This document shows positions 1 through 64,000 of a stretch of DNA of 64,000 nt, piece after piece. Under the pieces are notes generated by a model. It made no database searches and was not told where the DNA came from. It saw nothing but the letters and a program-made list of their open reading frames with translations. Source of the stretch: an uncultured virus (IMG/VR IMGVR_UViG_3300020048_000107) (taxonomy: Duplodnaviria > Heunggongvirae > Uroviricota > Caudoviricetes); IMG/VR virus record IMGVR_UViG_3300020048_000107; one strand, 5' to 3'. The position numbers and the translations under genes were made by a program. Each line of letters starts with the position of its first letter. Position 1 is the stretch's first letter.

Positions 1-99
1 CGTAAAGTATTTTTCTTTGTGAATTTTGATAAATAATTTAGTTCAACAAGGGAACAATTTAAACGAAATAAATAATTAACATATCTTAAAAACAATTCA

Positions 100-1044
100 A
101 TGAAAGATTATATTGATAAAAACATATCAAAAGAATTAAAAGTTGGTGTATTATTTGCTGACTTTATATTAGAGACTATAAATCGTAAAGCTAAACGTAT
201 GGGTGAAAAGTATAAAAGCAATTATAAAACACTCATATTTCACTTAAATAACTTTTCAAAAGATAACGATAGTATTATTTATACAAATAGTGTAAATGAA
301 GAGTTTTTAGATGATTTCATAATTTATTTAGAAGGTAGAAATTTAAAACAAAACTATATTAAAAATTTATTAGGCTTAATTAAAAATATGGCTAGAAAAG
401 CCGGATCTTATGGTTATATAGTTGATTGTACATATGATGATGTTAGTTTAAATTCAGAAGAATATTCAAATATTTATCTAACCACCAATGAAATTACTCG
501 TATTTATTATTTTAAAGGGTTGTCTAAAAAGAAAGAACGAATTAAAGATTTGTTTGTTATTGGATGTTTGACAGCTTTAAGATATAGCGATTATTCTACG
601 TTAACAAAAGAAAATTTTGTCAATAATTTCATAGTGAAGAAAACTAAAAAAACCGGAAAAAATGTAGTAATTCCTATACACGAATATATCAAAGAGATTT
701 ATGAAAAATATGATGGTGAAATATCTTCTGGATTATGTTTACAGCATTTTAATAGATATATAAAAAGCATTTGTAAACAAATAGGATTTGCAGACAGTAT
801 TTCTCATACTTATACTCGTGGTGGTAAAATAATTACAGATACAAAACCAAAATACGAATTTGTGTCTTCACATACAGCTAGAAGAAGTGCTGCTACTAAT
901 ATGTATTTGACCGGCAGGATGAAGACTTATGAAATTATGTCTCTTACAGGACATACAACTGAAAAAAGTTTCTTTAGATATATTCGTGTAGATCAATAGG
1001 ATATAGTAAACAAAATAGCTAGTGATAGTTATTTCAAAATTTAA
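100..1044 (+). CDS. Tyrosine recombinase / phage integrase family protein
   Basis: Catalytic motifs TALRYSD, SSHTARRS, LTGH and FFRY, plus a SAM-like N-terminal part. One TAG at 997-999; reading through it adds 14 more codons to TAA at 1042-1044. Confidence 0.9.
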
Positions 1045-1089
1045 CAGATATTAGGCGTTCCCAAAACTCTAATACTAGTATTAACAAAT

Positions 1090-1902
1090 ATGAAATTTTA
1101 CAAACAACACAAATTAAAAATACACTATTAGATATTAATCTTTATTATTATGGGTATATCTGGTTTTTTTCTAAACCACATATACCAAAACAACATAGTA
1201 ATAAACAAAAGCGAGATAGTTATGAATCCAGATACTAAAAATGAAACTGTCAGTGCTGATGATTTTGTATTTGAAAACTTAGGTGCAGATTTTTGGGGTA
1301 TTTTAACTACTGCAATTTTAGGCTTTGTTGGTGTATCTTTAAATTATGTTCAAAAGAATCGTTTTGGCAAAGTAGAGTTATAGTTAGAGCGAAATAATTC
1401 AGAACATCAAGATATGGTGGACGTTAACAAAGATAATTTTGAATCTATAGTTAAAGAATTAGTGATGTTACGAGATATTACAACTCGAAAAACTGTTGTT
1501 GATTCTTTTAGAAACATCATAAATGGTTATACAAGAATGACTTCTGACACAGCTTTGAAACCTTTTATTGATGCAGAAGGAGAAAGGCTTATTACTTTTG
1601 CAGAAGAGATTATGAATGAACATTTTACAAAAACTGTTTAGGAACAAGCTATAGTGAAGATAGATTACACTTAGGAAGAATAGAGAAATGAAGCAAAACA
1701 TTTGTTTGGTATGAGTTTTTACAAACTATATAGTGAAGTACAAATCAAAAATGTTAATACTTTAAAAGAAAGTATGTATAGGATTGCATCAGACGAATTA
1801 CTAAACCACAAATATGAAAGATTCAAAAGTGTTTGCGAAACATTTTTACACACACATTTGATAGACGTTATTAAACTTCATTTAACATTAAAAATAAAAT
1901 AA
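1090..1902 (+). CDS. Membrane protein, 270 aa with two hydrophobic segments (holin-like function possible, unproven)
   Basis: ORFs at 1150, 1414 and 1702 share one frame and join through 5 TAGs from ATG 1090 to TAA 1902. Hydrophobic stretches Y*ILIFIIMGISGFFL and FWGILTTAILGFVGVSL. Confidence 0.75.
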
Positions 1903-1937
1903 TATATTAGTGGTTATAAAAACAATTAATATAATTT

Positions 1938-2900
1938 ATGAAAAGAATTGAAGTTTTAAATCTACCTCAAGTATTTGAGGGTTTGAAAAATGCTAAAGGG
2001 TTGGGTTTTGCCTATGCCTTAATGAAAAACAAAAAGATAATAGAAGCAGAAAAAGAGAGTTTAAAAACTACTTTACCTACTTCTGAGGACTATCAGAAAT
2101 TTCTAAAAGAAATGAATGCTCTTATTAAAGATTATTGTGTAGAGCAAACTGGAAACGATCCCATTTTATTAGAATCTGTAGAACTTTTAGAAGGTAAAGA
2201 TAAGATTGAATTTGAAAACGAAGTTAAAAAGCTGCAAACTAGTTACGCAGAAGCCATTTCTGAAAGAAAAGTTAACATAGATGAGTATCAAGCATTCATT
2301 AAAGATGATTCTGATGTAGAATTCTACAGAATAAATGAATCCTACTTACCAGATGAGTTAAGTATGCATGAATTGATAATGTTATCTGAGTTAGTTAACT
2401 TTGAGGAAAGAGAAAAAGAAGCTATTGAAATTACTAAATATGCTTTGTTGACCTACACTAATATTTTTAATCGTATGGTTAATATTAATTCTTTATCTCC
2501 TGCTAATTGTGAAGCTAGAAATAAATGTTTATACAACTTTGTTCTATTTCGTAATGCTCATAAAGTGTTGTATGCTGATCAAGTTATAAAAGATTGGTTA
2601 GTATACGAGAAAGAAAGAAAAGATTTGGCTTCTAAATTTGCTGCAACTGATATTTTTGGTGATGTATTAATTAAACACATAAAAGATACACAAGATGATC
2701 AGTTTGTAATCAAAGATGAAGCTAGTTTTAATAAAGAATTAGTTTTGTTAAATGAGAAATATGAAAAAGAACTAACTGCATTCTATGATTTCTTAAATCA
2801 AAAAATAAATTTAGATATTTGTAAGATCAAACAGGATGAATTACCAGAGAGTATGAATCTGAATGATTTACAAACTTTAGAATTATTCATTAAAAACTAA
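1938..2900 (+). CDS. Hypothetical helical protein with an internal domain duplication
   Basis: Intact 320-aa ORF without TAG; the two halves resemble each other. Confidence 0.8.
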   Translation: MKRIEVLNLPQVFEGLKNAKGLGFAYALMKNKKIIEAEKESLKTTLPTSEDYQKFLKEMNALIKDYCVEQTGNDPILLESVELLEGKDKIEFENEVKKLQTSYAEAISERKVNIDEYQAFIKDDSDVEFYRINESYLPDELSMHELIMLSELVNFEEREKEAIEITKYALLTYTNIFNRMVNINSLSPANCEARNKCLYNFVLFRNAHKVLYADQVIKDWLVYEKERKDLASKFAATDIFGDVLIKHIKDTQDDQFVIKDEASFNKELVLLNEKYEKELTAFYDFLNQKINLDICKIKQDELPESMNLNDLQTLELFIKN

Positions 2901-2902
2901 GA

Positions 2903-2977
2903 GTGGTTAACAAATGCGGATCAGGTAAACCTAAAGGAATGCCTAAACCAAAGACTACTAAACCAAAAGGAAAGTAA
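2903..2977 (+). CDS. Putative small basic peptide (24 aa, K/P/G-rich, VVNKCGSGKPKGMPKPKTTKPKGK)
   Basis: GTG-to-TAA frame that exactly fills the gap between two genes; strongly biased composition. Confidence 0.45.
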   Translation: MVNKCGSGKPKGMPKPKTTKPKGK

Positions 2978-2980
2978 TTT

Positions 2981-3574
2981 ATGAAGAACATTCTAATTCA
3001 ACCATCCTTCACGGATAGAGAGACTCATTCTTTAAATTTATATCTAAACGACTTAAGTAAATTCCCTGTTTTAACTAAAACACAAGAAGTTGAGTTGTTT
3101 AAAGCTTATAAATCAGGGGATAAAAGATAGGAAGAAAAACTAATTACCCATAATCTTAGATTTGTTGTTTCAATAGCAAAATATTATCAGAATATGGGCT
3201 TGTTACTAGAAGATCTTATTGCTGAAGGAAACATTGGCTTAATTAGATAGCTTTCTAAGTATGATCCTTCTATGGAATTGAGATTCATCACATATTAGGT
3301 TTGGTGGATAAAGCAATAGATGATGTATGCATTGTCACTTTACTCACGTCAAATTAGATTACCTCAGAATCGTATCTTAGAATTGGATAGAATCTACAAA
3401 TACATAAACAATTACGAACAAGAACATATGTACATCCCATCCATTGAGGAAATAGCGGAGTATATGCAGATCGATAAACGACAAGTTCTTAATTTTATGG
3501 ATTTAGATCAACCAACAATCTATTTGTTCGATACTATAACAGATGATTTTCAAGTAATAGACATATTATCTTAA
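2981..3574 (+). CDS. Sigma70-family RNA polymerase sigma factor (regions 1.2, 2 and 3 only)
   Basis: SLNLYLNDL (region 1.2), [48 protein letters not shown]. Four in-frame TAGs at 3128, 3248, 3296 and 3317. Confidence 0.92.
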
Positions 3575-3578
3575 AAAA

Positions 3579-3610
3579 TAAAAGCCTTAACGTTTGTTAG
3601 GGCTTTTTTG
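3579..3610. terminator. Intrinsic terminator between convergent genes, probably bidirectional
   Basis: aaaagccttaac-gttt-gttagggctttttt: a hairpin flanked by A and T tracts. Confidence 0.75.
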
Positions 3611-3659
3611 TTTATATCCTATAAGGATTAAGGGCCGCTTCGCGGCATTTTATACAAAT

Positions 3660-3687
3660 AAAAAAGTCCTGATAAACTATCAGGACT
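3660..3687 (-). terminator. Intrinsic terminator of the minus-strand cluster
   Basis: Perfect stem agtcctgata-aac-tatcaggact preceded by an A-run (U-tail on the minus strand), just past the stop at 3695. Confidence 0.75.
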
Positions 3688-3694
3688 CTCGTTG

Positions 3695-3931
3695 TTAATT
3701 AATTGGTTGTTGTTCAACGTGCTGCAATTCTTTACTATGGAACACGGCCACTTGTAATTCTTGATTCTTGTTAAACCACCAACATTTTATTCCTTTTAAA
3801 TGATTCATTTCTGAATCTTTAAAGTATCTGACCTCTCTCCCCTTCACAACCATTATTGGTTTGTTTGGAATATCTAACTTAATAGTAACCAAATCTCCCG
3901 GGAGGAAATAAGTTTTTTCTTCGTTACTCAT
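3695..3931 (-). CDS. DUF2158/YodC-like small protein
   Basis: Pattern F.PGDLV..K...P.MVV....CWWF......F...EL. Confidence 0.65.
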   Translation of the reverse strand: MSNEEKTYFLPGDLVTIKLDIPNKPIMVVKGREVRYFKDSEMNHLKGIKCWWFNKNQELQVAVFHSKELQHVEQQPIN

Positions 3932-4283
3932 TAGTTACATCAATGATATATAAAATGGCTACATCAGGTATTAAAAGTAAACTTGGCATACCCATTGCTA
4001 CTGGTAAGCTAGAGAATGAATCTATTACAACTCTATCACCAACTTTAATATCTAAAGTAACGTCTGCTGCAACCGCTTGAACTACAGCATACTTAATTCT
4101 TTGTTCACCACCTTCTACTATACCATTTTCTTCTTTATCGTAGAGGTTAGTTATGATCTTTGAGTCCGGAATTATGATTCCACTATCTGTTTTTTGTTTT
4201 CTGTAAGGATTGGAGTCTTCGACTTCTACAATCACTTTCCTTGACATAGGTCTTAATGTAATTTTTTCAGACATACTTAACAT
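3924..4283 (-). CDS. GroES-like co-chaperonin
   Basis: LRPMSRKVIV...KTDSGIIIP...AVVQAV...IKVGDRVV matches the Cpn10 signature. Confidence 0.75.
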   Translation of the reverse strand: MLSMSEKITLRPMSRKVIVEVEDSNPYRKQKTDSGIIIPDSKIITNLYDKEENGIVEGGEQRIKYAVVQAVAADVTLDIKVGDRVVIDSFSSLPVAMGMPSLLLIPDVAILYIIDVTNE

Positions 4284-4292
4284 TTATTAATT

Positions 4293-4568
4293 TTACCATT
4301 TACCCTAAGGGCATTTTGCATCTAACACTCGAGTTTTAGCTGACAATCGACAACCACAACCCTTTTTATAACCATCTTTTGCTACATAAGATACTTGATT
4401 TGTTTTGGGATCTAAATATTTCTTAGAATCACACATCATACCGAACATCGTATCTGAAAGTATTGGACAATTTTTACAAATCTATAGTCTTTTCTTAGAA
4501 ATTACTTCTTCACGATTTAATATTTCGTTATAATGTCCTTTGGCTATATCTGTTATTTGATTACCCAT
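4293..4568 (-). CDS. Small Cys-rich (putative metal-binding) protein, 91 aa
   Basis: Missing from the ORF track. Reads MGNQITDIAKGHYNE...RL*ICKNCP...GCGCRLSAKTR...CP*GKW with two TAGs, and fills the gap between its neighbours. Confidence 0.8.
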
Positions 4569-5454
4569 TCTTTAATTTTTTAATATTTAATTTCTTTTTG
4601 TAAGCTTTTAACATTTTTACTATATCTTCTTTTCTATAATCCACATCTATTTCAGTTTCTTTATGATTTCTATCAATATGTATCAGACATAAACGTTTAA
4701 TTTTGAAATCTGGATTTATTTGTTGTAACATCCAGGCATATAAAGATAATTGTACAGTATAATGTTGTAATTTACAATCGTCTAAATGACTTAAAGGATA
4801 AAACATCTTTTTTGATTTCTTTGTAAACTTATCATAGTAAGATTTAGATTCTATACCATTCTCATTTGTTTTGAAATCATATATGTAGATATCATTACCA
4901 TTCTTAATAAGAAGGTCCATCTGACCAGCTATATTCACCATACCATCACTGTAATAAACTAAATATTCCGGTAATACAGCTTTCTCTCTATTCAAATCAA
5001 AGTTATTTCTCTCACAATCAAACACATCGTCGTGTAATAAGAAACCACAATCTTTAGGATTTATCTTTCCGCCCTTATAAAACTTCTCTTCTTTTTGTTT
5101 ATGGATTTCTGTGCCATATTCACTACTAGTTTTACGCTTTAATTCGTAACCATCTAGTATTTCTTGTTTTACAAGTCTATACTCTGTTGGATCCACATAA
5201 GTTTTTACATCAAAGTCTATCTTTTTCTTAGTCAGGAGATATCCTCTTAAATCTCTAAATTCATTACCCATCAACGATTCTAAAGCTTTATAACCACTCC
5301 AGAAATCATCATCAAATTCTTCATGGAAATCCTTAATAAGCGTTGTCACAGAGATATACTTTATACTAGCATCTCGAGTGTTTACATACAAATGGTCTTT
5401 TTCGTAAAAAGTTACTTCGCCATTTACCTTTACATCATTATTTTCTTTCTTCAT
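4561..5454 (-). CDS. PD-(D/E)xK family nuclease (Cas4/RecB-like)
   Basis: H.Y...SVTT, G..IH, E......IAGQMDLL...IYDFKT, Y..QLSLYAWML. Start placed at ATG 5454. Confidence 0.85.
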   Translation of the reverse strand: MKKENNDVKVNGEVTFYEKDHLYVNTRDASIKYISVTTLIKDFHEEFDDDFWSGYKALESLMGNEFRDLRGYLLTKKKIDFDVKTYVDPTEYRLVKQEILDGYELKRKTSSEYGTEIHKQKEEKFYKGGKINPKDCGFLLHDDVFDCERNNFDLNREKAVLPEYLVYYSDGMVNIAGQMDLLIKNGNDIYIYDFKTNENGIESKSYYDKFTKKSKKMFYPLSHLDDCKLQHYTVQLSLYAWMLQQINPDFKIKRLCLIHIDRNHKETEIDVDYRKEDIVKMLKAYKKKLNIKKLKNG

Positions 5455-5480
5455 ACTCACTAATATATTATTTTTATTTA

Positions 5481-5498
5481 TTATATTTGCAAATATAA
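5481..5498. promoter_or_regulatory. Overlapping divergent Bacteroidota-type promoters (TAnnTTTG on both strands)
   Basis: Perfect palindrome ttatatttgcaaatataa between the divergent starts at 5454(-) and 5519(+). Confidence 0.75.
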
Positions 5499-5518
5499 CA
5501 AGAAACAACTTAACGATT

Positions 5519-5971
5519 ATGAGTGCTTTAATTACCTACAAGAAAGGTGGAATCCATATTAAGCCAGAGAATAAAGGCAAATTTACCTAGACTAAGAAAG
5601 CTACAGGTAAATCCACTGAAGAATTAACACATAGTAAGAACCCAGTAACAAAAAAGAGAGCTATCTTTGCACAAAATGCAAAGAAGTGGAAACATGAAGA
5701 CGGTGGAGTTTTACAGATGTATCAGAAGGGTGGAGGTCTATCTCGTGCGGAGGATTACAAGTCAAAGAAGAAACCCTACCCTACAGTCGAAAATAAGGAC
5801 TTTGCAGGCACGAACAGGAGTTATCCGATACCAAGTAAGGCTGACTAGGTAGATGCTCTTAAACTGGCTAGTTTGCACGGTAGAGGGGATGTTAAATCTA
5901 AGGTGTTTAAAAAGTACCCGGAATTAAAGAAAAAAGAAAAAGGCGGACTAATAACTTATAAACAAAAATAA
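5519..5971 (+). CDS. Conserved crAss-like basic protein (IHIKPENKGKF motif), probably virion-associated
   Basis: GGIHIKPENKGKFT*TKKATGKSTEELTHSKNP..KKRAIFAQNAKKWKH and SYPIPSKAD*VDALKLA; TAGs at 5588 and 5846. Confidence 0.85.
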
Positions 5972-5973
5972 TA

Positions 5974-6396
5974 ATGGCAACTAAAAAAACACCAATAAAA
6001 AAGAAAACCAAAGCTAAAGCTCAATAGACCCCTAGTCAAAATGCTGCTCAAGACGCTGAACAACAAGAATTTGTTATGTGGTTGTAGCAAAGATATGGTT
6101 TACAAGACGAACAATAGTTACAATAGAAAGCAGAAGAATTGGGTGAGGAAGGTATTAAACAAGAGTACATGGCTTTTCAACAAGAGAAAGCATAGCAACA
6201 AGCACAAGCTTTTAGACGTGGTGGTATGCTAGAGCGTTTAGTTAAATTAAGATCGCTTAAGAGTGGTGGTAAAAAAGAAATGCCGGTTAAGAAATTAAAA
6301 ATGAAAGGTATATCTACAGGTACTGCAGAAATCGAAACTATACCAACTAAAAATATTAACATAGATCCTAAACCAATAATTAAGAAAAAGAAATAA
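5974..6396 (+). CDS. Hypothetical crAss-like protein (K/Q/A-rich)
   Basis: Continuous frame through 5 TAGs; its TAA overlaps the next ATG. Confidence 0.75.
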
Positions 6397-6962
6397 TGGA
6401 TTTTTTAAGATTTCAAAACAATCAAGTTATATTAGAACGAGACGAAATATTACTTGTAAAAGAATTTAAGTAGCTATTAGACCCAAAAAGAAATCAATGT
6501 AAAGATGATAAAACTGGAGAACTTGGTTTGAGAGTCATTAAGGAATTGACTTATATTTATTTGTACTTAGATTGGAAGTCTCCTTATTCGGAATATACTG
6601 AACAAGAGAAGAAGGAAGCTGCTAAATTTGATAGTGAATTAACAGACTAGGAATTATTAGACTCTACATTCTTAGAAGCTTGTAGAAAATATCAAGATCT
6701 TCAAGATACTAGAAAGTTAAAATTACTTCGTTCTAGTTATAAAGCTATGGACGAATTAAGAATTTACTTTGAAACTGTCGATTTAACTGAAACAGACAAC
6801 TTTACAGGCAAGCCAATTTATAGTGCTAAGGATGTAATCTCTAATATTTAGAGTTTAGGTAAGGTAGTTGAGGGTTTAGAACAGTTAGAAGAAATAGTTC
6901 GTAAAGAGAAACAACAATCGAAAGGTGTACGCGGAGATTAGGAACCTGGCCTATTTGATTGA
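6396..6962 (+). CDS. Conserved protein upstream of the terminase (terminase small subunit candidate)
   Basis: EILLVKEF...YIYLYLDWKSPY...VRGD*EPGLFD, ending in TGA. Function is inferred from position only. Confidence 0.65.
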
Positions 6963-6980
6963 TCTGATTATCAACAAGTT

Positions 6981-7646
6981 ATGAAAATAGCAGGAGTATA
7001 TTATATCAAATGTTTAATAACAGATAAGTATTATATAGGCTCGTCCATTAATATAAATCGTAGATTCAGTGCTCACAAAAGAAAATTAATACTTCAAAAA
7101 CATCCTAATAATATTCTTCAAAATTAGTGGAATAAATATGGAGAATAGAATTTTGAATTCAAAATTATTGAAGAGCTTAAAGATGTAGACGATGTAAGTA
7201 AAAAAGTCCGTTTGTTAGAACAGAAATATTTTGAAGATAATAACTATAATATAGATTTAAACTGTGTGAAAAAAGTTATTATGACTAATGACGATCTTGA
7301 TTTATATCGTTGGGAGTGTAGAACCAAAAAAACTGTTTCGATAGAAACTAGATAGCAAATATCTAAAACATTAAAAGAAAGGGGTATTACAGAAGAAGAA
7401 CAGCAATACAAACAAAAAAGATGGAAAGAAGAGAAATAGTTACACCCCGAAAAATTTGTGATATCGCAATTAAATCGAGCAATAACAAAAGAACGTAGTC
7501 AAAAATCTTATAAGTTTGTATATGATGGAGAAATAATACACATAACTAACTTAAAACAATTCTGTTAGGATAACAATTTACATTATAAAACGATGCATAA
7601 AGTAACAAAAGGTATTAGGAAGCAATATAAAGGATACAGTATATAA
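6981..7646 (+). CDS. GIY-YIG endonuclease (free-standing, homing type)
   Basis: GVYYI...YYIGSS.N..RR..H...LQN*WNKYGE*NFEF and a NUMOD3-like SIETR*QIS. Five TAGs, so absent from the ORF track. Confidence 0.9.
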
Positions 7647-7660
7647 ATTAATAATATTAT

Positions 7661-7688
7661 AAGCCAGAATTTTATTCTGGCTTTTTTG
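7661..7688 (+). terminator. Intrinsic terminator
   Basis: aagccagaat-ttt-attctggctt followed by a T-run. Confidence 0.75.
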
Positions 7689-7698
7689 TTATATTTGT
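7689..7698 (+). promoter_or_regulatory. TTATATTTGT promoter upstream of the terminase
   Basis: Same motif as at 5481, 17607, 21022, 23854 and 37042; lies just before ATG 7712. Confidence 0.65.
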
Positions 7699-7711
7699 AA
7701 AAATATGATTT

Positions 7712-9820
7712 ATGATTAAATGGGATGTAAAGATAGGTGACGAGATCAAATACTTTGATCCAGAATTATCTTATGAATTAACACAATACCGTCCAATAAC
7801 AGAAACTAAAGGTTTAGATTTCGATCCGACACCTTTTACTGAAGTTGGTCAATTTAAATTACTTACTGGTAGATACACAACTTTTCCACATGGTGGAAAA
7901 TAGCATAGAGATTTTTGGCAAGAACAACATACAAGATGTATAGAAGGTTATACTGCTAATGGTTTTAGAATTACGGGGGATCATTATTTCTTCCTTAATT
8001 TTTATCAATTACAATAGGTACAAGATGTTGTAGTTACCGGTAGTGGTCGTACAACTGCATTCCCTAGTTTTATATAGTAGCAATATGAATATTATCACTA
8101 TATAGAATTGTAGGAAAGTAGTAAGCTAGACGTGTTAACTTTAAAATCTCGTGGTGTTGGTTGGTCAGAAATTTCAGCTTCTATGGGAGCATCAAAATAT
8201 ACAACTACACCAAAATACATTAGTATCTATACCGCTTTCTATGAAGATTATCTTTTAGGTACAGGGGGTGTAGTTACAAAATGTTGGGACAACTTAGAAT
8301 ATTTAAACACAGAAACAGAAGGAGGTATGCGTCGCTTACGTCAATCTGTAAATACTACAAATAGAAAACGTTAGTCTGTCTTAGATAAAGACAAAACAGA
8401 ACGTGGCCACATGTAGGAAATATCTCTCATCATTACTGATAAACCTCGTAAGTTAAGAGGTACTCGTGTTGACCGTTTATACTTTGAGGAAATTGGTTCT
8501 AACGAACACTCTATTAAATTATGGATTCAATCTTTAGCTTTAGTTTCTGTACAAGGTAATAAATTCGGTACAAGATTAGGATGGGGAACTGGTGGAGACT
8601 CTGGACCTCAATTAGTTGGTCTTGAAAAAATGTTTTTCCACCCAACAGATTACAACATATTACCTTACAAACACAATTGTACAAAGAATGGTGAGTATGT
8701 TTTTTCTTAGTATTTTGTACCTTAGTACTAGTGTTAGGCCGGATTTTTAGATAACAGAGGTGTTACAAAAATGAAAGAAGCAAAAGAACATTTTGTTAAA
8801 GAAAGAAATAAATTAATAAATAACCTCGAAGATTATTTAATCAACTGTTAGGAATATTGTTTTACACCAGAAGAATAGTTATCTCGTCAAGGTGTTAATA
8901 GTTTTAACCAATTAAAATTAGCAGAACAAAGATTAAATATAGAATTACATAAGAAAACAGAAGACGGAGGTCCATTACCAGAAGTTGAAAGAGGCTTCTT
9001 AGATTGGACTCACGATTCGAATGATGATATTAATGGTGTTAAATGGACTAAAGATCCGCGAGGAAACATTTTAGTTTTAGAAAAACCATTAAAGGATGCT
9101 GATGGTGTTGTAGTAAAGAATCTTTATGTAGCTGGAGTTGACTCTATTGACCAAGGTGTCATGGATTCTGTAGTAGGTTAGGATGGTTCTAAATTTTGCA
9201 TTACTGTTAAGAAAAGAACTTTCGGTAATGGCGGGGATAAATATGTTTGTGTATATTTAGATCGTCCTCCGGTAGCTAAAGAAGCTTATGCTATAGCTTA
9301 GAAAATATTGTGGTGGTATGGTTGTAAAGCAAACTTAGAGGATACTAAGATTACATTTAGATAGTATCTTCGTGAACGTAAATGGGATAATAAAATGCTT
9401 ATGAAACGACCATAGTTTGGTTTACAAGATCCTATGACACAACGATTTAAAAAGAACAATAGTGAATTGTGGGGAACTCCTGGATCACCTAAAATGATAG
9501 GTCACGGATTGGAATTAATTACAGACTATATTGAAGATCATTGTCATAAAATATTCTTCATAGAAATGATAGATCAATTACAAAGATATTCTTATGAAAA
9601 TAAAGGAGCCTTTGATATAGTTGCTGCTATGATTATGACTGAAATAGGTGATGAAGATATGTTTAATGTAAAAATAAAAGACATGCAAACAGAAAAACGA
9701 CAACATAAAGATATTGGTTATTATTACGATGATTCTGGAGTGAAGCATTGGGGTGTAATACCTGGTAAATCAAATTCAAATATTAAAGTATGCGTTCCAC
9801 AGATTTGGAGAGTAAATTAA
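7712..9820 (+). CDS. terL: Terminase large subunit (702 aa)
   Basis: Fragments at 7712, 8132 and 9434 are in one frame. ITGDHYFFLN, Walker A LKSRGVGWS, Walker B LYFEEIG, GTGG coupling motif, nuclease YVAGVDSID and FDIVAAM. Confidence 0.93.
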
Positions 9821-10089
9821 AATGTTACATCATTGAAAAATATGAGGTTGAATACAACAAAGATTTACCTATTGAGGTAGAAGGTACTAATTATATTTGT
9901 ACTTTTTATTTAGGTAACGATTGGAGACGACCTCTTATTATACAAGGTGACTTTGACAACGATGATGACTTCTATACATTCATATGTAAAGAATTTGATT
10001 CAAGGAGATTATACACAGTGTGGTTCTCTAAATTGGAGAAACAACTAGACAGTATTTATGGTGAAACTACAGATGAACAAACAAAATAA
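9790..10089 (+). CDS. Hypothetical protein between terminase and portal
   Basis: Intact 99-aa ORF overlapping the end of terL. Confidence 0.75.
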   Translation: MRSTDLESKLKCYIIEKYEVEYNKDLPIEVEGTNYICTFYLGNDWRRPLIIQGDFDNDDDFYTFICKEFDSRRLYTVWFSKLEKQLDSIYGETTDEQTK

Positions 10090-10092
10090 CAA

Positions 10093-12354
10093 ATGGATAA
10101 TTTAACGGGTTTATCCCATGTAAAAGATCTTCTCTCTGAAAAAGAGAAAGAAAATAAGGATTATTTGATCAGTGTAACCGATCTTACAATAACAGAACTG
10201 GTAAAAGATAAGGATCAAGTTAGAAAAGCATACAATTACTATAATGGTATTCGAGATAAAGATCAATTCAGACATCTTGAAGAAATTTATGGTATTGGTG
10301 CGCCCACGTCTATTGAGTTTATACCACTCGTTAGACCACATATTGATTAGTTGGTTGGTGAGTTACTTCAAATTCCTTTCAAACCACAAGTCACATGTAA
10401 GGATAAGAAGACCCTGACAGAAATCAACAGAGAAAAGCAAACTAAAATTATTTAGGATTTATATGCTGAAACTCAAAAACATGTAAACAATGTTTTTACT
10501 GATTAGATGTTAAAACAAGAAGGTCAAAATACAGGTCAAGTAATAGATCCTTTTATAGAAAAGCGATTACAACAAATAAAGGATGATTTAACTAATAATT
10601 TTGTATCTGAATATGAAATTGGTGTACAGTATTTATTAGAATATTTCAAACAAAATAAAGCTTTAGATTTTTTAAATAAAAGAAAAGAATTATTTAAATC
10701 ATTATTAATTGCCGGCCAATGCTATTATAATCAAACTACAGATAAAAAAGGACAATTACCAACGTTTGAAGTAATTCATCCGATGGATGCTTTTATGGAA
10801 AACAATCCTAATAGTCCATATTTAAACAAATCTAGTAGAGGTGTTATACGTAGAAGAATGACAAGACAAGATGTCTTATTAAGATATGGACATTTGTTAA
10901 AAGCAGAGGATTTAGAAAAAATAGAAAGTTATGTAGCTGGTAGAGAAGATGGTAACATATATTACATGACTAGTAATGATGAGGGTATTATAGCCGGTAT
11001 TTCTCCAACAATTGTTGGTGGATCACCATAGTATCCTGACAACTGGTACAATTGGTTTTATAGAGACTTATTAATAGTATATGAAGTACAATTTTTATCT
11101 GCTAATAAATATACAGATAAAGATGGTAAAACTAGATATAGATTAGATCGTTATGAAACTATTCGTATAGGTGAAGATATTTATATTCTTAAAGGTAAAG
11201 CTGAAGACGTATATCGTGAATCAGAATATCCAGATGAATAGACACTTACTATGGGTGGTATATGTTATTCTGATATTAATGGTTAGCCTTATTCTTTAAT
11301 GTTAGCTACAGCCAACTTACAAGACAAATATGATTTATTATATTTCCATCGTGATGTTGCTATTTAGTTATCTGGTGTAAAAGGTATGGCTGTTGATACA
11401 TCTGCAATTCCAGCTTGGTTAGGTGAAGAACCTGAAGAAAGACTGAAGAAGTTTTGGGCATATGTAAAATCAGGATTGGCTCCTTTAGATACTGCTCAAG
11501 AAGGATAGTCTACTATGAACACTGCTATCTTTCAACCATTTGATAATAGTATCCCGGGCCAAACTCTACAAGCTATAGAATTAGCAATTCAACAAACAGA
11601 AGATGCATGTTCTAGAATTACAGGTGTCTTTAGAGAACGCTTAGGTGCTATAGAACAAAAAGATGCTGTAACAAATGTACAAACAGGAATTCGTCAATCA
11701 GCAATTATTACGAAACAGTATTATCAAATAATAGATTTATTAACTAAAGAAATCTTAATAGGTCTGATTAATTCTTGTAGAACTACATTTAAAGGTGGAT
11801 TTTTAGGATCTATCATATTAGGTAATGGTCTTAGTAAAATATTTGAGATTAAACCAGAACATTTCTCTTTCACAGATTATGATATTCATATTGATGATTC
11901 AGGAGATATTGTTCGCGATATGCAAAAGATAGAACAGTTAAGTTTAGAGTTGATTAAGGCCGGTCAAACTGATGCTGATGTTATTATTTCTACAGTGGGT
12001 TCACATAGTATGAGTCAAATGAAACACGACTTATTACTTGCTTACGATAAAAAGAAGAAAGAGAATGATCAGTTAGAAAAAATGCAACAGCAAGTTTTAC
12101 AATAGGAACAACAGTAGAAAGAAATGCAATAGCAAATGCAAAAATTATCTATGGAAAATGAATAGTTGAAAAAGAAAGATAGAGAATTAGAAAGATACAA
12201 AGTAGATAAAACATTTGAATTAGGTGTAATTCAAAACGATACCACCGCAAAATATAACGATGGTAGTTTAAAATTAGATTTAAAACGTGTAGAATTAGAA
12301 CAATTACAGCTGATAGATAACAACAGTCAGAATAACGAAATTAAAAACGCATAA
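10093..12354 (+). CDS. Portal protein (753 aa)
   Basis: Four fragments in one frame. KAYNYYNG.RD..QF..LE...GIG.PTS.EF.PL, ITGVFRERLG.IEQ.DAVTNV, coiled-coil C-terminus, located after terL. Confidence 0.88.
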
Positions 12355-12356
12355 TT

Positions 12357-13313
12357 ATGAGTGACCTTTGCAACACATATAACATACAAGACCATCCTAC
12401 TGAGTTGACATTTGCTCTCGTCACTAGTACTACAGATTGTAGTTTTTATGTCGAAGACAACACAGAAGATTATAATCCACCATTCTCATTTGGTTTTTAT
12501 AATGAAGATGGTCCGGATCCAACAGAATAGCACCAATACAAAAGAAGTTGGGGTTATTTTATAAATGTGCTTTACTGGAACAAATACAATAAATACACTG
12601 GTAAATGTGAAGCACAAAAAATACAAGCAACTTTAGATAATTTAATTTACGAAGATGGTTAGTTAGATTTAGTACCTCAAAAATACGGATTTAACCGAGA
12701 TGGTTATTATACTGTATATAGAATGTTTGTACTAAACAAAACTAAATTTGAAGAACTTAAGTCTTTATATTTAGGTTCGCAAGTCATTGTTTATAATGAA
12801 TCTACATTAACTTTAGAATTTGGAGTATGGGATGATGAGTATAATGTCACTTATACTACAGTTACAGATATTAATGATGTCGTATTAAGCTTTGAAAATC
12901 AATCTAGTAATGTTAAAATAACCGGAACTTAGTCTAAAAAAGATATAGTTTCTATTTGTTATTTAACTAAATGTTATGAAGGTTTAAACATTCTCTTAGT
13001 AGAACAAATATCAAATCCTTGTTTAAATTCACCTTCTCAATTTACAGGTAACTCTGGTAAAAGTTTATTTGGTTATAATTCTGTTAACTGTTAGGCAATT
13101 TACAACAACCCAAATTTCTTCAAGAGAGATTTTTTATTTATGTTAATCACTTCTTTAAGATAGTTGGTAGACAGATGTGAATTTGTACACGCTGAAAAAA
13201 TGATTGAAGAAGTAATAGGTACATCGACTACTTAGAAATGTTCTTAGTTTACCTATTTATGTGGAGATACTCTTACATCAAACGAAATACAGACTGGCTG
13301 TGGATGCGGATAA
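12357..13313 (+). CDS. Putative virion structural protein ending in GCGCG
   Basis: Continuous frame through TAGs; contains the ORF at 12723. Confidence 0.7.
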
Positions 13314-13314
13314 A

Positions 13315-13500
13315 ATGGCATGCTTAATAATCTCTCAATTCGAGGCATTGTATAAAGCATTAAAAAAAGGTGATCAACCAGATCCATAGGATTATATATT
13401 ACTTAAAGATCTTATATATAGATTCTTAAACACAAATTGTGTAAATACTTCTTTTATAATTCAACAAAATGACGACATTAAATCCTGGTTATTACAATAA
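13315..13500 (+). CDS. Small hypothetical protein (may start at GTG 13300)
   Basis: 61-aa frame with one TAG, bridging two genes. Confidence 0.5.
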
Positions 13501-16500
13501 CACTTCATGCTCACCGGGTAGTGTACAGATGCCGGATTCTTCTTAGAATCCAATAACATTAACACCGGTCTGCAATCCAATAGATAAACAATTAATTAAT
13601 ACGATCATTAGTTATCTTATTTCTAATGATATATTTATTTTAAATCAATAGACAGATACTCAACAAACACCAGGATAGTTTTATATTTCTAATTATGGAA
13701 AGGCTAATAGTTTTTTAGCTAAAAACTTTTTATTATTAAATTCTGCTGGTCTAGACATTGCTGATTTAAAAGCAAGAACACATAGTATTAATAGTCTTGG
13801 TGATTATTATGGTGCTATGTGGACTGTTGATACAGATGATTTTATAGTTTCCGCTGATAATATTGTTTTAGATGGTCAACCTGTATTAAGAACTGATTTA
13901 CCATCTACATAGAAAGATGTAATTTTGACTGTAGACGGTAATGGTATTGTAAACGAAACTCTTGCTAGTGACATCACCACAAAGATTCCAAATTTACAAC
14001 AGGTTACTGATGTGGGAAACGCTACCACAAACACTATTGTTTAGTAGAATGCTACTAACGATTTTGAATTGGTACCTTATGGTCAAATGGTTACTGCTAT
14101 TGCAGAATTGTTAACTTTAAATCCGGACATCATAACAATAATCTTAGATTGGTTAAATGAATATGATTTCAGTATGTATATTAAAACTACTGAAAAAGCT
14201 TCTTAGGGTGGTGTAGCTACTTTAGGTTTAGATGGTTTAATACCCACAACACAAATACCTTAGCTTACTTTACAATGGATTTGTGATAATGGTTTTGTTA
14301 CCAATACTCGTATAACCGCAGCAAATGCTGTTAATCCACAAGATTTAGTTACATTAGGTCAATTGTCAGCGTTAATAAGTGCTGGTGTAGGAACATTAGA
14401 TCAAGTTTTAACAGCTGGTAATGTAAGTTCCCTAAACATCGAATTAGAAGACACCAATAATTCTACTATTTTAAGTCCTATAGATTTTAGTACTCTGTAT
14501 GATGATGGTACATTATTAAATGAGACTTTAATTCAACCTGGAAAAATAGTCTTACATTCTTCTGGTGTTGGTTTTGATAATGTCATTGATTTACATGTTG
14601 GTGGTCTTGGAGATTTAACAGATAGATTAATAATGAATTTAGGTGGTGGTAGCGATACATATCTTATTACATCAAATGATTTTGGTCATACACCTTAGTC
14701 AGGTTTACCTATCGATTAGGATTTGTTAGATGGAAAACACGGTTCAGAATTTATACTAAAGACTGAATTTCCAGTCAATGTTACTGGTTAGACCACTGGT
14801 AATGCTTTAATTTTTAATGGTACTACCTGGATTCCTGGAGTTGGTAGTGGGGGTGGATCCACAACACTTGATTATTTTGCTGAAGTTTTATCAGTTGATA
14901 ATGCAATATGGAAACCGAGCACAACCACACACAATACTGTTTTAAAAAGTAATTTACATAAAAACTTACTTTTGGGTTCGTAGCTTAGTTATGAACAAGC
15001 ATTTGTAGATCCTGTTGATGGAATGGATAACTTTTTATTCTCTAATGGAACTACAATTCCTATTTTGTCCGGTAGTTATAATGTTGCTTTTACAACAAAT
15101 GGTACCTTATAGGGTTCTTATAATGTTGTATTTAGCGATTTAATAAATGTATCAGCATTAAGTAGCAACAACTTTGTTTTTTCAATGGGTTCACAAATAG
15201 GAACTAATGTTGGAGCAACAAATAATATTTTGATGGTGAACAATACTTCTGTAGCATCACCACATCAATTTCAAGGTAGTAATAGTGCATTATTAGAAAA
15301 TATAGACATTAGTTTTAATGCTATTAATTCCGCTAACACATCCTTTATTTCAAATAACTATTAGGCTCAAGTAGGTTAGAACGATGTAGTTTTAATTCGT
15401 ACTTACAATACTGTTGTTAGTGCTCAATATTAGACTGCAATTAACACATTGAATTCAACATTAATCGGTTTAAATTCTTTTGTTTCTGGTATAGCATTGA
15501 ATGCTAATTCTTATGCTAACGTTGCTTTTGGTACATATGCCACTAGTGAAGTAGGTGGTACTTAGAACTTAGTTATAGATAGAGACCGTTAGTTCTTTGT
15601 TGGTAGTGGTAGTGGTTATGGTGATTTAAGAAATGCTATAACAGTTTGGAAATCTGGTGCTACTCAAATTGAAGGTGTATTTAAAATGGGTTCGTAGGAA
15701 GATAATGAAACCGGTTCTGTTATGGAAGGTTCATTACGTTACTATCCTACTGATAAAGCTATAGAAATATATAGAAATAGTGCTTGGAGTAAAGATTTGT
15801 AGAACAATAATACCATGGAATATATCGCATGGTCCAAATTAAAGTATCCATAGGCATACATTCCAACTACATCTACTGTTGACGGTGCTTCTGATCCTTT
15901 GTTAATAAATCCAGGAACTGTAGATTTTTCAACAGGTCCATCGGCTGTAAGTATAAATGCTGGTGTTTTAAGTGTTGTAACACCAGGTTATTATAATGTT
16001 CATTTTAATGTTGGTCTCACCATAGCAAATACTACTGCTGGTGATATTGTAGCTTTAAGATTAATAGGTAATAACGTTACACAAAACATTACTATATCTA
16101 AAGTATTAACCGTTACAGGAACAGAAGATGTTTGTTTTAACGCTTCTTTATTTTAGAAATTAGAACAACCGGACACTATGTCTTTCTATTTGTTTTATAT
16201 TTCAGGTGCTGCTACTCACGATGTTACACCGATAATTGCTAGTACAACTATTGATTTTGTTGAAGTTAAAAACGTTCAAGACGGAACTATCGAAGACAAT
16301 GCTTTAGGTTGGATAGACAATTTGAGACAAATTTACATAAGAAATACTTCTTTGAACAATGTGAATTTATCTGGAGAAACAAGATTTAAAGTAGTTTCTC
16401 ACGACACGGTAGGTAAAGTAATTGAGGTAAACAACGATATCCCTAGTGAACTTGATGCTGTTGCTTTTGACGCAACGAAAAAATGGCAATTGTGTAAAGG

Positions 16501-17596
16501 TGCTGCTATAAATGTGGATATAGATTCATTCGATGTAACAAGAAGATTTATTACTTATACAACATTAACTGGAGGCGCAATTAACATAAACGATAATGTT
16601 GAATTTTTCAATCCGTTTATGAATTATGAAATTGGTGCTACAAGTCCTATATTGTAGGTTGGTGCACCAGGTACTTGGAATGCTCTTTATATGCAATCCG
16701 GTGGTATGTGGCAAAAAAATGATGGTACATATTCACAAATTATAAGTGGTATCAATGCTGTTGGAGGTGTATTAAAACTCGGAAAAGCTTCATCTTTAGA
16801 TTAGCTGACTTGGAGTCTTGATAATGGAGGAAATCATTATTATGAAGCTGCAATAGCACCATTTAATGCTTCTTATGAAACAGTTTCTCTATACACACAA
16901 TCTAACCCTGTCAAAACACCTGAAGACACATACATTTCTATATACATTGGAACAACTGCCACACAAGCTAGAGTAGGTTGGATAGAATTTGATGAAGATT
17001 TCAATATTTTAGATAAATCTACTTCGCCAATTATAGCACCAGGTTATACAGCTGATCAATATCAAGTTGGGGGTGTGATTTATTTTGAAAACAAATGGTT
17101 ATTGTATGTTTGTTATAGACCTTCCGCAACACCATCCACATGGAAAGTATTAGAAATGGAAATGGACGATATTAAGAGCGGTGTAGTTAATGTTGTTAGA
17201 GAAGTAATTTCAGCTTCTCCAGGAGGAAATGTTTGGAACGGTAAACATATGGACAGTGTCATACCATTTGTTTATAACAATACAGTTTAGTTGTGGGTAG
17301 GCGGTACAGGTCCAGACTCAGTGGTAGATTATTTATTCTCTAGTAATAGAAGTTATGGCTTGGTTTATAGAAATAAAGCTGGTTCAATCGTTAGTTATAC
17401 TATCGATACTAGAAATCCTATATTTGCCAATCCTATTGGTAATTCAGCAGTTTGGGGATACAGTGAGTATTGGGATCATATTGGTGGTGGATTGAGTTAT
17501 TTCACGCAAGGTAATACTATGCGTATGTATCCAACATTTAACGCTGGATCAAACACATATAAAATACCAGTGCTAACGCTTGATAATAGCATATAA
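13469..17596 (+). CDS. Large fibre / receptor-binding protein (1375 aa)
   Basis: ORFs at 14363, 15899, 16178, 17075 and 17291 share a frame from ATG 13469. G/T/N-rich, with GVATL..DG.IP..QIP, D*DLLDGKH and L.QV...GN repeats. Confidence 0.8.
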
Positions 17597-17606
17597 TAAT
17601 TTTTTA

Positions 17607-17616
17607 TTATATTTGT
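17607..17616 (+). promoter_or_regulatory. TTATATTTGT promoter of the capsid operon
   Basis: Repeated TAnnTTTG motif in an intergenic gap. Confidence 0.65.
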
Positions 17617-17698
17617 TAAGTTTTTAAATATATTATATGAATAACATGAAAAATGCAACTAGATGTCGTAGTCCTTTTTTTAATTCTACCCGAAAGTA

Positions 17699-18775
17699 AT
17701 GATTAATTTAAACGGACAACTCGACGAACTAAATCAAAACGATACCTTCGAAGACGACGAAACAGGTTTAGAACCTGTAAAAGTTTTTGTAGATAGTTTT
17801 GGTGACGATGACAAAAAAGATACAGAAAAGAAAACAGAACTAGTAGATAATCCATTCAAACCTACGGACGATGATGATTTTAATGAACCTCTAGAAAGAA
17901 ATAAAATTGTAGAGGATTTACTAAAACAAAAGGGTATTGAAGATTCAACTAAAGTTTTATATGAAAACGATAAAGGTGAAGTTGAAGAAGTTGATTTTTA
18001 TAAATTGCCGTATGAAGATCAAATAAATATTTTATCAAATGTAGAGGAAAGTAATCCTGGTTTAACAGAAGAAGATTTATTCTATATTCAACAAGCCAGA
18101 GAAAATAATATTTCTCTTACAGATTTGATTAAATATTACTAGAACCAAAGTATCGAAGAATACAATAAAAATCAGCAAGCTAGTTACGCTGTTGCCGATT
18201 ATTCTGATGAGGAGCTTTATGTTTTAGATATGAAAGCTAAATTAGGAGATAGTATTACTGACGAAGAGATTTTAACATAGTTAGAAAAAGAACTTGAGAT
18301 TCCAGAAATTTTTAAAAAGAAAGTTGATAGCCTTAGAAAAGAGTACATTGCTTTAGAAGAAGCTGAAAGAGCGGATGCGGCAAATGCACTTAACGAGGAT
18401 AAAAACTCTAGTTTTAAACAATTCGGAGATCAAATTTCTTCTCTAGTCGATATTGTTGAAGATGTCGGTGGCGTTACACTAGAAGATACTGATAAAAATG
18501 ACATACTGAAATTTATGTTAGAACGTGATGTAAACGGAGCAACAGAATTTCAAAAATAGATGAACGATCCAGAAAATATGTTTTTAGCAGCCTGGGCTAT
18601 TTTGAAGGCAGAAGATACTTTTGATGTACTAAAAGGTCATTATGAGGAATTGTTGAAGAATAGTAAAAAAACACAACCTGTTAAAACAGATAAGGGAACG
18701 CAAACAACAGTTGTGAGATCACAACCAGCGGTCAAGAAACATATGAGTATTGAGGACTTACAAAAATTTGATTAA
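17699..18775 (+). CDS. Acidic protein upstream of the major capsid gene (scaffold-like)
   Basis: ORFs at 17699 and 18560 are in frame; very D/E-rich; directly precedes the MCP. Confidence 0.72.
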
Positions 18776-18780
18776 TAATT

Positions 18781-20199
18781 ATGAAAATTGTTGACATTAC
18801 CACTCGTCGTCCTTAGATGAGTGACACAAGGACTTACGAAGAATTTACGAAGTTCCTGGGCGAAAAACCCCACAGACTCGGCGTTATGGCCCAGCTGTAT
18901 ACAGATTTAACAGCTTCCTATTTAACTGAAGCTTTAATGAATATCTATTCAAAAGATTCAAAGAAAGATAAATTTCAGAACATTGACAGTCGTGTTTTCG
19001 AATGGGACGTTGAGACTAACTTAGTAAAGCGTGTTGAATTTGCTGGAACTCCAATTGGAGACGGTAATACAGGGACTACTATTATAATGGCGTTTAAAGA
19101 ACGTTACTATGAAAAATATGATATTTTCCGTATCGAAGATTCGAGACAGTTATGTCAAGTTATCGCAAAACCAAATCGTAAAGCTGATAATTACTGGGAA
19201 GTAATGGTTCAATTGATTGACCCGGATTATAGTTCTATCCTCGATTCAACAGCTGTTGGCATCGGACACTATACTAGGTTCATTTCAAACGCATTCCCAG
19301 AGTTAAGTGAAGAAGGATACACAAAATATCAGAGTAACATGGAGAAACATCGTAATTATATTACTTTGCACCGTGTTGATGATAAATTCTCTTCATTGTA
19401 TGCTAACTTGGAAGATGTGTTTGTAAAAGTTGCTGGTAATGATAGTAAAGGTGACATCAAAGAAAAAATGTATAAAATGTCAACTGTAGAGCAATCTCTG
19501 TTAGAAAACTTTATGCATGTGAAAAACACCGGTTTGTTATTCAACAAATGTAACGTTGATAAAAATGGTAAACCGACCAGTTTTGATCCTGATACAAATC
19601 AACCTATTTATATTGGCGACGGTATTGTTCCTCAGATTGAAAGATTTGCAAACAAATACGCTTATGCTAAAATGTCAATTAACGTATTTGAATCGGTTAT
19701 TAACACCATGATTCAGAAATGTAAAACATCAACTGGTAATCAGTTTGTATTTATCGTTAATGAAAGAATGTGGTTCCAGATTCAGAGAACTCTTCGTGAT
19801 TATCTGAAAGATTGGAAAACCAATGGTACATTCTTCTTCTCAGGAGAAGCTGGTAAAGATATCGCTGTTGGAGCAACATTTGATACCTACATTTATGGAG
19901 GTAACCAAATTTCCTTTAAAGTTGATAAATCATTTACCTTAGAATATCCTAATCGTGGATTTGGTATCTGTCTTGACTTAACTGGAGACAAATCAAAAGG
20001 ACAACCTGCAATGATGGCTTTCACCATTCGTGGTATGGAATTCATTAAAAACACTATTTCTGGTGTTGGTGGTCTGAACGGTAGAACTTCTGGTGAAGTT
20101 TCGAGTCGTATGACTGGATCTTATCAGGTTATGTATGGAAGTGCTGGTTGTGCAGTATTCAATCCTTACAAAAGTTTCATCATAGAGGAGAATATCTAA
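18781..20199 (+). CDS. Major capsid protein (472 aa)
   Basis: crAss-type TRTYEEF.KFLG, FEWDVE, PELSEEGYTKYQSN.EKHRN, IGDGIVPQIER. Start at ATG 18781 with a single TAG at codon 12. Confidence 0.9.
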
Positions 20200-20260
20200 T
20201 TGATACACAGTAAGTTACAAGATTTCGTTAAGAAGTACTAGAACTTACTAATACTTTTAA

Positions 20261-20285
20261 TAAAGACCCCTAATAGGGGTCTTTA
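20261..20285 (+). terminator. Hairpin terminator after the MCP
   Basis: taaagacccct-aat-aggggtcttta. Confidence 0.75.
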
Positions 20286-20309
20286 TTGTTTTTATACTAT
20301 ATTAGTTGT

Positions 20310-21011
20310 ATGAAATATATCGTATATCAAACAACAAACCTTATAAATAATAAAATTTATATAGGAGTTCATAAGATTAAAAATAAAGAAGATGATGGTT
20401 ATATAGGGTGTGGGGTTTATAAAACACAAGAGAGATCTTATATGATTAAACAAACAGCTTTTCATAAGGCAGTCGCTAAATATGGTCCAGAAAACTTTAT
20501 TCGGGAAACACTAAAAGAATTTCCTACCAAAAGAAAAGCCTACGAATATGAATCAGAAATAGTAACTTTAGAATTTTGTAAACTATCTACAAATTACAAT
20601 ATGAAACCAGGTGGTCGGGGAGGATTTAATTTTGTTGGAAAGCATCATACTGAAGAATCTAAACAAAAAATTAAAGATAATTCCCCATTTAAGGGAAAAA
20701 AGAGACCACAGGCTTTTGCAGATAACATGAGTAAAATTCAAAAAGGAAAGATAGTTTCTGTAGAGACCAAATTGAAGTCGTCTAAAACTAAAAAAGAAAG
20801 AATTCAGAATGGAACTACAAAAATGGTATCCCGTTCTATTTTGGTTGTAGATTTATTTTTAAACACTGAATCCACGTTTAAATCATTAAAAGAATTTGCT
20901 ATTAAAGAAAATTTAAATTATGGATCTTTAAAGGTATACACTAGAAAAAATATGATTTATAAAGAAAGATACAAAATCTCCTACACCAGTGAACTTAAAA
21001 TACAACTATAA
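20310..21011 (+). CDS. GIY-YIG homing endonuclease (Seg-like, with NUMOD3 motifs)
   Basis: YIVYQTTNLINNKIYIGVH..DGYIGCG, KYG.ENF, YN..PGG.GG, GKHHTEESKQKI. Contains no TAG. Confidence 0.9.
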   Translation: MKYIVYQTTNLINNKIYIGVHKIKNKEDDGYIGCGVYKTQERSYMIKQTAFHKAVAKYGPENFIRETLKEFPTKRKAYEYESEIVTLEFCKLSTNYNMKPGGRGGFNFVGKHHTEESKQKIKDNSPFKGKKRPQAFADNMSKIQKGKIVSVETKLKSSKTKKERIQNGTTKMVSRSILVVDLFLNTESTFKSLKEFAIKENLNYGSLKVYTRKNMIYKERYKISYTSELKIQL

Positions 21012-21021
21012 ATAATTTTTA

Positions 21022-21031
21022 TTATATTTGT
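21022..21031 (+). promoter_or_regulatory. TTATATTTGT promoter
   Basis: Repeated motif upstream of the gene at 21083. Confidence 0.65.
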
Positions 21032-21082
21032 GTAGAATATTTAGAGTGAATATTCACAAATGAAAATGTTAAATAATTTATT

Positions 21083-21925
21083 ATGCAACCAGACAATTCA
21101 AACTTAGTGGTAATCCGTTCGGTTTACCGAGTTACAAAAATGTTGGTCGAACCAGCAAAACACCCAAAAACAAACAGATACGCAGATTGCGTTAGAACAT
21201 TAGATAGTAATGGTAATATGATTCTATCTGATGCTGATCGTAAAAAAGACATCAGTCTTTTTATTCCAGAGGACAAAGCTATTGAAATTTATGATGGTAA
21301 AACATTCGATCTTAACGATCCTTATGAAGCCGCTCAATGGGATGCTATTAAATATTCCAGAAGAATAGCTAAAGCTAGGGACGAGAAAGATGAATTCGGT
21401 AATTTAGTAATAGACGGTAATGCTGTTCGTTATGGTAATGCTGAATTTTATGTTGAAATACCAGGATTAGAAGCTAAAGCTATTAGTTCTAAGAAAAGAA
21501 AAATTCATGAAGCTGAATCTTATGTTTATAATGATACCTACGAAGGTTTATATACTAAAGCTCGTGTATTAGGTATGATGGTTAAGGGTTTAAGTCATTC
21601 AGAAGTTGAACAAGAATTAATTAAAAGAGCTCAAATTAAACCGGAACAAGTTAAAGACTTGTATGAAGGTAAAGAAACTTATTTCAGAATTCTTTTTGTT
21701 GATGCTTTAGACAAAAATGTCATTAGAAAACGTGATAACTTATTCTATTATGGCGATCTTTTGTTAGGTTCAAATGAAGACACTGTTATCAATTACATGA
21801 GGAATCCAGAAACAAAAACTATTATGGATACCATTCGTGCTGAAGTTTACGGTGAAGATTATGTAACTAGAGATCAGACAACTTAGGTAACCAAAGAAAT
21901 TAAAGAAACAAAAAAAGGTAAGTAA
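21083..21925 (+). CDS. Conserved crAss-like protein downstream of the MCP
   Basis: 267-aa ORF extended through TAG 21884 to a TAA that overlaps the next ATG. Confidence 0.8.
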
Positions 21926-22677
21926 TGATTTTAACAACTATTAAGGATGTGTATTTAGCTTTGTTAATAGAATTAAATAAACAAGAATCTCCAACAATAT
22001 TGTTAGAAGATTTTAATTATTTATATAATAAAGCTAAACAAAATTATATTAACAAGCGTATTAATATTTCTCCAATCGGACAACAAGTTATAGATGATTT
22101 AGCTGAGATTACTGTTTTTGGACGTGCATTAACCGTTATTAGTATAAATGCAAACACATATCCAAAATAGTATAAGGTTGATTTACCAGAAGATTACTTA
22201 CATTTATTAAGGTGTAATCCAGAAGTGACTACACAAACTGTACAAGAAGAATCATGCCCGACTCCCGTCGGAAATATTTCTTACCCTATTACAAAACCTG
22301 TCACATCAAAAGAATTATCAGAAATTGGTAATAATTATTATTTAAAACCTTCTTTTAAATTAATTTATTATGGTGTGAATTAGGTTGATCGACAATACAA
22401 ATTAAATTTATATTGTGGTAATGACACTAATAAACACATAAGTAAAGTATTTGTAGACTATTTTCGCGTTCCCAAAACAATTACATTAAACGAAGACGAT
22501 CTTTATGAAGTTGATGACAATTCTACAATTTTAGAATTCAAACCTTATGTAAATCAGGAAATTTTAAATGAATTGGTATCTTTAGTAATGGAGAACGCCA
22601 TAGATCCAAGACTCGTAACAAATAAACAAGTAAATCAAACTATCGGTTTACCTTAGATGTTACAAGCACAGCAATAA
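21925..22677 (+). CDS. Putative tail ring / head-tail connector protein
   Basis: LIELNK..SP..LLEDFNY..NKA, LPEDYLHLL, MENA.DPRL; continuous through TAGs. Confidence 0.65.
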
Positions 22678-22700
22678 TTTTAAAATAAAACAAACAAATT

Positions 22701-23795
22701 ATGTTTGATTACAATTCGTCAGAAACCATTATAAATGGTCTCTACTTACCCGATGGTACTACATCGTAGTGGAGTATTCTCAGCAAAGTTGCTGATACTT
22801 CCTTGGCTCCAGTCGCTGGAGAAGATCCTTTTATCAATTATTTTGGTGGAGATAAAGCTTTGCATATTACTCGCGTAGCAAAATACATTGATAAATTTAT
22901 TACACAGGTTTGGAGAAATCCTTTCACTGCAACCACATATGAGGTTTAGACTATATTCACTCCTGCTGCTCTTGTTGGTGGTGTTGTTTATCGTTTAAGC
23001 ATTGATGCTATTTTAGATCAAGGCTCACAATCGGCAGAATATGGCCGTTGGGCAATTCATAAAGGAAAACCTTATTTGATTGAGTTTACTAGTTCTACTA
23101 CTGTTACTGCTGGTGCTAATGCTGCTGCTTATATAGTTGCTCAATGTAAGAAAGGTTTAAAAAATCCTGACTTAGGTGAATTAGAATTAACTTTCGCAGT
23201 TAGTGGTGGAACAAACGTTACTATCACAGCTAAAAATCCTCATGTACACTTTAAAGAAGTTGTTATTGAAGAAATGTATCCTATTGGAAGTGGTACTGGC
23301 CAAGATATGGAAGGTGATGTAAAAACCTATCATACAACTTTTGCTGCTAGTGGAAACACTGCTACAACTGCAGTTATTACTACTCTTGGTGATCTTGGTT
23401 TTGGATCATATACATGGATGATTAGTAACTTACGTATCCCAACTGTTGAAGCCATCCGTTTCGGAGGTACATTCCAAGATGAATTACCAAGACCTGGTTC
23501 GTCCTACACTCAGTTTGTAATTGAGTATGAGAAAACTAGAGAAATAACTGGTAGTAATGTTATTGGAGCTCCTGCAGTTTCGAAAACAAGACATACTTTC
23601 TATGTTCTTGATACTAACGTAGGTGACAATACTAACCCAGCTTATAAATTCTATGCTGATATCAAAACCGTACTCGGTGGAGGTGGTGTTATGGAGCCGT
23701 TTGTTACAAACGTTCCTGATGCAGATGCTGGTTCGACTCTAAGTGCTACTAATGACGGTATCTTAGCTACAACTAGTGATAACTTACCTGACTAA
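22701..23795 (+). CDS. Virion structural protein (auxiliary capsid protein candidate)
   Basis: In frame with the ORF at 23076; GFGSY.W...NLR.PT, YTQF.I.Y, S.T.H.FYV; two TAGs; followed by a terminator. Confidence 0.65.
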
Positions 23796-23816
23796 TCTTA
23801 ATTGATTATTAATAAC

Positions 23817-23846
23817 AAAAGCGAATCAGAAATGGTTCGCTTTTTC
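23817..23846 (+). terminator. Intrinsic terminator
   Basis: aaaagcgaatca-gaaa-tggttcgcttttt. Confidence 0.75.
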
Positions 23847-23853
23847 TTTTTTA

Positions 23854-23863
23854 TTATATTTGT
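23854..23863 (+). promoter_or_regulatory. TTATATTTGT promoter of the tail operon
   Basis: Motif directly after a terminator and before ATG 23879. Confidence 0.65.
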
Positions 23864-23878
23864 AGAAAACAAAAATAT

Positions 23879-24550
23879 ATGAAACTTGAAGCTTTAGCGT
23901 CAGCTATTTATAATAATGTAATAGGCGGTCTAAAAGGTAGTAATGCTGGCATACCCTTTTCTATGGAACAACTTGAAGATGCTGTAATTAACGAACGCAT
24001 GTTAATTATAAAAGAGTATTCTGTAAAAAACTTAATACCAAGAAAAGATTTGTTATTACCGATACGTTGTATCGAATTAGATTGTTTAAGTATAGATCGT
24101 TGTTGTGCAGATCCAAATGAGGGCGATAAAATAAAACATTTTGAAATACCACAGTTAATTTTAGACTTTGGTATTGATGCTATAGAATATCTTGGGCCAA
24201 CTGATGGTTCAAGCAACTTTAAAATTTATATTTCCAACGCTTGGAAATATCATAAGTATAAAATGCGAGGTGCAAACAAACCTTATGTATGGATTGATAC
24301 TGTACCTAACGCAAATAACAAGTATGATTGTTTTGTTTTTAACTAGCCTTTTATGGACAAAATGACAATAATAGGTATATTTAAAGATCCGAGACAATTA
24401 AAAGAATATAATTGCTGCTCTGAAAACGAATACGATAATTTCTCATTTATATCTGCTGATATAGAGAAACGTTTATCACAGAAGTTCTTATATTATTTTA
24501 GGCAGGTATAGCCCACCCCAACACCCAATGATCAAACTTATAAACCGTAA
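23879..24550 (+). CDS. Putative tail ring protein
   Basis: LASAIYN...GL, S.EQLED....ER, HFEIPQ, KPYVWID..PN, FN*P, IFKDPRQL. Confidence 0.7.
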
Positions 24551-24552
24551 TT

Positions 24553-25248
24553 ATGAACGTAACTAGTTATCCATTTTACTCTGCATATAATCACCTAAAT
24601 GATTTCTACGGTATTGTTTTAAACGAAGATGAATTCGAAACAATAGCGTTGTATGGGTGGATGCACATAGGAAACAAAAGAACAAAATATTATAGATATA
24701 CTGGTGATACCAGCGATTGTAGATTGGAATTACCCTGTAATGTAGATATAATAGAATCGGTTAACGGAAATATGTCGGATTATACAATGACAGACAACGT
24801 AAGAAGAGAGAGTTATGGTAGACAGCAGGTAGAATCTTACATTGAATCTCGTAAAGTAGGTAAAAATCCTTTGTATCAAAGTGGTAAACTATTAGATTAT
24901 CATCAAGAAGGTAATGTATTGGTATTTTCCAATAATCATACAGGAGTTACAGTACTTTACAAAGGTGTAATTGCTGATGAATAGGGATTACCAACCTTGA
25001 ATTATAAAGAAACAGAAGCAATATCAACGTATTGTGCTTATACTTATTATTATAAAAAAGCATTACAAACAAAAGATTCTTAGTCTATGCAAATTGCTAA
25101 AGATTTATTATAGACTTGGCAGAGGAAATGTACTTAGGCTAGAACTCCAGAAAGAATTAATCAAAATGAAATGGACGATATCCTTGATGTTGCTACTTCT
25201 TGGGATCGTAAACGTTTTGGTATCTCTTACAAACCTGTTAGAAAATGA
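24553..25248 (+). CDS. Putative tail tubular / ring protein
   Basis: W..IGNK, LPCN.DIIE.V, LYKG...DE*GLP, QNEMD.ILD...SW.RK; ends in TGA. Confidence 0.7.
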
Positions 25249-26246
25249 TAATATTTAATGAAGATGATAAAGTTATAGCTAATGGTGCAATTTATATAAC
25301 TGATATTTTACGTTTATGTGATTATATTAAACCATTTCGTAGAAAACTACAAATTAAATTACGAAAGGAAGAGAAGATAACTTACGAAATAAGTTATCCT
25401 TTTGAAGTTTATTACGCGACTAGAATATTTAATACTTTCATTAAAACAATGCTTAGAGATGTTATGTTTAATAATGTAATGTATAAGCATAATAATTTCA
25501 AATCTTTTTTCTTAAAAAAGGAAACTAATATAAAAGCAATCAAATTTAAATAGAGAAAATTTAAGATGCTTCCTACCATGCCAATATACGACATTGTATT
25601 AAGAATGCAACATAAAAATAACTATTTGTATAAGAATTTGAGTTTGTATAAAGAGTTATTAGACGAATTTAAGTAGTAGACTTTCAATGGAGATTTGTAG
25701 GAAGGTATTAAAGAAATTAAAACAGTAGATGATTATTTAGAAGACTTAGTTTTACGTTTTCCTGCTGTTCAAAAAAACATAATTAAGAAAATCATAAAAG
25801 ATGGTATTACCGGTATGTTTATGCCTGTAAAAAATTATAAAACTGATGTAATCGTTTGTGATTTTCACCATGCAAAAGATAGAGTTTGTGCTGTATTAAA
25901 CAGTAATTCTTATAGTACTATGTTGCCCCATTACAGAGCGTTAATTCGTTTTGCAGAGAAATATAAAGATGATAGTTTTTATGCTGTATTTACAGACGAA
26001 GAACAAGAAAGAATATTGGCCGGGGAAAAAGATGTTAGTGGTTTGTGTATTTTTACTATGGCTTATGTTAAGTTGTTTGTGAAAGGTAAGAAAAGAGCCA
26101 GATACAAACACATCTATAAAATAATGCGAACAAACCAGAATACTTATAAATATTATATACAAAGAAATAATGTCAAAACAAATCGCATCAAATACCTTTA
26201 CAGAAGGTTTAATGAAAGATACGAACTTATTAACAACACCAAATAA
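25245..26246 (+). CDS. Hypothetical basic protein in the tail module
   Basis: ORFs at 25245 and 25815 are in frame through TAGs. Confidence 0.7.
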
Positions 26247-29200
26247 TGTCCTCACGGACTGTCTAAATGGTACCACTATTACCTATAACGGTAAAGAATT
26301 TGTGTTACAAAATGACATGGGTAATGCCATAGTGGAAACTGCCTCTCTTAAAAGAGGTTATATTCCTATTGGTTTAAAAGAGTATAATGGTATTATTTAT
26401 GTAGTATCTTATAATCCTTTAGAAAATAGAGTAGAATTTGGTAGTTTTCCATCCCCAGAAAGAGACTTTTCCGGAGACGATTTTGATGGTACTGATTACG
26501 ACGTTGAAGGTTGTGTATTAGCAGACAATGAATTTTATACCCCAAACTCAAAACACCCAGAAGTAATATAGGCAACATAGGTAATATAGGGTGATCCCGG
26601 AGCATTAGGTGATTCACCAATAGTTGTTCCAGAGGAAACGGTTACTATAACAGAACCGATTATGAGTATAGCTTCTATACCCTACGAAAGTACTTATGTA
26701 GATGTTGCTCCAGTTGGTGTTGGTATTGAAGATTATTGGGAAATGGAAACGGATATAGGACAACCTAAATTTAATATATCCAAATAGAGTGTCACAGATG
26801 ATTTTTCTTAGTATGATAAGTTAAAACTTAATACAGGAGATAGATTTGTGTTGTATTATATAGATCGTACTGAAATAAATGGTCTCACAAACGCAAATTA
26901 CATCACTGATGTTTTTCTACCTTATGTTTCTGATTCAGAGACAAGAAGACTTTTTAAAATAGAAGTCTTTGCTTTAACTTAGGCGGGAAGAAAGAAATTA
27001 GATGTTGATCCATTTCTTTACGATAAGGATGATACAACTAATTTCTTGAATGGTGGAACAACTGAAAATATATAGTATAATGTTTATGACTTTGATAACG
27101 AAGGTACTATAGAAATTAGAATTTCTTTAGAGAAACCAAATTACTTCTCTGTAAAATTTAAACAATATCCATAGTTAACACCCACAGTAAAATTTACAAC
27201 ACTGTAGACTTCTGATTCATTTATGCAAATTAAGGGTTATAAGTATATATTTAGATACTTATCAACTCCATCACCTTTACAAAAAGGTTATATGTATTAT
27301 AAATCAGATCATTTATACACAAGTACTAGTGAAGGTTTTATAAGAAACACTAAACAATCAGGTACGGTAGTAATGAATGATTTGTCTTATGGTACTTATA
27401 GTTATGAAATATTACCTTTTACACAATATGGATTTGAATATAGTTTACTCAAAAAAGGAACATTCGTAGTTTCGGAGGATTTGACAACACAAGAAGAATT
27501 AGTTACACTAAATGAATTTTGGTGGAACTACATACCTAATGTAGACGATACATGGGAATTACATTTTGACGCGGACATAATTTTAACAGCAGATCAAGAA
27601 ATAACAGCTCAACATTTAGAATTGTATGATGTTTGGTCCAACTGTTCTCACATTATAGACTTATTGGTTCCGCCGGCCGTCCCGGGAGATCCATATGACA
27701 CTAATGTTAATTTCACTAATACTTTTAAACTGGGTGGTCCAGCCAAAACAAAGACTCACTCAAAATCAGAAGCTGGTAATATTTATGGTGTTCCATACAC
27801 TAGTTTAATGCAATCTACCACAGCTAAATTACCTACTCCACAAACTAACTACGAAAGTAGAACACAATACATTGATGATCCGGTATTAACTAATATTAAT
27901 TTAAGGAAAAATCATTTTTATATCTTTGCTATATATTATAGTTATTATGACTCTTTGTTAGATCAAAACTACACAAAAGGTCTATATAGGTATGTATATA
28001 CTAATGCTGCATTTCAAGAATTTTATGACCAAGGACATGTCGATTTTTCAATTGTAGGTTCTTATCCTTCACAAGAAATATCTTTGATCCCAGACAATAC
28101 ACAATCAACATTCTCAGAAGTGCACAATTTAAGTGCTACTAATACTGCTGATAATGTGACTTTATTGTTTGATCCCTTACAACAACATTATAATAGTGCC
28201 ACAGGTTCACCAAACAATAAAGTATTGACAGGTTATGCTATTGGACCAGAAAGTTATTTCAACGATTTAATAAGTCCAGACACTTTTGTTAATATACAAG
28301 GTGTAATGACTAATAGCTTCAATAGTACTAAAGTATTCACATATGATATACCTTAGAATGCTCCTGGATATATAGACACCTCTGTTATAACAATTACTTC
28401 CGACACACCTTCCCCAATAGTTTAGTTAGGTGTTAGAGAAGCTTCAAACAGTGGTACTATAGGTGCTCCAATTTTAAACCCACCACAAGTATTTGGAGTA
28501 TAGGAAGATTAGGTTTACTCCATTAGTGTAAATAAATATGACACTAAATTAGTGATAATTTAGGAATCTCAAGATTTCACTGTGGACACTAATAAAATCT
28601 ATCCTTATTATTCTGAGTTAGTAAATCAAGCCCATTATAGTTACTTTTATCCTTTGTTTTATCAATAGAGTCGTGAGGTACAGAATAGTATAGTTAATAA
28701 CAATAGTGATTCTATTTAGATAAATAGTTCGTGGTTAGAAATGAGGCAATATTTAACTGCTTCTCCAAATTTAGCTTTAGTACAATATATGTCAGTTGAT
28801 GGTTCAACTATAAACTTAAATCTCTACTCATCAGTAATCACACCAGATCTACAATACGGTCTTTTAAGTATGTAGGCTTTCTGGAATGCGGTGGCTGGTA
28901 AATTAGGGATTCAGCGTTCTTCAGTAACAACTGGTATGTCTACTACAAAAGCTGAGAAATTCAAAGATGCTACTAAACGTAAAGACGATACTGCTTAGTT
29001 AGCTTAGGTTTGGAAAGCAAATCGACAAGGTGTAGTAGCCCCACAACAACAGCTTAGACAATATGTACCAATAGTGAATTACTTTGCACCAGGTGAATAT
29101 AACATTAGAGAAGCTTTAGAAGTTTCTTAGGATTATAATACAGCAAACTTATTTTTATTTTTTGGTGCTGAAGTACCAGTTAATACATATAATTATTATA

Positions 29201-29823
29201 AGTATTATGCTAAACCTACAGATTACTATTATGAAGCACCTCATTCAACTTTAACTTACAATTTGAATCACAATAATAGTTAGTCTTTTGCATCCACATA
29301 CTGTTACAAAGTGGTAATGGGTGCCAAAAATAAAACAATTAGTTTGCAAGAAGAAGGAGTTGACGAAAGTTTAAAAATTTATATTAATTCTAAATTTCCT
29401 TTCCAAGAATATAGTTAGGAAGATTTCTTTCCTAAATGTTTGAACTTAGCCCCACAAAATATCACCATTACAGAATCTATTTTGGTTAAGCCAAATGTTG
29501 ACAATCTTATGCAGACTTATCATGACACTAGGTTAGATATATCTTTTGATAATCACCCTGTATTAAATCCAAGTGGTTTTACAATTGGTGGAGCTGGAAG
29601 TGCAAACTTTATTAAAAATGATTATAAGAGTAGTGATTATGGTACTAATTTGTATACTTTAATGTCTGGCCAAGGTGTAACTATGACAACTGGAAATACA
29701 GCGTTGCTGTTAATGGAAGGTATGAGTCCTACTTTAAATGATGGAAAGACAATGACTTATACTAACTTATACAATAATGTCGAACATCTCATATTAAACA
29801 CTTATAAATTAGACGAAACATGA
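26170..29823 (+). CDS. Tail stabilisation / muzzle-type protein, first gene (1217 aa)
   Basis: NTF.EGL.KD......PNNVLTDCLNGT.ITYNG.EFVLQNDMGN, E.GSFPSP; three fragments in frame. Confidence 0.72.
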
Positions 29824-32800
29824 TAACATTTACAACAAAAATCAATGTGGTTGACAGTGGTAACTATGATGAAGTTCAATTTTACGATTCAAATTTTATA
29901 CATGGTTCTACATTCGGTACAACATATGTTGATAATCCAATATTAATTAATTTTTTTAAAGCTTTACCGGCATTTAATATTAAATTTGATATATTATAGA
30001 AACAGTTTAAGCAGTCCGGGAGGTTGGTATACGAATACAACCCTTTCCACAATTTAATATTGAGTGAAGATAAAGTGTTAGATTATAAAGATCAAACCTT
30101 TTACTTTCAGACCGGGGATATCTGTGATTTTAATATCTCCGGTTCTTTATTACCTTTAGATTTAAATCATCCGTTAGAATTAGAAATACAACCATCTTAC
30201 GATGGTAGTGTCAATTTAATTGCTTAGGACAATCTTAATCAGGCTATTTTAGTAAACTCTAGATTTTCAGCAGAAGAATTAGACACATATAGAATAATCG
30301 ATCGTAAAGGAAGTAATGATACTAATCTTTATGAAGAGGCTTATCTTCAACCACAAATCAAATTGTATAAAACATCAAACGTTATATCTCAATTGATTAT
30401 AGAATCTGTAGAGATAGGTGGTAGATTGTATGGTGGATCTTATGTCTTTTACTTTAAATACTAGGATTAGGATGGAAATGAAACTGATGTGGTAGCCGAA
30501 AGTGGTATTATACCTGTTTATATTGGTAATATAAATGATCCAAAATCTATTCGTGGTGCAATAGCAAACGAAAGAACAGACAAATTAATTAAGTTAAAAA
30601 TAAAACATATAGATAAAGCTTACGATTATATCAATTTGTATTACGTAAGAACAACATCTGATTATGGAGAAACTCCAGTTCAGAATTAGGCTAAAGTTTT
30701 AGAAAAATACATAATTAATTCTAATGCTGTAGTAAACAACGAATTTGTTATTACTTTCTCGGGTTATGAATCCGAGGTTCCAACAACATTAGACGAAATA
30801 TTACAAGAATACAATGTCGTTGATAAACAAAAGAGTTTAGCTCAAGTTCAGAATAGACTCTTTCAGGCCAATTTAACTTAGGAACAAAAGGAATATAAAG
30901 ACTTAGAAGATATTGCTTTACGTTTTTTTCCAACTGTAAGACAGAGAGTTAACATTGGTAATCTAAATCATAAGTATGAAACAGCTAGTAATAATTTGGG
31001 TTTAGAATACTTTAATCCTTTAAACGTTAGTAATTACTTGGGTTATTGGAATAAAGAGATTTATAGAACTGGTATAGTTTATATATTTGACAACAATAGA
31101 TTGAGTCCTGTATTCAACACTCGAGGTGGTCAAAATGTAGGTGAATTAAACTTAGACGAAGTAGTTGATATAAGCGAATATTTAAGTAAGATTCAAACTG
31201 GTGGTAATTTAGAAAATACACAAACTGTTTATTCAAACTTTGATTTTTATAAAGAGGCTCAACCAGGATTACCATTAGAACGTTTATTCATTAATACTAC
31301 TGAAGACAAGCAAGTTATATATGGTGGTGGTAATAAAACTAATGAAAATAGTGCTGGTGTATTTAATATAATGCATGGTGTAGGGCCAATAACTCAAGAA
31401 GGTATCAAACCCTTAGCTATTCAATTTTCTACCGAGACATCAATATTACAATATTTACAAAGCATCGGTGTAAAGGGTTTCTTTTTTGTTCGTCAAAAAC
31501 GTATACCTAACATCTTATTCCAAGGTATGACTCAAGGTTTTTAGATGAATTAGGAAATACCTTAGTTATATACTTCTGATTATGGTAATAATGCTACACA
31601 CAGGGTTGAATATTTAGCTTTTAGAGAAAAACCTAGTAAAAAAATATGGACTACAGGTGTAAAAGTAGATAATATTAGTGGTGCTGCAACTCGTTTGGAT
31701 TATGAGAATAACCCCATTAATATATTGGCTAACAAATTGACTTCATTTTCAGCTAGATTTAGAGATTTAGGTTCTGCTTACACTATTAAAAGTGGTACGG
31801 TTTTCTCTTAGGATATAGCTTTGAATACAGAATTAATGAGTGATTTATTAGTTGGTAATAGTCTTAAGTACACAAAGTGTACACATAGGTTAAATAACAA
31901 TATATTACAACAAGATCATACATTTGTAAATAATTTAGCTGTATCAGACAGACATTTTTACAATGATACTTATGTAAATGAATTAGACAAAAACATTTAC
32001 GATTAGAAAGTAACTTTAGTTCAAGACGGACACCCGGTTGCTTATAGTGGTTCTAGACGTTTTAGAGGTAGGGCTGGTATTCAAGAAGAAACATTCCGTT
32101 TCGAATCTACAAGGCAAACATCTATAAACGATGGTCCAGAAATACCTGATCCAGATTATGCGGTAAGAGGTTTGTTTGGTACTTATGCTGGTTTCGAAGG
32201 TGGAGACATATTAGAATCCGGAACTTTAATTGACGTACACGTACCCGATTTCGATTGGGAAAATATGTCAAACTATTTCCAAGTAAGGCAAGATTCGTTT
32301 CAATCTTACTTTGCTATTACAGACAAATACGATGTTGCAGAACTATTAAAAAACAACACTTCTGTTATTTGGACTACTGATTAGTATCGTGGAGACTGTT
32401 ATGTTGGTAATTATACTCAAAGAATCAACAGAAATTTCCAAGACAACGAGTTACCATTGAATGATAATATATTAGGTAACACAATTAATAGTGATGTTGA
32501 CGCAAATAGTATTAACACAACGAGTGTATGGTATTCTTCTAGTAATACAAATGGTATTCCTTTTATAGAAGACAACTATTACTTAGTAAATCGTTAGGAC
32601 GTCAATGCTGTTCAACTTGGACACTGGATGACTTTCAAAACTTGTGCTAATACTAACTTATCTTACAGAACTATAGACAAACAACATACAGAAGAGTACG
32701 CATTAACCGGTAATTATAGGAGTTTCTATCCTTTTAATAAAATATCATGGACATCAGAAACAAAAATACCTGAATCTACTTAGCTTAATGTTGGTTATGG

Positions 32801-34613
32801 AATGAACTTACCTTTAAAAAATTACTTTATTAATCCAGATGTACCTTACATCCAAGACAAATTTAATAATAGGGTAATGTTCTCCGAAATACATGTGAAC
32901 GATTCTTTTAAAAACGGTTATAGGATATTTAAAGGTTTAAATTATCAAGACTATAATGTCGGTTGGGGATCTATTGTAAAAATATTAGAATGGAGAAATA
33001 ACTTAATGCTTGTGTTTGAACACGGTATTGGTATGATTCCTATCAATGAGAGTTAGCTTTAGGCAAGTGGAAACAATACTGGAGATATCTATGTGCGTGG
33101 TGCAGGGGTTTTACCTCCGACAGTTAATGCTATTAGTGATACGTTTGGTAGTCAATGGAAAGATTCTATTACAAAAACAAGTCGTTATGTATATGGTGTA
33201 GATCATGTTGCAAAAAAGATTTGGAGAACTGATGGAGAGAAAATAGAATTAATATCTGACTTCAAAATACAATCCTTTTTGAATGATAATTTAACACTTA
33301 CTTCAAGAGAAAAAACTCCAACAGTTGGTATTAGAAATATTAAGACACACTGGAATGCTTTTAAAGAAGATGTAATGTTCACTTATTATGATGTAGATAG
33401 TGTAATAGACGAAAAGAAATGGAATATGTGCTTTAATGAACAACTATCAAGATGGATTACCCGTTATGATTGGGAACCGGTAGGTTCAGAGAACATTAAC
33501 AATATCTATTTTAGTTATGATAGGGAATCACCTGAAAAATTATAGTTGTTAGCTTCTAGTCATTATGACTCACCTAGTTCTGCAGGAATTACAGTTACAA
33601 ATTATGAATATTTGAATGCTGACAATCCAGTTTATACAGACCCAGACAATGCTTATTATGATCCAATTTTAGTTAATGGACAAATACCAATAGCGTATAG
33701 ACCTGTGTTGAAATTAAAGTCTCATGTTTTAGAGCCTTATACACCACAGTACTTTTTACAAGCAAATGATCTAGACACTACAGGTTATGACAATGATTTG
33801 TTCCACTTAACAAGTGGTAATGAAATAGTTTATAACTCTATAGATGCTTTATTAACTTAGGGAAAATACATGTTCTCTATTAAAATTAAAGCAATTCTTT
33901 CTAAAGGTCAAACTGTTTGGGATAGTATATATGACGTAATACACTTAAGATTAGATCGTTATTGGTATGTGGTTAACGAGATAAATTTAGAATAGTATGA
34001 TACTTATTATACTACTAGATTTTGGAAACACGGTCAAGCTGGTATATTTGATTACGCTGGAGAAGTAAAACCTACTAATTGGTATAATAAAGTTAGACCT
34101 TTTGAATTCGAATTTGTTATGTAGGATAATCCTGGTACACATAAAATATTAGATAATCTAATGATTGTATCTAACAATGTTGAACCAGAATCTTTTACGT
34201 TTAGTGTAACTACAGACTCTTATACTTAGTAGATATTACCTTATGATATAGCACCTTATGGTACTATTAAAGAATATACACTAAATAGAAGAGGTTTAAG
34301 TACTTCAAATGTATAGGCTGACAATTATGTTTTAACAACAATTTCTGATAATCTTATAGAATTACAACAGAAAGGTCTTAACACTTGGAAAGTAGGTAGG
34401 TTATTTGGTAATATGCATTACAAAGAAGACTTTTGGTATATAGATGTAGCACCAATAAGTTTGTTACAAAAAGGTTTAGAGACTACATTATAGTCTAAAG
34501 GAAAACAATCTCGAATAAAAGACAAATAGATAAAGATTCGAGTTAGATATAATGGTGAATCTCTAGCAGTTATAACTTAGCTAAATTCAATATATACACA
34601 AACATACGCGTAA
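29820..34613 (+). CDS. Large tail stabilisation / muzzle-type protein, second gene (1597 aa)
   Basis: Eight fragments in frame. YEYNPFHN, SYDGSVNLI, DGNETD.VAESG, YRGDCY, YGVD.VAKKIWRT, PFEFEFV, KIRVRY.G. Confidence 0.75.
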
Positions 34614-34614
34614 T

Positions 34615-35850
34615 ATGAAAAAATTAATAAAATATCAAGGAGGGGGATCTGCCCCCTCCAATGATTTGTTCAAACAGTTTATGGCCATGATGGGTGGCGG
34701 AAGTGGATTAAATTCTGGTTTATTTAATTTTAATTTTAATTCTAAGAAAAATCCGGAAGCAGGCCCAACACTAAATAATGCCATAAATGGTACTTTAAAT
34801 ACTGCCGCTAATATTGGAATGAATTATTATTAGAACAAACCTGTAAATGGAAATCCAGAAGATAATTAGATAGCTTAGGCCGATTCAGTTTCTTCGGGTA
34901 TTTTAGGTACTATGGCTTCATAGCCTGGTGTTGTTGGTTAGATTGGACAAGGTCTAAATCTTATTAACACTATTGGTGGAGGAATAAGATAGAAGAATTA
35001 CGAAAAGAAATTAGGTGCTGAATCTAAAATTTTAAACGAAACTAGTGGTGTCAGTGGATTGTAGAATATTCAACAAGGTATTCAAGCTGATAAAAACGTA
35101 GGTAATACATTAATTGGTAGTTTATTTTCAAATAAAAAGAGAAATTCTAATATAGGTGCGCAAGCACAATTAAGAAAAACAGGTAAACAAGTTTCTAACT
35201 TAGTTAATTTCAACACTAAAAAGAAGAATGATGCTTTTGCATCAAGTGATATTTTAGGTCAACAGAATAATTTATCTCAATCAGGATTCAATTACGACGA
35301 TTTACAATTTGGTAAATCAGGTATGAAGCTTTATACGCCGGAAGAAAAGAAAGAGAAGTATACAAAATATAAATCTCCTACTAGTTAGCCAAAAGAATTG
35401 ATACGTCAATCTAAGGTGGATCAAACAAGTGTTATAAGGAAAATGAATCAAATTTACGAAACTCAAAGAGACCTTCGTAAACAAATAAAAGAAGTTGAGA
35501 AGTTAGTTGCTAAAAAAGTTGAAGTGAAAAGAGAAGGTGGACCAATCAATATTATTGTTGAAGGACCCTTACACGCTCATAAACACAATTTAAAAACTTT
35601 ATAGACTTTTAAAGACGCTGAAATTACCCACAAAGGAGTTCCTGTTATTATGGAAGACGGTGGAGAAATAAATCAAGTATAGGAAGTTGAAGGAAACGAA
35701 TTGATCTTACATTTAGATTTAACTAAAAAAATGGAAGAGTTAATGAAAGATGGTTCAGAAGAAGCGATGATTGAAGCCGGAAAAATATTATCTAAAGAGA
35801 TAGTAAAAAATACAAAGGATAGTAAAAGTAAACTTTTGAAAAATGACTGA
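34615..35850 (+). CDS. Putative virion cargo protein
   Basis: In-frame join; NIIVEG.LHAHKH, IT.KG.PV, *EVE..E.I motifs; ends in TGA. Confidence 0.65.
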
Positions 35851-36454
35851 AGCCAAAATCTACATTAACGATAATGAGTATGCCGTCAGATTGGCGGTAA
35901 CCGAAGAAGAAAAAGAAACTGGCTTACAAGGTTGTGAATCCTTATAGGAAAATGAGGGAATGTTGTTTCTTTATGACGAACCTCAAACAGTACAATATTG
36001 GATGTCAGAGTGTTAGATACCATTAGATATTATTTTTATTGATGAGAATTGGGAAGTATTAGATATTGCCCAAGGAGAACCAAATTCAGAAGATATATTA
36101 GAGTGTGATGATGTAAAATACGTATTAGAATTAAATGAAAATTCCGGTATTAAAGAAGGGGATGAAGTGGATTTGTCTGAAGTGGAATCTGAAGAGGAAA
36201 TTGACGCTGAAGAAGACGAAGAAGATGAACATAGTCCTATGATAGTCGTAGGACCTCGTGGGAAGCCCGCTATGGAACTTTTAGGTGGTGAGCGTATATA
36301 CTCCAGGAAAAATACAAAGACTCTTATACGGCTCGCTAAACGCGGCTACAAGAGTAAAAAAGATTCGGATTATAAACGGTTGGGTAGAAAGGTATTTGAA
36401 TATATAAAAATACAAGACACAAACGACCCAGAATATGTGACTATTAAAAATTAA
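35843..36454 (+). CDS. DUF192-domain protein with a C-terminal crAss-type domain
   Basis: LA.TEEE...GL....SL*ENEGMLF.Y......WM....IPLDIIFID...YVLELN, then L.GGERI.SR.NT..LI..AK. Confidence 0.8.
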
Positions 36455-36455
36455 C

Positions 36456-37037
36456 ATGTAGAAAACAAAAGAAGAAAAACTAGAGACTAGACGACAGTAT
36501 TATCAAAAAACTAAACAGAATCAAAAATAGATACAAAAAAAATATCAAGAAGCACATAAAGAAGAATTGAAAGAAAAACGCTTGTAGAAACAATAGTAGA
36601 ATCGAGAAGAGCATTTAGAAAAACGTAGAGTTTGGTAGAAAAATAATCGTGATAAAGTAGCTGGATATCAACGTAAAACACAGAAAAGAAGCGATTTATC
36701 AAAGTTAGAAGTTAGTTTGCGTAAATCTTTACATAAACAATTCAAGCATAATAACAAAAAGAAAACATGCCGAACCACAGAGATATTAGGTTGTTCATTT
36801 GAAGAATTTAAAACTCATTTAGAAAATCAATTTGAGCCCTGGATGAATTGGGAGAATAAAGGTCTTTATAATAAAACTCGTGATTATGGTTGGGATATAG
36901 ATCATATAATTCCGATTTCTACCGCTAACACAACAGAAGATATAATCAGACTAAATCACTATACTAATCTTAGACCGTTGTGTAGTTATGTTAATCGAAA
37001 TATCAAAAAAGATAAAGTCATAAAAGATAAAAATTAA
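36456..37037 (+). CDS. HNH-type endonuclease with a charged helical N-terminus
   Basis: ILGCS.EEFK.HLE.QF..WM.WEN, WDIDHIIP, LNHYTNL.PLC...N. Begins ATG-TAG. Confidence 0.82.
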
Positions 37038-37041
37038 TTTA

Positions 37042-37051
37042 TTATATTTGT
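37042..37051 (+). promoter_or_regulatory. TTATATTTGT promoter
   Basis: Repeated motif upstream of the gene at 37077. Confidence 0.65.
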
Positions 37052-37076
37052 GTAAAGTTAACTTAAAAATTAAAAC

Positions 37077-37337
37077 ATGAAAATCTAGAAATTACAAGAA
37101 GGTGGAATGGCACCAGCCCCAGCACCAGAAGAAGCTCAAGGACAAGCAGAAGACCCAATGGTACAATTAGTACAAATGGCTCAGCAGGCAGTTGAAGGTC
37201 AGGATTGTGAATAGGCGATGGCCGTCTGTGAAGGATTCTTACAGTTAGTATAGAGTGCTCAAGGTGGTGGAGCCCCTGCCCCAGAAGGACAGCCTGTATA
37301 CAAAGCAGGTGGAAAGTTCGTAAAACGAGTTAAGTAA
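37077..37337 (+). CDS. Small A/Q/G/P-rich crAss-like protein (86 aa)
   Basis: MKI*KLQEGG...DPM.QL.QMA.QA...QDCE*AMAVC...EGQPVYKAGGK; has its own promoter and terminator. Confidence 0.8.
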
Positions 37338-37340
37338 TAA

Positions 37341-37366
37341 AGGGGAAGCCTAAAGCTTCCTCTTTT
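37341..37366 (+). terminator. Intrinsic terminator / attenuator before the giant genes
   Basis: ggggaagc-ctaaa-gcttcctc-tttt. Confidence 0.65.
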
Positions 37367-37385
37367 ATTTTAATTAAAAGAATCC

Positions 37386-40300
37386 ATGAGTAAAGTTAGA
37401 AAATATCAGAGTGGTAAAAAAGTTGAAGCTGGTACAGCACAAACCTCCGCTCCTAAATATAAAGTGATTCTTGACGGTAAAGAAGTTGAATTTACTGACG
37501 AAGAATTAGATGACGCCTGGAGTAATATTGCTGTTAAAAATATACTCAAACAAGGTGGTATTAAAGAAGATGATTTAAACGCTAGATATGTAGAATTTAA
37601 AGATCAAGCTAAAAGTGGTACTTATAGTTTTGACGTTGCTCCATCATAGACTCTTTCGGGTGCTTATGAAGGCGATAGTGCGCAATTAGGTACAGACAAA
37701 AAAATTAGAGGTATAGATAAGATCTTTGGTATAAAAAACGAAGGTAAACAAATGAATACTGTTAACTACTATCTTCCGATGTAGTTAAGACAAAAATCCG
37801 GAGAAAGGGATGCCTCTGCAAAATCTGCATAGGATCAATAGGCTTAGGATGAAAAATCAAAATTTGAAACAGACACCGATAAAAAATATGCCTCCATAGC
37901 TAAAGGTTATGGTTATGGCGCATTGGCCTTTGGTGATGATTACATGAATGCTCTAAGTAATCCAGAACAACTTAAATCTATATTAAATTTAGGTTATTGG
38001 AATAAAGACGAAGCAACAAGAAGAGACTTACTTACAAAATCTGGAGCAGGTTTAAAAGACGTGCATGGTATGACCCCTGAGGAAGTAGCACATGTTGAAA
38101 CCAAATACCCAGGCTTTTCTCAAAAAAGAGAAAGAATATTAAAATATTACGATCCTACATAGAATCAATTCAATTTCAGTAATCTTCCTAAATTCGAAGA
38201 TCTATATGAATATTCTAATGCTTAGGATGCTATGGAACAAGACAAATATTTGTTCGATGCAAGTACTTTAAAATCCGAATAGGATTTAAAGAAAGAAAAA
38301 GAAGATAAGGATTTAGGTACTGTTACTGAAGGTATAGATCTTGGTGATGATTACGTAGGTATAAATGATCCTACGAAAGAAGAAACATAGGATGCTTACA
38401 CTCAAATAATGGATCAAAGGGTTGAAATAGACCTTGATAAAGGAGAATTCGCTAACAACTCATTAATTACAAGTTTATTTCCTTCTTACAAACAAGGTAA
38501 TAAATATTTTATTGCTTGGCATACTAAAGGTGGTACTGGTTCAGGAACTGATAAATATTGGGTTCCTAAATTAGATGCTAATGGAGAAGTTGTTAATGAT
38601 GCTGAAGGTAAACCTCTGTTAGAAATTGTTACTTACGATTGGAAAAATAAAAAAGTAATTAGTCGTGAGACAACACCTAGAGAAGAAATCAAAAGACGTT
38701 ATTCAAAGGGTTATAATAACCCAATTAAAGAAGACATCGGTCATAGACTTATTAATGTTGATAAAGGATTGATAGGTGAAGATCAAAAGAGTCTTACTTA
38801 TACAGAGCCTAGTTCTACCAAACACACTATGTATGAAGAAGGTGGTATTTTAAAAGCTCAACAAGGTATGGTTTTTAAATATCGTGATGAAAACGATGTA
38901 AACTTATACGTAGAAAAAATATAGTAGGAAAAAGGAGTTGATTTACCTACTGCTCAAAACTACTACAACACTTGGGTTAAGACAGGAAAAATAAAACCCA
39001 TGTAGGTTAAACAACAGGAAGTCATCTAGGCTCCAGAATATGGAGAATAGACAAGGAAACTTGACGAATGGCATTCACAAAGTCTTAAGAATGTTAATGG
39101 TTGGGATGCTTTATCTAGTATTGATAAAGCTGATATTGGTGCTTTAATTGGGGATATAGGTGCTATCGCACTTCCAGGACCAATAGGATAGATATCTGGA
39201 TTATAGGGTGCAGGAGCAGGATTATATGCCGATGTTAAAAGAGATGGTCTTGATTGGGGTGATGTTGGTATTGCTGCTTAGGGTATTGGTACAAGTGCTT
39301 TATCATTAGTGCCAGGTTTAGGTTAGTCAAAATTACCCATGCTTGCAAAAACATTAAGTAGATTAGTGAAAAGTAAAACTGCCATGCCCATTATAAGAAC
39401 TGCCTTAACTGGTATTGGTGCTTATGGTGCATTAAAAATATTAGACAAAGGTATTACTCAAGGTTTTGAGAATTTAACTTTAGAGGATATGCGTCTTTTA
39501 GGTGCTGGAGTAATGGGTTTAAAAAATGCTAAAAATATAACACAAAAACAAGGAGCATACAAAGCTCAACCAATGGGTGAGAATCGTATTGTAACTGCAG
39601 AAATTAACACACCTAACGGAATTGTAAAACATAAAGTTGTTTTATCATCTGATGAAGTAGCAAACATAAAACGTGCAGGAGGTGTAGGGTTTGAAGGTAA
39701 AACACAAGCTCAAGTAACACAAGACATAATACACAGTAAAATAGCTAAAGATGCTAATCTCTCAAAAGCGATTGGTTAGGAAATAAAAGCTACTGATATA
39801 TCTGTCCCCACCAAAACAACTTACGAAGGTATTAAAAGTGTATGGAGTCCTAAGTAGAGAGGTACAGCTGTCAAGATGGAAGATAAAGGCATAACTATTG
39901 ATGCCCCAACAACATTGAAAGACACTAAGTTAGCCAAATTAGGAAGATTTCTTTATACTGGTGATCCAAATGCAGCTTAGTTTAAAGCAAGAGAATTACC
40001 GAAAAGAAGTTAGGAAACAATTTATAATCCAGAAGTTTCTCTACAACGAGTAGGTAAAACACCTGAAGGTAAATTTATTAAAGAAGGTAGTACTACAGAA
40101 GTCAATGCAAAGTCTAAGATTGAACTTGATCAAACAAAACAAGTAAATGAAAAAGACGTAGACAAATTAATAGATCTACCAAAATTACAAAATGAACAAG
40201 CTAAAAACCTATAGAAATTACGTGCGTCGGGAAGTAAAGAATTCCCGATAGAAAAGAAAAAAGAAATAGAAAAGGTTTTAAAATCACTCGATAAAAATCT

Positions 40301-41795
40301 AAAAGAAGCTAAAAAAGCAAGTTCTAATTTGGATGCTACTGCGGATCCTGATATGAAACGTAATTTAAAAGATTTAATTAAGAATCAAGAATCTAAATTA
40401 AGCCAATTAAAACAAGGTATAAAATATCAAAAACCATAGCAAAAACCAAAAGCATTGTTGAATGCTGAGAATGAGAACAGAATGTCTAAATAGAAAAAGT
40501 TTTTATAGGATTATGCTTAGGGAAAAACAACTCCGGGTAAAAATCCTCTTTCTATGGATAAACAACAATAGAGACCAGAACCAAAAGGTCCAAAAGGCTT
40601 ATTAGAAAAACCTTTTGAAATGAAACCTACGGGTGCTGATAAAGTGAAACGTGGAAGACCAAAGAAAAAATTAGAATTAGGAGGTGTATTAAAGTTTCAA
40701 AGTAGTGGTTCATTTCCAATCTACGATCCTTTAAAAAAGAAGTGGGGGAAAGAACCTATGTGGTATCCTTAGAAACCTGTCGAAAGACCTGCTTATTAGA
40801 TTGACAATTCTCCAGAATCACCAATGCAGTATTTGGATACGGAAAAAGATTTGGAGTTGAATATGGGTATGTTACCTAATTCACCATTCAATTTACCAAA
40901 ACTAGAGAGACCAAAATCAGAAAGATTACAATTAACTAAACGGGAATTTCCAAAAACAATAAGTAGTGCGAGGGTACATACAGCTTCTGGACAAACAAAA
41001 CCTCTTCCAAAGTTTTAGATTGATCCTATATGGGGATTAAAAGCTGCAGAATTATTAAACTCTATTCGTGCTACCAAAAGACAAGACACTAACGTGAATG
41101 TACCTATAGCTCAACAAATGTAGGAACACATGCCAACTGTAAGTGGAAGTTTAAATTTAGAACAAGGTTACACGGATAAAGCCAATACTTAGCGAACGTT
41201 AGCAAATTTACCTTAGACCGCTGACGCGGGGGTAAATCTATAGCAAAGATCTCAATTAGAATCTAAGCTTAGAGATTTCGAATCGGAAGGTCGTCTTAAA
41301 GGTCTTATGTTAAGACAACAAGGTCAAGACAAGAAAGATTAGTTAATAACTAATTACAATCAGTCAAGACAATAGGTATAGAATGCAAATGTTGCTTAGA
41401 GTGCTGAAGGGTAGAATCAAGAAAGAGCAAATAACAATTTAGTAGCACAAAGATCATCAGACTTGTTAAGTGAATTTATGTAGAATAAAGCACAAGTATT
41501 ACAAACTGATAAAATGCAAAATGAAGGTTATCAACAGAAATTATCGGAGTTATAGTTATCTAAAGATATAGAAGATAATCCAATCATAAAAAAGAATATG
41601 GATGAGTTCATAAGATTGACAGATTTAGCACAAAAAAACAACGGGGTACTTTCAGAATAGGATAAACTAAGGTATGACAAGTTAAAAACTTGGAAGAATT
41701 AGTTATATAATGAACAACTTAGAACACTGTATAGTGGGAAAGTTGCTGGAAAACCCTATGAAGCAGGTACATTTCAATTTAATCAAGAAGTTTAA
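37386..41795 (+). CDS. Large virion cargo / ejection protein (1469 aa)
   Basis: Five fragments in frame; Gly/Ala-rich hydrophobic region at about 39130-39520. Confidence 0.7.
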
Positions 41796-43723
41796 TGAAA
41801 GTTATAACAAAAGAGAAGGGTCAATACGAAAGTAGCGACCCTTTATTTTTACAACAAGGTGGTGATGTTAGTGGTAATGGTTCGGTTTTCGGAGGCAGAT
41901 ATCGTCCTTTAGTAACCGGTCAAGGCACAGCTACACAAACACAAGATAAAAAAGAAAAATCAGATTCTAATAGTAGTGATATTATGGGTAAAGGTCTTAT
42001 AAATCAAATTATGGGTAAGGGTATTACCAATGACGTATATGCTAATATACAATCTTTTATGGACATTCAAGAAGCTTATAATAGGTTAACTGACACAGAA
42101 AAAGCTTCTAGTCAAGGTATAATGGTATTACAACAAATGTAGTTTTAGTCAGGTAAAGCACACGAAATATTACGAAACGCAGAAGTATTTAAAAACGCAC
42201 AGCAACAAACTGTGTAGAAAGATGCTATGGGAGAATTGGCAGTGACTACATCAACCCTTATTCTACAAGCACCAAACGGTAAAATAATACAAATTACACC
42301 AGAAGAGTATTCTTCTTTATCTAAAGAAGAAAAAGAAACTTTCAAACCATTAACAAACGCCAGATTAATAAACGAGAGGGAAACCTCGGCGGCTTTATAG
42401 GGAGATACTGAAAGTTTTCAATAGTTAAATAGCAGTACTAGTGTAACTAACATACACAAAGAAATACAAAGTGTTATAAGTAATTTAGCTGTAAACACTT
42501 CTAAACGGAGTTATGATTCATACAATGATCCTTCAGGAAAATTAATGGAGGGTTTACAACAATTAAAGAGCATTTCTGATAAACCAATTGATAATATATT
42601 AGTATCTATCGAAGAGTCCAGTAATGAGTCTTCCGCACAAGATGCTCTACAAGCAATGTGGAGTAGTTTAGGTGAAAATAGTAAAGTTCTGTTAAAATCT
42701 AAAGCAGCTTTATAGGGTTATTCTTAGAATCAATTAGAAGATGTTGCTAAAAGTTATTTAGTGCAACTTTTAAAACCAAGGATATCGAAGTCAAGTGATG
42801 TTTCTCAAAAGGTTGACTTTGGTCCAAAAGAAAAAGATGGTTCGTCTAGTGGAAGTGGTGCTGGAGAAGGTAAAGGTGATGCCATGGGCCCATGGGATAT
42901 GTTCTAGAATGATGTTACACCGAACAGAGAAATGGTTGAATTTGCTCCAGAAGGAACAAGTATTTAGTTTTCTGCACCGGCCTAGTCATATGGTCCAATG
43001 CGAAAGCAAGATAAGAACCCATATAGAAATGTTACCTTAGGTGATATTCCGGAATTGAGTACTGTTACCAATAAGGATTCTGCATCGTTAGGTGGATCAA
43101 TGTCTTTAAACAACGCTTTACAACAAGGTATTGCCTATAATGGAGATGCTTTATATAGAGTTTTATTACCTTATAAAGTTGACCCAGACACTAAAGACAT
43201 AACCCCGAACTTTGATATACTACCTAAATATGAACTTTAGGTTAAAGAAATAAACAATCTGACTAAACAAGGTAAAACTTTGACTGTTGGCGCAAAAATG
43301 AATATCTTTAAGAAGTATGGTATTACAGACTTAAATGCTAATGGTGAACCAAGACAAGTAAAAGATTTCTAGGTTACACAAGCTTATGTTTCTGAATATC
43401 TCTACGATTTATTAGATGATAAATCTAAATAGTTTTTAACTGAATAGGATGATGAAGGATCGAAAGCTATAATGAGAGAAACTTACAAAGACAAATCGAA
43501 ATCTGATATTTGGGATGACGATGATGTTTATAAGGGTTTGATATTTTATCCAATCGATGAAGGTGCTGGAGTTATGGCAGGATAGTTAAATGATGGTGGT
43601 ATGAAGTCTGGAACTTTAGCTTAGAGAAGATATAACTATCAGGAAAGAACAGGACAAATTAATCAAACAAGATATCAAAATATGGATATTAATGCTTTAA
43701 ATGAATATTATGATAGAAAATAA
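41795..43723 (+). CDS. Putative virion cargo protein (642 aa)
   Basis: ORFs at 41795 and 42998 are in frame; starts at a TAATG overlap. Confidence 0.7.
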
Positions 43724-46700
43724 TGCTGTAAAAAGACCTAATGACTGGTTTGTAGCTAACGCTTTAAATCCTAGTGCGTCATTACAGGACTTTAAGACAA
43801 TGGCTATACAACCCGAAAATACAGGTCTGGAAGACTAGACCTATTATAAGGGTTTACCGGCCGTGCAAAATATGTTTAAGAATAAAGAAGGGAAGTTTGA
43901 TGATGACGCTTTTAATACATTTTATAGTGGTATCATCAAAAGTTATAATGATTTTTCAAACGAAAAATATGACTTAAAAAACTTTTCCGACAATCTAATA
44001 TATAGCCCATATGATTTTACAGGTAGTCCATCCGTAAATGTTAAACCTTACAAAGTACAAATTTCAAAAATCTTCAACCCAACTAGTTAGAGAGTTGGTG
44101 TTGAGGCAATAGGTCATTGGAGTGAAAGCCCATTTACAATGCGAGAAATTGCTCAAACACAAGAAGTTAAAAATCAAAAGGGGTTAGGTCTTGGATTTAC
44201 CCCTAATGACGATAATAAAAGTGGTGTTTGGGATTTCCTTAAAAACACTGTAAGTGGTACAGGTAGTTAGGCTTTGGCACAATGGACAGAAGATGGTACT
44301 CATATTGATGATTATACTGGTACTTCTGCAACACATAAAAAAGGAGATTATAAATATAACGAGTTAGGAAAACCCTTCTATGAAACTTTAGAAGGTAAAT
44401 CCCCTGTGAATAGACAATTGTTAACAGTGTGGGATACCATTACTGTTGATGGTTCTACATAGGACAAATGGAATTATATGAGTAGTGATGATAAAGACAA
44501 AACCATAACCGGTTCTGTATTAAAAGCTACTACAAGAATGTTACCCTATGCTATACCTGGTTTAGGCCAATATTATGCATGGTCAACAGCAGCTTTAACA
44601 TTAGCTGAATTTGGACCACAGATAGGAAAAATGTTAGGTGGTTTTATGAGTGGTGATGAATTTAAAAATTCAGACACTTATTCTTGGTTAAACTCATTGG
44701 AGAGTTAGTCAAAAAGTTTATCACCAACTTCTGTTTCTGATGCTTCTATGGAAAAGATGTGGACATTTGAAAATGTGTTTAGTATTTTACCAGAAGTATT
44801 CATACAATTAAAAGAACAACGTGCTATTGCTAATATACCTAAATATTTAGGTTTGACTTCTGCTGATGCTAAATAGTTAAATCATATAGCTAAGAGTAGA
44901 GGTCCACAATAGATGGAAGAAGTTAAACGCCTATGGTAGGAAGCAGACAAAATAAAAGACCCGGGTGGAGCTTTTATTAAGAAACAAATGGCTCTTTTAC
45001 AACAGGATCCAGAATTATTAGCTTTGTATTCTACTTGGGTTAAAAATCAAAATCGTGTAGCTAAAGGTTTAGCGATTGGTTATATGACTGCAGCCTCATC
45101 AGGAGGTGTAGAAGAAGTAGTAGATCAATTCGATATTGGTGCTAAAGATGGTGCTTGGATGAAACTTGGTGTATTAGCCGCATTCTGGTCGTCTATGAGT
45201 TATTTTAGTTTTGGGGATTGGTAGGTACAATATGCTATAGGTTTAGACGATACTGCCAAACTGTTAAAAAGTTCTTAGAGACAAGCTGCTAAAGAGTTTA
45301 AAGACATAGAGTTAAAATACGCAGGTGTAGCAGAAGCTGAAAACATTCTTAAAAAGAAATTTAAAGATAGTTTAAAGGGATTAAGCGGTACACAATTTTT
45401 TGAAAAAGGTAAAGAATTGGGTTAGAAAATAGCTTCAAAAATAAAGGATACTACTTATTAGACATCAATGATAAAAGAAGGATTGGAAGAAATTTCAGAA
45501 GAAACTTTTATTGATGGTGCAAAACATACATACAATATATTCTTTGATTTAGGATTAACTAAAAACAAAGACAAAAAAATTAATTGGGATAACGATGAAA
45601 TATTTTCTCGTTATGCTTTATAGGGTATTGGTGGTGCATTAGGTGGAGTTTTATTTCACGCTAATGACATGTTAACCAAACCAGTAAGAGATAAAGTTGA
45701 AGACGAAAACTTTGGGAGAATAGCAACCAATATGATTCGTAATGGAAATTAGTAGGATGTTTATCGTAGTATCGATAAGATAAAAAATAGTGAGATGGGA
45801 TTTGCTTCTAAAAATTTAAGCTTTAGTACGTTTGAAAGAAAAGAAGAAGGTGATGAAGTAATTAGAACTTTTGCTCCCTAGGGATCAGACAAATTAAGTC
45901 AAAACGAAGTCATAGCAAATTATTTACGTGACCAAGTTAAATTAATGGAAAAGGGTATATTTGAAGCAAAGATACCTTCTGATGCTGACTCTCAAGATAT
46001 TTTCTCACAAAGAACTAATAGTTTAATAGAATTAAATACTCATACTGCCTACAGAGATGATTTAAACAAACTAGTAGGTGAATATTTAAACTTGTATGAC
46101 AAATACAATGCTTTAAGTAAAGAAGAAAATGATACTGATTTACATAAGAAAGCATTAAGTGATTTAAACTTAGAAGTACAAAGTAAGAAAGAACAAATAA
46201 AAGAATTAAAATCGGAAGAGTCTTTAGGTAAATATTATAGTGAGGCCTTATTTAATTTAGACACTGTATTGAGTGAAAGTTATTTAGCTACATTAAACAA
46301 TAAAGAAGTTAATGTAGAGGATATCTCACAAGCATTATATCAGAAAGATTACAATGTTTTAAATGAAACTCAGAAGTCAATCGTAGACGGTAAAACAAGT
46401 GAATTAGGTAAACGTGAAAAACTACGTATTGCTAAAGTTTTATTTGATCAACATGCAAAATTAATAAGAAATACAGTTGGTCCAGTAGATTTGTTTTTGC
46501 AAACTAGAAAAGACATATATGATTTACAACAGAAAGTAGAATTTGATTTTGATAATGTAGAAGAAGAAACATTAAATTAGGCACCTTAGTTTGCTAGGAA
46601 AGGTATAAAAGAATTTTTAAATCTACCTAATGTATTAAGTTTCTTTACAAATCAATATGAGGATCCTAAACAACAGGAGAAATACAATAAAGAACAAGAG

Positions 46701-49700
46701 AAATAGAGTGGTAAATTTGTTGAAGGAACTCAATTTTATCAATATGCTAATCAACTGATTGATCAATATAATCAGGATCCGAATAGTATTTCTAACGAAG
46801 AATTTTTACTATTACAATATTTATCTAAAAAGTTAGGTGCCCAAGCGATATCATTCAAAGATATTACTACACCATTTTTTTATGAGTTAAGTAAAGATAG
46901 ATTGTAGGAAGCCGGTGTAGAAAGTTTTGAAGATTTTCAAAACATTATGAGTAATTATAATGATCCTGACGTATAGACAGAATACAACAATAAGACGGTC
47001 GATATCTCACATCCTGCTGACGTGTTTGACATTCAGACAGAAACATTATCTAATTCACCATTCCAATTTGTAAAATCGGTTTTATTAGATTCAAACAAAG
47101 GTAAAGCTGTTGATATGGTTGTAGAATTATATGGTAAAATAAAGGATTCTAAATTAAACATTAGCCCATCTTTCTCATAGTTGGAAATGTTATTGAAAGC
47201 TTTAAACATACAATACAAATCTGATCCAAAAAACATTCTGAATTTGATAGAGTTTGAAAGATAGAGACTCTTAGAAAAACCACTTGAAGAATATATATTA
47301 CAATCAGAAGTAACATTAGAAGAAATAAAAAGGTAGAAATAGTTGTTAGAAAGATTGAAGGTGGTCATACACGCTTATATTGATTTCTCAGTCGACCCAA
47401 ACACAGCTATAGGTTATTTCCCGGCTATAAATGAGTATAATAAGCGTAATGGTATTTAGGATGAGTATGAAAAATTATCATTGGAGTCTGCATTACCGCT
47501 ATTTAATTATATTGCGCATACTGCTTCAAGATTAGATTACTTAGAAAAATTATCATTATATAATTTACAAAGTAAAATACCTAATAAAGAGAAATCAGAA
47601 ATTGTAATGAACGTATTACAATTTAGAGAGTTCTTAAAAAGAATAAAAAACATCGATGCGTTTAAAGATTTAGAAAAAAATTTAGGAATAAACACTATAT
47701 TTACCGAAGCTTTTGACACTAAAGTATTATCTGACAAACTGTTAGAAATGCCTACCACAGAAATACAAGGTATATTAACTGAAATTTGGAGGTTTGAATC
47801 TGAAGTATATAAAATTTAGCAATAGCAAGATGAATCATTTAACGATACAATTGTACGAAATTTAATATCTACACAAACCGATCTAAAAGAAATAGAATCA
47901 GATGTTGTAGACGAGCGATTCACCATATATGGTAAGAACACTACCGAAGTAAGAAAGTTAGACACTTTATTATATGGTATGAGTGTTATGTTTGGTGATT
48001 CTAAAGAGTTCTTAAAAGACTTACAAATACTAAGTAATAGTGATTTTGAATACGCGATGTTTGGTGATCAACAGCAATAGTTTAAATTTGCACATCACTT
48101 CATTCAAAGCAGTATTATTAAACCGGATACTAAAGTTAGTTAGAAGACATTGTTGGATTCGTTATTTAACATTCTTTCTAAAGAAGGCAGTACATTACTT
48201 AGAAAAGAAGTTTAGGATGAGGTAAGAGAACCATTTTTGAAAAACATATTATCTATTTATGGTGTATAGGGTACAGGTAAAACATCTGTTGTTTTAGATT
48301 TCATAACTAAAACTCTAGCTTTACATGGTTTAAATAGTGTTAGTTTAGCAAGTACTGAAAACATATCTACAAACTTAGCTAAAAATATCACACATAATGT
48401 AGTTAGTAACCCTAAAGTTTAGAATTTAGATCAATTACTAAATGCTATTTTTGGAGATGACAACTACAATAAATTAAAAGAAGAATTAAAGAAACCTTAG
48501 ATAGAAGATGGTGTACAATTATTAGAAGAAACTAGATTTGGAGCACAGTATCCCAATCTTAACCCATCTAATGAATTGATAGTTAAAATTTTATAGAACA
48601 TAGAAAAGAATTCAAATCACGATTTATTATTGGATAAGAATTTAATAAGTGTTATTTTAATCGACGAATCCACACAAATACATAGTGTGACAATAAAACT
48701 ACTTGATAAATTTATAAGTTTATACAACAGTAAACGTAATGGAAAGTTAACTTTAATTACAACTGGAGACTGGAGACAACCTGGAGCAATTATAAAAACT
48801 GAAGGAAAAAATGGTATTGAGATTTTATCTGCTCAAGCACAGCAATTCTTTTCTTTTAAAAGCTTAGATTTAAACTCTAGTTTACGTGTGGACAATAATA
48901 TGAAGACTGTCAACTCTAAAAACTTATCTGTTTTAGCCGAAGAAAGTACAAAACTCGCTTCTCTACCAACAGATGACATAAAGAAAGTGACATTGAAATA
49001 TTATGAAGAGAAAGAAGAGTTTTAGGGAGATAAAGCGGTAGATTATAATGATGCTAAATACAATTATGAAACAGCATTAAATAGGTTTATTAATTTATCA
49101 GCTACAAAAAATAAAGGTGTAGCAATCATAACTGATACAACGAATACCAAGTTGATAGCTTTAGGATAGAAGCTAGGTGTAGATGTACTTCATCCAGACA
49201 ATATGAATGGTGTTGAGTACGATTATGTATTGGTAGACATAGACTTATCTGATTTAAACAAATCATTTGGTATATATACTAAATACATCAATGGTGCTTT
49301 AACCAGGTCGAGAAAAGGAACTTACATAAATAAAAGTGTTTTCAATATATTCCCACAATTAAAAATAGACTGGTTTAAAGACAATACCCTCTACGACATT
49401 ACTTTACCAAAAGAAAAAATAGAGTAGTATAAACAGAAGAGAATAGATATGATAAATGAGATTTAGAAAGACTTAGAAGTTAGTACAGAAATAGTATCTA
49501 TAAAACCTCCTGTAGTAAAATAGAGTAATAGTTAGACTTTTGTTTTAGGAGATAGTGGTAAACCAAAAGAGAAAACCGGTGATGATTTAATATATGATCA
49601 TTTAAACAGTATAACAGACGAGAAAGAAAAGAAAGAAAATGAAGTGCTGTAGAAATATAGTCTAATACGTTCAGGACATAAGTTTTCAAAAATTGCTATA

Positions 49701-51803
49701 GAAAGAAACAATTCTAAAGAGAATTTTATAGAAAGAGAAATGTTGGATCCAGAGAACAGGACTAAACATATAGAAACTATTCGTTTAAAAGCTAAAGAAT
49801 TGTTTATATAGAATCATTATTTAGAAGTACAAAGATCACAGCACGACTTAATGAAGGATTTAGTGAAACACATTAATGATAATGTAACAAATCCTGTTTA
49901 TAATGTGGATCTTGTGGTTTATGAGAGGGATACTTTCTAGAGTGAGGAATTTGTTGATGCAAAAGACAAAGAAAAAACAACATTCGTTTATGCCATAAGA
50001 CTAAGTTTGGGTGGCGAAAGATATAGTTATTTACCTTTAGGTATATTGTCCAACTATACAAAAAACAAAGAAGATCAAAGTATAAAAGCTATGTTCTCTA
50101 GTTTCTTAGAAGGTGAAGATTATGCTAATGATGGTGAAGATATAGAATTGGATAAATCTAGAGTGTTAGAATTTTTAGGTTCAACATTTAACTTAAGTAT
50201 CAATGGTGGAAATAAAGTCACACTTAAAGACTTGAGAGAGAAAGGATTAGTTGTTTCTAAAGTGTTTATAACCAGAAAAGAAACAGACAATAATTCTCGT
50301 TTAAAGAATGCATATTTTGATAACGGTAGAGAATTTGTATTAGTTAGTTCAGACACTAATTTATCACCAGATGAATTAATGAATCAATTTGAATCTGAAA
50401 TACGTGAAGCTGCTAAAAACAAAACTAAAGCTGAAAGGGATCCTTTATCAAAAGTTATAGGTTCCAGTTCTAGTAAGGTTAGATTGGTGGGTTTGGATAG
50501 ACAAGGTTTGAAATTTGACGATTGGTTAGAAGCAATTTCTAAAAGTCGTTTAAATAAAGATGATGTAACTAGAAAGTCATTGGGTGATGCGTATGTAGCT
50601 TAGAGTTTGTTTAAAGAACTGACTAAAGAATACGAGCGTATAGGTAAAGAAAAGAATCCAGACAACGACGAATTAGAATTCCAAAAGTTTTTTAAATCAA
50701 TCATAGAAATAATGGAAGTAGTTTTGGCAACGGAAGAAAGCAAGTTGTTACCAATTTTGAAAAGTTATGATAAATCCAAAACCATAATGAACAAATTGGA
50801 ATCTTTAACTTACGATGAGACAAAAAACTTATTTAAACCTAGTCATATATTTGTTTATGTTTTACAAACAGCCTTAGAGGGTGGCTCTATTTATCAAAAT
50901 GGTAAACAATTTAAATTAGAACCAAAAGAAAACTTTACAGAATTCAAGAAAATAAATGGTTCTGATTCTAAAAGTATTATAAATTACATAACTAAATTGT
51001 TCCAATACGATGATTCTTTCTTCAAAAATGGTATCTTTTATACCGCTCAATTTATAGGAACAGCAACAGCCGGGGAAGCACATCAAGACTGGTATGGTAT
51101 TTAGAATGTAGATGCTTCGTCAGAAGATTACTTTTAGATAAGTGATGTGGAACTACCAAGTTTTAGATTACCTTACGATCCAACGGACAGTAACAATCTG
51201 AACATTATGGAAGTTGTAGCAATTAATAATCGCGAACAAAAAGAAGAAACCAAATAGGAAATGAATGTAAAACCAATAGAACAATTAAAAAGTGTGGAAT
51301 TGGAAGAGTTTAGAGTTAATATGGGTAGCTAGTTAGCTGATGTGGATTTAGATGATAAATCACATATAAATTATATGTCTGTGATGGATAGTGTTGATGA
51401 TACAAAAGACACTGTTGAATCTTTAATCACACAACTAAATCAGTTTGCATTGACAACTAAAAGTCATGAGGTTATAGAGTTTGAATTGAATAGTAAAGGA
51501 ACGATTGTATTAAAAAAACAAATCCAACAAACTACGGATGAAGCTTTAGAAACAGCCAAACAGAAATTGACAACTCTATTCAACACAATTAAATTGGACG
51601 AAGAATATGAACAAACAGAAGATAAATTTAGTGATGCTGAAGCATTTTTAAAATAGATTGAGAACGAAGATATAGACAAACTTCACAACTATCTATCTTT
51701 TATTGACGATCAAGATCAAAGAGATATGTTAGATGAGTTAATAGAAGAGTTTAAAAAAGAATGTTCAGGTTCTTCTGGAATAAGTGAGGATGCACCATTT
51801 TAA
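43710..51803 (+). CDS. Giant virion protein (2697 aa) with hydrophobic segments and an SF1 helicase-like P-loop domain
   Basis: Eleven fragments in frame. Walker A GV*GTGKTS (48261), Walker B ILIDEST, GD.RQ, G.EYDYV, ALTRSRKG. Confidence 0.8.
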
Positions 51804-51814
51804 AAAATAAAAAT

Positions 51815-54800
51815 ATGGCAGAAAATTGTATAGAAATAAACAATAAAAATTTACAAAGTTGGTTATTCTCCAGTTCAAGAAACCAGGATAAAGCTAATAT
51901 AGTAATTGATTATTTCAAACCAAAAGAAGGAGAAACGCCAACCCCTTTTGAGAGTTTTATATAGGCGTTGACAGAAAAGGGTACTCCAAAAAGAACAATT
52001 AACAATTATGTTCAAGGGTACGAATACTTTAAAACTATTGCTGATAAAGCTCCTGTGGAAAATACTTCACAGGAGTCAGCTAGTGATATTAGTACAGATC
52101 TAATTTTAGAAAGTAAACAAACATTTATAGATGATGTATTTACATTCGCTTCAAAACATGAAGGATTAAGTAAGTTATTTAAAGACAAAGACCACATATA
52201 TCAAAAATATAGTTGGTTTATGTCAAAGTTCTTGATATCCCACATGTTTTATAATAACACGCAGACAAAACAAATTAGTAATAGTCAAGAATTAAAAATA
52301 CATTTAGTTGGACTTATTAACTTTTATGCATCTGTTTTGGATCCAGCCAGATTCACAACTAACGATTCGTTAGGAAAAGATGATCCTCGTAAACCGTTCT
52401 TAAAAATAACTTATGATTTTACAAAGAACATTACGATTACATCTAATAAAAGCGATTGGTATTATTTAAATCATTTGTAGAATGAGACATTGAAAAATGC
52501 TAACTTCAACACATTAAAAGATTTAAAGTATGTACCAAAATCAAAAATGGATCCTAATATTAAGAAGTTGGTTGTAGCAGTATCTTATGCTAATTTTAAC
52601 ACAGTTCTACAAGAATACTTACCCGGGGTAATTACTGTCAATAGTAGTTTACCTGGTTTTGATTTTGTTAACATTAACAATGATAACTTATACGTTTTAA
52701 ACGGTAGTAGTTAGGGTAAGGGTTGGCAGACGGAAGGTAAGGTGTTTGATAGCAATTCTAATTTAGCTAAATTGTTATTAAATTCATTTGAAACTGTAAC
52801 AGCATATAAAGATAAAAATGGGAATTTTGCTTTAAACTTTGATAATAATCCCAACTTTTCTGTAGCTATATATTATTATGTTAGTTAGTTTTTATCCAAA
52901 CACATTAACAAACAAAACTATGCTAATGAATTTAATAATTTATTAACTGCATTAATGTAGTTCAATGTGCCTTATAATAACGATAGTTTATTAAGACATT
53001 TAACTAACACTAGACCAGAGACTGTAGGTAGATTCACTTATGATTATATAGATGGTAATGTAGAATTAAAGGAGATCTTTAAAGATACTACTTTATATTC
53101 TGTTGTTGCCACTTTATATTATAACATGGCTACTATAGATGGAGATCCGGTTTTGAATCAATTAAATTTCGATAAATATATATCTGAAGCAGCTTAGAAT
53201 AAAATATCATTAGCTAAAATCTATAAGAAACACGTAGACAGTAGTATGTCTAGTATTCATGATTTGATTTTTGCTACATTACAAGGTACTACCGAGAGGT
53301 TGTATCACGATTTAACTTATGATTTTGACAAAAGAATTTTCTCAAGTAAATCTTTAGCGTAGACTGTAGTAAACAAATCTATATTTGAAGTACAGAAAAT
53401 GCATAGAAATTTAATTAGTCTTAGTGATGAGAGAAGAGATTCTTTATTTCCAGAAAAAGCAGTTGTTCCTGGAGAATCTTTGAGTATACTTGTTAATGGA
53501 GCACCGGTTGAAATTACTGTTGCTAACAAACGTTGGGTTTTACCTTACGATAGTAGAGCTATAAAACAAATTTATGAAATCTTCTATCAATTAACAAATT
53601 TTGATTTAACTCAAGATTTCATGTTAAGAGAAAATCCAGCTTTCAATCTACAAAACATAGTTTCAGTCATTTATGGTATGCTTGCTATCAATGATGATCC
53701 CGATGCTAAGTAGAGATATAGAGAAGAAAATAAAGCGTTAGGTGAAGAAATTTGGAGTAAGTATAGTCCAACAAACAATGTAAATAGTATCTTATATCAA
53801 ATGGGTGCTTAGTATGGTAAGTTGACTGGAGTAATGTCCAAAATGACCATTCTTAATAAAGACGGAAAACAATTACCTACTTTTGGTATGCGTAATATAT
53901 CTAGTAGTTATGATGCTTATTTGTTAGAGGCTTAGGAACAACCATTATTAAAAGGTAATATCTTTACTAAAAATCCAAAGTTATATGTTGGTAGTTCTAT
54001 TAAAAATCAAATAGTAAAAGACGGTAATATCGTTAACGTTAGAGAATCTAATGATAAGGATGCTGCCATCTTCGATATTTATTTTGAATGGTTACAAAAA
54101 CACTTCTACAATGAAAAATTAGTTGAAGGTAACAACTCTATTGGGGATGGTACATTTAATATTCAACCACTTGTACCGGCTGATAAAGTAAATCAAAACG
54201 TAATTAAAATCAACACTGGTGTTAATATAAAATACGATTCTTTTAAAGTTGATCAATTCACCACTAATTTAACAAAAACATTATCGAGTGATCTTCTCAA
54301 TTCCTTACCTACAGATTATCGTGGCGCAACAAGCGAATTGAAAGAAGCTTAGTTCTTTTCTTTAGGTGCTCAACATAAAGCACGTAGAGATAAAATATTA
54401 ACAGCCTATAACAACATCTTATTAGCTAACAATCTACCAATGGTAGATAGTCTTAAAGAATAGTTTGAAGTTACAAAAAATATCATCACTGCTAAAGGCA
54501 CAACTTTAGAAAACGAATTGTTTGTTAACAATCCTGGTGAAAATTTAACAACAGAATTATATTTTTCTACGGTATATAATCCAGATGGCTCAAAAGGTTA
54601 TGCTCTGAACGATACATAGTTGTTCTTTTTTGATTTGTTTGATGTTGAATCTTCTGTAGCTCACGTACCTAACATGGATAAGTTTAGTAAGTATCATAAT
54701 TTGGGTGTGTTTGAGTTTTTATACAAAATGAAAAAACACAACATTGATGCTTCTAGTCCGGAAATAGGATTGTTTCCAAAATCCACTTTCAAAATAGAAA

Positions 54801-57800
54801 ACTTAAGTAAACCTACTAATCGTGTTGAATCTATATTGTAGGATTTAAATTCTATTTTAGGTAAAGACGAGGTATTTGAAAGTTTGTATGCTGAATTGAC
54901 AGAAGCTATTTAGAATGACGATGTTGATTTCTTATATAGTGATGGTTTACAACAAAGAATAAATGATGTTTTATAGAAATCAAGTAAAATCTATCAACAA
55001 TATTACTGGGAAAATTATTTGTTTGGACAAAATTATGAAATGAGTGTTAATGGTCCAATCTATTTACACCCATAGAAAGATTTACCAACGCAAAAAACTC
55101 ATTATAGTGAGATTTTATCTAGGTTAGCTGTATCACAAAAACGAAATGTTGACTACTCTGCCACCGTTATACCATACAACTATGGTTTAAATGGTCCGGC
55201 CAGGGTTAGACAAGTCTATGTCTATAAAGATCTAAAACGAAAAGTATCTAACCCAATGGGGGAAGTAGCTTCTGTAGATACTCATGACGGTGGAGAACTT
55301 ATATTAATGTTACATAGAATATTAGAGAATAATAGTATGTAGGGTTATTAGAATCCTATATTTCACAAACCAATTATACATGGTAGAATGTTGAATTAGA
55401 ATGGAGATTTTGAAGATTCTATGTTGTTTAAATACGCTTCATATTAGTTAACTAGTTAGAAATTAAGGTCTAGCAGAAAGTTACGAAATATGGTTCAATA
55501 CGCTTTGTCTGAACCACTTTAGTTTAGCGATTTAAAAGAATCTGTGTGGGATTTCACAAGAGCCTACAATGGTAAAAGTAATTCTATAGAGTACGGTAAG
55601 TATCAAATTGCTGTAAAAACAGGACTTGGAAACAGGTATAAAGTGTTGTTAAATCTTGCTAAGATAGGTGATAACGATTATTCAGCTACTTGGGAAGACC
55701 AAGATGGTAAAATAACTACCGATAACAACATAGAACTGAATTCGCTTTACGATTTATACAAATTATTAGGTGCAGAACGCACTGTAAAAATAAACAAATA
55801 GAAAGAAATAATAGAGTATAATGAGAACGCTTGGATAGCTTTATAGGATGTATGTTGTAAAGTGGGATTTGAATTAACAGAAGACGTATTAAACAGTTCG
55901 ATAGGTTTAGAATATGCAAGATTATCAGGAGTATCTTTACAGAACTTAAAGAATAATCTGAATAATAACATTAAAAATCAACAAAATATAATACAACCTT
56001 TAAAGTTTTCTTATGTAAGTCAATTTACACCAGAAACATGTATTAAATATGGTTCTGTAATAGGTAATGCTAATAATGATTTTACTGTTAAGGTTAACCC
56101 GGAAGAAGACGATTAGACCTAGACCACGAGAACATTACAAGAATGGAAAGGTTCACACAGAATAATGCGTGTTTATGACATGCTTGGTGGTGTTCAGCAA
56201 GATGCCGAACACGAAGGTGATGAATAGACGGAACCAACACAAATGATAAATGGTGCTTCCCTCGACAATCAATCACCCGAATTCCTAGACTTATATAAAC
56301 ATATAGCTAATTATGTCATTCGTAAAATGACAAAAACATATAGTGGTAATACTTAGTTTGTTTCTTCTCCAGAAAAGATGGAATCTGACGACGATTACTT
56401 TATGACTCATATGCGTCAATTAGCTTTTATTTATGATAAGTTAGAAAAGCAAATATTAAATTCGTCTTATGATAATGGAAATACTGCCGCTGTAGTTTTA
56501 GCTTCTGCTTTAAACTTTTCAAAAGATTTTATAGCTTTAGATAGAAATACCAAAGACGATGATCCAAACAAAATATTACGTGCAAGAGGATTAGCTAGTA
56601 AATTTACAGTTTCTTTAAGTCACCCATCAGTTTACAATATGGTAATCACCGCTCTCGCGGCCGCCAACACTAAATTGGGTATTAGAAGAATGGGTGCTGG
56701 TTCTGCTGCTGTTCAATAGCCTCACCAAGGACATATGTCTTTCTTATAGGTACCTTAGTTGGAATCTATAAATAACAATGTGTCTTAGGATGATGGTGAT
56801 TTTATGCCTTCGAGTTTAGGTAAGGTATTTAATTATGACAATTACACAACAATGACAGCAGATCAATTCTTTGAATATATGGGTGAACATCCAGAATATT
56901 AGGAATTGACCAGAGAATCTAATCGTTATTCTTTAGTTTGGGATATCAACACTGGTGTATCTCGTTGGAACTTAAATCTTTATAATCATTATGTTCTTAC
57001 TACTGCTGATGGTTCAATTGAAGAACTCTACGTTAAAGACATCAATGTTTTAAAATCCTTAAAACAAAGAATTTATAACGGTGAATTCACTAACATAAAA
57101 CAAGACAAACTATCAGGATTTGATTGGTCACACGATCAAGGTAGAGATTTGAAACATATTGATTTTGAAATAACTGTTAATGTTCCCGGAGAATCAGACG
57201 CAACTATCGTTTATAATATTTATGATACTATAGCCAATGAATTCTTGCTTAAATTACAAAAGTTAGATTGGGAAAATCAAGCAGAAAGAAATCAATTAAT
57301 TAAAGAATTCAATACTGTCATTAAACAGAATTCGAACGAGTTAAAAATGTTCACCCAAATCAAATCTATTTTAAATAAAAAGGAGTTTGCAAACATACTT
57401 CGTTCTTTATTAAATGTAGAATACAAACTGATGTCGGAAGGACGAAAATTAATTACCGCTGATGATGAAGCTCTTATTTAGTTTTTGGGAAATGAGATTT
57501 CTGATTTTGGTATCATTCCTGTGGTTAAAGTAAAGAGTGTTGATTCTGAATTAATTATGATGTTGCCGTTTGCCGATAAGTTTAAAATATCTAATATGAA
57601 TCACTTATCAGATATCACGGTAGACTCCATTATGAACAGATTGAACAAACAATATTATGAGGTTGAGGATTTGTTGTTAAAGGATAAGAATGGTAAAAAG
57701 TACAAAATACCTTATTTCTTTCAAGCAGATAATGGTAACATTTATTTAGCTGATGAAAATGTAGGTAGTTCTGGATTAGAAAGTGTTGATCCTTATGTTT

Positions 57801-60800
57801 ATATAGAAGATAACAAGAAATATGTAACTGTAGGCAACAAACAAATCATTGAAATTACTAGTGATTTAGAAGGTAAATTAAGGATTTAGTATACTAAAAA
57901 CAACGAACCAGTATTAGTTCTTTTAACAAGTAATTAGGAGATGAATCCTGTTAAGAGTGATAAAGAAGGAGAATTGATCGACAATTTTAAAACGAACATT
58001 AATGTTACATTTTGGAATGGGTTACAAAAAAACATCAATGAAATTAATTTGTCTGAGAGTACATTTATACAAAACAATCTTGATTCAAGTAATGGTATAT
58101 CATCTTGGTTAGACGCAGAAAATATAACAGAATTCACATCAGAGGAAAAGAAAAAGCAATTAGCTAGAGAAATATATTCTGCTTATCAGATGGTATTACG
58201 TTTTGCATCAACACGTATTCCAGGACAAAGTTATCAATCATTTGCATCTACTAGAATTAGTAATTTCTTACACGGCGAATAGAATGCTGTATACGTAAAT
58301 GACTATACTATATGGTTAACTGGTGGTGACTACGATATTGATAAATTATATAATATAGGATTCAATTTAAGTAAAGGGGGTAAATTTATAGGATGGCATA
58401 GATTTTTTAATGCTTCTTCTTATGAACACTTAAAAGAATCATTAAAATTACCGGGTTAGGACAACACAATTAAAGAGAGTACAAACGACGATGCTGTTGA
58501 CTTAAACAGTCCATAGTATGAAGAAGATGGAATAACAGATCCAGATACAGGTGATGTGTTCGTTAAAACTGTTTCTGGTAAAGATCTCATTTAGATGATC
58601 TTAACTAAAAATGGTAAAATGCACAATCAAATATCTTTAAAGAAATTTAAAGCATTTGTTAAATTATACAATTCACTTGTACAAAAAGGTTATAAAAATG
58701 CAGAATTGACAGAGTTTATTAAAGAGACTTTAAACCATAAAAACGTAACCACATTTGTTGCGGCTGATGAAGGTAAAGCTTTGCAGAATAGAATGATAAC
58801 ACAAATAAGAAGCAACTTATCTGATATTCGAAATGTAGTTCCTACCTATTCTCCAATTAGTGTTGGTGATAGATCTTCTGGTCCAAAGGGTTTAAAGATG
58901 AATTCTGAAAAGTATATTGGTTCACAATTGGGTCACCCAGACGTTCCATTAAAGAGGATAGCTGACGTAAGTAATCAATCCTCAGGAAAGAGTGTCGTAG
59001 GTATCATGGCCGCAGGGTTAAAACTCTACGCTACAATATCTTATGTTGTTGAAGATATGCTTTATAAAAACTAGAGTGTAGAAGAATTAGAATAGATGTT
59101 ATTCAGTCACACTGCAACAATCACTGAAAATGGACAAGTGGTAATTATAAACGTTAGTAATGGTTTTGCTGGTATTAATTATGAAATAAATAAAGATTTG
59201 TATGAACTTTAGTTATCTCAAAAAGGTTTAACACCAGACCAAATTAACGAATTAATTATCGATCATTACAAAAGGGATAGTGTGTAGTTGAATATTAGTT
59301 AGTTATTATCGGCCGCCACTGACAACGGAAAAGAAATGATCTTAGGTATCATCAATTCCGGGAAAGAAACTTAGGGTATATACACATATGCTTTAATGAC
59401 CGGAATGTCTCTAGAAGATGTGGGTGCTTTAATGACAAGTAGAGAAATAGATTTTATAATTAAGAATACCAAACGAAGTATTTTGTTAAACGATCCGTTT
59501 AAGACAATGATAGATGTTGGTAATTATTTTTTAAACCCAATAGACTTAGACACTTTTGTACCATTTGGTAGTAAGTAGACTATTTTAGCTTAGTTAGATT
59601 TGGAAAAGAAGGAAGAGAATTTAGGTTTAGTAAGTATAAAGGATATTGAAAAAGCCATGGAATCAAAATAGTTAATCTTGAAATAGTTGGCTATAAGTAA
59701 CTTAAGCGAAGAAGAACAAGAATACTTTGATGAAGAATGGTCATCTAATTACAGCACAATCATAAATGCTTACACTTTATTACAGAATTATATTAACGCT
59801 AGGAAAGAAGTAGAAGAATTGTTATTAGAAGAAAATAGTAAAAATAGAGTATCTTTATTTTTAACTTTTTTAAATAATGCTTAGTTGTTTGCTTCAACCA
59901 CACAAGTGTTGGGGGCCAATCAAAGAGTAAAACCAAACGATAGAGAATTAATAAAGTTCTATGTTAGTATAGAAGATAGTATTAGAAATTATTTGTTTAG
60001 AGTTGGTTAGAAAACAAAAGGTGGTACTGATACTTATATACTTAACAACAATAATGATTGGTCAGAAGGTACACTGAATCCAGAATTACAAGAATTTTTG
60101 TAGACATTTAATTTATGGAAATTTATGAATTCAACACCTGAGGAAGCACAAAAGGCAATTTAGTTGTTTGATAAAGTAAAAAGTGATCTAAATCCATTAT
60201 AGATTTTTTATCATGCTGAACACTTTAGAGAAATGATCAAAACTGTTTTAATGACGGATGCTATATTGAAAAAACAATCTCTTGTTTATAGGTCGGTTGC
60301 AAAATTTCAAGAGCAAACGTTGTTGAACCACATGAAGAAAAAAGAAAAGACAGCAGTATTATTTAAGAATTAGACTACTGTAGATGTACAAAAGAAAGTA
60401 GTTTTAGAAAGGAACCTTGGTCCAGAAGCATTCACTGTATTAAAAAACATAATGGATGATAAATTTATTGTAGAAAGTCTACACTTATTACAAGGTAGAT
60501 TAAATGCCGAAAAGAAAACAATCTACATAATGTCAGAAGAAGGAGTTCCCAAATAGGTAAACCTGTAGTTACTAAGTGAGGAAAATAATATATTAGGTAG
60601 AAAGGAATTTATTAAATTTATGGAAGAAACATTTATACCAAGATTAAAGTTGGGAAAAATAAATGATGGTCCCAAAGAAACAGTGAATCCAAACATACGT
60701 AATAATGCTTTCATCACGAGTTTACAGATTAAAGATTTTGTTGTACGTAATAAAAGGGGAGAAAGATTCTTAGCTTATGGTGTGGCAAACTTCAAATCTA

Positions 60801-61294
60801 GTGATAACTTGTAGGTTAAATTAAATCAGAACGAGCTTATGATAGCTCTGTATGATTTGGATAATCTAGATGATTCCGAATATAGACCAACACCAAATAG
60901 TAATGGTACTTCTGTTATCGATATGTTATTCTTATATAATATAATATTACATAGAGGTAAGGATGGAGAATATACATTAAGTAGTTTCTTCGATCCAACT
61001 AAATTACCAAGTTCTATAGTTAGTAAATTTTATATGTAGGAAAATTAGGTTAATAATACTATCACCGACGTTTTAAAAGTATCTGAATAGGATTTAATAG
61101 CTAATGGTTTTGATAATGAATTATTACCGAAATTAGAATTGATGTAGAGTAGTAGATTTTCACCGGATTATCGTTATATTAATATGGGAGAAACTACTAC
61201 AGAAGAACAAAAAAGAAAAAGTTTGGATCAAAAATTAAAAACATTATTTGAATCCGGATTTATGGGTCTAAATATAAAATTCGATTGTATATGA
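51815..61294 (+). CDS. Giant virion-packaged two-barrel RNA polymerase catalytic subunit (3159 aa)
   Basis: Sixteen fragments in frame. TRIPGQS and catalytic GGDYDIDK (58328-58342), plus QKRN, HDGG, GK.VVGI.A.GLK, SAATDN.KE. Confidence 0.85.
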
Positions 61295-64000
61295 TATGTA
61301 CAGCTTATATGAGTTCAAATGGGTGGGGTAATCAAATTACCCCACTTTTTCAGATTGAAGTAACAATTGATGGTGACGAGTCTTTAGTTAATGAAATTAA
61401 AGACATGTTGACATCAGATATTCCTTATACTGATTAGATGGATCAACTCGAAAAAACATTCAATCCTAATACGGATGTGAATGGAAATATCGTGTTGACT
61501 AAGGATGGCGCTACGGTGACATTAACCATCAACAAAACTAATTTGTTAGATGGATTAACTGTACAAAATCTATTAGATAAAATAAATATGCCAAATTTAA
61601 ACTTAGATAAAGACACCAATGTTGCTATCTTATTAAAAGAAGACTATCACACACTATATCCAAATTTATATAGTAATGCTGTTTATGATGCTGAAAACAA
61701 AGCTATAGTGGTTGGTGTAACAAGTATTTTTGATATAGATGCTTTAAAAAAATATATAAAAGACCCGGGTGCAAAAGGTGATGAAATGTTAGATAATTAT
61801 TTAAAAGTTATCAAACATGAATTAGCGCACCACAATATAGAGACTAAAGAAGAGTTCTAGAATTACAGAAACATTTAGGCTAATGCAGAGAATTATACAA
61901 GTCAATAGTTACATATTGCAGCATAGATTTAGAATACACCTTACGCGGACTTAAAATTACACTTACAAGGAACTACTAACTATCCAAAATTCTATACTGA
62001 ATTGTTTGCTTGGTAGGAAGCTGATAAAGATTTCAAATCTTTATTGGAAAATAACAAACATTATCAAGATGTTTTGTCCCAATTACCTGAGCAAAAAGAA
62101 ACTCCAACTCGTCCTGAAACAACTGAATTCTTTAATGAGACTGAATTGAATAAGGCTAATATGGGTGTTATCCCTGAAAAGATTGGTAATTTAGGGGTAG
62201 GTGATTTAAAAGCTTATAAAGAATATCTAGATATTGCTTATGGGGAATACATTCCTGTAGACGACAGAAGTAATAATTATACTGCACAAATTCATAGTTT
62301 TCAACCAGGAGAATTAGTTTATATACAATGGACAATTAAAGGTGATGAAAAAAGACCATCTGCAAACTTCATTAAAAAGACTGAACGTTCTGGAAATGAC
62401 ATTGTATTAACAGTTTCTGGTAGACAATATGATGCAAAATAGGTTTATGATAAAACTGGTAAAACAGACAATAGACCTTGGAAAGACAAGATAGTTATTA
62501 TAAAAGCTGATGGTACAATCGAAAGTGAAAAACTTAGAGATAAAGAATCAGATTATAAAGCTAGAATTGTAGCATTTAGAAAGTTTGCTGGTAAGCCGGT
62601 TGGATTTACCAACGATGGTATCGATAGAAACATAACTAGTAAAGAAAAAAACTTGATCAATTCCAATACAAACAATTGGTTCTTCGCTAATGAAAATGCA
62701 AAGAAGGTCGGTAAGTATATGGAAAAAGAACAAGTTACTAAAGTTAAAGCAGAAGAATAGTTGTTAGCTAAAGGAGAACTAAAGAAAATAGACGGAAAGT
62801 ATCCTAAATTCTTAAGTTCCATATTTGGTTAGAGACACGACGAAAAAGACGATATTGGTTTCTATTTTAAAATTGACGATTCCAGTAGCAAAACAGAAGT
62901 CGGAAATAATGTTATTAGTGTTGGGGATAGATTGGTTACTAAAGCTCAAAATAACGAAGCATTAAATGATGCCTCATACAACTTAATAAAGGTTGGTGAC
63001 ATTGTTACATACAAAGAGTGGTCCGACAATAAAAGTAAATTCTATGATGTAGTTGTATTAAAAACATTTAAAGAAGGTTTATTAGTACAAGACATCACTA
63101 ATGGAGAACCATCAGGAGAACCGCACACCATAAGAAGAAAAGATTTGTTTGCTGTATATAGTTTCTTCAATAAAGATTCTGATAGAGAGTCCGGTGTTGT
63201 TACTATTTTAAAAGATTTCAAAGAAATTTCGGATGAGTTATATGCTAACAGACCTACAGCAAAAGAAAGTGCTAAAAAAACAATATTCACATTAAAAGAA
63301 TTATCTGATCCAAAAATCTATAGTTATGACTCTTATAGTTTTAGAAGTTATACTAAAGATAAAGACGATCAATACGCATTAAGTAGAGAAGGTTCTTTTT
63401 TCCATCCTAGTGATGAAACTGTAACTTACATTTATGGAGATCAGAATTTTCCAAGTGAGGAATATCAAAAGTTTGAAAAAGAACTTTCTAAAGTATCTTC
63501 AAAAGTATATAGTGTTTTAAAAGAGAAAGTTAAAAACAACACAAAGGTTAATGTTTACAGTAGAGATTTAGAAGATTTAAATTCAGACGGGAGTTATAGA
63601 AAAGATAGTTTTGGTAATGAGTTAAAAATTGGTCCAATCATAGCAGATTTACTATCTGGTAGAGGTGATCTAAAAAAATTACAACATTATTTGGAAATGT
63701 AGACAGTTAAAAAACATAGACGTGATAAATTGTCTTTGTTAAAATCTGGATCTTATGTTTTATTAAATAAAAGGAAAAAAGAAAAAGGAACATTTGCTAA
63801 GCTAAAAGAAAGACAACCTGTATATGGTGTTGTTCTTGCAAGGTCTAAAGACTTCTTAACTGTTGCTATACCAAACTTACAATGGAATGAAACGTTAGAA
63901 AAATACAACGACTTCGAAGATTTCAAAATCATACAAGTTAATGTAATGGATTTTCGTGAGGATAAAGAGTATGATGTGTCTAAAGTTTTTAACAATATGA
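61291..64000 (+). CDS. Large protein with a zincin-like HExxH motif (runs past the window end)
   Basis: ATG overlaps the previous TGA; KHELAH at about 61813-61830; no in-frame TAA or TGA seen up to the window end. Confidence 0.75.

What the first reader, a model, noticed from the sequence alone, without database searches (positions are those of the whole stretch)
1..64000. Predicted machinery: a tRNA-Ala(CUA) and control of release factor 1, encoded outside this window
Established: alanyl-tRNA synthetase recognises the G3:U70 pair rather than the anticodon, so a tRNA-Ala with a CUA anticodon could be charged by the host enzyme without a new synthetase. Seen: no cloverleaf in the short intergenic gaps here, and TGA still ends genes (6960, 25246, 29821, 35848, 61292). 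Inference: the rest of the genome should carry a CUA tRNA with G3:U70, and possibly an RF2 homologue or an RF1 antagonist.
Basis: inference. Interest (0 to 1): 0.8.

Follow-up and report, generated by a model that had tools for sequence, protein, structure and literature searches.

The report
Alanine-reading TAG phage; its tRNA unseen
This 64-kb piece of an aquatic crAss-like phage reads the stop codon TAG as alanine while its closest relatives read it as glutamine, but the transfer RNA that must do this lies outside the piece and could not be reached, so the predicted machinery stays an inference.

Summary
The window has no tRNA, even with lax settings. All five listed TGA codons end genes (25 TAA, 5 TGA, 0 TAG stops among 30 complete ORFs).

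The premise holds too. TAG is a sense codon: long-ORF cover rises from 28% to 97.5%. It behaves as alanine. Against a standard-code relative, 37 of 164 TAG columns are Ala, and Gln is 47 log-likelihood units worse. The same test calls Gln in 7 related contigs, and in 57 of the 64 family loci that could be typed.

The predicted tRNA-Ala(CUA) could not be checked, because no collection held the rest of this genome. The support is indirect:
- Gln-reading relatives carry their own tRNA(CUA), always 1.8-9.3 kb upstream of an exonuclease gene that lies at 4561-5508 here.
- tRNA(CUA) genes with G3:U70 and A73 exist in unrelated TAG-recoded phages.

The release-factor part is weak: 0 of 4 Ala-type records and 1 of 5 Gln-type relatives carry a release-factor gene.

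This scan has noted TAG=Ala phages before, on other DNA.

The parts
1..64000 (+). Block of crAss-like phage genes read with TAG as a sense codon. It holds 31 + strand ORFs and 358 in-frame TAG codons, against 927 GCN alanine codons.
   Evidence: PHROG matches to terminase, portal, major head protein and a virion protein.
100..1044 (+). Integrase gene with one internal TAG at 997-999. Homology to relatives continues 15 residues past that codon.
   Evidence: The TAG aligns with Glu in 2 of 2 homologues.
1938..2900 (+). ORF of 320 aa with no TAG and no family match. It may be an early gene.
2981..3574 (+). Sigma-70-like factor with TAG codons at 3128, 3248, 3296 and 3317, in and near region 2.
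   Evidence: Against RpoS (7vf9_F) the four TAGs align with G, A, A and T.
3924..4283 (-). GroES-like gene with no TAG.
4561..5508 (-). Exonuclease gene with no TAG, used as the synteny anchor. In relatives the tRNA(CUA) always lies upstream of this gene. Here the gene is inverted relative to the late genes.
6396..6962 (+). Conserved gene just before the terminase large subunit (small-terminase position). It has 4 TAG codons and ends in TGA at 6960.
7712..9820 (+). Terminase large subunit, 17 TAG codons.
10093..12354 (+). Portal protein, 12 TAG codons.
18781..20199 (+). Major head protein. It has 1 TAG, which lies before the Met codon at 18817, and none after it.
25246..25248 (+). TGA stop that overlaps the next gene's ATG (ATGA).
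29821..29823 (+). TGA stop that overlaps the next gene's ATG (ATGA).
35848..35850 (+). TGA stop.
61292..61294 (+). TGA stop of the 3159-aa protein.
37386..61294 (+). Four very large late proteins (1469, 642, 2700 and 3159 aa) that together hold 174 TAG codons.
3575..3700 (.). Terminator-like hairpins between convergent genes. This is the only spot with weak Rfam matches, and it holds no tRNA.

Best explanation
The window is the packaging, virion and giant-protein module of an aquatic crAss-like phage. Its genes use TAG as an alanine codon for about 28% of alanine sites. TAA and TGA remain stops.

Shown:
- TAG is sense and aligns with alanine.
- The window has no tRNA, release-factor, synthetase or tRNA-modifying gene that the libraries recognise.

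Inferred:
- The phage carries, outside the window, its own tRNA with anticodon CUA and alanine identity (G3:U70, A73). The host's alanyl-tRNA synthetase charges it without reading the anticodon.
- By synteny the gene most likely lies within about 5 kb upstream of window position 1.
- The tRNA outcompetes host release factor 1 by abundance. No dedicated release-factor gene is needed.
- Genes without TAG (1938-2900, 3924-4283, 4561-5508) can be made before the tRNA accumulates.
For: TAG is sense:
- ORF cover rises from 0.278 to 0.975.

TAG means Ala:
- Against the standard-code relative MT835470.1, 37 of 164 informative TAG columns are Ala. In log-likelihood, Ser is -22.9, Thr -33.3 and Gln -47.1 relative to Ala (a similar result).
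- The window's Ala share of 4.60% plus its TAG share of 1.76% equals the relative's Ala share of 6.37%.
- The lineage mate L001 also types as Ala, with 11 of 44 columns.
- Window TAG sites align in L001 with TAG in 20, GCN in 13 and Gln in 2 of 70.
- Against four Gln-type relatives, window TAG sites meet Ala in 32/109, 21/93, 28/135 and 17/63. The relatives' own TAG sites meet window Gln in 32/141, 17/85, 7/43 and 11/51.

Control for the method:
- It calls Gln in 7 of 7 related contigs.
- It calls Gln in 57 of 64 typable loci out of 80, and Ala only in the lineage mate.

Relatives carry their own suppressor tRNA:
- 4 of 5 long contigs have a tRNA(CUA).
- 47 of 80 family loci have one.
- All 63 such genes lie 1.8-9.3 kb upstream of the exonuclease gene, with a median of 4.5 kb.

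Ala-type suppressor tRNAs exist in nature:
- tRNA(CUA) genes with G1-G3, U70 and A73 occur in 4 IMG/VR contigs, as 3 distinct sequences.
- One of these contigs is Aeromonas phage AhSzw-1. The identical tRNA is in 5 cultured Aeromonas phages.
- AhSzw-1 types as TAG=Ala, with 77 of 338 columns Ala, Ser at -66 and Gln at -85.
- AhSzw-1 is a complete genome and has no release-factor domain gene.
Against: The tRNA itself was not seen.
- In the same phage family, 0 of 63 tRNA(CUA) genes have G3:U70.
- The relatives' tRNA sets (Gly, Cys, Met, Asn, Asp, Thr, Glu, Arg, Lys, Pro, Tyr, His, Ser, Trp, Phe, Gln, Leu) include no tRNA-Ala.
- The lineage mate's 18.6-kb contig has no tRNA, and it starts inside the exonuclease gene.
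- The Ala-type suppressors found are all in unrelated phages. None of their loci, tRNA plus up to 10 kb each side, matches a window protein at E<=1e-5, and the head protein finds nothing in the two whole records searched.
- The exonuclease is inverted here, so the argument from synteny is loose.

Some single sites do not say Ala.
- The integrase TAG meets Glu in 2 of 2 homologues.
- Two of the 4 sigma-factor TAGs meet G and T in RpoS.

In AhSzw-1, Ala plus TAG is 9.9% of residues against 7.6% Ala in its relative, so the composition match is less neat there.
Confidence: 0.6

Rival explanations
1. The phage does carry a tRNA(CUA), but it is built on the family's glutamine-like scaffold (U1:A72, A73) and not on a tRNA-Ala body. 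It would have become an alanine acceptor through a G3:U70 pair or through other changes in the acceptor stem.
For: All 63 family tRNA(CUA) genes share the U1 scaffold, and 62 of 63 have A at the discriminator position. Some phage tRNAs in these contigs have G3:C70, for example the tRNA-Gln(UUG) of G002, which is one transition away from G3:U70. The relatives carry no tRNA-Ala that could be duplicated.
Against: A pattern scan of IMG/VR for this scaffold with U70 gave only one match, and ARAGORN does not call it a tRNA. The family's tRNA(CUA) genes mostly have C3:G70, which needs two changes. The Ala-type suppressors actually found start with G1-G4.
Confidence: 0.15
2. The suppressor tRNA is not the phage's own. 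The host, or another element in the host, supplies a tRNA that reads TAG as alanine.
For: No tRNA was found in 64 kb of this phage or in 18.6 kb of its lineage mate. One Ala-type suppressor sits in a record that IMG/VR classes as a provirus, next to a tmRNA gene.
Against: Gln-type relatives carry their own tRNA(CUA) in 4 of 5 long contigs and in 47 of 80 loci. AhSzw-1 carries its own, and by my recall its host, Aeromonas hydrophila, is not known to use a changed code. By recall, no bacterium is known to read TAG as a sense codon genome-wide. I found no report of one, but those searches were aimed at phages.
Confidence: 0.1
3. TAG is read through, but not cleanly as alanine. The inserted residue could be mixed, or be another small residue such as Ser or Thr, and alanine would only be the nearest fit.
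For: Ala fills 23% of TAG columns, while true Ala sites are conserved at 32%. Ser is the next-best model. Some single sites meet E, G or T.
Against: Ser is worse than Ala by 18 to 23 log-likelihood units and Thr by 33. Ala plus TAG matches the relative's Ala share to two decimals. GCN is the commonest partner other than TAG itself in the lineage mate and the commonest in all four Gln-type relatives.
Confidence: 0.08
4. The window uses the published code 15, with TAG read as glutamine, like other recoded crAss-like phages.
For: Nearly all relatives do so: 57 of 64 typable loci. Ten of 164 window TAG columns meet Gln.
Against: Gln is 47 log-likelihood units worse than Ala for the window. The same test recovers Gln in every Gln-type relative. 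TAG-TAG pairs are not among the seven commonest partners in any of the four comparisons with Gln-type relatives.
Confidence: 0.02

Closest known systems
TAG-to-Gln (table 15) crAss-like and other gut phages with their own suppressor tRNA. Sources: Borges et al. preprint 10.1101/2021.08.26.457843, passages read; PMC11210395, passages read; Yutin et al. PMC7886860, search listing and start of abstract only.
   Same: Same phage order and the same gene layout. TAG is a sense codon concentrated in late genes, and TAA and TGA are kept as stops. Relatives carry a phage tRNA(CUA) upstream of the packaging genes.
   Different: TAG aligns with alanine here, not glutamine. The family's Gln-like tRNA(CUA), which has no G3:U70 in 0 of 63 cases, cannot explain that. 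This lineage comes from aquatic samples.
Aeromonas phage AhSzw-1 and its four cultured relatives (T5-like, genus Shenzhenvirus), identified here.
   Same: TAG is sense and types as alanine by the same test. These phages show that the predicted device exists: a tRNA(CUA) with G3:U70, A73 and an encoded CCA end. They have no release-factor gene.
   Different: An unrelated phage family with 44% GC. The tRNA is seen there and not here. The GenBank records label it as nothing, 'hypothetical protein', tRNA-TERM, tRNA-Pyl or tRNA-OTHER, and they split recoded genes into fragments.
Alanine identity through G3:U70, and alanine-inserting amber suppressors made in the laboratory (Hou and Schimmel 1988; McClain and Foss 1988; both recalled, not read here).
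   Same: The same logic: the synthetase ignores the anticodon, so a CUA anticodon on an alanine acceptor stem inserts alanine at TAG.
   Different: Those are engineered or selected suppressors in cells that still use TAG as a stop. Here a natural genome depends on the reading at 358 sites in 64 kb.
Pachysolen tannophilus, where CUG is read as Ala through tRNA-Ala(CAG)
   Same: A codon captured by an alanine tRNA with a changed anticodon.
   Different: That is a sense codon in a yeast nucleus, not a stop codon in a phage.
RF2 genes in TAG-recoded Lak and Agate phages (Borges preprint, passage read).
   Same: One Gln-type relative, G004:C109, has a 369-aa RF2-like gene with SPY and GGQ motifs.
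   Different: None is present in the window, and none in 4 of 4 records that carry an Ala-type suppressor.

Membership tests
Crassvirales (crAss-like phages) | Homologous terminase, portal and major head proteins, with shared gene order. | tested here: met
   The terminase matches crAss-like records (136 records). PHROG families for terminase, portal and head protein match. Synteny holds with 117-186 kb relatives. Pfam CrAss_Ring_1 scores 26.7 bits against a cut-off of 27, just below it.
Table 15 phages (TAG read as Gln) | TAG is a sense codon. | tested here: met
Table 15 phages (TAG read as Gln) | TAG sites align with glutamine in standard-code relatives. | tested here: not met
   Ala in 37 and Gln in 10 of 164 columns. 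Gln is 47.1 log-likelihood units worse.
Table 15 phages (TAG read as Gln) | A glutamine-type tRNA(CUA) in the genome. | not testable with these tools
   The rest of the genome is not held.
TAG-to-Ala phages with tRNA-Ala(CUA) (AhSzw-1 type; earlier scan notes) | TAG is sense and aligns with alanine. | tested here: met
TAG-to-Ala phages with tRNA-Ala(CUA) (AhSzw-1 type; earlier scan notes) | A tRNA with anticodon CUA, G3:U70 and A73 in the same genome. | not testable with these tools
   None in the window and none in the lineage mate's contig. The remainder of the genome is unavailable.
Recoded phages with a 'code change module' (suppressor tRNA plus release factor and/or synthetase) | A release-factor or aminoacyl-tRNA synthetase gene. 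| tested here: not met
   For the window only. No such PHROG family among 33 ORFs and no such Pfam family among 18 ORFs. The 15 ORFs not sent to Pfam had only the PHROG scan. Genes outside the window could not be tested.

The most novel reading that the evidence does not exclude
Within one crAss-like subfamily the reassigned stop codon TAG has two meanings: glutamine in most members and alanine in this aquatic lineage. The alanine meaning, which is in no NCBI table, would be set by a single phage tRNA gene of alanine identity and no release-factor gene. That tRNA may belong to a mobile tRNA(CUA) family. The copies in a T5-like Aeromonas phage and in a provirus record resemble each other more than either resembles its neighbouring tRNA-Ala(UGC). 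If so, a phage's genetic code can be swapped by exchanging one small gene.
Probability: 0.5. Interest if true: 0.85.

Novelty: new variant of a known kind. Interest (0 to 1): 0.7.

Why it matters
Published phage recodings give TAG as glutamine and TGA as tryptophan (passages). Annotation pipelines translate every TAG-recoded phage with table 15. If TAG means alanine here, table 15 mistranslates about 1.8% of residues in this phage.

Two meanings of TAG among close relatives would show that the meaning of a captured stop codon depends on the identity of one tRNA and is not frozen.

The Aeromonas phages found along the way are cultured. Their GenBank records split recoded genes into fragments. 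They offer a direct bench system for testing TAG-to-alanine reading, which this uncultured phage does not.

Tried and rejected
Routes to the rest of this genome:
- No whole genome is held for the window.
- Exact-match scans of IMG/VR with both window ends found nothing.
- An IMG/VR scan with the terminase found no relative.
- A metagenome scan with the integrase found 6 loci that share only the integrase at 58-68% identity and are otherwise unrelated.
- The genome-collection scan gave only Gln-type relatives.

Searches for the tRNA:
- A pattern for a Gln-type scaffold with U70 gave one match that ARAGORN does not call a tRNA.
- Of the 9 loci from the G1-G3/U70 pattern, 5 were not CUA suppressors. 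ARAGORN reads the anticodon as UCU in three and as a 4-base anticodon in one (L068 has the same sequence).
- The stricter pattern also hit two 460-kb contigs whose tRNA(CUA) has A3:U70. These are not alanine type.
- A short-motif genome search was uninformative.

Sequencing runs:
- Two aquatic runs hold 0.93 and 0.91 of the window's sampled words.
- I laid four runs on the provirus tRNA(CUA). This gave only partial pieces under 95% alike, and no letters at the anticodon were reported. No verdict either way.

Other tests:
- I tried to type TAG in the provirus record G007, but the one protein searched had only 3 weak phage homologues. It was left untyped.
The GpC odds ratio is 0.84 in the window and 0.77 in its lineage mate, against 1.0-1.41 in relatives. 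AhSzw-1 is at 1.06, and replacing GCN codons by TAG lowers GpC by itself. This is ambiguous.
- Codon context as a defence against release factor 1. The base after TAG does not differ from the base after GCN (chi-square p=0.21). True stops are followed by T in 20 of 30 cases.
Full report
**What the window is.** The 64 kb have about 31% G+C and are almost wholly coding on the + strand once TAG is read as sense. Cover by ORFs of 150 aa or more is 0.278 under table 11, 0.975 with TAG as sense and 0.318 with TGA as sense (ORF lists). PHROG matches identify these genes:
- integrase (100-1044)
- sigma-70-like factor (2981-3574)
- GroES-like gene (3924-4283, - strand)
- exonuclease (4561-5508, - strand)
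- two GIY-YIG homing endonucleases
- terminase large subunit (7712-9820)
- portal (10093-12354)
- major head protein (18781-20199)
- a virion protein

Four giant proteins follow at 37386-61294. The terminase finds crAss-like phages (136 records). The best is MT835470.1, a 117-kb record at 47.5% identity, and it uses the standard code. Two aquatic metagenome runs hold 0.93 and 0.91 of the window's sampled words.

**Checking the observation.** No tRNA is present.
- ARAGORN finds none. It also finds none with introns allowed or at a 90% threshold. At 80% it gives 25 low-grade calls, none with a CUA anticodon.
- Rfam gives no tRNA match at E<=1 over the window or at E<=10 over 1-6400.
- The two largest gaps near the left end hold terminator-like hairpins.
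- The five named TGA codons are there and end ORFs.
- The 30 complete + strand ORFs end in TAA 25 times, TGA 5 times and TAG never.
- No release-factor, synthetase or tRNA-modifying family was found among 33 ORFs in PHROGs or 18 ORFs in Pfam.

**What TAG means.** I translated the window with X at TAG and aligned it to the standard-code relative. For each candidate amino acid I scored the residues opposite X with the substitution frequencies seen in the same alignments.
- Of 164 informative columns, 37 are Ala, 16 Ser and 10 Gln.
- Ala is the best model. Ser is 22.9, Thr 33.3 and Gln 47.1 log-likelihood units worse (one search gave 38 of 166, with Ser at -18.2 and Gln at -47.7).
- The window's Ala share (4.60%) plus its TAG share (1.76%) equals the relative's Ala share (6.37%).
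- The only close lineage mate I could find is an 18.6-kb IMG/VR contig with 82% head-protein identity. It also types as Ala, with 11 of 44 columns.
- Opposite 70 window TAG codons, that contig has TAG 20 times, GCN 13, Thr 7, Ser 6 and Gln 2.

The control is the strongest part. Seven related contigs from the genome collection (head protein 49-56% identical) are also TAG-recoded. The same test types all seven as Gln, with margins of 19 to 85 units. In direct pairwise comparison with four of them, window TAG sites meet Ala (32/109, 21/93, 28/135, 17/63). The relatives' TAG sites meet window Gln (32/141, 17/85, 7/43, 11/51), although in the third comparison Lys, at 8, edges out Gln. TAG-TAG pairs are not among the seven commonest partners.

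A wider survey used 80 IMG/VR loci recovered through the exonuclease. Of these, 64 had at least 10 informative columns. They typed as 57 Gln, 1 Ala (the lineage mate), 5 weakly Leu and 1 weakly Trp.

Some results point less clearly to Ala.
- In the sigma factor, the four TAGs meet G, A, A and T in RpoS.
- The integrase TAG meets Glu in 2 of 2 homologues.
- Ala fills 23% of TAG columns, while true Ala sites are conserved at 32%.

**The predicted tRNA.** I could not test it directly.
- No whole genome is held.
- The window's ends have no exact match in IMG/VR.
- The metagenome scan returned only unrelated contigs that share the integrase.
- The lineage mate's contig has no tRNA and begins inside the exonuclease gene.

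Three indirect lines bear on the prediction.

First, relatives carry their own suppressor tRNA. Four of 5 long relative contigs have a tRNA(CUA), as do 47 of 80 family loci, with 63 genes in all. All 63 lie upstream of the exonuclease start, by 1.8 to 9.3 kb with a median of 4.5 kb. The window's exonuclease sits at 4561-5508 and is inverted. If the neighbourhood is otherwise kept, about half of that distance range falls left of position 1. The half that falls inside the window is empty.

Second, these family tRNAs are glutamine-like. They resemble the phages' own tRNA-Gln(UUG), and 0 of 63 have G3:U70. They therefore cannot explain alanine, and the Ala lineage needs a different tRNA or a changed one.

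Third, Ala-type suppressors exist. Two pattern scans of IMG/VR for a CUA anticodon with G1-G3, U70, C71, C72 and A73 found four contigs with three distinct real tRNAs.
- The loci around two of them, G007 and G008, are clearly TAG-recoded: cover goes from 0.42 to 0.82 and from 0.26 to 0.73. A tRNA-Ala(UGC) gene sits close beside the tRNA(CUA) in both.
- G008 is Aeromonas phage AhSzw-1, a complete 115,739-bp T5-like genome.
- The identical tRNA is in five cultured Aeromonas phages. Their records label it as nothing, 'hypothetical protein', tRNA-TERM, tRNA-Pyl or tRNA-OTHER.
- The AhSzw-1 GenBank record annotates only a 465-bp piece of its 2.9-kb Pb3 gene.
- Against a standard-code T5-like phage, AhSzw-1 types as TAG=Ala: 77 of 338 columns, with Ser at -66 and Gln at -85. 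Its Ala plus TAG share (9.9%) overshoots the relative's Ala share (7.6%).
- None of the suppressor-bearing loci matches a window protein, and the head protein finds nothing in the two whole records searched.

**Release factor.** A release-factor domain gene lies on 1 of 5 Gln-type relative contigs (G004:C109). It is 369 aa long with SPY and GGQ motifs, so it is RF2-like. None lies on the 4 records that carry Ala-type suppressors, including the complete AhSzw-1 genome. The base after TAG is distributed as after GCN codons (p=0.21), while 20 of 30 true stops are followed by T. So TAG is treated as an ordinary sense codon, and nothing here points to a dedicated answer to release factor 1.

**Literature.** Passages in PMC11210395 and in the Borges preprint name only TAG to Gln and TGA to Trp for phages, and they report RF2 in some TAG-recoded Lak and Agate phages. 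'Alanine' occurs 0 times in either main text. Three full-text searches returned no paper reporting natural TAG-to-alanine reading in a phage. The paper on the sister phage Akh-2 mentions 31 tRNAs and never mentions suppressor, amber or stop codon. The library holds open-access papers and bioRxiv only. I did not read the supplements of these papers, and Table S2 of the preprint is closed. The rule that G3:U70 sets alanine identity is recalled, not read here.

**Earlier notes of this scan.** Four notes on other genomes already describe phage tRNA-Ala(CUA) genes and TAG read as alanine. One says that cultured Aeromonas phages carry a sister tRNA, and one describes a cluster of tRNA-Ala(UGC), tRNA-Ala(CUA) and tmRNA. 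I reached AhSzw-1 independently, before reading them. So the phenomenon is not new to the scan. What is new here is a crAss-like, aquatic lineage of this kind set among glutamine-reading relatives.

**Verdict.** The predicted tRNA is plausible and has natural precedents, but it was not seen for this genome. The release-factor component is unsupported.

Noticed in passing
L023 14791-14861 and L025 16677-16747 (contigs G002:C1 and G003:C406); six 'tta' anticodons among the 80 family loci: TAG-to-Gln relatives also carry a tRNA with anticodon UUA, which would read TAA. This is beside their tRNA(CUA), although TAA appears to remain their main stop codon.
   Followed up: no
L058 9994-10068 = MG676225.1 60691-60765, and records H62-H68: Five cultured Aeromonas phages (AhSzw-1, AhSzq-1, Akh-2, vB_AdhS_TS3, AhP_Mru1) share an identical tRNA(CUA) with G3:U70 and A73. 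AhSzw-1 reads TAG as alanine by comparison with a standard-code relative. Its GenBank record annotates gene fragments only.
   Followed up: partly
L061 9746-10435 (G007, a 135-kb record that IMG/VR classes as a provirus): tRNA-Ala(UGC), tRNA(CUA) with G3:U70 and a tmRNA lie side by side in a TAG-recoded record whose GpC odds ratio is 0.66.
   Followed up: partly
L063 and L065, 10001-10076 (G010 and G009): A third tRNA(CUA) with G3:U70 sits in 35% G+C contigs. There, reading TGA as sense raises ORF cover more (0.51 to 0.78) than reading TAG as sense does (0.51 to 0.62). These contigs may have two reassigned stops.
   Followed up: no
A2 and hits H69-H91: The AhSzw-1 and G007 suppressors resemble each other more than either resembles its neighbouring tRNA-Ala(UGC). 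Their first 61 bases are 84-87% identical to phage genes mostly annotated as tRNA-Trp. This suggests a tRNA-Trp-like body (CCA to CUA is one change) carrying an alanine acceptor stem.
   Followed up: no
L046 4091-5638 (G005:C92): The exonuclease homologue carries an insertion of about 210 aa at a conserved motif. The window and G002 lack it. It looks like an intein.
   Followed up: no
G004:C109, G005:C92, G005:C93 and G006:C1; window 20286-21011: The head-protein genes of several relatives are split into 2-3 pieces 1-2 kb apart. In the window a TAG-free GIY-YIG homing endonuclease sits directly after the head-protein gene. This fits mobile insertions at this locus.
   Followed up: no
L052 and L053 (metagenome contigs of about 87 kb): These contigs share only the integrase with the window (68% identity). 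Their ORF cover rises from 0.75 to 0.91 if TGA is read as sense, so they may use table 4.
   Followed up: no
L115, L118, L122, L123, L124: In five family loci that look standard-coded, the few in-frame TAG columns (12-20) weakly favour Leu, by margins of 1.9-5.4 units. This is probably noise from spurious ORFs.
   Followed up: no
window 1-64000 and L001: The GpC dinucleotide is under-represented in the Ala lineage (odds ratio 0.84 and 0.77) against 1.0-1.41 in Gln-type and standard-code relatives. Cause and effect cannot be separated, because swapping GCN for TAG lowers GpC by itself.
   Followed up: partly

What the first reader, a model, noticed from the sequence alone, without database searches (positions are those of the whole stretch)
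2981..64000. Amber (TAG) appears to encode ALANINE, not glutamine: a candidate new phage genetic code
Seen: in-frame TAGs interrupt most genes, and real ends are TAA or TGA. From family consensus motifs as I recall them, TAG falls on conserved Ala positions in unrelated proteins. Sigma70: GLIR*L and FITY*VWWI (consensus GLIKA, F.TYA.WWI; 3248, 3296). GIY-YIG: LQN*WNKYG (LQ.AWNKYG; 7125). NUMOD3: ETR*QIS (ETRAKIS). Walker A: GV*GTGKT (G.AGTGKT; 48267). crAss-type motifs: GKFT*TKK (5588), KAD*VDAL (5846), terminase KR*S, *YFVP*Y and C*EYCFT.EE*L (8372-8878), portal HID*L, tail Y*D*DGNETD (30462, 30468), FN*P (24344), RNAP IS*LLSAATDN. Known crAss-like recodings are TAG=Gln (code 15) and TGA=Trp (code 4); I know of no described phage TAG=Ala code. 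The assignment is inferred from hand alignment.
Basis: partly seen in the sequence, partly recalled or inferred. Interest (0 to 1): 0.98.

Follow-up and report, generated by a model that had tools for sequence, protein, structure and literature searches.

The report
Phage reads TAG stop as alanine
This freshwater crAss-like phage writes about a quarter of its alanines with the stop codon TAG, a genetic code not described for phages, and public databases currently translate these phages wrongly with glutamine at those sites.

Summary
The window is a crAss-like (zeta-like) phage. Its 30 long + strand ORFs carry 353 in-frame TAGs and end in TAA or TGA.

Five tests point to alanine and not glutamine:
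- Six whole standard-code relatives, 200 TAG sites: Ala +25.9, Ser -120.2, Gln -151.2 log-odds.
- Profiles of terminase and muzzle outgroup homologues, 41 sites: Ala +26.0, Ser -16.7.
- Three sigma-70 columns are Ala in 138/146, 142/147 and 144/147 homologues.
- Composition: GCN 4.55% + TAG 1.74% matches the Ala content of relatives, and Gln is already normal at 3.51%.
- TAG alternates with GCN among close relatives.

The same tally gives Gln in 23 other TAG-recoded relatives and Ala only in this monophyletic clade, whose sister lineage uses the standard code.

The decoding tRNA was not found, so the mechanism is inferred: an alanine-identity tRNA(CUA) charged by host AlaRS. An unrelated T5-like phage with a G3:U70 tRNA(CUA) also reads TAG as Ala.

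Four literature searches found no phage TAG=Ala code. This scan noted TAG=Ala earlier on other DNA (e1-6146486, e1-6146487).

The parts
1090..63999 (+). TAG-recoded gene block: 29 of the 30 long + strand ORFs (352 of the 353 in-frame TAGs). Real stops are TAA or TGA.
100..1044 (+). Tyrosine integrase-like gene with one TAG, 15 codons before its TAA.
   Evidence: Pfam Phage_integrase and Phage_int_SAM_5
2981..3574 (+). Sigma-70-like factor (regions 1.2, 2, 3; 197 aa) with 4 TAGs. Three fall on nearly invariant Ala columns.
   Evidence: Pfam. PDB alignments show GLIRA and TYA in RpoS. In 146-147 homologues: X50 A138, X90 A142, X106 A144, X113 S100/A23.
4564..5454 (-). Conserved exonuclease-like gene without TAG, on the opposite strand.
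   Evidence: 44% identical to the G006 homologue; alignment A3
6981..7646 (+). GIY-YIG homing endonuclease with 5 TAGs. A lake-water relative lacks it.
   Evidence: Pfam GIY-YIG; I-TevI alignment; joint 6949-7647 in run X4
7712..9820 (+). Terminase large subunit, 17 TAGs.
   Evidence: Among 120 homologues, TAG columns read A 109, A 110, A 94, A 70/S 40 and A 63/S 53.
10093..12354 (+). Portal protein, 12 TAGs.
   Evidence: 40-49% identical to relatives' portal; X86 is A in 5 of 6 genomes
18781..20199 (+). crAss-type major capsid protein, only 1 TAG against 21 GCN.
   Evidence: Pfam Crass_capsid
20286..21011 (+). Second GIY-YIG/NUMOD3 endonuclease, no TAG.
29820..34613 (+). crAss muzzle protein, 26 TAGs.
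   Evidence: Pfam crAss_MUZ; homologues; profile test
43701..51803 (+). Giant protein (2700 aa), 50 TAGs, including the Walker A site at 48267.
51815..61294 (+). Giant protein (3159 aa), 64 TAGs. The TAG at 59300 is A in 6 of 6 standard-code genomes.

Best explanation
In this phage and its close relatives (a monophyletic, apparently freshwater clade of zeta-like crAss-like phages), UAG is a sense codon for alanine. It supplies about 28% of all alanine codons in the window (353 TAG against 915 GCN). The reassignment itself is shown by comparative evidence.

The mechanism is inferred. The phage most likely encodes, outside this window, a tRNA with anticodon CUA and alanine identity (G3:U70, A73). 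Host alanyl-tRNA synthetase does not read the anticodon (established knowledge, recalled), so it would charge this tRNA with Ala, and the tRNA would compete with release factor 1 at UAG.

The code arose from a standard-code ancestor, independently of the TAG=Gln crAss-like lineages. TAG is rare in the most highly expressed virion genes, as expected if UAG is decoded less efficiently than GCN.
For: TAG is sense.

The residue is Ala:
- Six whole standard-code genomes put A first at TAG sites in each genome (23-44 of 138-177 sites). Over 200 sites with at least 2 references the log-odds are Ala +25.9, Ser -120.2, Gln -151.2. Resampling recovered the true residue in 100 of 100 trials for each of the 17 amino acids tested.
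- Outgroup profiles of terminase and muzzle, 41 sites: Ala +26.0, Ser -16.7. Calibration recovered the true residue in at least 198 of 200 resamples.
- A single reference, 166 sites: A 38, S 15, N 13, Q 10. Log-likelihoods: Ala -466, Ser -484, Gln -514.
- Sigma-70: A at 138/146, 142/147 and 144/147 homologues; the fourth site is S 100, A 23. PDB RpoS alignments agree.
- Budget: GCN 4.55% + TAG 1.74% = 6.29%, against GCN 5.5-6.9% in standard-code relatives. CAR (Gln codons CAA and CAG) is 3.51% against 3.3-3.5%. TAG=Gln relatives instead show lowered CAR (2.7-3.0%) plus TAG 0.7-1.1%.
- Within the clade, window TAG faces TAG 52, GCN 30 and other codons 40, out of 122. In database translations of relatives, which write Q at TAG, the non-Q residues are A 50, S 17, E 11, V 10 of 126.

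Control: the same tally gives Gln in 10 of 12 and 13 of 18 TAG-recoded loci. It gives Ala only in L005, L006, L133 and L134.

Phylogeny: the Ala clade is one branch (support 100) and its sister group holds standard-code phages.

Mechanism by analogy: a T5-like IMG/VR phage (G016) has a G3:U70/A73 tRNA(CUA) 7 nt before its tRNA-Ala(UGC). It aligns TAG with Ala: 390 sites, A 89, next K 41; log-likelihoods Ala -1073, Ser -1160, Gln -1190. The phage T5 GenBank record notes that its tRNA-Ala with a swapped anticodon is an effective amber suppressor.
Against: - No tRNA of any kind was found in the window or in the four other clade contigs held. The decoder is therefore unseen and its identity elements untested.
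- TAG sites match Ala somewhat less often than GCN sites do: 23% against 32% self-conservation with one reference, and 8/15 against 57/88 at invariant columns.
- In the reverse direction (relative's TAG against window codon) GCN is only 9 of 53 non-TAG codons.
- Two recalled motif claims failed.
- There is no peptide evidence. Mixed or context-dependent decoding cannot be excluded.
- The Q letters in database relatives are taken to be TAG. This was checked at DNA level only for four loci.
Confidence: 0.88

Rival explanations
1. TAG encodes glutamine (NCBI code 15), as assumed for crAss-like phages and as used in the database translations of this clade.
For: Published crAss-like recodings are TAG=Gln (Yutin 2021, passages seen; Borges preprint, passages seen; Peters 2022, abstract seen in the listing). 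Database proteins P0002 and P0137 carry Q at every window TAG. Many related lineages do use Gln.
Against: Gln scores -151 log-odds against +26 for Ala over 200 sites. Q is 1 of 146-147 at each sigma site, and that one is the clade's own code-15 translation. Q faces 1 of 15 TAG sites at invariant columns. Gln would rise to 5.25% against 3.3-3.5% in relatives, while Ala would stay low at 4.55%.
Confidence: 0.02
2. TAG is read as serine, or ambiguously as several small residues (Ala, Ser, Gly, Thr), for instance by a poorly discriminated suppressor.
For: Ser is always the runner-up. Some TAG columns are S-rich (sigma X113 S 100/147; terminase 235 and 380). TAG sites are a little less Ala-like than GCN sites.
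Against: The gaps to Ser are 43 and 146 log units. Columns that are nearly invariant Ala carry TAG. Ala and Ser exchange readily, so S-rich columns are expected for a true Ala codon: true A sites face S 10% of the time in the T5 control.
Confidence: 0.06
3. TAG is Ala, but the decoder is not a phage tRNA with G3:U70. It could be a host-encoded suppressor, a tRNA with other identity elements, or an atypical or split tRNA that detectors miss.
For: No tRNA was found in 64 kb or in four other clade contigs. Yutin 2021 and the zeta-phage paper (PMC12386605) both note recoded crAss-like genomes without a detectable suppressor (passages seen).
Against: Only about a third of a genome of roughly 172 kb was seen. 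In relatives the tRNAs lie upstream of the terminase, outside the region this window covers. G3:U70 tRNA(CUA) genes exist in four other TAG-recoded phages, one of them shown here to align TAG with Ala.
Confidence: 0.2
4. The TAGs are not translated: the genes are pseudogenes, or the TAGs are assembly or sequencing errors.
For: None found.
Against: The TAGs are shared by independent assemblies and runs. 353 TAGs lie in one frame of long conserved genes, and no other stop codon interrupts those frames. Relatives differ at many places around conserved TAGs.
Confidence: 0.01

Closest known systems
Code-15 (TAG=Gln) crAss-like and other gut phages (Yutin et al. 2021, PMC7886860; Borges et al. preprint 10.1101/2021.08.26.457843; Peters et al. 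2022, PMC9523058)
   Same: A lytic-type tailed phage carries in-frame TAG in most virion and transcription genes, and real stops are TAA or TGA. Some genes stay TAG-free. It belongs to the same broad phage group (crAss-like, zeta-like), and related lineages do use TAG=Gln.
   Different: The residue is Ala, not Gln. The clade arose separately, from a standard-code sister. The Gln-type suppressors of relatives G001 and G003 have C3:G70. Borges et al. state that they see only TAG=Gln and TGA=Trp in phages whose code differs from the host's (passage seen).
Laboratory Ala-inserting amber suppressors: tRNA-Ala with a CUA anticodon, and G3:U70 transplanted into other tRNAs (recalled: Hou and Schimmel 1988; McClain and Foss 1988; Kleina et al. 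1990)
   Same: They give the proposed mechanism. AlaRS recognises the acceptor stem and not the anticodon, so a CUA anticodon yields Ala at UAG. The T5 GenBank record carries a note to that effect for its tRNA-Ala.
   Different: Those are engineered suppressors in E. coli. Here a natural genome depends on the reading at 353 sites. The tRNA of this clade has not been seen.
UAG=Ala in some green-algal mitochondria
   Same: The same codon takes the same new meaning.
   Different: That is an organelle with its own translation system. This is a virus using a standard-code host's ribosomes.
T5-like IMG/VR phage G016 (record behind L467), found here
   Same: It is TAG-recoded with TAG aligned to Ala.
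   Different: It is an unrelated phage family, and its decoder is visible: a G3:U70/A73 tRNA(CUA) beside tRNA-Ala(UGC). No paper on it was looked for.

Membership tests
Stop-codon-recoded phage (TAG as sense) | In-frame TAG within conserved, otherwise intact genes, and ORF lengths restored when TAG is read through. | tested here: met
Stop-codon-recoded phage (TAG as sense) | Genes terminate with the remaining stop codons. | tested here: met
   24 TAA and 5 TGA among 29 complete ORFs
Stop-codon-recoded phage (TAG as sense) | Phage-encoded suppressor tRNA(CUA). | tested here: inconclusive
   None in the window or in L005, L006, L133, L134. The rest of the genome was not obtainable.
NCBI code 15 (TAG=Gln) | TAG columns dominated by Gln in homologues. 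| tested here: not met
   CAR is already 3.51%, as in standard-code relatives. The TAG=Gln relatives show the expected CAR deficit.
TAG=Ala code (proposed) | TAG columns dominated by Ala with an Ala-like substitution profile, using a method that recovers known residues and known Gln recoders. | tested here: met
TAG=Ala code (proposed) | tRNA(CUA) with alanine identity (G3:U70, A73). | not testable with these tools
   The genome part that should hold it is not in any collection reached. It is seen only in unrelated phages.
TAG=Ala code (proposed) | Ala found in peptides at TAG sites. | not testable with these tools
   No proteomic data available.
crAss-like phages (Crassvirales sensu lato, zeta-like) | crAss-type major capsid, muzzle and ring proteins. 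| tested here: met
   Pfam Crass_capsid 1.1e-19 and crAss_MUZ 4.3e-21. CrAss_Ring_1 scored 5e-6 (26.5 bits, just under the cut-off of 27).
crAss-like phages (Crassvirales sensu lato, zeta-like) | Terminase and gene order shared with large (150-190 kb) crAss-like genomes. | tested here: met
   Terminase tree. The window is collinear with G006 from about 128 kb to 62 kb. The name 'zeta' is my inference from genome sizes and the papers; it was not tested against named zeta genomes.

The most novel reading that the evidence does not exclude
UAG=Ala is a recurrent, independently evolved phage genetic code. It is present at least in this freshwater crAss-like clade and in a T5-like phage, and probably in other phages that carry G3:U70 tRNA(CUA) genes. 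It is easy to evolve because AlaRS ignores the anticodon. Pipelines that allow only TAG=Gln systematically mistranslate such phages. Avoidance of the GpC step that starts every standard Ala codon may favour it: GpC odds are lower in all three codon phases here.
Probability: 0.6. Interest if true: 0.92.

Novelty: new variant of a known kind. Interest (0 to 1): 0.88.

Why it matters
Stop-codon recoding in phages is held to come in two forms when the phage's code differs from its host's: TAG=Gln and TGA=Trp (Borges preprint, passage seen).

A third meaning, TAG=Ala, has several consequences:
- It widens the set of natural genetic codes. As far as I recall, no NCBI translation table gives TAG as Ala (not checked here).
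- It shows that the amino acid cannot be assumed from the codon.
- It offers a simple route to code change, because any tRNA-Ala that gains a CUA anticodon stays an Ala tRNA.

In practice, current database translations of this clade put Gln at every TAG. That is about 1.8% of residues, some in invariant motifs, and it harms annotation, structure prediction and proteomic searches.

The finding also gives an experimentally tractable case: a natural Ala amber-suppressor system in phages of standard-code hosts.

Tried and rejected
Extending the window:
- An exact 45-mer from the window's end found nothing in viral contigs or metagenome contigs.
- No whole genome is held for this window.

Looking for close relatives with more DNA:
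- Single-protein scans found none.
- Alignment scans with the terminase found only four short clade contigs: L005, L006, L133, L134.

Anchored scans meant to reach the tRNA region:
- A PurA-like gene that sits inside the tRNA arrays of relatives gave no clade member.
- The exonuclease next to the terminase gave only the same two IMG/VR contigs, both of which start inside that gene.

A pattern scan for tRNA(CUA) with U70 C71 C72 A73 gave 90 loci and 11 tRNA(CUA) calls by ARAGORN. None belongs to this clade. L439 comes from the same metagenome as L006 and looked promising, but it has A3:U70 and lies in an unrelated, unrecoded phage.

The sister lineage G006 has 20 tRNAs by ARAGORN (23 Rfam matches) and no suppressor.

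Weak tRNA calls in the window at lowered ARAGORN thresholds lie inside genes and were dismissed. Rfam at E up to 5 gave only chance-level matches.

A PDB search with the Walker A region found nothing. The RNR of G016 gave 0 of 8 TAG sites on Ala, but the genome-wide tally for G016 is clearly Ala.

GpC avoidance as a driver is only mildly supported. Odds are 0.84, 0.47 and 0.75 by codon phase, against 1.01, 0.64 and 0.95 in the sister G006. I keep it as an idea, not a finding.

Habitat. The two runs that hold most of the window are labelled aquatic metagenome and may be its source. The lake-water runs hold relatives. I draw no firm host or habitat conclusion.
Full report
**What is there.** The window is 31% G+C. 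Under table 11 it has only 22 ORFs of 150 aa or more. With TAG read through it becomes a tight array of 30 long + strand ORFs of up to 3159 aa. ORFs of 300 aa or more sum to 1,794 aa under the standard code and 16,977 aa with TAG as sense. TGA as sense adds nothing and TAA as sense adds little. The 30 ORFs hold 353 in-frame TAGs (1.76% of codons). The 29 complete ones end in TAA (24) or TGA (5).

Pfam identifies a crAss-type capsid and a muzzle protein, with a ring-protein match just under Pfam's cut-off, plus a sigma-70-like factor, two GIY-YIG endonucleases, an HNH protein, DUF192 and an integrase. The terminase is at most 47.5% identical to anything in the phage record collection. No near-identical DNA is there.

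**Which amino acid.** I translated TAG as X and asked which residue homologues carry at those columns.
- Against one standard-code relative (MT835470.1, 117 kb), 166 TAG sites face A 38, S 15, N 13, Q 10, K 10. A likelihood built from the substitution patterns of the same alignments ranks Ala -466, Ser -484, Thr -499, Gln -514. The gap widens in well-aligned contexts.
- Against six whole standard-code genomes, A is the commonest partner in every one (23-44 of 138-177 sites). Over 200 sites with at least two references the log-odds are Ala +25.9, Ser -120.2, Val -145.9, Gln -151.2. Resampling the same number of sites of known residues recovered the true residue in 100 of 100 trials for each of the 17 amino acids tested.
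- Profiles built only from outgroup homologues of terminase and muzzle (41 sites) give Ala +26.0, Ser -16.7, with at least 198 of 200 correct in calibration.
- In the terminase, TAG sits on columns that are A in 109, 110 and 94 of 120 homologues.
- In the sigma factor, three TAGs sit on columns that are A in 138/146, 142/147 and 144/147 homologous representatives. The fourth column is S 100, A 23. The single Q at each site is the clade's own database translation. PDB RpoS alignments show the same two invariant alanines.

**Composition.** Standard-code relatives have 5.5-6.9% GCN and 3.3-3.5% CAR (the Gln codons CAA and CAG). The window has 4.55% GCN, 1.74% TAG and 3.51% CAR. So TAG fills an alanine deficit, not a glutamine one. 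The TAG=Gln relatives G001 and G003 show the opposite: CAR 2.7-3.0% plus TAG 0.7-1.1%.

**Control and phylogeny.** The same tally applied to other TAG-recoded crAss-like loci gives Gln in 10 of 12 and 13 of 18. Three had too few sites to call. Some loci are the same contig held in two collections. Ala came out only for L005, L006, L133 and L134, the loci closest to the window.

On a terminase tree these loci, the window and the database proteins P0002-P0008 and P0011 form one branch (support 100). Its sister group includes the standard-code phages L027 and L071/G006. The Gln recoders sit elsewhere (FastTree, midpoint root). The Ala code therefore looks like a separate origin from a standard-code ancestor.

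Within the clade, window TAGs face TAG 52, GCN 30 and other codons 40, out of 122. In the reverse direction GCN is 9 of 53 non-TAG codons, which is still the commonest residue but a weaker signal.

**Is the sequence real.** Database proteins from independent NCBI, ENA and Logan assemblies share the TAG positions, written there as Q. Two aquatic-metagenome runs hold 0.91-0.93 of the sampled words with almost no differences, and they may be the source samples. Two lake-water runs from other studies hold relatives roughly 90-95% identical. None of their listed differences in the sigma gene hits its four TAGs (only the best-supported differences were shown).

**How it most likely works.** This part is inferred. 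AlaRS recognises G3:U70 in the acceptor stem and not the anticodon (recalled textbook knowledge). A tRNA-Ala that acquires a CUA anticodon therefore inserts Ala at UAG.

I could not find the tRNA. The window has none, and neither do the four other clade contigs. The window is collinear with the sister genome G006 from the terminase towards the giant-protein genes. G006's tRNA block lies upstream of the terminase, beyond the window's left end. The Gln-type suppressors of G001 and G003 also lie 8-12 kb upstream of their terminases. All routes to that part of a clade genome failed; they are listed under Tried and rejected.

**Support by analogy.** A pattern scan of IMG/VR for tRNA(CUA) with U70 C71 C72 A73 gave five loci whose tRNA(CUA) has a G3:U70 pair: L440, L446, L467, L515 and L524. 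I fetched the four records behind L440, L467, L515 and L524 (G015-G018), and all four are TAG-recoded. L446 carries the same tRNA sequence as L440 but lies on another contig that I did not fetch.

One of them, the T5-like G016, has this tRNA 7 nt before its tRNA-Ala(UGC). Against phage T5 its 390 TAG sites face A 89, K 41, S 37, E 33, Q 21. Log-likelihoods are Ala -1073, Ser -1160, Gln -1190. Its pb4 aligned to the solved T5 pb4 shows A at 7 of 25 TAG sites and Q at none. Its RNR shows A at 0 of 8. The T5 GenBank record itself notes that T5 tRNA-Ala with a swapped anticodon is an effective amber suppressor.

**Use of TAG within the window.** TAG makes up about 0.3 of Ala codons in most genes. 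The share is only 0.05-0.06 in the capsid gene and in two neighbouring genes (21083-21925 and 22701-23795). It is 0.6 in the small HNH and GIY-YIG genes. It is 0 in ORF 1938-2900, in the second GIY-YIG gene and in the minus-strand exonuclease. This fits weaker decoding of UAG than of GCN, or timing control as proposed for other recoded phages. It was not tested.

**Compared with what is known.**
- Yutin et al. 2021 (passages) translate recoded crAss-like phages with TAG 'most likely glutamine'.
- Borges et al. (passages) state that only TAG=Gln and TGA=Trp are seen in phages whose code differs from the host's.
- Peters et al. 2022 confirmed code 15 by metaproteomics in two crAss-like phages (abstract seen in the listing).
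- The 2025 zeta-phage paper lists amber suppression without naming the residue (passages).
- Four full-text searches found no paper reporting TAG=Ala in a phage. Subscription papers and supplements were not seen.

Earlier notes of this scan report TAG=Ala in a hot-spring phage with an Ala-type suppressor and propose GpC avoidance as a driver (e1-6146486, e1-6146487). Here GpC odds are moderately lower than in relatives in all three codon phases. That is compatible with the idea but far from proof.

**Verdict.** The reassignment of TAG to alanine in this clade is well supported by several comparative tests of different kinds and a positive control. The decoder and peptide-level proof are missing. 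It is a new variant (a new amino-acid assignment) of a known kind (stop-codon recoding in phages).

Noticed in passing
IMG/VR record G016 (loci L536-L541); tRNAs at record positions 60691-60765 and 60772-60846: A complete T5-like phage (115.7 kb) is TAG-recoded. It carries a G3:U70/A73 tRNA(CUA) 7 nt before its tRNA-Ala(UGC). Against phage T5, its 390 TAG sites align best with Ala.
   Followed up: yes
IMG/VR records G015 (L532-535), G017 (L542-548), G018 (L549-550): Three more TAG-recoded phage contigs carry G3:U70 tRNA(CUA) genes. The residue was not tested. G017 has only 2.54% GCN codons and GpC odds of 0.66, and part of it also opens up with TGA as sense.
   Followed up: partly
window, whole; L005: GpC is under-represented in all three codon phases (window 0.84, 0.47, 0.75; L005 0.80, 0.62, 0.52), compared with 1.01, 0.64, 0.95 in the standard-code sister G006.
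   Followed up: partly
window 18781-20199, 21083-21925, 22701-23795: The capsid gene and two neighbouring genes nearly avoid TAG (share of Ala codons 0.05-0.06, against about 0.3 elsewhere). The small HNH and GIY-YIG genes use it most (0.6).
   Followed up: partly
window 2981-3574 and 3573: The sigma-like ORF is 197 aa, while its homologues are about 285 aa, and no region 4 was seen. Lake-water relatives have a 2-base gap at 3573, right at the ORF's end. The gene may be truncated, frameshifted or split.
   Followed up: no
window 6949-7647: A contig of run X4 joins 6949 to 7647 with 8 other letters between. A relative therefore lacks the GIY-YIG gene 6981-7646, as expected of a mobile homing endonuclease.
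   Followed up: no
window 1-50; contig starts of L005/L358 and L006/L360: A contig of run X2 departs from the window before base 50. Both IMG/VR clade contigs begin inside the exonuclease gene. The region left of the terminase module (integrase, sigma, small minus-strand genes including a 119-aa ORF at 3924-4283 whose sequence looks GroES-like by eye, untested) looks variable or hard to assemble.
   Followed up: no
L004 (MT835539.1) 6356-6440, minus strand: A TAG=Gln relative carries an 85-nt 'tRNA-Stop (tta)' call and no CUA tRNA in its first 50 kb. Yutin 2021 describe a suppressor that arose by a change from anticodon TTG (Gln) to TTA.
   Followed up: no
G010 record position 22072-22144; G006: The standard-code relative G010 carries a tRNA(CUA) with C3:G70 although its genes are not recoded, as the 2025 zeta-phage paper reports for other genomes. 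The sister genome G006 has a tmRNA-like call at L214:10778-11134.
   Followed up: no
database proteins P0002, P0137, P0257: Public translations of this clade carry Q at every window TAG, that is, they were made with code 15. If TAG=Ala, about 1.8% of their residues are wrong.
   Followed up: yes
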